Assembly: GCF_000150275.1 (NCBI RefSeq)
Contig: NW_002060958.1
Span: 752,272-816,271, forward strand
Length of the DNA stretch: 64,000 nt
Direction of reading: 5' to 3'
Origin: Trichoplax adhaerens
Taxonomy: Eukaryota; Animalia; Placozoa
The notes beneath the pieces were generated by a model. The model was not told the DNA's origin, did not search any database, and was given only the letters and a program-made list of their open reading frames with translations. This document shows, in pieces, positions 1 to 64,000 of the stretch; within the stretch, counting starts at the first letter, position 1, and every line of letters starts with the position of its first letter. The position numbers and the translations under genes were made by a program.

Positions 1-498
1 TTCAGTGTCTCTTAACTACCTCACAAGAATTTAGACGCCTTTGCTTCTACGTTAAAACAACTATAAAACTCTTCTTTTATTCAACTATCTGCCGAGCTTA
101 AATACCCTTCGGCAGCTATCATGTATGAGTCATAAAAGTTCACGAACTTTAGCTCATGTTGGATAGCTAAATTAATACAGACATTATTCATAATTCTGGA
201 CTTTTACTGAACGATCTAGATAATTAGACTACATGATGTCCATATACACAATTATTTATAGTATCACCTATAATTGAATATCTTCAGGATATTCATCACA
301 AGCGTTACAAGACGTAACACTATCATCAATTAATATTAGTTACCTTATGAGAACTCTTACTACAATACAGCATAATTTACTGTAACAAAATAATAACTAC
401 TGTAGTTCTTACTGTAAGTCATTATTAGTTATCTCCATATATAAATGTTAAACACTAAATCTAGTCATTTACTCTTCACGCTGGTTCGTACCATGAAA
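1..498 (-). mobile_element. Solo-LTR-like element, family A (long subtype), cut by the window start
   Basis: First ~120 bp similar to 30468-30590; 360-498 is the reverse complement of 63858-64000. Confidence 0.8.
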
Positions 499-1018
499 CG
501 AGCATATTAATTCTTTCTCAGTAAGGTTGAGAAATCAGTGCAAGTTTAAGTGTAATTTGAAAATCAGCAATGTGCACATATTCAATCATCCACTATCTTA
601 TACACTCACGTTTTTATTGTGTAGCAAAGGGGTATCTATCTCCAAATATTAGTCACTTTCACACAAGTATTAACGGAATAACTTGAGCTTAAATAAACCT
701 TTATTACGAATTCAGTTATAATAAAAAAGCTAGTCTTAGATGACAGGAGAGTACGAAAGAATCAAACGAGAGTTAAATCCTTTTGCTTATATAATATTCA
801 ACATCAATTGATCATAAAAATGATATAAACAAAATCTATGCTACATTACCCTAAGTCTTATCTATGAGATTAGTATAATAAATTCTTATAACTTATAGTA
901 GTCTTAGCTACCATTACAATACGATTCTTTCGACATAACAGTATGTTATTAAAATAACAAATCGATATTTACATAAGCATTCATAACACAATAGGTGAAT
1001 ATTGTAATTATAATGTTA

Positions 1019-1108
1019 CGGCCATTCTTAGGAATGGCAGTAATAACAACAATACCATATGACTACTGTACCAATCTTAACAATCACACACATCTTTAAA
1101 ATAAATCG
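1019..1108. mobile_element. Degenerate copy of the same MITE
   Basis: TA|CGGCCATTCTTAGGAATGG...ACCAATCTTAA matches 21859-21938. Confidence 0.55.
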
Positions 1109-1323
1109 ACCGGCATGAGCACTTTCAGTTGCATCATGTAAGTCCAGCGTTTACATCTATGTGAAAGCTACTTCACTACATATTGCAATATTGAGTGGCA
1201 ACGCGACGTAGAGCAACTTTTCATAGAAGCGTAATTTCGTTGTCTTAAGATAGCTTATGTAAGAATACACCAACACGGACTTCCAGATATCTCTAGAAGT
1301 CCATGGATATGAATTTGTCTATG

Positions 1324-1954
1324 TACTAGGGGATAGAAATAGCCCTAGCTTGCAACTAAGATTGAGAGTGTGTCTAATATGTAATACTGTGAATTAGAAT
1401 ATCAATAATTATAAGTTGATGTTATAATGCAGATATAATTAAGATTTAAAACAGTCGGGCCTCTAATTTATTTAGAAATCGCAATCTACTTTATTATCCG
1501 CGAGGCTGCAGTCTATATAGAATTTGATATCTAGAACCAGTTCAACTATAAGAGTCACCTCATCTTTCTGAAACTAACCAATTAATGCTCTAAAAAGTCT
1601 TCATTTGTATGAATTTAACACAGTGTAATCCCATTACATTTTTTTATCAGTATTACATTGATCAGTTCCTAATAGTAATCTAACAAAGATATGTTAGACT
1701 ATAATACTAAGATATTTCATTTAGACATAGAAACTGTACTTTCAACCTTAACGTCAGGCAATATAGTCTGATGTAAATAGTCTGTAATTACTATTTGAGT
1801 CCAGCTAATCCCAAATTAAGGATTACCCTACTTACACTTACACTGTGAAGCAGTAAAGTTAAATTTAAGGAAATCGCAAACATTACTGATAACAAGCATA
1901 TATCAAAAGTAACTTTGAAATAATGTACATGTCAAGAATGTTACTTTCATGGCA
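1324..1954 (-). mobile_element. Solo-LTR-like element, family D (diverged)
   Basis: Colinear with 29647-30269 (TAGCCYTAGCTTGCAAC, AAATTAAGGAT, ends); TSD CTATG/TTATG. Confidence 0.7.
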
Positions 1955-2740
1955 TTATGATCCCTGATTTCATACTTCTGAAATATTATCTAATTGCTAA
2001 TCATTTATGATCGATTTTGTGTTAATTCTACCTAAGCAGGCAGATTTTTTATCGAAAATGAGGGTTTATAATATAATTGGCGTAGAAGAGACGTATCGTT
2101 GCAACGGCCTCTCGACGAGGGAAGATGGTCAGTATTAAGAGTCATACTACAGGGAGCGTCTTAGGAACGGCAAGTCTCACAATAGACTAGTAGTGTATTT
2201 TCCTAAAAATAGTTTAATTTCCTTGTCATAGATTTCAGTTTGTAAGAAAAAGATTCAGATGAATAACAAACATTCTGATATAGAATAAATTAGGAAGAGC
2301 TCTATGGTGTATTAAATGACAAATATTTAATCACTCAAAGGACGTGAGCCTGTTTGATAGTAGGAAAAACAAATATCATTAGATTTTAAAAAGAAAATTT
2401 CGTACGATGAAGTTTATCCGGCATTACGTAATACCTATTTAGCGCATAAATTTTAACTACAATAAAATATATTCATATCTTTAATTGATTCATTTAAACT
2501 ATGCTGACTGATTTCTTACAGTGTCATATCAACTAAATCTAAAGCAGCAATGCTAAAATTAATATTTTTCGATAATTAAGCTCTTAATTTAGGCATAAAA
2601 GGGTAAAATACTTCAGATCAATTTAAGTTTTTATTTCACAATTGAAGAATATTAATGAAGAAGATACAAATAAAAGGGCAATAATATACAAAACGAAATG
2701 GACTCTAATTGATTAAATGAATATTATATGGTAAAATTAT

Positions 2741-2867
2741 TATTTAAGCCGTACGTCGTACGCAGTACAATGTTTTGAGAAATCATAACTAATTAAGCTT
2801 TCTACAGGTATGGCTTTATAATTGGTACGACCCATTTTCGTTTAGGCGGCTTCGCCTGCTATTCTAG
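2741..2867 (+). mobile_element. Candidate miniature Helentron/HINE-like element
   Basis: Subterminal IR AAGCCGTAC (2746) / GTATGGCTT (2808); 5' palindrome CGTACGTCGTACG; 3' GC hairpin AGGCG-GCTT-CGCCT followed by CTAG. Confidence 0.4.
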
Positions 2868-5800
2868 AATAATTGCGCATAATTACTACTAGGCAAAAGA
2901 AAATTTAATATTCGGATCTATAAAAGTCCTAACGTACGTGAAGAACAAGAAATAGAGCTTGTCAGAAATCAGCATACCCTAACATATTTTTCCACAGTGT
3001 ACACGATATTTTCTCATACGTATTTCGCTTATTCATTTTTGTAATTAATTTTTATCATCTGGCGATTTTTTTATTAATTGCACATCTGCAGCTATCAATT
3101 TATCTAAGTCACGCACTTCCCACGATAAGGTGAATACCTTAATATATCAGCTACAAACGTCATTATAATATCTTTTATGATCGAATATAATAAGCTTTAT
3201 CCAACAATTAATAGCAAATAATAAACAATTACATTAAAAATCATTAACAGAGTGACAGTATAAAAGTTAAAAAAATTTCAATTTTAACTTTTATATATCA
3301 TATTATATCCATAAAACAATACTGCGTCAATTAACTATTTCAAACAAGCGTGGGCCGGTAATCGATCAAAAATGCTACTTTTCTACAGATCTAATAATTG
3401 TTTTCTATTCTTGAATTCATTTGGATTTCCATACTAACTCTATATAAGTATTTATGAAGGTCTTTCAAGTATCATTACCAGCAAATGTCTAAGGCGTTAC
3501 CAAATGCGATCTCACTAATGAATTACAGAAGTTCGCACGAAAACATTGACTTTTATACCATTCATATTAGTCATGATTTTGGCTAGTAGCTGGCGATGGT
3601 TGGGCTTATATTTGCAACTTGATTCTTAAAGAACGATTCTATTGATATTCTTATTGATTGTAAAATGTAATCTTATACTAAGCGTAGAAATTGATTAGAG
3701 CTCAGTTTGTTAGAAAGCACCAGCGGCCGCTCCCACAGAGTATAAAAGGAGCGAGCTCATAACGACCAGTTGTTCCGAAATTCAGTAGTCATAAAGGCTC
3801 GTCGAACGAGATAATAAACTTTTTAACGGAATACTCTTCAAGTAATTGATTAACTATATGTACCCCGAGTACATTAGGATATTAGTTACTGGAGTGAACC
3901 GTTCACAAAGAAGAAAATTTATGACAGATATATAATAGATTTGATGGGTAAATTATAGGCAATTAATAGGCTAAGGGTCGCCATATCTTACGATTGCACT
4001 AAAGGTATAAATATATACGTGCTTTATTCATTCGTAAGATGTGCTAAATAAGTATTTATTAATCCTTTATCACCACTTATGCAGTATTCTAGGTTACTGC
4101 ACAGTGGCTGAGTTATCAGCAGGACATATTAATTCTACAATTAATAGTAAATGTAATAACTAATATCCTAACTTAAGTGAAACTCATTAAATTATGACGA
4201 ATTGCAAAAATAAACTTCGATGTAGACAGTAGAAGAGCAATGATATCAAACAGTTAGTCTAGTGACGCAATCACGACAGACTTATATGAAGACTTTTCGA
4301 AAGTCAATAATTTATAAACTATTTCACAATTCGGTAGTTATGATTTTATCCTTCAATCTATTCTTATCTGAAACTGGTACAAATTTTATTGTTATTTCTG
4401 ATCATATCGCTTGCAGTAGGTTATGCAATTTGGAAGTAAAAGCTTATATCTACAGACTACGTTTGTTTGCTTTAGATAGTAACGGTGAGTCGTTATTACG
4501 TACTCACTATAAAATCCCGTCATATAACGAATTAAATTAATCCAAAATTGTCATATAAAATGGTAAAATTAAAAATGAATTACTATTTAAGTCAGCTAAA
4601 GTCATGAATAGATCACAAAGTATTATACAAATTACAATTCGGAATACTTCATACGTAATTAACCTTTCAAGCAGCACTGGGATATATTATTCGAAGGAAA
4701 AAACGATTTTCCACGAAATTTTAATTAGAATATTACCAATTGGACGTGTAGACATTTGTCTATAATGCTATTATCATCGACAATATCAAAGATATTAGAG
4801 TATTCGATTATTGTAATTAATAACAACAATATTCCTAGAACAAGTATGCAAATCGTTCAAAACGAAAGCATCAAGACTTTCAGTACGTGCGGCAATGTAG
4901 TAAAATATAAGATCTATACTAATATACGACGATCACCATGGTGTCTTTAATTAATGGACACTGCACTGAAAGGATCTCAAATCAGTTAAACAATTCTTCA
5001 CAAGAAAAAGTGAAATAATTGCAAATTCTTCTGTAATTTGACTATAAAATTTTATTTTTATCATTGTTATTATCAAAACAAATTTCATCAGTTCTTTTTA
5101 TTTCACTTTTTATAATTTATTTGTCAAACTTCTATTATTATTTATGAATATACCTATAAGCTAAAATTAAACATTTAAACCTATTAATTAGCATTTGGAA
5201 GGTTAGAAAAGTATATTCTTTATTGTGCCAACAGTTGAAGTTCTGATGCTTTCCTTTTTTCTCATGCTTTTTTCATATCTGAATGATGAAGTAAGATATT
5301 AAATAAACCTTTCCTGTATCTCCAAATAATATTTTTAAATTGTCCAAAACCAAAAATTTATTTTATTAAATGAGAACCCCAGACTTCGAACTTTTGATGG
5401 AAGTATCCAGGTAAAGGCGGAAGAGTACTCTGATTAGGCCGGTCTATAGAAATCGATGTAAGTACAACGAACTATTTATTCTTAAATAGTTATCAACACC
5501 TAATACTTAAATAAAATTTTATGAACGCAAGAAATTTGATTTGATGATTGTGAATTGAGGAAAACTAGATAATTTAAAGCTATATAAATATAATTTTTCA
5601 TAGCAATTTAAGTCTGATTTGTAATTATACCAACATAAAATCGATAATCCTAACTACCTGATTTAAGTTCAACACTGAAACTATAAATTTCTTCAAATAT
5701 ATATATTTAAATAATTACAGATTCAACTTAAATTTCAAAAGTAACCGACAGATTTGTTTTCATTTTTCTTTTTTATTATTATGTTAGAAACTTGCTATAG

Positions 5801-7515
5801 TCCCTATGACTAACTTTTTATGTTTAAATAACATTCATAATTATTCAGCAATTTTAATCACCAAATAATTTATGAAACTGATATATCTTCTTATTGTCTT
5901 CTTTGACTCTCTCTATGAGCAAGTAATCGGAAATTATGTATAAATGTGAAATAGAATTTGATAGTATACCAATAAGTAAGATTATTATCTACTTATTTTC
6001 AGTATTTCTTTATCTTATTAAATTCACTATTCCGATTAAATTTTAACTATGGAATCTATTGAGGAATTACATCAGTCAAGGCACAAATACTAAATAAAAT
6101 TGACTTTCACTATTTTAGTTTAAAATTAAAGATAAGCTAGATTATTTTAACGATATTACGATAACTTTACTGTTTCGTTAATATCGTTTAATTTCTTGTA
6201 TCGTGATCAATCAAATGCTCTTGCAGTATATTATGAAGAATTAATATTTCTGAGAAATTTTACACTGCAAGAATCTGTTCATATAATAAGCATTCTCATG
6301 CAATCTTAACAATTTAATCTTAAGCTTTTTAAAAGCTGCATCACAAATCGTAAAAAAATTACATCGAATAACCTTGAGATAACTTACAATAAATTTTTAA
6401 CGATAAAGTAAAGTTTAAGCTAAGAATCTCAAAATTACTTAAAATTTAATTATTTCGCATGTTTATCGATATACTTAACTGGCAATGTCCATTCACATTT
6501 TTCTATCTGATCAATGAAGAACTGCATAAAATGGAACATTAAACTTTGCTCTTAATTAAAAAATTAAAACTCCTAGCAATAACTGCTAGATATGCGTAAA
6601 GAATTGCTAATTATAAAAATAAAATTAAAAGAATTTCGTATCTACCATCAACCTCGATTTTTAATCCAGGGAGATAGTCATGACTAATATCAAATTCACA
6701 ACTTTTCTATAATCTAGGTTAGTAGCAAATTTGCTCACTCTACATTATTGTTATGTATTCGAGAGATATCCCTACCCTTAAAGTATTTCGAATAAATTTT
6801 ATTAAATACTCTTAATAAAGCTAAAGCAGTGAAGCAAATCTTCACTCTTTCAAATTGTAAAATAAAATGGCCGCACTAACACTACTAATAATGTACATAG
6901 CTATTTACTATAATAATTAAAAAGAAAAATAATTTAAATTTCTGTACTTCATTTGCAGCTCGAAAAAATTTGTGTCTTCTGCAATAAATGCAAATTTTAG
7001 GTAATTTCAATTGTGATAAATACTTCTCATTGGAGTACGTTACGCTAGCCGCAGTAAGTGGCATCCAACCTTATATAGCAGCAATGCAGCATTTGAACTC
7101 AACGAGTTTCGTAACACTCATTGTCTACTTCAAAAATAATTAAGCTATTTTTAGCTACTTAAGAAAATACAGTAATAAAAGCTATAAAAGCGAGCTTAAA
7201 CATTTAGTAGGAATTAAACCATAGCTTTTCAGTTGGTAATTCAAGGAAACAAAATATATCATAAATTTTTCCTAGCATTTACCCGTGAGGTATCAAAAGA
7301 ATTTAAAAATAGTGAATGGGCTACATTTAGTACGATAATACTTATATCAGATCTTAAACAATTTACATTTAATTGATTTCTAACATAAGAATAAGGAAAT
7401 ATAAATCACCCATGAGTTCCAATTGATCAATAAATTCAATAATCATGCACACTAGTAAACTATAGAAAAAGGATTCCTAAAATTATATATTAAAATGTAT
7501 TATTTAATGACATCA

Positions 7516-8022
7516 TATCACAAACCAGCTTTGAGACAAGGTTCACGTAAAATTAAATCTCTAAATTTCTAAAGCTTTCAGGATTCAGTATACCGTAACT
7601 ACTCACAAGGACATAGACACCCGTACTTCTACGTTAGAATATTAGAGAACTGATTTTATTCGTTGAGCTGCCGAGCTTAAACACTTTTCAGCCGTGGCTA
7701 ACATTGATGAACCGTCTTACAACAATATTTATCGAAATGAACATTTACTGACGATTTTACGTAATCGAACTACAGTATGTCCATTTACAGAGTCTTTCTA
7801 AAACACCTACTATGTACCATTAGCTAGAATCTCAATTACAAGAATTTTTGCAGTATTCAATTACTATATAAGAATTGTATTAGTACAGCATATAATAATT
7901 TACTGAAATATTTTATAACTTCAGTGATTCCTAATGTAAGCAATTGATCATAATCATCACGTATAAATGTTAATTCGCTAAATTTACTCCTTTAATTCTT
8001 CACGGTAGTTCGTACCGTGACA
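7516..8022 (-). mobile_element. Solo-LTR-like element, family A (older subtype)
   Basis: TATCAC(=TGTCAC)AAACCAGCT...GTACCGTGACA; perfect TSD CATCA. Confidence 0.88.
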
Positions 8023-8311
8023 CATCAAAATATATGTTCAATTTCAAGCGACTGCTATCATCCTTCTCCATAACAGTAATTTAATCGTAATTATTTGCAC
8101 GCACTCCTGTACTTTTTACTGATATGATTCTTTAGTCACTTACTCTAAATACAGTGACTAATCCAAAATTGTCAGTTTACTATCTGTCCTATCACGGAAC
8201 ATTTCTACGATAACCTACAATGTACCACAGGTAAATTATAATCGCAGTGATTTGAATTATAAGAAGATTATTCTCGATTCCCCAATTAAATTACTAATTT
8301 CAGTAGGCTAT

Positions 8312-8753
8312 TGTCACGGTACGAACAAACGTGAAGAAATAGCCATCTAAATTTGGTTAATATAATATAGTGATATTATATTACAACTAGTTACTTACAA
8401 TAGGAATTACTCTAGTTATAAATGTGTTACAGTAAATTTAATGCTGTGCTGTAATGTGCACTGAAATGATTCTGTGAATGGACATATTGTAGTCCGACTG
8501 TGAAAAACTAGTTAGTAGATGTTCTCACCTAAGTATTTTTATAAGATGACTTGTGAATGTTAGCTGCTGTAGAAGGGTATACAAGCCCGTCAGATAGTTG
8601 AATAAAGCAGTTCTAAATTGTCTAGTTGAGTTTAACGTAGAATCAAAGGCGTCTAAATTCTTGTGAGATAGCTAAGGGATACTGAATCCCGGAGACTATA
8701 GTAATTTAGAGATTTGTTTTACATTATCCTTGTCACGAAGCTGGTTTGTGACA
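8312..8753 (+). mobile_element. Solo-LTR-like element, family A (young, 442 bp)
   Basis: TGTCAC...GTGACA; TSD GCTAT; TATA-like box followed by AATAAA; near-identical to 38749-39190 and to the reverse complement of 30403-30843. Confidence 0.92.
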
Positions 8754-9296
8754 GCTATGCATTCACCATAAAAGCTAGCGCTATATTTAAATATCGCATA
8801 TCTGAATTAGAAACTCTTTATATAAGGGTAAATCAACAAAATTATCCTAAGGTTGACGTTTCTACTATAATTTCGATATTACAGTGTATAATACTGTAAC
8901 AATATAACATAAACGATACTACCAATTCTAGTACTTTCCTAAATTCTAATTAGGTATTTACTTGTAAACCTAATAAGATTGAAAGAAAATATTTTATTAC
9001 TGATAATTATAATCTGAATATGTTATCAAACAAATTGAATGTATTTTTATTACTTTGAAACAGCTGTATACAATTGATAAATAAAATAATTCGTATTAAA
9101 ATTTGCGGCTAAAACTTTCAATGCAATCAAAAGTGTTCGTATCTGTAATTAATGATAGCCTATTGCAACTTTATTCCGTAATCCTTTAACCATGAGATCA
9201 TATTTTATAATTACTGTAGGCCATCCTTTTCAAGAAACCTAACATTGACATTCATGGTTACATTTACTGAGCAAGATTGTACGAATCTAAATAAAC

Positions 9297-10364
9297 ATGC
9301 ATTTCTACCATAATTCCACCATTGAACCATCATATTTAGATGAAGATGACAAAAACTTATCATTTACTGTATACAAATATGGAGCCTGCATCTCATCTCT
9401 TACTCTGGTTACCAACACAATAGTAATTACCGTAATTCTCAGTAAACCCAACCTGAGGATAATCTCCAATGCCATCCTTTTAAGTAGCTGCTTGGCCGCA
9501 TTATTATATGGCCTAATAATTATTGGCACTGCTCTAGTCTCAACATACGCTGTTAACCCTTTCAAAGACATAATATTGTATTGTGTTCTGGGCAAGACAT
9601 CAGAATTGACTGCACTCAGCATCTTTAATTTACATTTAACATCATTAAGCTTGGAAAGATTTTTTTCTAGTATCTATCCATTCAGATATCGGCGTTTAAT
9701 GTCCATAAGAAATTCATTTGCATATATACTTATAATTTGGCTTATTCCATCGTGCATCATATTTTTATTGGCTTTGATCGCCAGTTTTGCGAATGGTGGT
9801 GATTGCACAGCTTGGATGGATATTATCGCTATTGATATCTTTTTTAGTTATATCGTTTTGCCAATAATATTTTTAACCCCACCATTCATAATGTTTATAT
9901 CTTATGCTATCATCGTATGGAAAATATTTTCCATGCAACGCAAAATTTCAGCAGTGTCAATACTTATTGATTCAACACCTCTATCAAGATCTAAATTAAT
10001 GCAAAATTGGAAGGCTATATTACAAATGTTTATTGTTTTAGGATTTTATATATCGGCATTTTATCCTTTCGTTATTTGCTATATCATATTAATTGCCGCA
10101 CCAAATATCGACGTATCAGATGCAACTACAATATCATACTTACTAATTATCTCTTATATTGCAATTCATCCAATTATTTCGGTTCAATTTACGGCTCCTG
10201 TTAAGGACGAAATAAGAAAACCGTTAAGAAGAATTTATGAACTATTTCAATCATGGCTTAGCAATTCCGCATTATTTCGATGTTGCAATGAGAAAACTGA
10301 TGACAACAGTTCTCGTCAACTCCATGTGCAAACATTAGATTCCAGAATAATCAGTTTATTTTAA
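9297..10364 (+). CDS. Intronless rhodopsin-like (class A) 7TM GPCR, cluster member 1 (355 aa, E3.32 subtype)
   Basis: 7 hydrophobic helices; N1.50 (LVTNT), C3.25, SLERFFSSIYPFRY, W4.50, ECL2 DCTAW, TM6 FYPF, TM7 IHP, helix 8 APVKDEI. Confidence 0.93.
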   Translation: MHFYHNSTIEPSYLDEDDKNLSFTVYKYGACISSLTLVTNTIVITVILSKPNLRIISNAILLSSCLAALLYGLIIIGTALVSTYAVNPFKDIILYCVLGKTSELTALSIFNLHLTSLSLERFFSSIYPFRYRRLMSIRNSFAYILIIWLIPSCIIFLLALIASFANGGDCTAWMDIIAIDIFFSYIVLPIIFLTPPFIMFISYAIIVWKIFSMQRKISAVSILIDSTPLSRSKLMQNWKAILQMFIVLGFYISAFYPFVICYIILIAAPNIDVSDATTISYLLIISYIAIHPIISVQFTAPVKDEIRKPLRRIYELFQSWLSNSALFRCCNEKTDDNSSRQLHVQTLDSRIISLF

Positions 10365-10439
10365 ATCAAAAACATGCCTTACTTAAATATCAGTCAATCT
10401 TTAATATCTAACTATTGCTCTCACTATTCGATTCCCATA

Positions 10440-10890
10440 CGATAGATAGTTTACCCTCAGCTCCACTCTAGCCGAATACGACTACTAGAAAATCTTCTAG
10501 AAAGAACTACTGAATAAGCTACAGTTTCCTGTTTAAATACTCTTCATAGCATTTGCAGCTATAGTCTTCATAGCAATACACTACCTTATTTCACTTTTAG
10601 GTTATTAGTAATAAAAGTTTTTTACTGCAAACTATCTGTAGTCTAATATGTTAACTGCTATAGTATTTACTCTAAGTAAAGATTACGAGTCGTATTCCAA
10701 TGTATGATGAATCAACCATATCCTATTATATGAATTACAAGCCTATTTATACCTTTACCACCAATAGAGACTCAATACCCTACTGTACATAGTCATCTGC
10801 ATTCTAGCGTAGAATATTCAACTATGGTCTATGACTGCATCTTACTAAATATGACTAATAGCCTACAATCCAATACTAACTTACATTATA
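10440..10890 (-). mobile_element. Solo-LTR-like element, family E (partial)
   Basis: CTAGCCGAATAC, GCATTTGCAGCT and GTCATCTG blocks shared with 58678-59227. Confidence 0.75.
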
Positions 10891-11729
10891 CAACGGCATC
10901 ATTTAGGGCTTAATTTTAATGACAGGAAATGCTTTCTAAATCATGTATTATAATCTAAGTCTTTTGGTAAAATAAGTTCTAGTAATATGTAACATTCAAT
11001 AAACCATATAATGACTTAACATGCTTTTCTTATTCTTACAGCAATAAATCTGTACAAAATGTGCAAGAATTGAGCATTTATATAACTTGTAAGCTGATTC
11101 TGATTGAGTGTGATTACATTTAATGATAAATTTGTTTACATAAATTACTTTCTCGTCAAATTAAAATACATATCAAGCTATTAAAATCCGGCGCAGTAAT
11201 CTTTGCTTTCTTTGCTTATAAATTTCTATCATGTATATGAAAATGAATACCGGTATAGCACTGCGTTCGAGTAATTACAAACCTTTACCAAGGTTGAACA
11301 TTTAGACGCAGGCTCATCTGGAAAACTCCTTTATTTATTTGCCTGTCAGTTTCCTATTGCCGGCTAAGCGATTACAACATATATATAGCAGCAGTAAAGA
11401 CCGATACAATTAATATAAATTTGGCCGTTTCTTAACTCGCACGACATTTCTCTTTGAACCTCTGGCTAAAGCATTTCAGTAGTGATGCTGTCATTTTTAT
11501 TTATCCTTTGAGTTTACTTCTCTTGTATAATTGCTACAATGTTCTGCAAGCAACATGTAACCGTCTTGTAAAAGAAGGATAATAACAGCATAAAAAGCTA
11601 TTGCGGTCTAAACGGTATTAATCGTAAGTTAATTAAACTAATGCTGCTTCAGTGTACTATAAATAATACATTTTCAAAACGTTCTATTTTAATTTGAACG
11701 ACTAAATTGATCCATAACGATGCCTTCGT

Positions 11730-12260
11730 CACGTACTGTTAACCTAGCGATTTTATCATAGATAATAACATTAATAGCCGAATCCAACCATTTAATTCCG
11801 ATAAAGATCTAATAGAAAGAAAGGTTTTTCCTTGCTAGAACTTGAAACTATACAAATAGAGAAATTTGTTCATAATTCATTGTACCAGGAGAGAATAAAT
11901 AGCAGAAATCACACCCTACATCTTTTAATGGCGATAATTTACTGGAAATATTCGAAAGCATACGCCCGAGCCCAACGAATTCGAACAAAACTATGAAAAA
12001 GAAACGATAACTGCTAGAAACCAAATTCACATAAATCCACATAACATAAGCGAGATCGATCATATCAGCATGTGTACGATCGAAAGACATTTATATATCG
12101 TGCCATACCAATTGCATTCATATTACATAGCTCTCATCAAACAATACCATAAACTGTTGGCAAGGTGATTAATTAAAGATTCTTAGGAATAATTACAGGA
12201 AGACCATAATAAAATGTAACAATCCAATAATATTCATATAAATGAGAATAAGTTGATAAC
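11730..12260 (-). pseudogene. Fossil canonical class A GPCR remnant
   Basis: In order on the minus strand: ELCNMN, MSFDRTHA, AYVMWIY, KM*GVISAIY, WLDSAINVIIY (11758-11790); many deletions. Confidence 0.6.
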
Positions 12261-12622
12261 AGTTTAAAGTCAAAATGCATGACGTTCAAGTACACATTAT
12301 AATTATTGTTATAAGTTCTTTTGTTATTAATAATTCGATAGAAGAGCTATTTATAATTGGAACTGATGATTAAAAATACCAAAACCATACCTTAAATGTT
12401 TGTATTGATCTTATTATTCTTACCAGAAATTTTAACGAATTTGGATTAATTGCTGTAAAATAGATTGAGTAACTTAAAAGTCGTTCCTTGGTAAAGCTAA
12501 TACTCCACTGCAGTACCACATATATGCTGTGCTTTAATAAATAGGCGCATATTACGAGTATCTAGGGTAGAGTAACTACTCTGTTCCAATTTACACTTGA
12601 GATATTCAACCATCCTAAGGCA

Positions 12623-13729
12623 ATGGAAGAGAATAGTTTATCAACGGCATTTTCTGATTTGAAGACTTATAATTCATGTAACAGATCGTGGAACGGTAAT
12701 TCCGAAGCTTTCGGAAATTTTATATATTTACCTTTATCCGTTATTGCTATGGCTACTTTGATATGTCTGATGAATGTCTTGATGCTATTACTGGTTCTTG
12801 CCAGCAAGAAATTAAGAACTTTATCCAATGCTGTCTTTTGTAGCAGCTGTTGCTGTGGTATCCTTATTGCATTCACCTTAATGGCTATTTCCCTTACTGG
12901 TAATTTTGCTCTTGAACCACTGAAAACAAAAATTCTTGGTTGTGCTTTAGATTCCCCAACTCAAGTTACACTTGTTTGCATTTTCAATACACATATTTCT
13001 CTTATGACTTGTGAAAGATGTTATTCAGTTATTTTTCCATTTAGATATAGACGTTTGGCTACGAAAAGGAATATTATCGTAATACTACTTCTAGCATGGA
13101 TTATACCAATTTGTTTAATCTACATAGTGGCAATGTTAAGTTCAAGAATTTATTTTCAAGATTGCACTAGCTGGGCCAAAATAGTAAATGTTAAAGTATT
13201 CATTACATTTATAGCGTCCCCAATAATTTTTCTGTTCCCAATTGCTTTCACTCTTACTGCTTATATTATTATTATCAGCAAGATTTACTCGCTCGAGCGC
13301 AAAGTTACGCGTATTAACGGCATCGATTCTAAGTGTTATTCAAGACGAACTTACTTGATGGTGAAAAATAAAAAAGCTATTCTCCAAATGGTACTTTTAT
13401 TAAGCATCTATATAATATGTTTATTTCCATTTTGTATAATTTATGTCGAGCTAGTGCCAACAACTGTTAAGTACGGGTTCATATCTAAAATAACTTATTA
13501 TCTGGCGACGACTTATTATTTTATTCATCCACTGTTGGTAGCTTTCTTTACCGCTCCAATTAAGGAAGAAATCGTAAAGCTATGGCAACGGTATTGTTAT
13601 TGCGCTGACTTTCTACAGCAACTTTGCAATAGACCAAAGATAATCCGTATCAACAGTAACACTTCTAATGCAAGTCGAGAATATATAGCAAATTCGATTG
13701 ATAAATTTAGTTTTCAGAAAAATTGCTGA
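12623..13729 (+). CDS. Intronless class A GPCR, member 2 (368 aa, Q3.32 subtype)
   Basis: 7TM; TCERCYSVIFPFRY, DCTSW, KAILQM, IHPLLV, APIKEEI; clear paralog of the other members. Confidence 0.93.
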   Translation: MEENSLSTAFSDLKTYNSCNRSWNGNSEAFGNFIYLPLSVIAMATLICLMNVLMLLLVLASKKLRTLSNAVFCSSCCCGILIAFTLMAISLTGNFALEPLKTKILGCALDSPTQVTLVCIFNTHISLMTCERCYSVIFPFRYRRLATKRNIIVILLLAWIIPICLIYIVAMLSSRIYFQDCTSWAKIVNVKVFITFIASPIIFLFPIAFTLTAYIIIISKIYSLERKVTRINGIDSKCYSRRTYLMVKNKKAILQMVLLLSIYIICLFPFCIIYVELVPTTVKYGFISKITYYLATTYYFIHPLLVAFFTAPIKEEIVKLWQRYCYCADFLQQLCNRPKIIRINSNTSNASREYIANSIDKFSFQKNC

Positions 13730-14440
13730 TCAAAGTGCCTGAACGTTCCTATATCTTATTAAGTACTTAGAGGTTCCTTATTTTTAATCGCTTATTTATT
13801 CAATATACACTTATATACGTATATATTTCATACCAAAATGAGAACCATTTTTCATCACTCAATGGTATTGGTAAAATAGAAGGTAAACTCTTAAGTGACG
13901 ATACAGCAATTGAGTATTACTTATTTTATGCTAGAACCTATTTTAGTTGTGATTAAAACTGTGCAAGACAAGGTATCATATTCATTTCGTTATGTTTATA
14001 ATTTAGAATATGAAAGGTAAATAGTGCATTAAATAGTCTCTATTACAGTAATTATTTATTTTTCGAATTATGTTTGAAAAAACTTATTGACCTATTCCAA
14101 GTTATTGTGTCTCACTAGGTATATCAATTAGAGTAAGTCTATTATAAGAAATATCTAAGTAAGATCTTAAATTGACCATCAGCAATCTAGTAGAATTAGC
14201 AATTCACAAATTTGCTATAAATTATAAATACTTTGTAGAGATACAACAAAAGATTACGTCTTATTAATTGCGAGGGCTTATACATGAAACTAGACTATCG
14301 ATTGCCGATGGCTCTTAAATCTAAATTAAAGTGATGAGCATATCAACCGAAATAAGTTCTCGAGTTAAACCATAACGATTTTAATAAAGAAAAATCTTTA
14401 CAAATTTTTCTTGACTTCTGTTGTAATGGCAGACATATGC

Positions 14441-15070
14441 TGTCACAAAACAGCTTTGCAACAAGATAAGGTAATGTACGATCAATAAGTCAATTCCTTG
14501 AACCACGTATCAAGGAACGATATCTGCACTACCACAAACACTTTTGCTCTACTAGTAGACTACACAAAGACTTAGACGCCTCGTATTTTATGCTAAACAC
14601 TAAGTTTAAGAATCCTCTTTATTACACGATATACTGCATTTATATACTCTTCCTCAATAGTTCATCAGTCCTAGTTGGTACGATTACCTTTGGAATCACT
14701 TACAGAATTAGATATTAATTTTAGCTACTGCTCCCTTAATGCAGACAACAGTATTTACGAACATAGACATCTGATAACTAATACAGAATAGTCAGATTAC
14801 GATATATCCTATCACGAAACGTTTCCACGATAACTTACAATCAACCATAAGTAAGTTACAATCACAATGATTTGAACTGTAAGTAGATGATTTGCATTCC
14901 CTATTATAACTATTAATTTCAGTATGTGTATATGTGTCACTGTCATAAAAAGTCAGTGCTACATTAAAATACAGTATATCCAAATTAGAAGTGAACTAAA
15001 TAAGGATAGGCTAACAGAATTATCCTAATATAGATATTTCTACTCTAATACAGTATATAACACTGTCACA
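14441..15070 (-). mobile_element. Solo-LTR-like element, family B (630 bp)
   Basis: TGTCACAAAACAGC...CTGTCACA; TSD TATGC; colinear with 39720-40348. Confidence 0.9.
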
Positions 15071-15795
15071 TATGCATATATATATATATTAAATTTTTTA
15101 TAGCTTCGATTTATCATACTAATGAGGACTAACGTTAGTTAGAATGCTAACATCGCCATTTTGAAATAGCTTAGTGTCACAAAACAGCTTTCGTGATCGA
15201 ACCTAAACTAGTCTATCTACTCTATTTAATCACTGACTAACTCCAGGATGTATTCTATTCGGAAACTGAACTTTTCCAATAGTAGAGAATCGAGGTAGAT
15301 GATAGAAGTTTAGGCTATTTATATTTCATTTACTAGTAGCAATATCATAAATTAGTATAGGAGAACTGTAAGCCAGTCTTAGTAAATTTGATACGAAACA
15401 CTCTTCAACAATAGTTTTAATCACACGACTTGATTTCTTAACCTTAAATCTCTCAGCAAAACTAAAGATCGTAAATATTAGCTATTTGTAAACAAGAAGC
15501 ATCAAGCTCTTTAACACATAAATTTATAGATTTAGAATAAAGCATAGATTCGTTCTAATTCGCTATCATTTGAGTTCATTCTCTACGGTAATAATATACA
15601 ATTCTTCGTGCAGCCAACATATAATTCACCGATAATTCCAGCGGTAATTTATCGACGTTGCATCATCAAATATTAGCGGTTATTAAGTAACGGCATACTA
15701 TAAAATTATCAACAAGGACAGTAAAAGTGATTCTCAGTTTATCTTAATTTAAGGAGGAATATCTTATTATTTTTAACTCTTTACCAAAGTCTTCG

Positions 15796-16320
15796 TGTAA
15801 TGGTACACCCATATTTGATTACATTGATAACTATATTTGATTGCATTGGTAGCTATATTTGATATAGTCTGGTTCTAAGAAATTGATATTGACTAATAAT
15901 ATTAGACAGTTGACTAATTATAGTACAAGATTAATGTGACTAGAAATACTATAATTGCGAAGATGCGAAACACCGAAAGGTGTTGAACATTAATAGAAGA
16001 GTAGAGATACGTTAAGCAGATTGATTCGGATTATAGAAGATAATAATGATCTATTTGAGGAAAGTATTCTATTCAATGATTCAAGTCTCTTTGTAGCTAA
16101 TTATGTTTTCATAAATGGATTTCACGAAATATATTTAGAACTGCATAGATGAGCGCACATGAGAGATTTCACATTACTTGGAGCTTGGAATGCTTCAATC
16201 TTTAGACTAGATTCTTGCAGAAATCAATTATTGCTCTACCATTCCTACATTTCATAACAAAAGGACTTTTAGAAAATTGCATTTGACTAAGACAGTTATT
16301 TTTTAGATACTTTTATCACA
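15796..16320 (+). mobile_element. Solo-LTR-like element, family G
   Basis: TGTAAT...ATCACA; colinear with 61410-61999. Confidence 0.72.
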
Positions 16321-17126
16321 TTAAGTTTCATCAAGTTACCATAGCTAAATATAATATACAATATAATTATTCAAGAAGTGAGTCTTGTCACATAATCAAA
16401 ATTCTTTGGCAATTCCAATAACAGCAAACTATTCTGTAACATAAGATTATTTATCATAGACGACGCATGAAAACAAAAAATACTTTGATAGTGTGCTGAT
16501 TCAGTCCTGATTATGGGGGAAGCGTGCGGATGGATATTCTGAGTCAGCGACAGATTAATTTCTTCACGGCGTATGCGAGCAAATGTTTTCTTTATTTTCC
16601 TTTAACTCAGAACGAGAGCAAGAATCTATCTACTATGCTTCTCTCCTAATCTCGTGGAGAAAAACTCTCCTTAAATACTAAAAACCATTGGTACAAATAC
16701 CGATACCTTTATCTTAACATTTAAGAATTGTAACACTCTTGCAATACCATATCACGAATACATCTTATAACTACCTTATAAACTTTCCAGTAATATCGTT
16801 GATATGTTACCGTACTTTCAAGATAACGTGCTAAACGAACTTGTGCATTTCTATAGGTATCAACCTTTAATAACAATATTATCTGTTAGCAGTTTATCTC
16901 GTAGTCGCGACAGATAGCAAGGATAATCGTATCTGGGCTAACTAACATATTAAATAACTGGTTTGTTTCTAGTAATTTATTTAGGATTCATACATCGTAA
17001 AAATAAGAAAACAGATACTTTAAAATATTAATACCCTAGTTTTGGCCAAATTTATATGTCTTTCGTCACATTATAATAAATTCTGATATTTTCCTTATAA
17101 ATGAATTATCTGTACAAATCTATTCA

Positions 17127-17186
17127 TCAACATTGTACGCTGCTCATAAATACTTCACCTCAACATTGTATGTTGCTCATAAATAC
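17127..17186. repeat. Local direct duplication (27-bp core, 33-bp period)
   Basis: TCAACATTGTACGCTGCTCATAAATAC / TCAACATTGTATGTTGCTCATAAATAC. Confidence 0.8.
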
Positions 17187-18939
17187 CTGCCTACCATACA
17201 AAATGACACCATAAGTGATTCTAACCAAATTATCCAAAATAAAATAATCGAACTTGTATAAATCAGAGCTGATGATACAAATAACAATGAAGGCTTATCA
17301 TTTAGTGTTGTAAGAAAATTGGCTAGAAACTTTGCAAATTGATTATGCTTATGCAAACTGACTAGGCATTTTGCAAATCGCAAAATATTTCTCTTACAAA
17401 TCCTCATCTTAGTTACATATTATGTCATTATCAAAAAGATTTTACGAATGCAATGATTTATTCCTTAATCATTCATAGTCGTAATTATGAGTAAATTGCT
17501 CCTTGTCGTCTTATGTAGGCATCAGGTACAGTAGTATATATCGAAAGTGAATGACATTCTAAAATAATGACTACAAACAGTAACACCTAAAATTTAAAGC
17601 CTTTAAATTATGTAAATAAAATGCGGTCAATATTAAAGCTTTCATTGTAATATGGGCAAATAAAGTATAGTCAATGTAAGTTTTAACAAGATTTAAAAGA
17701 TATTGATTCGCGTCGTCATAAAGGCTTACTTTTAAAGCTCTTTCTATGGATTCTAACGTGAACTTTATTATCCATAAAAAGTGAATGAATTGATGAGGAT
17801 AATAATTAAATTCCAAATTGTAGTAAAAAATCGTTTACAATAACCTATTTTGTTTGTGAGATAAAGTAGAGATTATGTTATTTTATCATAGAATATGTAT
17901 AGTGCAAAGCTGACGTATAAATTGGAGTTTTAGTCCTTAGATATTAGTTTGATTTCATTTTATTACACATAATATTTTGAAGCTAGCGCTTTCAGGTATA
18001 TTTGCTATTGGCTGAATTATCAATGTAGCAGTATCGACGAAAATAGAGAATAATGTTTTCCTAGCTTGCGTGATTAATGACAGATTTTAGTAGGCTTTAG
18101 AATTAAATTAACATCGTATTTATTAGCTCCATTCTACCAAAAATTCATCAAGCAAATAAAATGCGTAGCATTTTGATGCTTTGCCAAAAAGATTCATGAT
18201 CCAGTTGTTGTAATTTGATATTATCTACAGTATATTTTGTATTCTCTGACTTAGTACTGTTACGAATATACACGGATATCATCCTACTGTACAACATAGA
18301 TAGTATAAGTTGTATAGCTGTATGGCACTTGTTATCATAAGAGAATTATATCAAGTCAGGCGATCTGACTTATCTGTAAAAAATGAATTAGTAACCGAAA
18401 GACTACATACTTATAACTCTACACATCGTGCAATCAGCATTGCAGATTTCAAAGATTCTACCGTCAAGAGACACACTCTAAGCAGCGAAGTTCTTGAGAT
18501 ATCTGTTGTGGAGAATATTAGTGGTACATAACCTCTTACATTGCTAAGAGTAATTCTAATTCTATTTGGATAGAAGTTAATAAACGTAACTTGTAAAGAT
18601 TACATAAGTATTGCTTTATCCTTGAGTCTTTACCGGAGTATCTTGACGTCACATAGATATGTTATAGAAATATTCATCCAGGGCAACAATCACAAAAGTA
18701 GGTGGAGAATCCTAACTCAGTAAGTCTCATTAGTAGAATTTTGTCACCACATCGTAATTATTTTGTCTGAGTCAGTAAATGCACGATAGGATGCGATCAC
18801 CCGTATACTCTCATCTGATCGAAAGCCACATCAATTGCTACTATAGTCCTGTATTGGAGTGAACAAATAGTCAAAAATACAGTACTGTAGTTAAATATCA
18901 ACCATATTTCTGCAGACATGATTATCTATAAAATTTTAT

Positions 18940-19620
18940 AATCTCGAACATTAGTAAATTTAGATTGCACGACATTATAACTTATTGAAATTCTACTGCT
19001 GCTACATGACAGCTCCATGCAAAACAAATTGAATAAAATTTTGGGCTTTCACTTTATGGATCTGTAGGCAATTTGCGTTTGACGTCATATTAGTGCCTTG
19101 TCAAATTTGTGAGGATTGAAAGGCATCTATTGCTAACATAATTCAATAGCTAAAATTCAAATAATCGGACTAAAGCTTACATCTATTTCAGAATGACATG
19201 ACTATAATTACACTGACAGTGTAGCCCCAAATTTACTCAAGAGTAAATTAATAAGGTCCTATAAATATATTTACGGTTAAATCTTTGATTATGAGATTAA
19301 ATTTCTTTTCTTTGAAGACATATAAAGTATGTATTGTAGTCCTTCAAAGAGACGATCATATTCGAACTTTTAGATAATGGATTGCGCTAAGGAAGCTTGC
19401 ACTATGAGGAAAATCATTGTTACACATTAATCGGAAATGATGTTGTATCTATATTTATGGGATAATAAATTTAACTTGATCATGTGATTGAACTGGCAAG
19501 ATATGGTAAAAATTACCTCGCAATCGAGTGTATCGAAATGTTAATAGATTATTGAAGATAGATAGATAGCCCTTGGTACTGCTGCATGAATTAAAGTCTT
19601 TTTACGAAAGTACCGTCCTA
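18940..19620 (+). pseudogene. Fossil class A GPCR remnant
   Basis: LVNLDCT, WAFTLWICRQFAF (19042-19080), IERHL (19115-19129), CCMN in the expected order. Confidence 0.5.
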
Positions 19621-20541
19621 CATGAAATTTCATACTGGTTCTTGCTTGAATACTTTGAAAGCACTTTATAACTATGTACCAAAATAATTATATGCTAGCC
19701 TGTAAAGCATGAAAATTAAAAAATAAATCAGCGTGGATTTCTACCTTAATTTCATTGATATTGAAGCAACCATTTTTAATCCTAGTTTTTAAATAGTGCT
19801 AAAATTTAAGCTTCATTAAAATATATTCTTTAATTATGACACATTACGCAATCAATTGTTTCTAAGTTCGTACTAGATAATTATCTTTAATTTACAAATC
19901 AATAACATCCTTCTATTCTGTAATAAAGAAAAGTTGCATTAATTTAAAAGAATGAGCACATATACTTATGAATGCATTAAACGAGTATGGGTTGAAGAAC
20001 CCTTTAGAAACTGATTTTGATTGAAATAAATAGAAACAGAATACTATTTTATAAAAGATAAAAATGATAAACAGTAGATGAAAACAGTTAAGAACTTGTT
20101 TTGTGCGATACGTCATCATATACACAACTATTCGACATATTAATCACTTATTTCATCAACTACGTGTACATTAATTGATACATCAGATTTGAACATCTGG
20201 CAAAATACGTTACATATTACAATAATCACTCTTAGTAAAGATAAGAAAAATACCAAGTAGGATCAGAAAAAATAGAAAATCGATCTAATACAACTTTAAC
20301 TGTCGACTTTAACGTCTAGTTATTTTTTTTGCTCATTAAATTCAAATCTTATGGTAGTACGTACTAATTTACTAGTCTTTAATTTAATCCATATCAGCAA
20401 ATATACATTTGGAAGGACGTAATGATATTAGATTTTTGCAAAAGAAATAAACGATACCCTAGGGACTTCTACCAAGACTTAAGGTACGCTGTTATATATC
20501 GNTAATTAGATGAAAACTGTCTAAAAATTGCATCTATCAAT

Positions 20542-20591
20542 NNNNNNNNNNNNNNNNNNNNNNNNNNNNNNNNNNNNNNNNNNNNNNNNNN
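20542..20591. other. Assembly gap (50 N)
   Basis: Run of N. Confidence 1.
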
Positions 20592-20772
20592 TAAATTTTT
20601 CACTTGAAGGTTCCTATAAGGTTTGAATTTAGCGATTTAGTATCACAATTTCTCTGGAAGACAACATAATATAGAGAAGGCAATAAATCAGTTTAAAATC
20701 GAATGATGCTAACAGATATATGCGTCTACCATTCTTACGAATTTGTTTTTTCGAACGGGTCTTAAACACTAT

Positions 20773-21209
20773 TGTCACGACTACTCGTGTCTTCAACTGA
20801 CTTAGGCGACTTATCGTAGTTAGACTAACTCTCGACTACACAAATAAGTTGCCAACGGGTGCGAGGTTTAAGGACTTTACTTTATTAAGATAAATTCTAT
20901 TAAAAGAATCTACTAAAAAGTACGTCAGAAAACTCCTAGGAATAATGATCAAGTGGATCTAAAAATGATTAAAATGGAACTGAACAGCTAATATAGTGCT
21001 CGAGTTTATATAGTCTCGGCCTCCGCCGATAGTGCATGTGTTAGTGTTTTAGACATAGCGACTTACACTGTATAGTATAGGAATTTAGATAGAAGAAGTT
21101 AACATAAATCAGTATAAGTTAACGCTAATTAACAATAATATTTATTTGTACCAATTAGAGCGTCAAGGCTCAGCTTTTTTCAGCTATTTCGAAGCTTGGC
21201 TCCGTAACA
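20773..21209 (-). mobile_element. Solo-LTR-like element, family H (single copy here)
   Basis: TGTCACG...CGTAACA inverted ends; TSD ACTAT/ACCAT; TATA and AATAAA on the minus strand. Confidence 0.65.
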
Positions 21210-21308
21210 ACCATATATACAGATTCCAAAAATTCTAACTCATAGAAATTCATTACTATTTCATTAAAAAGCCATCCAATTAGTTTACAAAGTTCCGCTA
21301 TCTTAGTG

Positions 21309-22404
21309 ATGATTCAAAATTGCACATTAGCAAATTTGACCAATGCAGAATCGCCTAACGATTCGCGGAATTGGTTTATGTACTATCATCTGTATAAAAC
21401 TCTATTTGCTGTTGCTATCGCGGCTTCATTATCTTTCATGAACTTAACAATACTACTACTTATCCTAACGCGAAAAAGGTTAAAAATCTTATCCAATGTG
21501 TTATTTTGTAATAGCTATTGCAGTAACAGTGTCTTCGCGCTAATGGTAATCGCTCTCTGTATTATTAACAATTTCATTTCTAAACTGAGGCAGATACAAA
21601 TTATTGGCTGTGCGTTCGATGCTCCAACTCAAATTACATTAGGTTGTATTTTCAATACCCATATTTCTCTTACGGCTTGCGAGCGGTGCTTTTCAGTTAT
21701 TTATCTCTTTAAATATCAACGTCTAGCAACAAAGATAAATATTTTTATAATTTTATTCTTAGTATTGACTTTACCTATAGGATTTATTTATATGGTGGCT
21801 ATGTTACGGTCATTCTAACAATCATTCCTAAGAATGGTCGATTATTCCCAGGAATGGGCGGTCATTCTTAGGAATGATTGTGGTCGTAGCTTTGGCTGTG
21901 ACCAATCTTAAGGACAAAATCATTCTTAGGAATGGTCGTAAGAGCTATACTAAGTTCACAGCTATATTTCGAAAACTGTACTGGCTGGTATGATATGCAG
22001 GGCACATACATACATATTGAGCTTGTCGCACCTTACTTAATGTTTCTTTTTCCCATCAACTCTACGGTTGCTGCATATATTATTATTTATAAAGTTCATT
22101 CTATATGGTCTAAAGTATTTCCTAAGTTAAGTGCTATAAGAGTCGGATATGGTACCAATAGAACTGACGTGATGTTAAGAAGCCAAAAAGGAATACTACA
22201 AAGGGCAACGTTTATAAGCATATATTTAATTTGCTGTTTACCACTATTTACTCTTTTCGTGAAAATAATACCTTCATATTTTAAGCATTTTGCTCTCTGG
22301 TACTACATCGCATATTATTGGCAAATATGTACTTTTTCATTCATCCAGTATTAGTAGTTTATTTCACACGTCCAATAAAGGAAGAAATCATTAAACTATT
22401 TTAA
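21309..22404 (+). pseudogene. Class A GPCR pseudogene, member 3 (Q3.32 subtype)
   Basis: ORFs 21306-21818 and 21932-22354 join in frame once a 132-bp TA-flanked insertion (21807-21938) is removed. A second 1-bp deletion near 22318 hides YYLANMYFFIHPVLVVYFTRPIKEEIIKLF*. The ICL2 Pro and W4.50 are also lost. Confidence 0.9.
21807..21938. mobile_element. 132-bp MITE (Tc1/mariner-type TA TSD) inserted in GPCR member 3
   Basis: TA|CGGTCATTCT...GGAATGGTCG|TA; four CATTCYYARGAATG-type palindromes; excision restores the GPCR frame. Confidence 0.85.
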
Positions 22405-24069
22405 AAGGACAAGAAAAATAACAACTTTCGACGTGGTATAGTAAACAATAGACCATCATAGAGCGAGAAATTACCCAGTACTGAGTTCAATTTTGTACAT
22501 GACAAAATCTTCAGAAAGCTATTCTAACAAGGTAGTCTTCCATTTGCTGAAACTATCGCCTTAAGTTTGATTTTGTATATGTGTAGTTATACTTGATGCA
22601 CTGCCAATAGCTAGAAACTTTAGACTGAATAAAATTTTAAGCTTTACCAATTATCCGAAGGTATCATACTTAAGCAATATAAAATTAACTTAAATATGAG
22701 TAAATCGACTTTCGAACAATAATTTCCATACATAAGGAACAACTATATAACAACTCTCCTATCATAATTAAAAACACAAAAATTGCCTTATTAAATAAAG
22801 CCCTCAGTTACATTACATTTTCGTAATGCATATATTATTTAGTAAAATTTATGATTATCTGATAATATTAAAGCATTAAGTTTTACTGCTTAGTCTAATG
22901 AAAAAGTAAATAATGATGGTATTTCCCAATGGAAAATGTAAGGTAACTTTTTTTGTGTTATCAAGAAGGATATAAGTTATCGATAATTTCTGATCATACT
23001 TTCAAACAATAAAATGGAGGTACCTGTTTCAGGGATAATGGTTTCCATTAATGTATCCGATTATAGAAAAGATAATTGAGATACGAGTAGATATTTCCAT
23101 CCTTATCTTTCTATTTCCTCAAAATAGTAAAGCATTATTCTAGCGATAACTTGAATGCAAGATAAGATTATCAAGACTAGAAATAGTCGCTTCTATCTGA
23201 TAACATTACTTAAGGATTGAATGGTTCATAAGTTTAATGTCCTATTTTAAATTTGAAGTTACAGAAATTTTTTAACGTTAAATATGTTTCTTCTTTTATA
23301 CATTATCTGTTCATAGCAGAATGTATAATCGCAATTCGAATAGCTTTACATGCCTTAATCTTTCAATAGTAGTGCTAGAACAACATTAAGCTTTCAAAAA
23401 TAATCCATTCTCAAAATTTTATATTAGACACATCTAGCTCTAAAGCTTCTAAATCAATTGAATTTTTTAAATAATTTATTTGTTCTACCATCTTCAAATT
23501 ACAATCTGTGTTAATGTTATAATGGCGGCTTATTCTAGGTTGAAGCAAAAGGCAAAAATAGTGGTGGATTCAATTATCTTGCCATATGTCTACGATACAC
23601 CATAATATTCTATTTACTGCACGGAATAATATCGAATCTGTGCGACCTAATCTTTAGCATATAGGGCGCCCATTTCAGCTAAGATATTCTTAGATTACAG
23701 ATAGCAAGAAAATATAAGCGATTTCGGAGTTATCAACTAAAATATTTTTCCTGTTTTGTTCTTATGAAAAGGTTTATTAGGAGGATTGCAAATCTCAAAA
23801 TTTAGTATAGCGACTGGCCCAATATGAGAGACAAATTTAGTACAATATACTATTCAGAGCTAAAATCCGTAGAATGGCGACAATGAATTGACTGATTGCC
23901 CCTATTGAATGAGTTTAAATAGCACATTTTATTGCACTTTATTATTTTCATCCAATATGTATAATAAGTAATTATAATAATCGAAATTCTAACGAAACAT
24001 CACTATCAGCTCAAGTTCTGACTGTAGTTTAAACTGAAATATCTGTATCCATGTTCTTATTTAATGCGA

Positions 24070-24700
24070 TCCTATAGTATACTACGGTAGGAAATATCTC
24101 TGATATGAAACAGGCATGCCCTTACAATTTTCTAAAAACACATTCCAGTTTTTATACTTTGGATAAATAACATGTTACAAGCTGTAGTCTGTATTAGGTA
24201 GTTGAAATTTTATAGTGTTATATGGCTATCATAGTACTATGCATTGATATAATCATAAATACTCAATCGTTGTAAAAACGTTAATCACTTCGGCGGTTCT
24301 AACTCTCACATGTTTAGCCCAGCCTTGTAACACGCGTAATCGCCGCTTAAACAACCTCTTCTACTTACATCGCCAATATTATCCTTTTCTCTGTTTCCTA
24401 CATCATTACTACCCTAATACTATCATAGCTACAGCAGATTTATCTACAGAATTAGTAGATCTTAAAACTTAAAACACTAAGTAATGATCCCTGTAGTAAT
24501 TTTTTTCATGATATTTATTGAAAATTGCGATTCATAACCGAAAAATTGTTATTTTCACACTTAATCTAACAATTAAGACATTGTAAATATGCCCTATCAA
24601 TTCCTTTTAAGCATTTAGTATAAAGTCAATTCACTTAAGTATGTAATCTACAACTTGGTAGGATATATTTCTTATACAATAGAATAAGATATATATTTTG
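24070..24700 (+). pseudogene. Possible fossil class A GPCR remnant
   Basis: TTVGNI, YFG*ITCYKL, VIWLS, LLP...SYS, MPYQF in order, across frameshifts. Confidence 0.35.
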
Positions 24701-25574
24701 AACGAACGCCAGCTACTTGAAAATCTTATACAGGTCAATGTATGGACAAATAGAATAAGACAATCATTCACCGATTTGCTCTTAGTAATTCATTTTAAAA
24801 CCTTATTTGCACATTAGAATTTAATAGAAAACACTGAATTAAGTTTAGTAAACAATTCCTTTTATATTTAATTTAGAATTTGCTAGTCTGCGTCACAATT
24901 ATGATGTAAATAATTCATGGAATACTATCATTTACATCATCAAATTTTTATTCTCCTAAATATCGAGTTCAAAACATCTGGCTCTTAACAAAATATTATT
25001 GAAAAATTTATTGAGCCATTCAAAATGAAGCCAAACAGAAAACAATCAAATTTATAAATTCTTAGCCGAAATTGCCCATAATTAACTTTAATTATTGTAA
25101 TACTTACAATAAGATCGAATTTTATTTTTAATTTATTTATCTTCAATTCTCTTAATGAATATAAAATGATATAATAAAATAGTGATATTATGCTTATTTG
25201 GTCAATGTAAATAATGTCAGGCGCTTATAGGATATGGCATTTATAACTGTCAATTAAAAAATAAAATTAAATCTTAAAATAGTTTTCACTATTCTAATTT
25301 TCAATGTATTATAGATATCGTTGAAGCTACCTTACATGAACACCGTACAATATGCATAGATATGTATCTGGCTATAAGCTGTTTGCCTGAATTTTAATAT
25401 CGAAAAAAGAAGTTACCACGTTCTTATATAATCGAACAGTCCATATTACTAGCGATTTTCCTGGATAGACGGTCTAAATTTAGCGCTATTCTTGATCTGA
25501 CAGTTGATCATAACCTACGAAAAGTTATGATGTACATGATTTACTTAAAGTACACACTCCTCTAATTTATCATT

Positions 25575-26642
25575 ATGAATTATACAGCAACAAATTTACC
25601 TGAGATCAAGCCGTGTAATTCTTGCAACGGATCAAGTTACAACTGGACTTTAGGTGATTATCTGCATCTACCTTTATTCGTTACTGGCATCGCTGCATTA
25701 GTATGCCTAGCAAATTTGGTAGTATTACTATTGGTTCTTACTCAAAAGAAATTGAGAATTTTATCCAATGCAGTATTGTGCAGTAGTTGCTGTGGCGGAA
25801 TTATTATCGGATTATCTGTACTTTTGATTTCTTTTATAACAAATTTTGTTGCCGAGCCAAGACAATCTATAATTCTTAGCTGTACATTCGATATTCCATT
25901 CCAAACTGCAATTTTTTGCATTTTTAGCATGCACACTGCTCTCATGGCTTGCGAAAGATGCTTTTCAATAATTTATCCATTTAAATATCAACGTCTGGCT
26001 ACAAAAAGGAATTTTTTCATAATTCTTCTAATCGCTTGGATCATACCGATTGGGTTAATATATATTTTACCGTTAGTAAGTTCACAAATATATAATGGAA
26101 ATTGTACTGGATGGGTTTACATGACGAGCTTATATACATTTGTCGGATATATCATGCCAAGTCTAGTAGCTGCTATTCCTATCATTTTTACTCTAGCAGG
26201 ATATATTATTATTTTAACCAAGATCTACTCAATGCAGCGTAAAGTATTCCACCGTGTCAGTAGTGTAGATATGAATCCTTACCCAAAGTCTGTCAAATTG
26301 ATGTTAAAAAATAAGAAAGCAATTTTCCAAATGATACTTTTTCTGAGTATTTACATTGCTTTCGTACTTCCATTTTTCCTGTTTCATACGGAAATCGTGC
26401 CTTATACAGTTGAATACTATTATGATGGATATGGTATAACATATTACGTAGTAATAGCTTACTTTTTTATTTATCCAATGTTAGTAGTTTTCTTTACTGC
26501 TTCTGTTAAGGAAGAAATTACTAAGGTATGCAAGATATACTTTACTTGTGGCCATCTTCCACGTCGATTTCGTAATCGACGAAAAACTACTCAGATAAAT
26601 AGTAATATGACAAGGATGAGTCAAGAGAAAATTGAAAAGTGA
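25575..26642 (+). CDS. Intronless class A GPCR, member 4 (355 aa, Q3.32 subtype)
   Basis: 7TM; ACERCFSIIYPFKY, NCTGW, KAIFQM, IYPMLV, ASVKEEI. Confidence 0.93.
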   Translation: MNYTATNLPEIKPCNSCNGSSYNWTLGDYLHLPLFVTGIAALVCLANLVVLLLVLTQKKLRILSNAVLCSSCCGGIIIGLSVLLISFITNFVAEPRQSIILSCTFDIPFQTAIFCIFSMHTALMACERCFSIIYPFKYQRLATKRNFFIILLIAWIIPIGLIYILPLVSSQIYNGNCTGWVYMTSLYTFVGYIMPSLVAAIPIIFTLAGYIIILTKIYSMQRKVFHRVSSVDMNPYPKSVKLMLKNKKAIFQMILFLSIYIAFVLPFFLFHTEIVPYTVEYYYDGYGITYYVVIAYFFIYPMLVVFFTASVKEEITKVCKIYFTCGHLPRRFRNRRKTTQINSNMTRMSQEKIEK

Positions 26643-27278
26643 ATGGATCATTTAAAAGTCAGAAATACAGACTTTTTTTGATTCAAATGTCCTAACGCAC
26701 GCATCACTTTTACTATTATGATCATTTAATTTTCAAAGTACCAATCTAATCACACTCGAACACTTTCACTTTAATCACTGACTGTGTGGAAAATACGAAG
26801 TGAAAGTGAATCATCTGCTTCAATTTACTATCATTAATTTCTTCGATTGATGAAAGAGACTCAGTGTAAAAATTATTAGACAGGAACAACTTATTAAATT
26901 GTATTAAGGAAGAAATTAAAAACTTATTTCTTATCATTTAAATCCCCTGTTGTATCAAATATAGCGTCATGAACCACAAACCTAATTAAGGAAGCTTGGA
27001 CGTACGTTTCCTTCATTGAAACAAACAAAAAATAAAATCATTAAGTCAAGGCCTATTTATGCTATGTTAAAGCTCATATATAAAGCCGTATTTGCTTTAA
27101 TTAAATATTATGGGACTTATAACTCATGAACTTCGTGTAATTTTCATTAATTTCCATCATGATATTGTTACCATTATAAATCCAAATTTGCTACCACAGT
27201 TCAAGTTGGGATATACGACTTGAGTATCAAATAAAGTAGAATAATTATAATTATTAACATCAGAATCTTATGATACGG

Positions 27279-27744
27279 TGCGATAAAGTTTATTCACAAA
27301 AATTCCAAAGTTGTAGAAAATCAAAACTTGATTAGATCTAACATAAAGACTAGCTACATACAGCTCTACGCTAGCCGAATACAACTAATGAAAGACTTCT
27401 AGAAAGAACAATCAGATAATCTAATGTCTCTTGCTTTTATACTCTCCGTTGCCTTCGCAGCTACAATCAGCATTTATTTTTGGTAATCATTATTTCTACC
27501 ACTCAAAGCACAATGTACTAAGCTTATCTTGATATATGATGTACAATTCTATCTCTACCTCTTACCTTAATAGTAGCTTAATACCTTACTGCATATACTC
27601 ATCTGTACTCTAGCATAGAGTCTATCCTTACAGTCTATAATTAAGGGCTACTAAATATATCGTAAGATAACTATAGAAAGACACTACCATACATCATACT
27701 AAACATGGCTAATAGTCTACAATCAAACACTAAGTTGCTTTACA
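27279..27744 (-). mobile_element. Solo-LTR-like element, family E (internal deletion)
   Basis: TG...TTACA; aligns to 58678-59227. Confidence 0.78.
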
Positions 27745-28066
27745 AACGATAAGGCTAAAAATTTCAAAATTTTTAATTGCCAATAGCGATTAGATTTGGC
27801 AATAATACTCACTGATTGTACAGCACTGAACAAGAAAGAGTAAGGTACCTACATGAAATTTATGATATTTCTTCTGAAGGTATGATAAATCTACTCCTAA
27901 AGTAAATATTTACGCTTGGTTTACTTTTAAGTACCTGCAACATAACCACAGTATCACATGATATCATTCCTATATTTCCATTCTTCGTGTGGATTAGTCA
28001 ATTTAATACTTGGAATAATTTTAATATTTCATTTTGAATCAGCTTTAATGATTCATCTTCAAATAT

Positions 28067-28437
28067 TATAAATGATAGTACAATTAGAAAATTTAGGAGA
28101 GAGAGTGGAAGAAGATTCTTTTGAAGAACTTGTTGAATTTAAAAGGCCTTCGGGGTCGAATTGTCATAAGTTAAAACGTTCTTCTTTTTGAAAGGTTGTT
28201 TGGTCGTTGACAGTTTCTATGTCTGTCACTTATTTTATTAATACTTAAAGGTAAGTATTTGTAAGGTAGTTTGGTTTATACTTCTCCCCATTTTTTTGTA
28301 ATTAATTGTTGTTCGATTATTTCCCCAAATTTTATTTGGTGTCAAAGCTTCGTTAAGTCGACCGGAGTGCAACGAAAGTAGAATCAAAGTTTATTAAAGT
28401 TTTGTAGCTTGATCTCTACACTTTTCATTTCATTACA
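28067..28437 (+). mobile_element. Truncated family-C element abutting the GPCR fragment
   Basis: Reverse complement of ~40606-40984; ends TTCATTACA. Confidence 0.85.
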
Positions 28438-28439
28438 CA

Positions 28440-28826
28440 ACATATGCTACAATCAAATGGAAAGTTTACACTATGCAGCGTAAAATTCGATCGGAAACAA
28501 ATGATAGACTGAATTACAACCATTTTATAGTGCTTGCTGTAATGCTACAACATAAAAAAGCTATATACCAAATGTTGTTACTATTAACAGTGTATGCGCT
28601 CTGCTTTTTCCCTTTCTTTATTTTGACTAGAATCCTACAAGATAACTGGAGAAACATTTATTTAATTGAAGTAGCAACAACTTCTTTCCATGCCTTATCT
28701 ATTTATCTATCACTTCATCCTGTATTGGTTATTTATTTCAATGCTCTTATTAAAAACTATGTTTAGACGATACTGCAACAATTTCGTTTAACATTGCGGT
28801 GTAGAACAATAACGAGACTATACTAG
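28440..28826 (+). pseudogene. 3' fragment (TM5 end to TM7/H8) of the cluster GPCR family, member 5
   Basis: TYATIKWKVYTMQRKI...KKAIYQM...FFPF...LHPVLVIYFNALIK. Begins 2 bp after a truncated family-C element; TM1-TM4 absent; in-frame stop at 28764-28766. Confidence 0.85.
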
Positions 28827-29646
28827 TATTTTTTCGTCCAATAAATTTAAATGGTCTGTTCCGAATTATCATATCAATTTAAGTGATCCAGTGCACACAA
28901 CATGATTGCCCGTAGCGAAGTACAAAATCGCAAGGCAAGCTTAAACGTAATAAACTAGGAAGTAAGGAAACGATTAGCTTTCCGATCTAGTGAAACTTTC
29001 CAAAAAAATAAATTCTTTTTGGTATTTGTGTTGACTACGATATGAGAACAAGGATGTTATATATCACGATGTTAGATAAGATGCACGCATTCATACCGGT
29101 GAAGTGGTTTATAAGTAAATGTTTGTATTTCTTCCAGGATTCACACAAAATAAAGCAAAAATAAAATCGATTTTATCCACGGTAAGAAAAGGTCTGAACT
29201 ATATCTGTTGTAGGCTCAGCACAACTTTAGCACGCTTCCGTAACAATCCAATTTGAGTAACAATAAACTTAGAGTATGTCGCATTAATCATTGCTTACTT
29301 GAAGTACTACTAGTAATACTTCTGCAAACACTAATGCATTGAAAGGACACTGCAGTTTGATAACCATAATCAACTTAATAGATTAGAAGCGTAGAAGATC
29401 TTAAGTTATTAATTTGCGTTTATATTCTATTAAGGTTAATCTTAACAGCTGCTTGGTTTTTCTTCAATATTTCAATTAATTGCTATCAAGTAAATATTTC
29501 ACATTTGTCTCCTAAACTTTCAGTTGTACTCTATTTGGAAGTGATAATTTCACTTTTTTCGTTTGAGTACCGAAATTACTTGTTTTTTTCCTGTATAACT
29601 ACTGATCATAGGCGTGCAGCACTTCAGGTTAATTAAAATTAACGAT

Positions 29647-30269
29647 TGTCACGAACTAGGAATAGCCTTAGCTTGCAACAAGGATTGAGAGAGTAATTTC
29701 TGTCCTATAACACTGTTATTCGGAAAACCAGACAATTTGTATTATCAGGCAGATAGAGTTTAACACTGCGAAACCTTCAAAACTTACTAGAAAATCACAA
29801 TCTAGTTTTCTGTCAGCCAACTCGCCGTTTTTATAGGTTTTGGTACCTGAAACCGGTTTAACTACACAAGTCACTTCGACTATTAGAAATTAACCAAATT
29901 AATACCCTAAATGAATTCTATCGATACAGATTAGATACGGTCTAATCCTACTAAATTTACTAAGACAGTATTACGATAATCATTGCTTATTAATAGTATA
30001 ACAGGTACATATAAAACTATCCTACTAAGGCATCTCCCTTAAACTTAGGAATTGCACTTTGAACCTTGACAACTTTGGAGGTGATAGATACAATCCAGTT
30101 TAGCTGGTTGGCAATTACTATTTTAGTTTATGTAATCCTAAATTAAGGATACCAACTGTTAAACTCTAAAATTATAATTAAGGAGACCGTGAAACATTTT
30201 TGAGATATAAATATATATAGAATATAATATAGAAATAAAGTTCACGTCACGAAGATTACTTTTGTGACA
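29647..30269 (-). mobile_element. Solo-LTR-like element, family D
   Basis: TGTCACG...GTGACA; homologous to 1324-1954; flanks ACGAT/GTAAT do not match. Confidence 0.78.
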
Positions 30270-30402
30270 GTAATGAATGTTATTTTAGAGGAAAAATGAT
30301 TAGAATATGAGAATAGCAGTCTAGAATATATTTAACACTTTCTCAGATCTTTAGAGTTTTATCCATTTACGTCGTATCAAATAGAGATTTTAAATGATTT
30401 AT

Positions 30403-30843
30403 TGTCACAAACCAGCTTCGTGACAAGGACAACGTAAAACAAATCTCTAAATTACTATAGTTTCCGGGATTCAGTATCCCTTAACTACCTCACAAGAATT
30501 TAGACGCCTTTGATTCTACGTTAAAACAACTATACAATTGAGAACTGCTTTATTCAACTATCTGACGGGCTTATATACCCTTCTACAGCAGCTAACATTC
30601 ACAAGTCATCTTATAAAAATACTTAGGTGAGAACATCTACTAACTAATTTTTCACAGTCGGACTACAATATGTCCATTCACAGAATCATTTCAGAGCACA
30701 TTACAGCACAGCATTAAATTTACTGTAACACATTTATAATTAGAGTAATTCCTATTGTAAGTAACTAGTTGTAATATAATATCACTATATTATATTCACC
30801 AAATTTAGATATCTATTTCTTCACGGTAGTTCGTACCGTGACA
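30403..30843 (-). mobile_element. Solo-LTR-like element, family A (young, 441 bp)
   Basis: TGTCAC...GTGACA; TSD TTTAT. Confidence 0.92.
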
Positions 30844-31654
30844 TTTATATATAACAAATTGTTTAAAGTTACCATAACAAAAGAAAGTAAATTTCAAATC
30901 TTGATATTCTGGTAACACAATGGTAAAGCAATATAGCTTAAAATATTCGGAAACAAAAATTCATTACCGAAATGGTATTCAAATAGAAGAATCCGATGCG
31001 ATGTTTTAGTAGCTTCAGATAATTTGCTTAAACTTTTTTTCTGAAGAGAAGCAGAAAAGCTTCGTGACTCTACAATTGATAGATATATGACTATGATATA
31101 GTATTTTTTATAGCCCTAAAATTGGCGGTAGAAAAATTATATCGTATTATTTGCCTTCGTAGATAGTCATTTGAGTAACTTAAAAAAGTGCCAGGTAATC
31201 AAAATGAAGTATGCTTCAAATATCGTAATTAAAGGAAATCACAGTAAATTCAACATCTTACCAAAATTTGTTTTAAAAGTCAGTAGTAACGACTGTTTTC
31301 CTTCATTTCCGAATTAAATAATTTACCTAAATAATAAATAATAAAGCAAATGAGCACAAAAGACTTTTCAATACCCTAATTTTCTCATTATACTCAAAGG
31401 CGCCATTAATTGAAAGAAGTCAAGAATGTTAAATCAATAAATTAAATATCTCTAGGAGACTAATTTTAAAAGAATAATAAGTAATATCAGACCTTGTTAC
31501 TGATCAGGAGACATTTTATTGCGCCTCAATAAATTAATAGACTACTACATATTACGATTAGAGCACTGATTTATGATTTCAATTAGATATTATAAAACTC
31601 AGCTACCATATCTTTCCGATTATTGACAACGTATAACCGATATACGTGTATAAT

Positions 31655-32149
31655 TGTCTTTGCGACAAGGTTCACGTAAAAAATCCATAAACGTCTTAAG
31701 GTTTCGGGATTCAGTAGCCCTTAACTACATACAAGAATTTAGACACCTTTTATTTCAGCATTATACAAACTAGTGAAGTGATTTTATTCAATGATCTGTC
31801 GAGCATAAATACCTTTTCGTAGTGGATAACATCGATGAATCATCTTATAACAATAATTATCAATTTGAACATTTACTGACCCATTTCACATAATCGAACT
31901 ATAGTATTTCTATTCATTGAGCTATTTTGATACACCTGCAATCTAGTTTTAGTCATAGTGACAGTTATTAGATCTTCTATTATAATCAATTACTACACAA
32001 GAATTGTATTGCAGTACAAAACCTAACTTAGTGTAGCACATTATAACTTCAGTGATTCCTACTGTAAGCGACTAATTGCAGTCATCATATATAAATATCG
32101 ATTCGTCAAATTCAGTCTTCACTTCTTCACTGTAGTTCATACCGCGACA
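31655..32149 (-). mobile_element. Solo-LTR-like element, family A (older)
   Basis: TGTC...GCGACA; TSD ATAAT; aligns to 7516-8022. Confidence 0.85.
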
Positions 32150-33191
32150 ATAATATTTGCACAAACCTCAATAAAAATAACAGAAAATTCGTGAATTATA
32201 ACTGCGTGCTGCAGTATTCACGGTCTCTCTTTAAACGTTACGGTAATTAAGATTCTAGATATAATTTAGATCATTCGTTTACTTGATAAAAGCATCTTCT
32301 TACATGGCCTCCTTTTACTCGGTACTGCATACCAGTTACGAATATTAGTCAACAGGAAATCAAGGTAAAGGTTTCAGTAAATTTCTTAAGATTATGCCAA
32401 ATAATTTTGTATAAAGTAGCCTATTTTTCTTTTAAGATATATACATATACAACTTTCACATCAACTTCCAAAATTTCATATTTGTTGCTAAAATTTAAAG
32501 TCAATAAAATTAATTTGACCAATGATAATTGCAAAATTTCACAATTCAAGGGAGAACATCATAATTTATCGTATATGTTAGAATATTTTCTAATTTTAAT
32601 ATCAATACATTATCATCAAATCTACAAAAGCAGGACAATAAATTCGTAGTTTTACAAAGGTATCTCCTTAATTTTATCTATTATTGAACTTGCTGGAAAT
32701 TCTTACCGTTCATTTCGATTGAGTATCTTCGCTTATCAGAATTATCGGTATACATTTATACTGCATAGATTTAATAATCATGCATTAAAAAGCGGATTCT
32801 TTCGTTCATAGTTCAGGATATAAGCAGCTAGTTGCTTAGTAATTATTATTGAATATTACAGTTGTATCTAATAACATTCGACTCTCCTAATGTCTACAAG
32901 TAATGTATTTGTGTTACGATTTAAATATAGTAAAGATAAAAATTGATGTTATTTACTTGAGTATTTATTAACAAATTTTAATGGAAAATTATTGGGATTA
33001 TGTATACTTGTAACACTGCTAATGGAAAAACGATTGAATTGTCAGTTGTAGGAAACTGTTTATAAGGAAAGTAATTAGTTAGAAACATATCGTTAATGGA
33101 AAGTTAGAGTGATATAATTAAAAAATGGCTGTTTTCTTACAGTATTACTGGTCACAATCACAATTGTAACACTAAAAGTTTTCTTAGACAA

Positions 33192-33721
33192 TGTTGCAAC
33201 TTAACTCTACGACAGAGAAATATACCATAAAATTCTGTAACTGTAAGCAATTGTAGACTTAAACGCTCTTTCACTAAACGTTCACGCAACAAGTACAGTA
33301 AAGATGGAACTTTTATTAGCATAGAAACACCTACAACTTTTCATAACTAATTCTTACTCGAAATGCCCCGGTTTAAATAGGAACCGTCTAACTTATAAAC
33401 AACACTAATATTATTATTATACCTTAATAGGAAAGACGCCTCGAACTGAAATGTTCGTTACATAACTTTTCTATCAGTAGATATTACTAACCTATTACTC
33501 AAACATAATCTTAATCTAAGCATGATTGTTATCTAATTTAACTGACATAAACTAGAGTTAATAAGTCTTACTACTACTTATGCACCCAATAATAATCAAT
33601 AACAAAATGAAATTAACTATCATAAATAGTGTCCGCATTAAGGCATTACTTATCTTATCTAGAATTACAATTACTAATATTTCAATATTGGCTACTATCT
33701 TACTATTAAGCTATTCTAACA
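33192..33721 (-). mobile_element. Repeat family F (LTR-like; right end approximate)
   Basis: Colinear with 46275-46812 (ATGGAACTTTTATT, TACTCGAAATG, TTAAGGCATTACTT, CTATTCTAAC). Confidence 0.7.
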
Positions 33722-34546
33722 GTAAATGTCCTGGCTTACTATGTAAAGTTTCACTGCTCTTCTACCAATATTGTGTAGCTACGGTGTCTATAAACAATAA
33801 CCGTAAGGTTGGACACTGCTACGTGACTAACTTTGCTTAACTTTATGGATAATTACCTAATCGTTTAGCGTAGCAAAATCTATAAGAAAGCTATTATAGA
33901 AAATACTTAAAAAGAAATAATAATTTCTTTCCTTGCGCCTATTTACAATATGCTCGCACAGTTTCTGGAATTTGTGAATAGATTACATTAAAATACCTGC
34001 AATATCAATTATCACAATATTTTAACGTGAAATTTCCTTTATTACTAAAATTTAATGCAAGATATCAAATATCGTAACATTTTAACATAAAAACAACCAT
34101 TGTTATTATATTTTAATGCAAAATACCGATTATATCCATACTTTAATATGAAATATCTACTTTCACTATATTTTAATGTAATCTAATTCTATTTCCTCAT
34201 CATAGTAGGTATCATGTCGTAACAGTCCGAGATAGCATGACTGAATGTTTATTGTTGAATTGAATAACACGTGAAACAAATTAACAAGATTTTATCTCAT
34301 AAAAATTTACGTTAAACTTACCTTCTAATGGCTATACATTTTCAATACATTTTGATTATTCTTTATGTACGGGTTAAGCTTGTTAAAAGTATTAAAGAGC
34401 TTGATAAATATGATTATCTAGTTAGAGATTAGGTTGATAAAGCTTTAGTAAAAAAATTCTTTTATTTCAATGAAAGATTTTTTATCTAATTGAAACGATT
34501 CTTGAGTATTAAGTGACTAAGGTACTTTGATTGGATTTTAGACCAT

Positions 34547-35027
34547 TTTCATACACCAGCTTTGCGATAAGGTTTACGTAAAAAAAATCTGTAAATTTCT
34601 AAAGTTTTCGCGAATCAGCATCCCTTAACTACTTATTAAAACTAAGATACCTTTTACTTACAATTAGAGAACTGATTTTATTTGATGATCTAGAGAACAT
34701 AAATATCTTTCTGTAGTGGCTAACATTGATGAATCATCTTACAACAATAATTATCGACTCAATTTACATAATCTAACTATGGTATGTCCATTCATAGACT
34801 TATTTTAATGTACTTGGAATGTAGTAAGAATCATAATTAAAGTGACAAGAGTTTATTCTGCATTCAATTACTACGTAAGAATTGTATTGCAATATAAAAT
34901 CTAATTTACTATAAAACATTTAACTTCAGTGATTCCTACATTAAGCAACTAATTATAATCTCCATATATAAATATCAAGTCGATAAATTGAGTCATTTAC
35001 TACGCTATGGTAGTTTATACCGTAACA
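34547..35027 (-). mobile_element. Solo-LTR-like element, family A (older)
   Basis: Aligns to 7516-8022 and 31655-32149; TSD ACCAT/ACCAC. Confidence 0.82.
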
Positions 35028-35984
35028 ACCACGTAAATGAAATATCTAAGAAGAGATACCAATTCATTGCCCTAGTCACTTTAGGTAATAAAACAGGAAA
35101 AATTACCTAGTTGAAGTTGATATTGACTTCTTATCAACAGATAAAATATAGCGAAAATCAATTCCCTCTCTCTGAACGCTATCTAGCCAGCAGAAATACC
35201 AAATCATATTAATATTACGAAAATTATATATTTTTTTATTCACTGAGGAAGTCCAGGTGAGAATATGTTAAGGCGGACGTTCTAACTATTCCTTATTTAT
35301 TTAATATTTTATCCGTGTGTACTCGTTGTTTGACGGTACTGATCCTGAATAATAAGATTAACTAAGAATTATTCTATCACAAAGTAATTTAAACTACGCT
35401 TATTGCAGGTATTCTTAGTCTACTAAGGATTAGATTATATACTATAATCCGCTAGCGCATTCTAATTCTTTCTTAAGTTTAGATTCTTTTATTATAATTT
35501 GTGACAAATACCTAGATATCTTTATCAGTTTTTGCTAACAGAATCTTTCTACTTTTGAACTTATGCAAGGGAGAGAAATCTAATGCAGGTTTTTGAAAAG
35601 TCAAAGAATTGCCAAAATATCAGTTGTAATCAATAATACGTATTTTGGTCGGATTTTCATTCAAAGAGAAGAAGGTTTAAGGCCTTGAAGATATACAATA
35701 CTGACGAAGCATACCTATAATACATAATTTTTTAATAAGTGCAAGAGAATTTTTCTAAAGCATTATCTTTCGAGAGAAGTATATTTTAAACAATTATCCT
35801 TAATCTTTCCACTTTTTCATTAATTTATTAAACATATAAGCAAAAAAGTTCCACATTCTTATAAATTTCGTCCTTACGTTACTTAAGCTTAAGGCATTTC
35901 TAGTAAATATTTCTAGATTGGGTAGTAATTTAAGCCAAGTTTAAATTTTAGTAACACCTTACAAAAGTTATAAAATAGTGCGTT

Positions 35985-37008
35985 ATGAATTCCAGAAATA
36001 CAACGAATGATACAAGGATAAATGTGTTCATAGTGGATCAATATAATATCGCTATAATAAGCTGTTTCCTTTCTCTAATAATAAACATTGCGACGTTATC
36101 TTTAATAATCGGCAAAGCAAGATTACGAAATGTTTCCAACGCAATAATTTGTAGCAGTTGCTTCTGTTGCTTATTTTATGCAATCATTGTGATAAGTAGC
36201 TTTATCATAAGGAGATCGACAAACATTTCTGTTATAAAAGATATTGCTTCAATGTGCCTTCGGTCCCGTAACTGAAGTCACTTGTGCTTGCATAGTAAAC
36301 TTTCATGTAACAGTGATAAGTTCTGAAAGATGTTGCAAAATTATTTATCCCTTCAAATATAAAAGACTAGCTACTACAAGGAATGTGAGTTTTATTATAA
36401 TCCTGATTTGGCTTCTTCCAATTTTATTACTGTATATCTTAAATATCATCGTTTCCATTTCTCGACATGGTAGTTGCACAGTCTGGCATGAAATTGTTGG
36501 AATTGATAATTTTCTGGATCATATTATATTACCTATAATATTATTCATACCTCCCGTAATTGTATTAATCACATATCTTATAATTATTTATAAATTAACC
36601 AAGATGCAACATAAAATTGGCTTAGAAATACCAACAACTGGAAATCGACCGACAAAATCATCATTAATTTTACAAAACAAGAAAGCCTTACTCCAAATGG
36701 TTTTAGTCTTAACTGTTTACATGTTGGCCGTATGTCCATTCTTTATCATCCACATCGCATTTAGGGCCAATAATGATAAAGAAAATATTTTATACCGTAA
36801 TATTGCCTATCTAAATGCAATGTGTTATCTTTGTTATCATCCGATCTTTATCATTTGCTTCACTGTACCAATAAAAAATGAAGCTAAGAAAATCGTCACT
36901 GAATACTGTAATAGCAAGAATTTTTGTTGCCTATTCCAGTGCTACAGTAAAAATAAAGATCTTTCGAGACCTCATTTACGTACAACTACTTCGAATAGAA
37001 GTAAATGA
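35985..37008 (+). pseudogene. Class A GPCR member 6 with a single frameshift (recent pseudogene, null allele or assembly error; E3.32 subtype)
   Basis: ORFs 35985-36275 and 36244-37008 fuse into a full 7TM protein if one AT unit is restored near 36243 (KD-I-LLQC, cf. member 1 KDIILYC); no other lesion seen. Confidence 0.88.
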
Positions 37009-37389
37009 AATCGCGATAACGCAAATCTTCCAATAACTGTCGAAACATATTTAAGAACGAAAAAGCAAGAATTATGATAGATGTAATATAAATATCAGTG
37101 CTTATTCAATCCATGAGCATCTATCAGCAGCTAAATGATTTCAGATTCTATCTTATTGTAAGGATACAGAAACATTTATTTTATTTCGTTACCTATTATC
37201 ACACATTACCATGTACTTTTACCATTTCAAGCATGTATGATATGTAACGATAAACGTAATCACGAATTACTACAAAGTCATTTCAGATAATACTAGCTCT
37301 TAGCAAGCAGTAATATATTGATTTCATTTCCAATTTCATCGAATGTATTTCGAATATAACATTATGCTAGCAAAACCGAATTTATTTCT

Positions 37390-38200
37390 ACATATTTTTG
37401 CGAAATTTATAAAGGGTAAAAGATTCACGTTTTACCGTACTTCGTCTTTAGAATGATCAGATTCTTTGGATTGGTAATTTGCTTACTAAATATGTATGTT
37501 CTTTGAAAATTTATTGATTTGCAGCCTGCAAATTTTGTACTGATCAAAGGTATCCATGGTATTAATTTAAATTTATCGATATTGTGCAATTAGTAAGATA
37601 AAATGATTGCTAATTACTCTCCTTAAAACTTTTAAATTTTATATTAATTATCTGATGTAAAGATAGTGAACATTCAGATTAAACATATAGTATACTTTAG
37701 GAATTATTGCGTTTGATATCTTTAGCCGGTATTTCATGCAAAAGGTGTTAAATTAATTCCGAATGTTCTAACTTTCATAAAAATGGCAAAGCATAATAAC
37801 ACCCTTCCATTTTTGCATTCATAAAATCTGATAACATATCAAAATGGTGATCTTAACATTGCAAAACTTTGCATATTTAATTAAAGATAAAGTACTTCAA
37901 TGCCATATCAATTAGCTAGACCATATGGTAAGCAAATTTTATTGTTAATTATAAAGATTAATATCTTCGATGATAATACTGTATACATGGTATCTGTACA
38001 GCGAACTACGGTTACAGTAGTTGAGTGAATCTAATGGATTTGTTAAACATTGTGAGAATGTACTACTGTTAATCAATATGTTAGCAGCAATCTACCGCTA
38101 GATGTATGATATAGGTCAATGTTGCTTAAATTAGACAATATACAGCACGAGTATTTTAGGAGAAGCTAATTGTATAATCAGCTACCTGGAAATCTAATGA
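37390..38200 (-). pseudogene. Fossil class A GPCR remnant
   Basis: ILSNLSNIDL (38112-38141), SLYRY (37990-38004), TIW, YYALP (37784-37798), WIPL (37545-37556), PFIN. Confidence 0.58.
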
Positions 38201-38446
38201 AATTCGATGTAACAACTATAAAATGGAAACTGTTTTTAATTCGTGGTTACATAGTATGTTTTTTATACCAGACTAGCACCTAAAGTATTTCATCTTGCTT
38301 AGAATATGAAAAAACAAGATGCAATCTAATAGCAAAAAATTTAAAATCAATATTCACAATTATAACGTAGCCGTAATTTTAAGTACGTAATGTAGCTGTA
38401 AGTTTTGAACGTGTAATAGTAATATGAATGAAGTTACAACATAACG

Positions 38447-38496
38447 NNNNNNNNNNNNNNNNNNNNNNNNNNNNNNNNNNNNNNNNNNNNNNNNNN
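38447..38496. other. Assembly gap (50 N)
   Basis: Run of N. Confidence 1.
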
Positions 38497-38748
38497 GAAC
38501 TTTAACTATTATAAAAAATAGTATACTTATACAACTTTTATCACGCCTATATTTTGTTTAATTCCTTTCCCAAGAATATAGGAATACTTGTGTCTCCTAT
38601 ACCATCGAATTCGTAATAAAGTAATGTCTTAAAAAACTGTTAAACCAGGCGGCAAATTTTGTTCTAAATACGAAATTAATTAAATTCAGATAAGACTCTA
38701 AAATTATTAATCAAAAAATTTTATATTCTGTACTACATCATATCATAT

Positions 38749-39190
38749 TGTCACTGTACGAACTACCATGAAGAAATAGATATCTAAATTTGGTGAATAT
38801 AATATAGAGATAATATATTACAACTATTTACTTACAATAGGAATTACTCTAATTATAAATGTGTTACAGCAAATTTAATGCTGTGCTGTAATAAGCACTG
38901 AAATGATTCTGTGAATGGACATATTGTAGTCCGACTGTGAAAAATTAGTTAGTAGATGTTCTCATCTCAGTACTTTTATAAGATAACTCGTGAATGTTAG
39001 CTGCTGTAGAAGGGTATATAAGCCTGTCAGATATTTGAATAAAGCAGTTCTCAATTGTCTAGTTGAGTTTAACGTAGAATCAAAGGCGTTTAGATTCTTG
39101 TGAGGTAGTTAAGGGATACTAAATCCCGGAGACTATAGAGATTTAGAGATTTGTTTTACGTTATCCTTGTCACGAAGCTGGTTTGTGACA
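38749..39190 (+). mobile_element. Solo-LTR-like element, family A (young, 442 bp)
   Basis: TGTCAC...GTGACA; TSD CATAT; GGGTATATAAG followed by AATAAA. Confidence 0.92.
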
Positions 39191-39719
39191 CATATGCCAT
39201 CAAAAAATGACGACCTGAAGATCAACTCAGCTCTTTTTTATATCTTGTGACCAGCAAGTAAACTTTATCGAAAGAAAATTATGATAATATCATTTAATTA
39301 AAAGCAAATTAAAATTTTGAAATTGCAATACATAAAATAATTCTATATTAGAAATATATCGGTAACATAATATATTGTACTAAACTAATGTTAATAGTAA
39401 GTTATTCAAATTTAAACGTTCCATAATTTTAATAAAATTGCTTTTAACTATCAGCCACCTATATTATGAAGTAAACTCCTGAATAACTAATATATAACAG
39501 ACAGTAGCCATTAGAATATTAACCAAATTCCATCAGTTGACTAAAAAATTGGCCTCAAGCTATCAGTCTAATACAGTCTGATACAGTAACAAACATACGC
39601 AAAGTTTTCTACTTTCTCAAGGAAATCATCAGGATTTAAATACGTCCGTTCGAGGTCTGGCGCGAGACTGGACGCTTAAATATCATAAATTCTTAAATTC
39701 TTAATTTAATTAAATATGA

Positions 39720-40348
39720 TGTCACAAAACAGCTTTGCAACAAGATTACGTAATGCACGATCAATAAATCAATTCTTTGAATCACGTATCAAGGAACGAT
39801 ATCCGCACTATCAGAAACGCTTTTACTCTACTAACAGACTACACAAAGACTTAGACGCCTCGTATTTTAAGTTAAACACTAAGTTTATGAATTAACTTTA
39901 TTACGCGATATATTGCGTTTATATACTCTTCTTTGATAGTTCATGAGTCATAGTTAGTACAATTAACTTTGGAATCATTCACTAAATTAGACATTAATTT
40001 TAGCTACTGTTCCCTGATGCAGACAACGGTATTTACGAGCATAGACATCTAATTACTAATACAGAATAGTCAGATTATGATATGTCCTGTCACAGAATAT
40101 TTCCACGATAATTTACAATCTATCATAAGCAAGTTACAATCACAATGATTCGAACTGTAAGTAGATAATTCGCATTCCCTATTATTACTATTAAATTCAG
40201 TATATGTATATATGTTACAATCACATAAAGCCAGTGCTATATTAAAACACAGTATATCCAAATTAGAAGTTAGCTAAATAAAGATAGGCTAACAAAATTA
40301 TCCTGACATAGATATTTCTTCTCTAGCATAGCATACAAGACTGTCATA
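39720..40348 (-). mobile_element. Solo-LTR-like element, family B
   Basis: TGTCACAAAACAGC...CTGTCATA; TSD TATGA. Confidence 0.9.
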
Positions 40349-40441
40349 TATGATAATAAAATTGTATCAATATGAATATGTGTAATGAAGGCTAATTTTA
40401 AGAATTCTTCTTTAAGTTTTTATGTAACTTTAGTAAGTATT

Positions 40442-42380
40442 TGTGACCGTGTTATATACGGTATTAGAGTAGAAACATCTATGTCAGGATAATTCTGTTA
40501 GCCTATCCTTATTTAGTTAGCTTCTAATTTGAATATGCTGTGTTTTAATATAGCACTGAATTTTTATGACAGTGACACATATACACATACTGAAATTATT
40601 AGTTATGTAATGAAATGAAAAGTATAGAGATCAAGCTACGAAACTTTAACAAACTTTGATTCTACTTTCGTTGCACTCCGGTCGACTTAACGCTAATACT
40701 TTGACACCAAATAAAATTTGGGGAAATAACCGAACAACAATTTATTACAAAACAAAAATGGAGAGAAATATAAACCGAACAACCTTACAAATACTTAGCT
40801 TTAAGTATTATTAAAATAAATGACAGACTTAAAAACTGTCAACGACCAAACAACCTTTCAAAAAAAGAAGAACGTTTTAACTTACGACAATTCGACCCCG
40901 ATGGCCTTTTAAATTCAACAAGTTCTTCAAATAAAATCTTCTTCTACTCTCTCCCTAAATTTTCTAATTGCACTATCATTTATAGGCTTCGTAAAGCCGT
41001 CAGAGGTATTTAAAACTAAACATTTGCTAACCAATCGCTCTTAAGATCCGTTTTAGAAAACTACTTTGCACCATTTAAGAAAACAAAAATCATTCAAAGT
41101 TCAGACACAATTTACCCTACGATTCCCTTACAAAACACTATAAAACTAACAAGCTAACTATAAAAATACATCAAACTTCATTTCTAACATAATTTCTATC
41201 ATTAATACACTATAAAAGTCTAAAAATCAACCTTTAAACTTCAAGATTTGGTCATAAAAACAACATTCTAGCTAACAATCAACACAACCTGCCAATTTCC
41301 ATCTTATTTTCTATTTTCCTCACTAAATCTCCTAATGTGACTTCAAGTCACGTCATAAAATTCCAAAGTTTCAAATTCATAACAAAAAGTCCAAATCTCA
41401 AAAATCAACTCTTACGATATTTTTTACAAATTAAAATAAAGAAAACAAATCCGAATTTTTGTAAAGATTACAATACTCGCTTTTCGCTGATCAAAAAATT
41501 TTATATGACTATCACAATTACTTTTCTGACATTAGTTTCGCTGAGTATTGACAGTTGATGTTTTAGCGTCAGGTTGTACTATAACTGTACGATGATAGAC
41601 TACATTATAGTACTTTACCGTCATGTTATAAATCCCCTTTCTCTAAGGATAGAGTTTTGCTACTAAGTTAAATTTAGTTACAATTTGAATAGACGATCAA
41701 ACGCCCTTTCTTTAGATTAGGCATTTGCAACTTCTATATTAATCTATATATAATACCTTGTAAAATAATGAAGAAGAAAAGATGGCGACATGATGATTTG
41801 GCAGGGTAAAACTTAAAGACACTATCACTTTCTAGGTATTTTCTATAGTAAAATAATATTAATTACATACTAAAAACTACAAAGGACTCTACTTTTTAGT
41901 CCTTTACTACAGTTATAATAAGGAATGCGAATTATCTACTTACAGTTCGAATCATTGTGATTGTAACTTACTTATGATAGATTGTACATTATCGTGGAAA
42001 TGCTCCGTGATAGGACATATCGTAATCTGACTATTCTGTATTGGTCATCAGATGTTTATGTTTGTAAATACTGTTGTCTACATTAAGGGAGCAGTAGCTA
42101 AAATTAATATCTAATTTAGTGAATGATTCCAAAGTTAATCGTACTAACTATGACTCATGAACTATTGAGGAAGAGTATATAAATGCAATATATCGTGTAA
42201 TAAAGTCGATTCTTAAACTTAGTGTTTAACGTAAATACGAGGCGTTTAAGTCTTTGAGTAGTCTGTTAGTAGAGTAAAAGTGTTTCTGATAGTGCGGATA
42301 TCGTTCCTTCATAAGTGGTTCAAGGAATTGACTTATTGATCGCATATTACATTATCTTGTTGCAAAGCTGTTTTGTGACA
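40442..42380 (+). mobile_element. Solo-LTR-like element, family B, split by a nested family-C element
   Basis: TGTGAC...GTGACA; TSD GTATT; the halves 40442-40605 and 41912-42380 rejoin to the family B sequence; TATATAAA then AATAAA at ~42177-42204. Confidence 0.9.
40606..41911 (-). mobile_element. 1.3-kb TG...CA element, family C (long solo LTR?), nested in family B
   Basis: TGTAATG...TACTACA; 4-bp TSD GTTA; second partial copy at 28067-28437. Confidence 0.85.
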
Positions 42381-43279
42381 GTATTGTAACTTTAAAAAGT
42401 AACTTAACTTGGGTTTAACTACCGTAGGTTCTACTTATTGTTTTAGTATATCGTTAACTCGATCACTTTATTCGGGTTAGAGTTGAATAACTTTCAATAA
42501 CTTAACTTTGTTAAGAGTTATACAATGTAACATTGTGAATTTAGCTATATGTTAAGATAACATAGTATTTAAGTTGCAATCTTGATTAAAACTACCAGCT
42601 AATTTTGATTAAAAGTTACAGTAGAAATGATGCTACTTTGTAATAAAGTACAGTAGAAACTCGAACATTCTAATTAGGGTTCTAATTTAAGATAAATGAT
42701 CTATTATGATGTTTTATTATAGTTGCATTTTGTATATTGTAGAAAATATTTTTTGTAGTCGAATTACGATAAATTATTATTAATTTGATCATTCCGGAAT
42801 CTAGGGTATAATTTGTCTAGTCAAATGTATTTAATTGCTAGTTTGATTTGGTTTACCTTAGAATTAAGAGATGGTAGTCTGATACCAGCTACTGATCTGT
42901 GTAGCAAATAAAAGGTGCCATAATTCAGTAGTTTAGGATTTTCCTAATTCGAGAGATATCGTATTTTACGTTGGTAGCTTGATAGGTTTAGGCAATAATT
43001 TTGCCCTTTTTATAATTTTTTAGTACAATTGATAAGATTTTTAGATAATTTATTACAATAAATTGGTGATCTTTCCTAATTTCCTTATCTTGGAATTGAA
43101 AGCTGGAAGTTTGACTTGAATTTTTCGTTCATTATTACTTATATATGTATGAAATCACAGATTAACCATTAAAGACTTCTGCACATAACAATTTAAGAAA
43201 ATGAACTTAAAACTGATAATACTTTACTTAATTTTATCTCACTATTCAAGTAGCCACGCACCTTCATTCATTGATATCG

Positions 43280-43980
43280 CATGGACGACAGTATTCACGA
43301 TTAAGTAAAAAATAGTATAATAATAAATTTACTAAAATTAATTATATTCGCACTACTAAGCATATAGAATGGCAAATCTGTAACGTTCTCAATCGTTACG
43401 TCTATGAGGAGATTGTATTAGTAGTAACATACATAAGATGATAAAGAGGACAATAAGATCCATCATATCATTGATCAGATCAGACATCTTTTATCTCCAT
43501 CGAAATATAGAATAGCATACGAAAAGTTTCATTGACACTATTAATTAAATTGACAGGAAGTTGCTTCATTAACTAGAATTAGATTATATGAAATTGGTAT
43601 CATATCTATTCCTATAAGTGACAGTAAATACTGATGTAAAAATACGCTTAAGGATGCTATGCCATGGTTTCAAAGCATATTTTTTCTTAAATACGAACGA
43701 TTAAAAATGATACTGGCTGTTTAATTAAGAGGTAAACTACCTATCAATTAAAATATGTAGTTTTTAGTCCATTCGAAGGACAATGAAAGACCGAAATGTT
43801 AGTTACATTTATGATTGACAGAAAACAGTCAGATTCGTATATATAAATTTCCAGGAATTACGTATTTGGCGTTGCAAGCTGATATTTTTACCGTATCTGA
43901 AATTTATCAATAATCTCAAAATGTTTTTCAAAAATTTACGGTTAGTCTTATTTGAAACCCTACTAAGACAATTTCATCTG
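43280..43980 (-). pseudogene. Fossil class A GPCR remnant
   Basis: SWKF...VFCQ, IDR* (43737-43748), IKQP, LPV, MMDLIVLFIILCML, LYYFLLNREY. Confidence 0.6.
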
Positions 43981-44717
43981 ACGGTCAATATGCGACAAGC
44001 ATCAATATTAGAATTGAAATCTTAGAAAAACTACGTTTTGAATTCTACCTTACGAAAACTTTATTTCATATTTAATTCTTATTATTGACTAAAGTAACAG
44101 ATAAAATTCAATAATATCTAACAACTTAGATGCCAAATAGCTTGTGATAATCCTACGATTTTATCATCTTGGAAGGAGTAGAGAACATCTGTTTTGAAAT
44201 CAGCACTCAGACAGTATATCCAGTATTTTAAAGCTTACGAACAAGAATTTAAAAATATAGGTAAAGTTTGATGATATTGCAGTTACAATTGAGAAAATGA
44301 TGCCTTTAACTAGACATGTCATGCCACTTTGATTGAAAGAGAAATTCTGCAATAAAAACTTCTCGTTTAGGATTTAAGATACTGTAATGCACCATTTTTT
44401 AATGTACCTGGTATAGCTGCTAGACAAGACTCTTCCAAATTTAAAGCTATTCATGCAATTGTTTACGAAGTCTGTTTTATGCTTTTTGTTGGATATACTA
44501 TACAACTGTATATAGTTGTATTTGATTTTGTTGCCCATCTGTATTTTCGATCTTTGTTTCGAGTATCTATTTTGTAAACATTAGTTTAATCTTCATAGAC
44601 TTTAAACAATCTAGTATTTTAATATCGTAAAATCCAATCACTGCTATCTAGTCCAATATTTCATAAAATTCAGAACACCATTACTACTTCAGCTTAGTAT
44701 ACGCAAAGGAACTGAAG

Positions 44718-44990
44718 GTAAGTAATAGTATGAAAATTACAACAAATGATAGCTATCGAATATGTAATTCTGAATCTTGTATACCAATGTACTTAACGTT
44801 GAACTCTTCATATTTTAAAATTCACTGCTACATGAACCTTATAGAAGAGTTTCCGATAATTCTGAATGAAATACTCTGATTTTATATATTAATGTTTTTG
44901 AAAATATTTTAAAATAAATCTTATTTATTTAATCAGCTTAGAGTCAATAATTTATAACTTATATGTGCTAAATTCTCTTTTTATTTCTAG
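44718..44990 (+). other. Putative 5'-UTR intron of GPCR member 7
   Basis: AAG|GTAAGT donor; CTAAAT branch-like site; TTCTCTTTTTATTTCTAG acceptor 211 bp upstream of the ATG. Confidence 0.45.
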
Positions 44991-45201
44991 AAAACTTGCA
45001 AGATCTTATGAACTTATTTGGCACTAAATAAGTACGATTCTTCTTGAACTCCTTGTATTGATCTTTCAAGTACATTTCATTGATTGATTTCTTGTTGCAT
45101 TGGAAAGAATTCGATTTTTAACCGAGTAATGTGAAATAATTAAACTCCCCTTCCAGTAATAATCCTGTAGTGTTGGTAAGTCCTAGCATAAATTCATTGA
45201 A

Positions 45202-46167
45202 ATGGAAGGCAACTATCGAGATCAGAGTCAAAGCGAATTTTCACCTTTGCATAATCTCACGGCGACTGGTATTAATTTTACTACAGTTCAATACCTTCTG
45301 CCAGGGGTTATCATTTCATTAACTGCGTTACTTGTTGACTTTGCAGTAATAATCCTGATTTTAGCCAATCCTCGAGTAAGAAAGATTTCTAACTCCATTT
45401 TTTGTAGTAGCTGCTTCTGTGGCCTTCTTTCTTCAGTTCAAACGATAGCAGTTGTCTTAAATCTTCTTTATGAAACGGATTACTATTTCAATGACTTTAT
45501 AGAATGTTTCCTGGATGAAACGATAGAGTTATCGTTATTTGCAGTCTTTAATATTCATGTTACGTTAATAAATCTTCAACGATGTTTATCAATCATATTT
45601 CCTTTCAAATATCAGCGTTGGGCTACTCGAAGAAACGTCGCCATTGCAATAATTTTAGCTTGGATTGTTCCAATTGGAGTAATTTTTATGTTATCACAAT
45701 TCATTTCTCTTGTCACTTTTGGAAATTGCTCGGAATGGTATCAAGTAAGCAGTGCTAACATTATTGTAACTCGCATTCTGTTACCAATTACTTTCGTCTT
45801 GCCTCCTTTAGTCACCATTGTGACTTATAGCATAATTATTAGTAAAGTTTACTCGTTCCAGAAAAAGTTTAGGAGTCAATGCAATTCTACACCATTGCCC
45901 CAGTCTTCATCTAGCCATCAATTAATGTTCTTGCACAGAAAAGCTCTCATTCAAATGGCTCTGGTCTTAGGGGCATATAGCCTGTCTTTGTTTCCATTAT
46001 TTACAGTATTAACTATCCTTACGATATCCCCTAATTTTTCACTATATGCTGCTAGCGAAGTCACATATTGTATAGCTGCAACGTATATCTTTATTCACCC
46101 CATTTTGGTTGTCTACTTTACGGTAGATCTTAAAGCGGAGATAAAAAAGAGACTTACACGCTACTAA
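45202..46167 (+). CDS. Intronless class A GPCR, member 7 (321 aa, E3.32 subtype, short C-tail)
   Basis: 7TM; NLQRCLSIIFPFKY, NCSEW, KALIQM, IHPILV; N1.50 replaced by D. Confidence 0.9.
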   Translation: MEGNYRDQSQSEFSPLHNLTATGINFTTVQYLLPGVIISLTALLVDFAVIILILANPRVRKISNSIFCSSCFCGLLSSVQTIAVVLNLLYETDYYFNDFIECFLDETIELSLFAVFNIHVTLINLQRCLSIIFPFKYQRWATRRNVAIAIILAWIVPIGVIFMLSQFISLVTFGNCSEWYQVSSANIIVTRILLPITFVLPPLVTIVTYSIIISKVYSFQKKFRSQCNSTPLPQSSSSHQLMFLHRKALIQMALVLGAYSLSLFPLFTVLTILTISPNFSLYAASEVTYCIAATYIFIHPILVVYFTVDLKAEIKKRLTRY

Positions 46168-46274
46168 TTACAAGGAGAATCAGTAAGCGTCGGGTATGAA
46201 AACTCATTGTCATTATCAAATAATCAACGACTACATTAAATATTTCATCGCAAATAGAATACAAGATAACAAAA

Positions 46275-46812
46275 TGTCACAACCAAACACTGTGGCAAGC
46301 AAAGGTAAAGTCTATAAGTAACAACTGACTTTAATGCTTTTTTACTAAATGTAACATACAGTATACATAGCAAATTACTGGTAAAATGGAACTTTTATTT
46401 GCATAGACACATTCACAACTTTGCACAACCGCTTCCTACTCGAAATGATGTTGTTCATATAGGAGTCATCTAACTTGTAAACAGTAGCTTTATTATTATC
46501 CGTTGCTAGCAAAAACATCTAGACCTAAAATGTTTCATTCTTACATAGCTTTTCTATCAATGAATATTCTTATCCTATTAATCATACAAAATGTTAATCT
46601 AGTCATAAAACACTGTTTAGCTCAACTATCTTAAGCTAGAACTTGAATCACCTTATTTCTATCTATGTTCGTAATAACAATCAATATCAAAATATGTAAT
46701 AAACTATTATAAATAATTTCCCGTTAAGGCATTACTTGTCTTTTCTATCACTATAATTATAGACATTTTCCATTATTAATAGCTACCGTTCTATTAGCCT
46801 ATTCTAACGACA
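46275..46812 (-). mobile_element. Repeat family F (LTR-like; right end approximate)
   Basis: Starts TGTCACAACC; homologous to 33192-33721. Confidence 0.7.
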
Positions 46813-47399
46813 AGGCAACACCGCAACATAAGGTTACCAATTCTATTGATAATCCTTAACTAGTACCGCATCGATCATACTTTTACTCACATTGATTGAT
46901 ATTGGCCAATAACAATCCTAAGAAATGGAATTCATGAATAAAATTTAAATCTTGATATTCGCAATACATTTGCAGGCAGATTATGGATTGGAAAGTAGGC
47001 TTGCCTTATTATTCTTAGCTACAACTAAACTACTTTTTTTTATATGTTGTAGTACTTTAAAACTTTTTTGACTTTCAATTGTCGAATTATATAAAGAAAT
47101 TTAGCTGATTCTCCCTACTATATAAGATACATTTAAAGCTTTCAAAATTTCCTCCAGTATGGATACAGAGCAGCTTTTAAAAGTAGAAGTTGCATTAAAT
47201 TTATAGTCAACAACCTGAATCTATTTCATTTGCGTCTCAACGCTAACCACGCCAGCTCACACCGAAAATTTCATAATGCTCTATGCATTATTATAAATAG
47301 TTTATAAAGTGAAATTATGATAAATTGAGACTTAAATGCCATTGTATTGATCTAAATCTGCTATAAAGGGGCTATTTTAGGAAAAATTTGTACAACTTC

Positions 47400-48170
47400 T
47401 TCTCACTTTTATACACAAAAGTATGTGATAAGCAAGCCATTTGTAGTCTCATTTTAAATCTATTAATCTACTTACATCAACTATGTTATCTTGATTATTC
47501 AAATACAACTTGATTATTGATGTCTAAAAGAGCAGATTTTATATCAAAAAGTCTGGAATTAATCAACTGGCGAGATAAGATTATAATTCGTATAACTCAT
47601 TCACAATACTAATTTACTAAAGCAGTACTTAGTACTATTTTCCTTGCTTTAGGAAATTGAATCGACTAAAGGAAATTAATTTCAGCAATGTGTTCTCTGT
47701 TACGATTGCTAGTAAGATTAAGCCCAATTGAATCTCTTTCAAAAGCTCAAAAATACTTCAAATGACCCTGCCGATAAATAATGCCATAGAAGAATACTTT
47801 TACAGAATTTAATCTCTGAAGCAAACGGAAGGAAAAGACGATGCTTTTGATGCTTCGTAAAACTTTAGTACGTTTTCTATATTATTTTTTAACTCGCAGT
47901 CTATCAGAAATATTAAAATAAAAATCATTACAATAAGTACTTTAGATTCCACGGTAACGATAAAACAATTCAAGAAATGTGCTTTTGAAATTCTCGTGTC
48001 TTCAAGCGTGACAAAATAATTAATCATTCTTAAATCATTTCGATAATACCAAATCAACGCCATAAATTTATCAAAAGTCAGCACAAGATAAGAAAAACTT
48101 TTAGCAGTCAAAGTAATCAGAATTTATAAGTTAAAATCTTTCTATATTGCAAAATATAATATTCTACTAT
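47400..48170 (-). pseudogene. Fossil class A GPCR remnant
   Basis: IFCNI, LTFDKFMAL (48055-48081), hydrophobic TM4, FFYGIIYRQ (47768-47794), KWLAY (47428-47442). Confidence 0.5.
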
Positions 48171-49499
48171 TGCGCTAGCTTGTGTGCAATTGCCAAGAAT
48201 AAGTATCACTCACACCCCACTACCTACTCTCTTCTAATGTGAGTGATCAACTAATTTACTAGCTACTTAGTCACTCCAACTAACTACGGAGAGATTTTGT
48301 AAGTAAGACTAGCAACTTCCTCACAAGTATAATAAGCGGCTTGTTGTAAGATTAGTTTTATGAGTTTTTAATTCTATACATACAACGAAAGTATAGTACC
48401 TTGTCGTACTCTAGAAAAGTATCAACTGAGCGATATATGTTCTGCTTGGGCTTATATACAGTCGCCACACGTAAACAACGAATACCATTTATAATTCCCA
48501 GAATCAATTAACAATATTTATAGGAAGAAAAACCTGCAAATTCATGATTAAATCTATTATTTTCTGTCACAGTACAGCATCACCAATTAAGTAATGATTG
48601 ATCAGTAAATAATAAATAAATACCTAATAAAAGTCTAGATAAGGCTATATGCTATGTTTGATGTTTAATTTTGCTGGGCTTGCAGTTAATATTTTGGTAG
48701 TAGTATTATGATATGAAATATAAACTATTGCAAGCTAGTTTACTATAGGTAAAAGATAAATTAAGATCTAACAATTGAACCCAATATAAACGAAGAATGA
48801 GCGTTTCAACACCCTAAGTTTCAGAATATCAAGATACTTGTATCTATTTACTAGTTCTATCTAACATAAATGCCAATCTATGCAAAGGTGTAAAATATGT
48901 TCCACACCAATTAACACTGAAATTTACTGTAGAAATCTACTTAAGTGTATTTAATTGTAAATAAAAGTAGCAATTGCTTAAGAAGCGTAGAGGAACTGTA
49001 AGATGAAGAAAATTGCGAAATCAGTCGTCTGCGGAGTACAACCAAGAAATCGAGTACACATATGTCCCTCGCATAGAGAATATAAAATACTGCAGGAAAA
49101 GTCTCAATCATCAAAGTAACTTATATATGGATGTGTTCTGTACTTTATGATAACATGTTGTTTTGAACTTTTTAAAAGTACGAATTACTACTTTAGGATT
49201 TATTATTGTTAGTAATAAGCAAAATTATTATGGAATTATGATGATATAGTAATATGTTACAAGTATCAAGAACATAGGAGCTCGAAAGAATTTACAGTCG
49301 AAGTAGATTTACGTATGAAATTGTTTATTATCTTGAATGTCCGTATTTGATAATTCAATCGTAATAACATATTTGTTATTGAAATTTGTTGATAGCATAG
49401 TAAATATGCTTATAACTACTGAAAGAGTATATAAGAAGGACTGAGATCAATAAAAAGTGATCTAGGTTAAGGCTAAGTTGTGTGATAGTTTTATGCCGT

Positions 49500-50066
49500 T
49501 GTAACGAAACTTAGTATTGCGATCGTAGACTTTTAGCCATGTTTAGTAAGATGTACGGAAGCGTAACTTTCTATATTTATCTTAAGACGTGTTTGGTAGC
49601 TTGCTACTATGGACTGCAACGCTAGATTCTATGATACAGTACAGATGACTATATATAGTAAGGTTTGGAGTTACTATTAAGGCTGGAGGTAAAAATAGAA
49701 CTGTAATTCATATGAATATTAAGATAAGCTTAGTTTACCGTACTTTGAATGATAAGAATAATATCTACGGAAATACCGTGGCAGTTTTCATATCGGGATA
49801 ATGATGGGCCGCTGTAAAATGTTATAGCTAATAATAATTAGACTATGTGCAAATTATGGTAGAATGCTGCTATGCTAATCGTAGCTGCGAAAGCTACGGA
49901 GAGTATAAAAGCAGGAAGACAATAGATTATCCGATACTTATTTCTAGAAGTCTTTCAGTAGCTGTATTCGGCTAATGTAGAACTGTGTGTAGCTAGTCTT
50001 TATATTAGATCTAATAAAGTTCTAATTTTCTTCAACTTGGAATATTCATGGTCGGATTTTATCATA
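49500..50066 (+). mobile_element. Solo-LTR-like element, family E
   Basis: Reverse complement of 58678-59227; GTATAAAAG followed by AATAAA. Confidence 0.8.
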
Positions 50067-50439
50067 TCTGTATATTGTGTAGAGCGAGTTAGTACTTCGC
50101 AAGGATTCTAGTTACTATACCACAGGCTAGATAAAGTAGTTCTGCGGATTAAAGTAAAGTTTATTATAAGTACTGTGTTGTTTTCTTGTGTCGCAAGGGT
50201 AGTTGTGGCAAGAAGTAGACAGAGTTATCGTACCTTCACTAGAGTTCTTTGCAAATATTTACAAGTGATGGCTATGACTAACTTATCCGCTGATCCTTAA
50301 TTAATCACTAATATTGTACGACTATTGGTCATAATACATTTATCTATGTGTCTATTCCTCTAATATTTTCAATAATTTATCTTATTTGCTAATTTTCAAA
50401 AAAGATCAGTCTTCAAAATAAATCAATTTAAACAATAAT

Positions 50440-50900
50440 GTAAGTTCAAAAGTTGATCGTAACATTTTCATACACACCTTCATTTTATAATATATTGATT
50501 CTTAATTATTATGAATACCTTCAATTCGGAATAAAGCATTTCCTGGGCACATTTTGCACCAAAATGGTGTCTTCAGTATAATTTAATTATTATCATGATC
50601 CAGCAAATTGTAGTAGTACGTTATATCTTTAATAGGATGAAACGGTGCATTTGTACTGCTTCTAGTATAAGGAACCTAAAGTGACAGTAGGAGTCTATTG
50701 CACGATCATTGCAACTATTCTTGATTCACATAAATTCTTAAAGAAACAGAGACTAAATAGAATTTTTAACTAGAAATGGAGATAATCTTAAACATTTTAG
50801 TTCCTTTAATGCTTATCTCCTTTCTTTTTTATAACATGTAGAATCCATCAAATACTGCACATTACTGATAAATATAATTCGATAACTTTCGTTGAACGCT
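50440..50900 (+). pseudogene. Possible fossil class A GPCR remnant
   Basis: VDRNIFI/TPSFYNIL (from 50452), SWAHFAP, IVVVRY, KVTVGV. Confidence 0.4.
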
Positions 50901-51369
50901 GTCATCATAAAGCAAAACACATAATGTTAAACATTGATTACCACAAATATATAACTATCAAAGTCAGGTAAAAAATAACGTAAGAAATTAAAATAGCCAA
51001 TTATAACGCAATTATAGATGGTCTCTTGTGAGAAAACGGTATAGCTTTACATTATCATATTCTGTATGGACCAGACAAGATTTAACTCCTCTACAACTCT
51101 GTAAGTTCGCAGCGATCTAGAATGTTTCGTAAAATTTACAGATTAGTCCTACAAATGATTTATGATTCAAGTAGCGCATTATATATTACAGCATGAAATA
51201 TTACTTATAAGAAGCTGATCATTTTGACTTAACAGATACATGTTAGATGAAGATACAAGAATTTACAGTTTTTTTACTATTAGCAATCAAAGAATTAATC
51301 ATTTCTGATGTAGATGTCGATACAATTATAGCGCTATCTATTTTGTTTTGATTAAAAAACATACGTACA

Positions 51370-51995
51370 TTTTACGATGTCATGCACTGTAGTGTCGAGA
51401 TTAGAGCAGATGTGTCTATGTTAGCATAATTTTGTTAGCTTACCCATATTTAGAGAGTTTCTAATTTAGATATCTGGTGTTTAAATATAGCACTAGTTTT
51501 TATGATATTTATCATATACATATACTGACATTTATAGTCAAATTAGGGAATCAAGAATAGTCTATTTACAATTCAAATCGACGTGATTGTAACTTACTTA
51601 GGGTAGATTATAGATAGTCGTGGAAATGTTCCGTTATAGGACATATTGTAATCTGACTATCTTGTATTAGTCGCTAGATTCTATGTTCGTAAACAATGTT
51701 ATCTTCGTTAGGTAGGAGAAAGTAAAATTAGTTTTTGATTCATTAGTAGGTTGCAATGCTAATATTACTAACTAGAATGTCTTAAAGAATATATAAATGC
51801 GAACTACCGTATAATAAAGTGAGTTCTCAAGATGTTTTTTTAACATAAAATACAAGGCATATAAGTCTTTTTGCAGTCTGCTAGTATAGGAACAGTATTC
51901 ATGATAGCGTAGTCATTGCTCCCTGATACGTGATTCAGGAAATGGACTTATCGATCGTACATTACACTATCTTGTTTCAAAGCCGTTTTATAACA
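51370..51995 (+). mobile_element. Solo-LTR-like element, family B (diverged)
   Basis: Aligns to 40442-42380 minus the insert; TSD GTACA. Confidence 0.82.
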
Positions 51996-54546
51996 GTACA
52001 CTTACGTTGGTAGATAATAACTATTATAGACATAGTTGTTCTCTTGAGCTAATATTTAACATCTCGCTTTATTTACAAAGAGCATCCACCTAGGTAAAAT
52101 ATTCATAATAATAAGGGAATCTAACGCCTAATAAGTTAAAACATAAGTAGAAGAGAGGATAGATGGTATCCTACGGCTCCACTATTCTAATTCTAATAAG
52201 TATACACAGAAGATATGTAAAATATGATAGTCTTGCCGGAGTTTTTAATCAAGATTCACTTTACCTAACATAGAAATTATTGGTTTAAAATACAGTCATC
52301 GAATATAAATTATAAATTCAATACTGATAGCTGTTATGTTGGAGAAATAATTTGAATCACTATTTCTAATATAGGTACCTACGAGGACACTAGTATCTTC
52401 CTTAATGGAGAATATTTTTAAAACTTCTGACTCTATTGTAGCAATATTTAGGATTGAATTCAATTTTTGTAATCATTCAATAAATTTCATACTACACCGA
52501 TTTTTGTAAATATAGAACTAATGTACTAACTGTTATTTCACGATTTTCGCCATATATTCCTATGTTACTGAGCCCGCATAATTAAGGCAAAATATGGTAC
52601 AATTTACTTAATAAGACAAATGTAGATGGCAGATACTGATATACTCTTTATAAAGAAATAGATTTTATCAGCTGAATAAAGCAAATAAAAAATTGCAGAC
52701 TTGAAGTAAAGTTATATTTATTAAGTATTCAACAACTTGATCTAATCTTTATATTGATGAGAATTTAAGACACTATACATCAATTTTCTATTCAATTTAC
52801 CCATGCATTTTAGAACTAGCATAATTTATAGAATTATTTTAAGATTTTGAATGTACATGCAATATTCTCTTATATAGTTTACTTGAACATCATTGTAACA
52901 AATATCTTACACATTTATATGATAACTTAAGCACGTATTTTATTTGATTCTAATTTATCTCATGGAATTTTATAATGGCAGATTTAGTTAGGAATTATCT
53001 GTAAGAAGTTTTACAATAATATTTATTCTTGTTGTCCTAGATACTAATTTTACGAAATAGACTAATATATTCAAAGTAGACAGAATACAAATAATTTGAA
53101 ATTTTATTTATTTAGCAAAGTAATTGCTAAGCATAAATAAATCATTAGAGCACATGGCATCAATTTGTTATAAAGGATACAATAACCTTTAAAAAGAAAT
53201 TCCATGGCATTATATATTCATTCATTGTTATAGGTTAAGAATTGAATCGCAATTTGGATATGATGATAAATAAAGCTAACGAAAGCTACTATTGTAGCTA
53301 CGATAAATCCTGTAATTTTAATTTATTAATGGATTAATATTTATTACGTCAGGAGATATATTTTCTTGGAGGTAAAGAGAATTTTTTAAACTGAATTCTA
53401 TGGACATAATCTTTAACGCCACTATCATATGATCAATTTTCCTTATTTATATTAGCATAATACTTTGCAACTGAAACAATAAATGCTGAAACAGTGTGTA
53501 TTTAATATTATTAGGAGGAACGATCTTATTAAACACCAAGATATCCTCTGAATTTATTGTTATAGTAAACAATATTATTTTTAAATATGTCTAGTATTAT
53601 TAGTACCTTCTGCATTGTTCTAAAGTAGCAAATTCTCAAGTAGTCATATTCTTTTCATGACCATATATTAACGATAAACCCATACGTAAATTACCCATAA
53701 TTATTTCTGTATAAAAATTTACTGAAATATTTTTAGTTCTTAAAAAGTAATTGTGGTCGCGATAACGTTAATCCTACATAGAAAGTTAACTGCACAAGAG
53801 CACCCGTTTGTTGCTTTAAATTTAAAAACTTCTATTTCAATTACTTCATCAATTCTTTATCATGATCATACAAGCCAATTAAAACTATGATAGCCAGAAG
53901 CGAATAAATTTTGCGATCTAAAACTGGGTAGAAAACAGACTGACAGAATAACGCTAATCATAATTGAAGTATTTCATACTCTTTTTAGTTCTTATTCCTC
54001 TCCCAATAAAACGATAAGTTTGCACGCATTGGAATATTTAAAGATGTCTGTATATTAACTAAGAATACAGGAATACGACTAGATGTAATGGGTTTACTCG
54101 TTAGATTTTGGAGCAACTGTAAGACACATCGTGGTGCGATTTTTAAAATTAAAAGTCTTAAAACAAACTTTCGTACCTATTTAAAATAAAATACAACATG
54201 ATGATATATACTTTCAAATTAGAATACTTCCGAATTTTAAAACTTATAACTATGGTTCAAAGAATAATTGATGGAAATAAAAGTTAGTTCAATTTATGTT
54301 CATTCATTGCTTGCCAGGCATATTTAAAATAAGGAAGGAAATAATTTTTATCCATTGTAAGGCTTACAAGTGCAAGACAGAAATTGAAAGAAAAGAGTAA
54401 AAATTAATCCGAAATTTTTAAACTATTGTTATTGCTACTAATACTATTTTGCAACGCAGTTGTTAAATAACTAAATGAAGTCTCAGTTTAAACATACTAA
54501 ATTAGAACAACTTTAATTTTAAATAATTACTATGATAAGAATTGCT

Positions 54547-55090
54547 CTAACAATATAGAAATTTAAAATTTTTAATATATTCACGGTTCATTAATTAATA
54601 ATTGCCCTTGTCATTAACATAATAATCATTTACTGTCCACCATAATACCAAAAGGAAATACTCCTATAAATATATATGCCATCCTTTTATGGTTTTGTTG
54701 ATTGAAACGGAACAATCATGTATTCTTATCGCTGTTGCAATATGGATGTCTATTTATTTTCAATTAATCGGTGCATGGCTATAGCACTGCACACAAATAC
54801 GAGGAAATAAAAATCTTGGCCTTTGCAATTCATTTCTTCTCCTGCGGTAAACATAATGTCTTAATATCACCAATTTTAAACTCCAGGTAATCAAATCTAC
54901 GTAATTTCAGGACATAATCGCCTTCATTTATAATGCAAAAAGGAATTTAGAAGCAATTAAGATGGCATTTGAATTTCTAATTAATTACAAAATTAAAGCT
55001 TTATTAAAGTAGATGCTTTAAAATTGCAGCTAAAACGTAAAGGAGTTCTCTTAGACAATATGCATCATTAGCAAATATTAGTTCAAAAGA
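54547..55090 (-). pseudogene. Possible fossil class A GPCR remnant
   Basis: FANDAYC, LIASKFLFA, TLCLP, NHKRMAYIFIGVF, Y*LMNREYIKNFKFL (helix 8, 54547-54600). Confidence 0.4.
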
Positions 55091-56632
55091 ATGTTTTAAA
55101 TTGATAAATGGTAAAAATTAATATTCGATGCACCTGGCTAATCACCTTATTCTACTTGATTAGAAACATAACTCTAGTATTAACGTAGACTATGAAGTAT
55201 ACGAAATTAAAGTAATACAAGTATTTTCATTCTCACTAAATCGGTTAATCTGAAGGAGAAGATCACTGGATAAGAATCAGACTATTAATTTTGAATTGCT
55301 TAGAAATCTTCAATCAGTTCTCATTTAACTTATTATCATCTTTAATTTACCCAGAAGTGTAGCAACTACCAATCGCAGAGACTGAAAATTTTCAACATAC
55401 ATAGCTGGTGCGGTGCAACCTGCTCATTTCGCTGTATTTGATACTTCAGCAATCTTCATATATTTAGAAGAAAATTAAAGAAAATTTTTACATAGGACAA
55501 GCGATATTCCTCCTAGCTTTTGAGAACTTAATTCTACCAGTAAGGCAAGAAAAATTATCCTTTCCTTTCCGTTAAATGTACACATTGACGGAGACTTTAT
55601 ATGAAATTAATTAAATTTATCAAGAAACATCCTTTCTTGCACCGATAAATTTCTAGGGAGAATTTATAACTCACATACTGAAATTACAAATTTATGTGAG
55701 TATTGAAAATGGTGAACATTGTTTATGTTATGTACAAAGATTATTTAAATTTTTTACATTAATTTCAAGCCGTAGTCAATACTGAATACCTTTTAATAGG
55801 CCGGGAGAGAAATTTTAATGCAAAATGCAAAAGCTTTTCCTAATCTATATCATCTAATTGGAGACTAAAGGTAGGATTTAATAATATTCCTTCCATCCTT
55901 ATTACCTTGCTATGATAAGTAACATTGATAAAGAATTTTGCATAGATATGCAATTTAGACCCTGCAATACTACAGATACTGCTCTCAATAAATTTGAGTA
56001 TTAGTTTCACAAATACAATCTCTTATAAACAATTCTAAGAATCTCGCTTGGTGAGATGTTTAAGTATAATAATTTCAAGTTACCTAGGTATATTTAATTT
56101 TTAATCTGTTTCTACTCATAGAATGTGTTAAATATTAGCAGTTATCAATGTACAGCTCAAACATTTTATAATTTAAAACTATCTTTAAATCTATTGATGA
56201 TACTCGTATTATAAACATTTTCAATTAATATTTTTTTCATTACAGAAGGTTAGGGATAGCATACAATTTATTTTTTATTGTTATTCTTTGCAGAGAGAAT
56301 TTGGGCTAAATACAAGTTTGAATATCCAGCTATTCTCAGATCTCTGAATGATATTTAAGCAAGACTAAGTCAATCCTGGTCACCCTATCATATTTTTTTA
56401 CGTTATCAAATTTTATTGAAACTTTAATTTGTAAGCAAATAGAATATCTAGTTGGCAAAATATACGCATGCTTCAAGCTGTTAAAGATCAACATCTAGTA
56501 CTCTACTAATAAGGAATAGAGAAGAAAATTGTTCAAATTAATTCTTTATATAATAAACCAACACCGAATTCAACCAACACGAGCACTAATTTTACGCTGC
56601 AAATCGAACACGCACTTACGTAGTTATCTACA

Positions 56633-57706
56633 ATGAACTTTTACAATTATAATGCAAGCAATACAACTAGGCCCTTCGATCGCCATCAATTAGCCGCGAT
56701 TATTTCTATGCCAGTTATATTAACTAACTCGGCGCTGGTAATTACCATTTGCAGTAAGAGAAAATTAAGAACACCATCTAATGCTATTATTTGCAGTAGC
56801 TGCCTTGCATGTATGGTATTAGCAATTTTATTAACTTGCAATGCAATTGCATCTTTCTATGAGGACCAAATACAATCAACATTCTTGCTTTGCTTGCTAA
56901 ACAACGCTTCTGAGTTAACTAGCTCAGCAATTATAACATTTCATATCACTACAATCAGCCTAGAACGATTTTTTTCTGTCATCTATCCGTTCAAATATCA
57001 ACGTCATGCTACTCAACGTAACACAAGTTTATTAATAGTAGCATTGTGGTGTACACCAATTTTCATCATTTTTGGACCAGTAATTATTACATCATTATCT
57101 CTAAATGGTCATTGCAAAGATTGGTCAGAAATAGAAGCATTAAGGATTGTCTGTTATTTTGTTTTATTTCCTATAGTATTATTTTTACCGCCAGTTATGA
57201 CATTTATCGCTTATTCAGCTATGATATATAAAATTTTCGCCATGACCCGGAAAATTTGGTCACAAAGTAGTTTTATGTCGAATCAGCGACAAATTACTAA
57301 ATATCAATTAATGATGGTCCACAGGAAAGCCTTATTCCAAATGTTACTGTTATTAAGTATTTACAGCTTATCATTTTTCCCCTTTTTCACCTTTTATACT
57401 ATTTATATACAATCACAAGGGCAGTTATTTCGTACAACTACGTATATTTGTTACTTAATAGCAGTGGCCTACATTCTAATCCATCCTTTATTATCGATTC
57501 TATTTACTGCTCCCATTAAAGAAGAAATAAGAAAAAAATTTAAACAATTATGCTCTTCTGCATGTTTTAAACTTGGAGAAAAAACTGTCCGAACTCCGAT
57601 CTCAACGATTATCGATGAAGGATTTAAATCGGTTGGACACGAATACCAATTAGATATCAGGAAAATATCACCTAATCATTCATCGAATCAAATCATCTTA
57701 TTATAA
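56633..57706 (+). CDS. Intronless class A GPCR, member 8 (357 aa, E3.32 subtype)
   Basis: 7TM; SLERFFSVIYPFKY, HCKDW, KALFQM, IHPLLS, APIKEEI. Confidence 0.93.
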   Translation: MNFYNYNASNTTRPFDRHQLAAIISMPVILTNSALVITICSKRKLRTPSNAIICSSCLACMVLAILLTCNAIASFYEDQIQSTFLLCLLNNASELTSSAIITFHITTISLERFFSVIYPFKYQRHATQRNTSLLIVALWCTPIFIIFGPVIITSLSLNGHCKDWSEIEALRIVCYFVLFPIVLFLPPVMTFIAYSAMIYKIFAMTRKIWSQSSFMSNQRQITKYQLMMVHRKALFQMLLLLSIYSLSFFPFFTFYTIYIQSQGQLFRTTTYICYLIAVAYILIHPLLSILFTAPIKEEIRKKFKQLCSSACFKLGEKTVRTPISTIIDEGFKSVGHEYQLDIRKISPNHSSNQIILL

Positions 57707-58677
57707 AAATAGAAAATTAATGATCGATAAATTACAAGAAAAATGAAAAGTTCTTAATGTAAAACAGTTCAAGTAGAATTTAACCTATATAACGCTTTTT
57801 CATTATCAGTTTCTACCTGTAGCAGCAATAACTTTGAAAACTTTAATAAGTATTTCCTGAAAGTACCATTTAGACGTGAATATTTATCATATCGAACACA
57901 ATAAAATGGTACAGCATGTGTTAACCTTATGTTGATTTATTTCTTCCTGTAGTTAATAAGGGAAATTGATTCTCAGAGCAAATAGGATCGAAAGATAGCC
58001 TAATCGTTGCTATAAAACATACAAACTGCTATTTCACAATCCTCTATGTTACTTTCAAATTGAGATAATGGTTTTATTACTTGTTATTCTATCTAGCTCT
58101 ATACTTCAACTAACAGTGGTCATTTTCATGATTTTCGATGATTTTAGTATCCTTATTTGCAGATTTACTCTCTGATCTGTTGCAGGTAGTTAAATAAGGC
58201 TTTACGACAGTGCTAGCATTAAAGGCAATCTGATATTTACTACGGTCTTAAAATAGAACATAGCGATAGTGAACGAAATGACCATTCATAACTTGCATCT
58301 ATACAGCCATTTAAACAATTGCATTGAATTTACTGCTATTAGAATCTGATTAATCGATTAGAATGATAACTAACTTAAAATTTGACGTTGCTTTAACGAT
58401 TCGCAGTCACAATAAATACAACTTTCTCATTTAAAATAAGTTGATAGATACTGTAAACATAATTCAAGAATCAATTCGATTCCAGAAGTACCTCTTGGTT
58501 TAAAATCACGCCAGGCAACATTTTTCTCTCAATGCAAACAAAAAACGTCCATCAAATTCTACTTGAAGATCTAAATTTATATTTTTATTTGTATTTAGGC
58601 TTTTCAGCCCAAACTAAGAGATATACAGCCCTATTTTTACAACTTAATAAGGTGCCACAAAATGACATTTAATCTGC

Positions 58678-59227
58678 TGTGATATATACCAATCATGAGA
58701 TTCCAAATTTTAGAAAAATAAGGGCTTTATTCAATCTTATACAAAGATTGACTACACACAGCTCTACTCTAGCCGAATACTACTACTAAAGACTTCTACA
58801 ACGAACTAACAGAATAATCTAAAGTTGCATGCTTTTATACTTTTCGTAGCATTTGCAGCTACAATCCGCATGGCAACCTTTTACCTTATATTACATAGTT
58901 AAATTATTCTTAGTAAGACTATTCTACTGCAGACCATCATTAATCCAATATGGATACGACTACAGTACTTACGTAGACATTATTCACACCAGCCAAAGTA
59001 CAATGAATTAACCATATCCTAATATATGATTTACAGTTCTATTTTTACCTACAGCCATATTAGTAACTCAACAGCTTACTGTATATAGTCATCTGTACTC
59101 TAGCATAGAGTCTCTACCACTACAGTCTATAGTTACAGCTACCAAATATCTCTTAGGATAAATATCTAACCCATATTATACTAAATATGGCTAACAGTCT
59201 ACAATCACAATACTAAGTTACATTACA
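58678..59227 (-). mobile_element. Solo-LTR-like element, family E (550 bp)
   Basis: TGTGAT...ATTACA; perfect TSD TCTGC. Confidence 0.88.
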
Positions 59228-59350
59228 TCTGCTCTTTTCTCTAGAGCTTTATAATACGCCGCTTTCAATCGTACTTATTTCATGTCTACATTTACTTAGT
59301 AGCGTTGTATTGAAGTTTAATTATTCTTTAACCTGATATAATTTACCAGT

Positions 59351-59809
59351 TGTAAAGAAGTGGCTTAGTGTTCGCTAGCCTTGCATCTTGCAAATGAAAG
59401 AGCGCATGCGGGCTATGGCTTTTATAGTTGTTTATGTAATAGAGTTAATATGGTCTTATATTTACACCTTTATTAAATTTAGTGTTGTTTATAAAGCGAG
59501 ACTTTAATTATGATGAATAAGTACTCATATTAAGATAAGATAAACAAGTTGACTTCGGATACTATAGTAAAGCGTATAGATTTCTTTGCTATATAGAAAC
59601 CATATTCTAGAATTATGATCTGTTACGATTGTTATTGTTTACGATCCTCGCGATGTAAACAAGTAGAGTATAAAAGATAATTCTCTAGTTTCTAAAGCTA
59701 GTCCTGAATCCGGAGATCTATAGCATTGTATACAATCTCTTTCTCAGTATAGACACTAATAAACGATATTTCTAAAATCCTCTACCGAAACCGAATAACT
59801 TCGTTTACA
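59351..59809 (+). mobile_element. Solo-LTR-like element, family I (single copy here)
   Basis: TGTAAA...TTTACA; perfect TSD CCAGT; GTATAAAAG near 59668, AATAAA near 59758. Confidence 0.8.
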
Positions 59810-61409
59810 CCAGTACTGCATATTATCGTGGTATAGTTCCAAAGTAGCTTAAGAATAAAGGTATATTAATAATTTGGTAACTGAAATAATTTCTGTAGTA
59901 GAAAGAAAATTCTTGATACTATTTTTGAGGCGCTTCATTAGAGCTGAGAGTACATCGCCAATGCGATTAATCTCTTATGTCATATAAAAATTTTAGCATC
60001 AGCCATGGTCTCCTTTATCTTTCATTACAGTTACTAAATGAAAATTCAGTGCTATCCTAATCAACACTGCGTTATGTTCCTGCAGTAATACCTTCTTATA
60101 TTTTCTTTTTTGCCAGTACAATTTATAACTGGGAAAATAAAAGCTTTAACAAGAATTTTAGACAAATCGAAGAAGATTCTAAACATTAATGATCCTAATA
60201 TCACCACAAGGTTACGGTAAACTACTGTATATATCACTCTTAAGCAAAGCCTAACCTTAACACTTTTGCAAAATTCGTCACTTTATATGGCAACCACTAA
60301 GGAATTTATTATCATTACAAATGTAGATAACATTACAAAATTGTGCAATTATCTACAATAAAGCCTAAACCATGATAGAAAACAACGGTATTATTAAGAA
60401 ATAACAAATAATGTCACCCATCAAAAATAGGATAAATACCTATCAAACGAAAGTCGCTTTCCGACACTTGTATAAATGTTATCACCGATAATACTTAACC
60501 CATCAATACAGGATTGATGCTGATTTCATTCTTACTTAAAATTATCTTGATATTCTAAATGAATTATTTATTTAAGTTTGCGATAAGTTAATTCACTACA
60601 TCCTTATAGCTTAATACCTTCAATACCACGTGAGGCTGATAAACTAATGTATTTGATATCAGATAATATTGTTAAATTTTGTTTCTCATTTAAATAACAG
60701 ATGGAGATGTAACATATAGATACAGACGTCTCTTTCAATAGAACAAGTTCAAAGCTCGGTTTTATTTCATGAACATTTTAAAATTTATCTTACGAGACAG
60801 CTATAATATTTAAAGGAAACCTACATACTACGAGCAAAATTCTTTCGCTTCTTTCGTAACTAAATACATTTTTATACATGCTAGCTAGTGCAAGTTAAAA
60901 TGAATTGTTAATAAGAATAATTCTAAGGGAAGCTTATTCAAAGTTCCATACGTCCTCTGTCAAGATATCTATTAATCACTGTGGCCTACTAGAATATCTA
61001 GATTTTTCACTGATAAAGAATTCTTCCTACTAATTTTTTAAATCTATTTTAATCTTCAAATGAGCAAATATTTCAAATTAAATATAGAAAAGAAACCTCT
61101 GAAGATATAATACGCTAGTATATTAGCCGCATTTAATCGATTAATATGAAAATTATTAACTGTTTTAGTCTCGCTATCTAGCCCTTAAGAAACAAGATAT
61201 CGGATATAAAAACAATACAACCATAAATGTTGCTGTATTTCAGTAATGATAGAAACTGTTTTTAACCTGATGGATGAAATAAATGAATCAAAGTAATGAG
61301 CATATCTTAATAATTATAGAGCAATGACAACTTGCTTCCATTTAATATCAATCCTATTATTGACTGTTATAACAAAGCTGTCATAATTAAAATAAAGGTC
61401 GTTGCTGTC

Positions 61410-61999
61410 TGTAGTGATGCGCCTACGTTTGATTATAAGGATAGCTATATTTGATATAGTTTGGTTACTTTGAATAGATATTATCGTGAAGCTAATATTA
61501 GACGATTGCTAACTACTATATTAGAAATTGTTAACGACTAATAGTAGCCAGTTGACTAATCATGGTATAAGATTTATGTTGCTAGAAACACTGTAGTCGT
61601 TAAGATGCCCTTCAAAGGAAGGGCTTAGACGTTAATAGAGGAGAGATAGAGAAGAGGTCTTCTCTATCTGAGGAGTAGTGACATCTTAACTAGAATGATT
61701 TAGATTGTAGAAAATATTGATGTACTATTAGAGAAAAGTGGTTTGTTTGATGACTCATATCTGATTGTAGATTTATCAAGTTGTCATAAATGGATTTAAC
61801 TAAATGTATATAAGAACTGCAAAGATGAGCTCAAAAGGAGAAGAGACTTCACTTCGCTTTAAGCTAGGAATACTTTAGATTTCAGACTAGATTCTAGTAG
61901 CAATTAATTATTGCTCTACTATTCCTAAAACCCTGTAATAAAAACTTTTTAGAAAATACCATTTAACTAAGATAATTAATGTGAGACGCATTTACTACA
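61410..61999 (+). mobile_element. Solo-LTR-like element, family G
   Basis: TGTAGT...ACTACA; TSD CTGTC/CTTTC; TATATAAG and AATAAA present. Confidence 0.78.
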
Positions 62000-63657
62000 C
62001 TTTCATCACTGAATGAAATAATTTTCGTCAAACCTGATGATTTTTAATTGATAAAAAATTTCCATGACCACCCACGCATGGTTTATTTGCTTAATAATTT
62101 TTACTTCAGCGATATATTGATGGCGAATGTGTCTCTAGATGGAATAACCGAAAATATTTCGTCATTATTGCAAATCTAAAACTAGTCATTAAGCTAAAGA
62201 AGCATCTCTAAGTATTCATAACCTACTTATTTATATTCCCGGGCTAAATTTAGCTCATTGATTTCTAAAAATATACTTTCGATTTAAAATAAGAATTAGA
62301 GAGTCATTTTATCTATGAAAATATCTTATTAGTAATTAATGTGTGTTTAACTGAAGACTAGAACTTTCAAAATAATATTAATTTTTAGTTATTTTTATAT
62401 TTCTAATTATAATTTCTTAGTTTATCAATGCATGCCAACTTAATACGTGGTATTTATATCACCGTAACAAAATCTATTCTTCTAACTCTACTTAACGTGT
62501 AGACTGTAGATCTCCATTATAAATTCATATTTGTAATAAAAAACGTTAAGCTATTTGTTATAATTTTTTTTTGTTTAAATGCACCTCGCAGGTATGTGCT
62601 TAGAAATGGTATGTTTAATGGAGCTAATAGTATTTGATTTCAAGTAAGCGACTGTTCATTACCAGGCTGTATCTATACCCGTAAATTTCTTTCATAGAGT
62701 TGCAATACTATTACAGAAAACTAAGACTACGAGCCTACTATCAAGCTTGTCCTATTCATATTAACCTACAGTACGATTCTAATTTCTAACGATCTCCTAC
62801 TGCTAGGAACAGTAAGTACACTAGTCTCTCTTGAAAAAATCTGAACCTTAAATTTATTGAAAAATCAATTAATTTACAGTGAATATCAACATTAATTATT
62901 AGTCGATAAATAATATTTTACAACTATGAAGCTATCTATTTTTTCCGGAACTCTGCTCGTCATTTTATTTTTAGAATTAAGTAGCAATTAGAGAATAAGT
63001 GATCAAAAATGAAAATCATTAATGATCGTTATGTGTCTGACTTTTAGTATGCAACTACCACTAATTGTTAGATAGTTATTATTATTTATATATGACTTTG
63101 TTAATATTGATTAATATCGGTGCATCTACGTAATATTAGAATATTTATATAAGAAATATTTATTAATTTTTATTCTCAGTTCACTGAAACTAGCATAGAG
63201 ACCACTGGTACTAACGTACATCATTTATAGTCAATAAAAAAGTCTATAATCTATGTTCTGCTTTAGCTCATATTATTAGTCTGGGAAAAGTTAGTTTCCC
63301 TTACTGAGGATCCCCGAAGTAAGATGGTGATCACTTAGAACAGGAAGAGTAGCTAAACCCCAATTACGAAAGCTATTTGTGATACTATTAAAAATATGTA
63401 TAACATCATAGATATATTAATATCAACATATTCCTAAATAAGTTGTCTTATGGAAACTATGTTACCATTCCTTTGAAAAAGTTACTTGGAAACAATCACA
63501 CAAAGAACTATGTAACAACAGATTTTATTATTTATTCTCTAACGATTACTACATTATATAATAGTACAAGAAGATCTACCAGGCAAAGAAAAATTTCTTA
63601 GATCAGAAAATCTAAAAAAGAAAGGCTAACAGCAATAATATCAGAATATTTCGGACA

Positions 63658-63741
63658 ATTATTACTGATTATATTATTATTATACTGATTATATTATTAT
63701 AATTATTACTGATTATATTATTAATTATTACTGATTATATT
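63658..63741. repeat. AT-rich minisatellite (~4 units of (AATT)ATTACTGATTATATTATT)
   Basis: Directly visible; bracketed by ATATTTCGGACAATT / ATATTTCTGACAATT. Confidence 0.85.
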
Positions 63742-63857
63742 TCTGACAATTCTCATACAATACGTCAAATTAACTAAATGGTAGCACGTCTACAAACGCA
63801 AATCGATATGACACCATTCTCTAAATACCAAAAGAGAAAAAAATAAACACGAATGAC

Positions 63858-64000
63858 TGTCACGGCACGAACCACAGTGAAGAGTAAATTGCTAGATTTA
63901 GTGTTTAACATTTATATATGGAGATAACTAATAATGACTTACAGTAAGAACTGCGGTAGTTATTATTTTGTTACAGTAAATTATGCTGTATTGTAGCAAG
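63858..64000 (+). mobile_element. Solo-LTR-like element, family A (long subtype), cut by the window end
   Basis: Starts TGTCACGGCACGAACC; reverse complement of 360-498. Confidence 0.8.

Follow-up and report, generated by a model that had tools for sequence, protein, structure and literature searches.

[quoted passage not shown] For the window, i.e. the whole stretch of 64,000 nucleotides analysed here, the initial annotation had proposed a coordinated loss leading to a lineage-specific, sodium-independent family that resembles a chemosensory repertoire. Taken as a whole, this interpretation was partly supported.

Results

Positions 9297-57706 comprise eight co-oriented, single-exon loci on the + strand with homology to Pfam 7tm_1. 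Five of them are intact and three are broken.

9297..10364, + strand: L1, intact single-exon class A GPCR gene, 355 aa; A2.50, E3.32, F3.39, ERF, F6.48, HPIIS
12623..13729, + strand: L2, intact GPCR gene, 368 aa; G2.50, Q3.32, F3.39, ERC, L6.48, HPLLV
20542..20591, no strand: assembly gap, intergenic, 715 bp upstream of L3
21306..22404, + strand: L3, pseudogene interrupted by a stop at 21816-21818, by 110 bp of inserted sequence and by another frameshift at about 22300; N2.50, ERC, C6.48, HPVLV
21818..21932, no strand: palindromic MITE-like dispersed repeat, inserted in the TM4-ECL2 interval of L3
25575..26642, + strand: L4, intact GPCR gene, 355 aa; G2.50, Q3.32, F3.39, ERC, V6.48, YPMLV
28383..28784 (about), + strand: L5, pseudogene fragment from the end of TM5 to TM7 with stops on either side; KAIYQM, F6.48, HPVLV
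35985..37008, + strand: L6, 1-bp frameshift at about 36230 in the TM2-TM3 interval, open elsewhere; C2.50, E3.32, V3.39, ERC, V6.48, HPIFI
38447..38496, no strand: assembly gap, intergenic, in the L6-L7 interval, adjoining a dispersed repeat
45202..46167, + strand: L7, intact GPCR gene, 321 aa; D1.50, G2.50, E3.32, F3.39, QRC, L6.48, HPILV
56633..57706, + strand: L8, intact GPCR gene, 357 aa, the protein that was modelled; C2.50, E3.32, I3.39, ERF, F6.48, HPLLS

The five intact open reading frames (321-368 aa) share 28-48% identity with each other, and the description of an intronless, tandem, co-oriented and divergent class A family was confirmed. The independent Trichoplax sp. H2 assembly encodes a protein identical to L2 and close counterparts of L1 (P0009, 98.3% identity), L4 (P0007, 99.2%) and L7 (P0011, 99.4%); L2 and L4 are sisters in the tree. 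Both assembly gaps lie outside all eight loci, at a distance of at least 715 bp, and no reading frame crosses them. Across the first, the H2 assembly supplies 62 bp of sequence between collinear flanks of 99.6-99.97% identity, and a six-frame HMM scan of the vicinity of the second yielded no GPCR-like fragment.

The breaks in L3 were mapped by three-frame reading and are real, since the region is 100% identical across 1251 bp in the H2 assembly. The repeat inserted in this gene has at least 40 full or partial copies in the genome, spread across many contigs. L5 was detected by tblastn and three-frame reading (HMM match at 28413-28763, 85 bits). The frame break of L6 is the same in H2, without any indel between the assemblies, and its C-terminal part scored 55.5 bits against 7tm_1; this locus is probably a young pseudogene. 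With three of eight loci broken by lesions common to two assemblies, the locus has the make-up of a tandem array under birth-and-death evolution, and gene turnover is therefore not slow.

All five intact loci scored 47.9-67.3 bits against 7tm_1 (PF00001; L1, 56.5 bits), above the curated cut-off of 30.5 bits; pieces of L3 and L5 fell below it solely because they are fragments. An AF2 model of L8 (pLDDT 79.5, pTM 0.76) had seven TM helices and a helix 8 at residues 293-315, and in Foldseek at least 500 GPCR chains matched it with a probability of 1.00, 5-HT1E and beta1AR ranking on top. C3.25 and the ECL2 cysteine, the partners of the TM3-ECL2 disulfide of rhodopsin-class GPCRs, are invariant. 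By profile and by fold, the window genes are rhodopsin-class GPCRs. A profile search against the PDB ranked the octopamine beta2 receptor and beta2AR first (E about 1e-24). The residue set of aminergic receptors (D3.32, W6.48, F6.51/F6.52, Y7.43) is nevertheless incomplete: 3.32 is E or Q, 7.43 is aliphatic and a tyrosine is found at 7.39. F6.51 is conserved in the clade, and two clade members outside the window carry R or H at 3.32. The window clade is thus a relative of the aminergic receptors and not a member. Nematode Srx/Srsx identity (PF10328, PF10320) was also considered and rejected. Seven of the eight pieces scored under the cut-off and L4 barely above it for Srx (24.3 vs 23.8 bits); this placement is disfavoured by the 7tm_1 scores of 48-67 bits and by the tree and profile searches, which point to aminergic-type receptors.

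To fix the residue numbering, we relied on HMMER alignments with beta2AR, 5-HT1E and the octopamine beta2 receptor and on positions called invariant, namely N1.50 (D1.50 in L7), R3.50, W4.50, P5.50, P6.50 and P7.50. We looked for the canonical sodium pocket, D2.50 with S3.39, N7.45/S7.46 and N7.49. In L1, L2, L3, L4, L6, L7 and L8, the loci that retain TM2-TM3, position 2.50 is A, G, N, G, C, G and C, position 3.39 is F, F, F, F, V, F and I, and the DRY site reads ERF, ERC, ERC, ERC, ERC, QRC and ERF, respectively. Position 7.45 is Y and 7.49 is H or Y. The absence of D2.50 stands under any register shift, since there is no D or E anywhere in TM2. From L1 to L8, position 6.48 is F, L, C, V, F, V, L and F and 7.49-7.53 reads HPIIS, HPLLV, HPVLV, YPMLV, HPVLV, HPIFI, HPILV and HPLLS. 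W6.48, N7.49 and Y7.53 are hence replaced in all eight loci, while P6.50 and P7.50 are retained, so that CWxP and NPxxY are altered and not deleted. R3.50 was kept in all seven loci with TM3, with E/Q at 3.49 and F/C instead of Y at 3.51. Applied to 40 other Trichoplax 7tm_1 genes, the same pipeline recovered D2.50 in 35, and most also carry S3.39, N7.45/S7.46 and NPxxY.

The residue claims of the initial annotation therefore held in profile alignments, for TM2 and TM3 (D2.50 absent, F/V/I at 3.39, ERF/ERC/QRC) in seven of seven loci and for (H/Y)Pxx(S/V/I) and the missing W6.48 in eight of eight. With GPCR numbering, no Asp at 2.50, no Asn at 7.49 and no Tyr at 7.53 could be found, and no residues are present that could form the D2.50/S3.39/N7.45/N7.49 sodium site. 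Because the eight loci descend from a common ancestor, these shared states represent one event per site and not eight. The motifs that had been listed as shared fared unevenly: ECL2 CxxW occurs in all seven loci with ECL2 and KA(I/L)xQM in seven of eight (KGILQR in L3), but xIKEEI at helix 8 is only approximate, with variants such as PVKDEI, LIKNYV, PIKNEA and DLKAEI. Neither the TM6 nor the helix-8 motif is new as had been thought. KAxxQM aligns to aminergic K6.32-A6.33...T6.36-L6.37 and IKEEI to the helix-8 F(R/K)xxF, i.e. both are inherited from an aminergic type, and both recur in a wider placozoan family.

The clade to which the window genes belong counts 18 single-exon loci on the same (+) strand over about 376 kb (C1399, 482.7-859.0 kb) and one dispersed copy at C1409:5001613. 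Motif tables were drawn up for 65 Trichoplax genes and 150 library representatives. Lineage specificity was borne out: of 1.84 billion representatives searched, the best 150 were all placozoan. D2.50 and S3.39 are likewise missing from at least 50 additional Trichoplax genes scattered over many contigs. These mostly carry G2.50 with Y7.45, but retain DRY, W6.48 and NPxxY. This wider family, window clade included, is monophyletic against 12 canonical outgroups (SH-aLRT 100). The window clade is itself monophyletic (SH-aLRT 98), nested inside, and shares the features by which we define the family here (small 2.50, non-Ser 3.39, H3.42, Y7.45, monophyly); the nodes that set it inside have SH-aLRT values of 80-92 in a quick tree search. 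Its sister pair, L034 and L063, lost N7.49 and kept W6.48. This intermediate state and the nesting among D2.50-less genes with DRY, W6.48 and NPxxY indicate that the residues changed stepwise, contrary to the coordinated loss initially put forward.

Purifying selection acts on the intact genes. The five genes pooled gave dN/dS values of 0.28-0.36 against H2, at a noncoding divergence of 0.81% (about 0.27 for L4 and 0.2 for L7). Other placozoan genomes contain clear one-to-one orthologs of four clade members. In two of these pairs, a small sample, dN/dS was measured at 0.11-0.22: L8 vs P0002 (67% identity) 0.11-0.21 and L008 vs P0008 0.13-0.22. These ortholog values (0.1-0.2) are approximate, with dS near saturation at 1-1.9. 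Two foreign clade members have no Trichoplax partner. A dN/dS near 1 together with a lack of expression had been named as an outcome that would speak against the family; the values of about 0.1-0.36 show that it is not decaying. The orthologs retain all derived residues. Mean column entropy was 1.09 in the core and 1.22 in the G-protein face, below the 1.81 of all TM positions, and reached 2.06 in the pocket. R3.50, Y5.58 and a beta2AR-like ICL2 (PFKYQ) are kept in the clade, ICL2 reading (Y/F/H)PF(K/R/H)Y in 15 of 15 members, and the replacement residues S2.46, C2.47, H3.42, Y6.44, Y7.45 and H7.49 are conserved. Position 2.50 varies within the clade, yet always holds a small residue. We searched for RNA-derived contigs carrying the window genes and found none, and the set of 56 receptors that Yanez-Guerra et al. 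2025 screened does not include these genes.

Discussion

Judged from the sequences, the window genes belong to a placozoan-specific, aminergic-related clade that underwent its losses stepwise and probably would still encode ligand-activated, G-protein-coupled receptors with a replaced core. In the older, wider family, D2.50 had already given way to a small residue, S3.39 to a hydrophobic one and N7.45/S7.46 to Y7.45-x. In the window clade, W6.48, N7.49 (to H/Y) and Y7.53 were later replaced as well. The clade evolves via tandem duplication and occasional gene death. Canonical receptors mutated at D2.50, N7.49 or Y7.53 are usually severely impaired in activating G proteins, and coupling is for this reason not to be assumed. 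We infer it from the conserved face formed by R3.50, ICL2 P-F-K-Y-Q, Y5.58, K6.32/A6.33/Q6.36/M6.37 and the amphipathic helix 8. The water/sodium network may have been replaced by a near-invariant polar-aromatic core of S2.45, S2.46, C2.47, H3.42, Y6.44, Y7.45 and H7.49, which would pack against the small residue at 2.50; insensitivity to allosteric sodium would be expected from such a replacement. The conserved E/Q3.32-F6.51-Y7.39 anchor in an otherwise variable pocket suggests related cationic ligands (amines, basic or amidated peptides), more likely the animal's own intercellular signals than odorants. As context, Najle et al. 2023 (PMC10580291) described a repertoire of 923 GPCRs for Trichoplax sp. 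H2, the majority of them placozoan-specific and expressed combinatorially in peptidergic cells.

A more far-reaching version, which we consider quite unlikely, would see in these residues an alternative class A activation core, maintained by selection in dozens of receptors. The G2.50/Y7.45 pair would first have filled the sodium/water cavity, and an S2.46-C2.47-H7.49-Y6.44 network would then have assumed the roles of N7.49, Y7.53 and W6.48. As His and Cys line this core, gating or tuning by protons or by metal/redox chemistry instead of sodium would be possible.

That a single coordinated rewiring produced sodium-independent receptors for environmental chemosensation, comparable to odorant or TAAR arrays, appears unlikely. 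The genes are indeed tandem, intronless, co-oriented and divergent, three of eight are pseudogenised, and variability is higher in the pocket than elsewhere in the TM bundle, around a conserved acidic 3.32, reminiscent of TAAR logic. Array structure, however, is not diagnostic in a genome with about 1000 7tm_1 loci, many of them clustered; among 147 scored, nearly all consist of one uninterrupted frame. The presence of one-to-one orthologs with dN/dS of 0.1-0.2 speaks for receptors retained over long times, the losses were stepwise and mostly predate the window clade, and the weak Srx/Srsx matches that might hint at chemosensation are far below those to 7tm_1.

It also seems rather doubtful that these are atypical receptors devoid of ligand-dependent G-protein activation, i.e. 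constitutively active, arrestin-biased or scavenger/decoy proteins. The genes lack every inactive-state stabiliser (sodium pocket and E6.30) as well as two activation switches, and receptors that lose D2.50 or the sodium site often become more active in the basal state or stop signalling. Known decoy receptors, however, typically degrade DRY and ICL2, and here the parts contacting the G-protein (R3.50, Y5.58, ICL2 PFKYQ, K6.32, helix 8) are near-invariant, while the conserved anchors E3.32, F6.51 and Y7.39 point to control by a ligand. Relaxed constraint on disused genes, finally, is a highly improbable origin of the motif losses. The three broken loci and the fruitless search for transcripts would fit such a decay, but it is largely refuted by five frames that stay open at 28-48% mutual identity, by dN/dS values of 0.1-0.36 and by derived residues that are near-invariant across paralogs and species.

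Comparison with known receptors

The closest relatives of the window clade are the D2.50-less placozoan genes, for example TRIADDRAFT_56368, which goes by the name 'Beta-2 adrenergic receptor' in Trichoplax sp. H2. They share with it the lack of D2.50 (mostly G in the wider family) and of S3.39 as well as N3.40, H3.42, Y7.45, the TM6 KAxxQ, the helix-8 (I/L)(R/K)xE, the single exon, the tandem clusters and the restriction to placozoans. They differ by D/E-R-Y, W6.48, NPxxY, M2.46, G3.32 and F6.44, where the window clade has S2.46-C2.47, E/Q3.32, Y6.44 and H7.49 and lacks W6.48 and Y7.53.

With aminergic receptors (beta2AR, octopamine beta2 and 5-HT1E, the best PDB matches), identity is 15-21% only. 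Common to both are the 7TM fold, the C3.25-ECL2 disulfide, N1.50, H3.42, R3.50, W4.50, P5.50, Y5.58, P6.50, P7.50, K6.32-A6.33, F6.51/F6.52, the amphipathic helix 8 and, as in beta2AR, ICL2 PFKYQ. In the clade, D2.50 is exchanged for a small neutral residue, D3.32 for E/Q, S3.39 for F/V/I, D3.49 for E/Q, E6.30 for H/N, W6.48 for F/L/V, N7.45/S7.46 for Y-x, N7.49 for H/Y and Y7.53 for an aliphatic or small residue; Y7.43 is gone, with Y at 7.39 instead.

Nematode Srx/Srsx receptors resemble the window genes by weak profile similarity (at most 24.3 bits), divergent microswitches and tandem arrays. Vertebrate TAARs may be a functional analogue, with a single-exon, same-strand array, an acidic 3.32, a variable pocket and birth-and-death with pseudogenes, but keep D2.50, DRY, W6.48 and NPxxY. 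TAAR1 and TAAR13 turned up among the sequence and fold matches in the PDB; there is no orthology. MRGPRX-type and other class A receptors are natural, signalling-competent examples without W6.48 and with E-R-C in place of DRY. They retain D2.50 and NPxxY, and since the lineages are unrelated, any likeness to the window clade would be convergent.

Results

Receptor loci and integrity of the region

The window (C1399:752272-816271 of the 105.6-Mb Trichoplax assembly) has a GC content of about 30%. An ORF listing, tblastn searches with the intact paralogs as queries and an HMM scan of all six frames located rhodopsin-class homology at exactly eight plus-strand loci and nowhere else in the window. 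All intact loci passed the Pfam 7tm_1 cut-off.

Rhodopsin-class receptor loci in the window
L1, 9297-10364, + strand, intact single-exon ORF
L2, 12623-13729, + strand, intact single-exon ORF
L3, 21306-22404, + strand, stop, 110-bp insertion and second frameshift
L4, 25575-26642, + strand, intact single-exon ORF
L5, about 28383-28784, + strand, fragment spanning TM5-TM7
L6, 35985-37008, + strand, one 1-bp frameshift between TM2 and TM3, open otherwise
L7, 45202-46167, + strand, intact single-exon ORF
L8, 56633-57706, + strand, intact single-exon ORF

L7 carries D for N at 1.50 and Q for E at 3.49 (QRC), both common to its ortholog in Trichoplax sp. H2, and its C-terminus follows directly after helix 8.

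An assembly error behind the breaks in L3 and L6 was ruled out by the independent H2 assembly (GCA_003344405.1), which is collinear with the window at 99.0-99.97% identity. It shows the L3 breaks in identical form (0 differences in 1251 bp) and the L6 frameshift as well, with no indel between the assemblies. Since the breaks are common to both, these loci are real pseudogenes and not the result of sequencing errors. The 110-bp insertion in L3 (21818-21932) belongs to a dispersed, palindromic MITE-like repeat, of which at least 40 complete or partial copies are spread over many contigs. Both N gaps are intergenic, no closer than 715 bp to any locus, and the first is spanned by 62 bp in H2; extra paralogs hidden near the gaps were ruled out by the six-frame scan. 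Recent segmental duplication was also rejected: DNA similarity was found only between L2 and L4 (65%), the other spacer repeats being dispersed elements, with which the spacers between the receptor genes are filled.

Interspersed repeat families in the spacers
Family 1, 8309-8760, 30403-30843 and 38746-39197, both orientations, up to 96% identity
Family 2, 14435-15074, 39714-40352, 41911-42384 and 51400-51996, both orientations, up to 90% identity

One spacer-repeat copy adjoins the second gap. From the coordinates of the compared stretches, H2 contig NOWV01000239.1 is expected to end at about window position 41239, the start of NOWV01000132.1. T. adhaerens and H2 differ unevenly along the window: at none of the 1251 sites of L3, at 7/551 at L5, and by 0.81% on average in noncoding DNA. 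Within roughly 10 kb to each side of the orthologs of L1, L4, L7 and L8, every annotated H2 gene with a recognised domain is a GPCR gene.

Motif states

Ballesteros-Weinstein numbering was obtained by aligning L8 (with phmmer) and a profile built from 15 sequences to the solved 5-HT1E, beta2AR and octopamine beta2 receptors (E down to 1e-24). These alignments were unambiguous through N1.50, TM2, C3.25, R3.50, W4.50, P5.50, P6.50 and P7.50. The AF2 model of L8 comprised a 7TM bundle and helix 8 (pLDDT 79.5, pTM 0.76), and its best Foldseek matches were aminergic receptors.

Measured against the solved receptors, all motif states described in the initial annotation were confirmed. D2.50 is absent from the seven loci bearing TM2, where position 2.50 is A/G/N/G/C/G/C and no acidic residue occurs in the helix. 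S3.39 is replaced by F/V/I, DRY reads ERF/ERC/QRC, and W6.48 has given way to F/L/C/V. NPxxY has become (H/Y)Pxx(S/V/I) in all eight loci; P6.50 and P7.50 are retained. As a control, the same pipeline was run on 40 other Trichoplax 7tm_1 genes: D2.50 was present in 35, most of which also had S3.39, N7.45/S7.46 and NPxxY.

Two of three motifs put forward as new turned out to be old ones. KA(I/L)xQM aligns to K6.32-A6.33...6.36-6.37 of beta2AR (KALKTL) and xIKEEI to the helix-8 F(R/K)xxF, and both also occur in clade B, the wider placozoan class A family without D2.50. In the third, CxxW in ECL2, the Cys is the canonical disulfide partner.

Extent of the clade and order of losses

A whole-genome profile search placed 18 loci of the window's receptor clade (clade A) on C1399 between 482.7 and 859.0 kb (482752-859047, about 376 kb), all on the + strand, and one dispersed copy at C1409:5001613-5002530. 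The next-best matches, at least 50 further single-exon genes on many contigs (e.g. L018-L070), constitute clade B. Its members are devoid of D2.50 (mostly G) and S3.39 and carry N3.40, H3.42 and Y7.45, but retain D/E-R-Y, W6.48 and NPxxY. They almost always combine Y7.45, in place of the canonical N7.45/S7.46, with G or a similarly small residue at 2.50, apparently as a compensating pair that would fill the sodium cavity.

An exhaustive profile search over 1.84 billion representatives returned three tiers, matching the genome search: 17 clade A clusters above 230 bits, all of them Trichoplax or placozoan-like metagenome sequences; clade B types at 100-180 bits; and, in last place, canonical aminergic-like receptors of cnidarians and arthropods (SLAxxD, D3.32, S3.39, DRY, W6.48, NPxxY). 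In the maximum-likelihood tree, A and B together were monophyletic versus the canonical outgroups (support 100). Clade A was itself monophyletic (98) and nested inside clade B (80-92), and its sister pair had already lost N7.49 while keeping W6.48. The sodium pocket and the NPxxY/CWxP switches had been proposed to be lost in a coordinated manner. The losses were instead stepwise, since the pocket is also missing in clade B, which keeps both switches. The nesting of A in B and the state of the sister pair indicate that the sodium pocket was lost first, in a much larger family, and W6.48, N7.49 and Y7.53 later.

In a first look at the genome, 994 stretches emerged as 7tm_1 candidates. Scores were obtained for 147 of them, every one above 112 bits and nearly all in one uninterrupted frame, and many were tightly clustered (e.g. 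C1407:1.31-1.50 Mb and C1411:7.6-8.0 Mb). One clade A member, L016 (C1399:624960-625939), is split over two overlapping frames in the genome; in H2, the 372-aa model P0004, annotated as 'Octopamine receptor beta-2R', spans both pieces, so the interruption is a short intron or else a frameshift that the annotation bridged.

Selection and orthologs

For L8 and a 67%-identical ortholog from another placozoan sample, dN/dS was 0.11 (NG86) to 0.21 (LWL85), and for a second clade A ortholog pair 0.13-0.22, values that are approximate, dS being near saturation, yet far from 1. Pooling all five intact genes of the window against H2 gave 0.28-0.36 (26 substitutions; noncoding divergence 0.81%), also far from 1. 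Paralog comparisons were uninformative because dS was saturated. The derived residues were all retained in the orthologs. By sequence, then, the intact window genes are alive and under purifying selection.

A word-based homolog search with L2 returned the identical H2 protein and no further ortholog. When L8 and the H2 orthologs of L1, L4, L7 and L8 were looked up by exact protein sequence, the H2 genome assembly was the only match, and no RNA-derived contig appeared. Intact orthologs of the clade, at 33-68% identity, were present on short contigs: L071 (Logan assembly, SRR30664516), L074 and L076 (ERZ23499115) and L075 (ERZ27263980), the ERZ entries being ENA metagenome assemblies. These contigs presumably derive from uncultured placozoans.

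Discussion

The sodium pocket, W6.48 and NPxxY are regarded as near-universal activation machinery of class A GPCRs. Trichoplax offers, in one genome and under purifying selection, a natural series from canonical receptors through at least 50 without the sodium pocket to about 19 that have lost W6.48, N7.49 and Y7.53 as well. Such a series amounts to ready-made 'evolutionary mutants' for GPCR biophysics, through which one can ask what switches a receptor can do without and what takes their place, and the window clade is itself a useful natural experiment for GPCR activation. The initial annotation was correct in what it observed, and its interpretation, which includes a putative sodium independence and a putative chemosensory role, was partly supported; coordinated loss and new TM6 and helix-8 motifs had to be given up.

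Placozoan-specific GPCR expansions are large and expressed in combinations in peptidergic cells (PMC10580291; PMC6067683), and our data leave this picture of huge lineage-specific expansions unchanged. Five Trichoplax monoamine receptors have been deorphanised (Yanez-Guerra 2025, 10.1101/2025.04.18.649542). The window genes and six members of the wider family are absent from the supplements of that screen (56 receptors); those of its listed receptors that were examined are canonical NLAxxD/NPxxY types. For placozoan biology, the window defines a clade of receptors whose acidic anchor at 3.32 is conserved and which lay outside this published deorphanisation screen. A literature search for D2.50 and placozoa found no paper on D2.50 or microswitches in placozoan receptors.

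How these receptors may work can be approached through conservation. Over 15 clade A members, mean column entropy was low in the core (1.09) and on the G-protein face (1.22), compared with 1.81 over the TM positions as a whole and 2.06 in the pocket. S2.45, S2.46, C2.47, H3.42, Y6.44, Y7.45, H7.49 and P7.50 are near-invariant in the core; position 2.50 is variable, yet small in every case. The conservation of Y7.45, H7.49 and Y6.44 suggests that the former sodium/water cavity is occupied by these bulky side chains, which may also supply the TM2-TM6-TM7 link. Three pocket positions, E/Q3.32, F6.51 and Y7.39, are conserved while the others vary. A conserved anchor in a variable pocket is the pattern that would be expected of receptors whose ligands are cationic and related but whose specificities have diversified.

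The G-protein face of clade A retains R3.50, Y5.58, K6.32, Q6.36, M6.37 and F7.56. Even the roughly 19 most-derived receptors still keep R3.50, Y5.58 and a beta2AR-like ICL2, which in clade A reads (Y/F/H)PF(K/R/H)Y, the same PFKYQ as in beta2AR.
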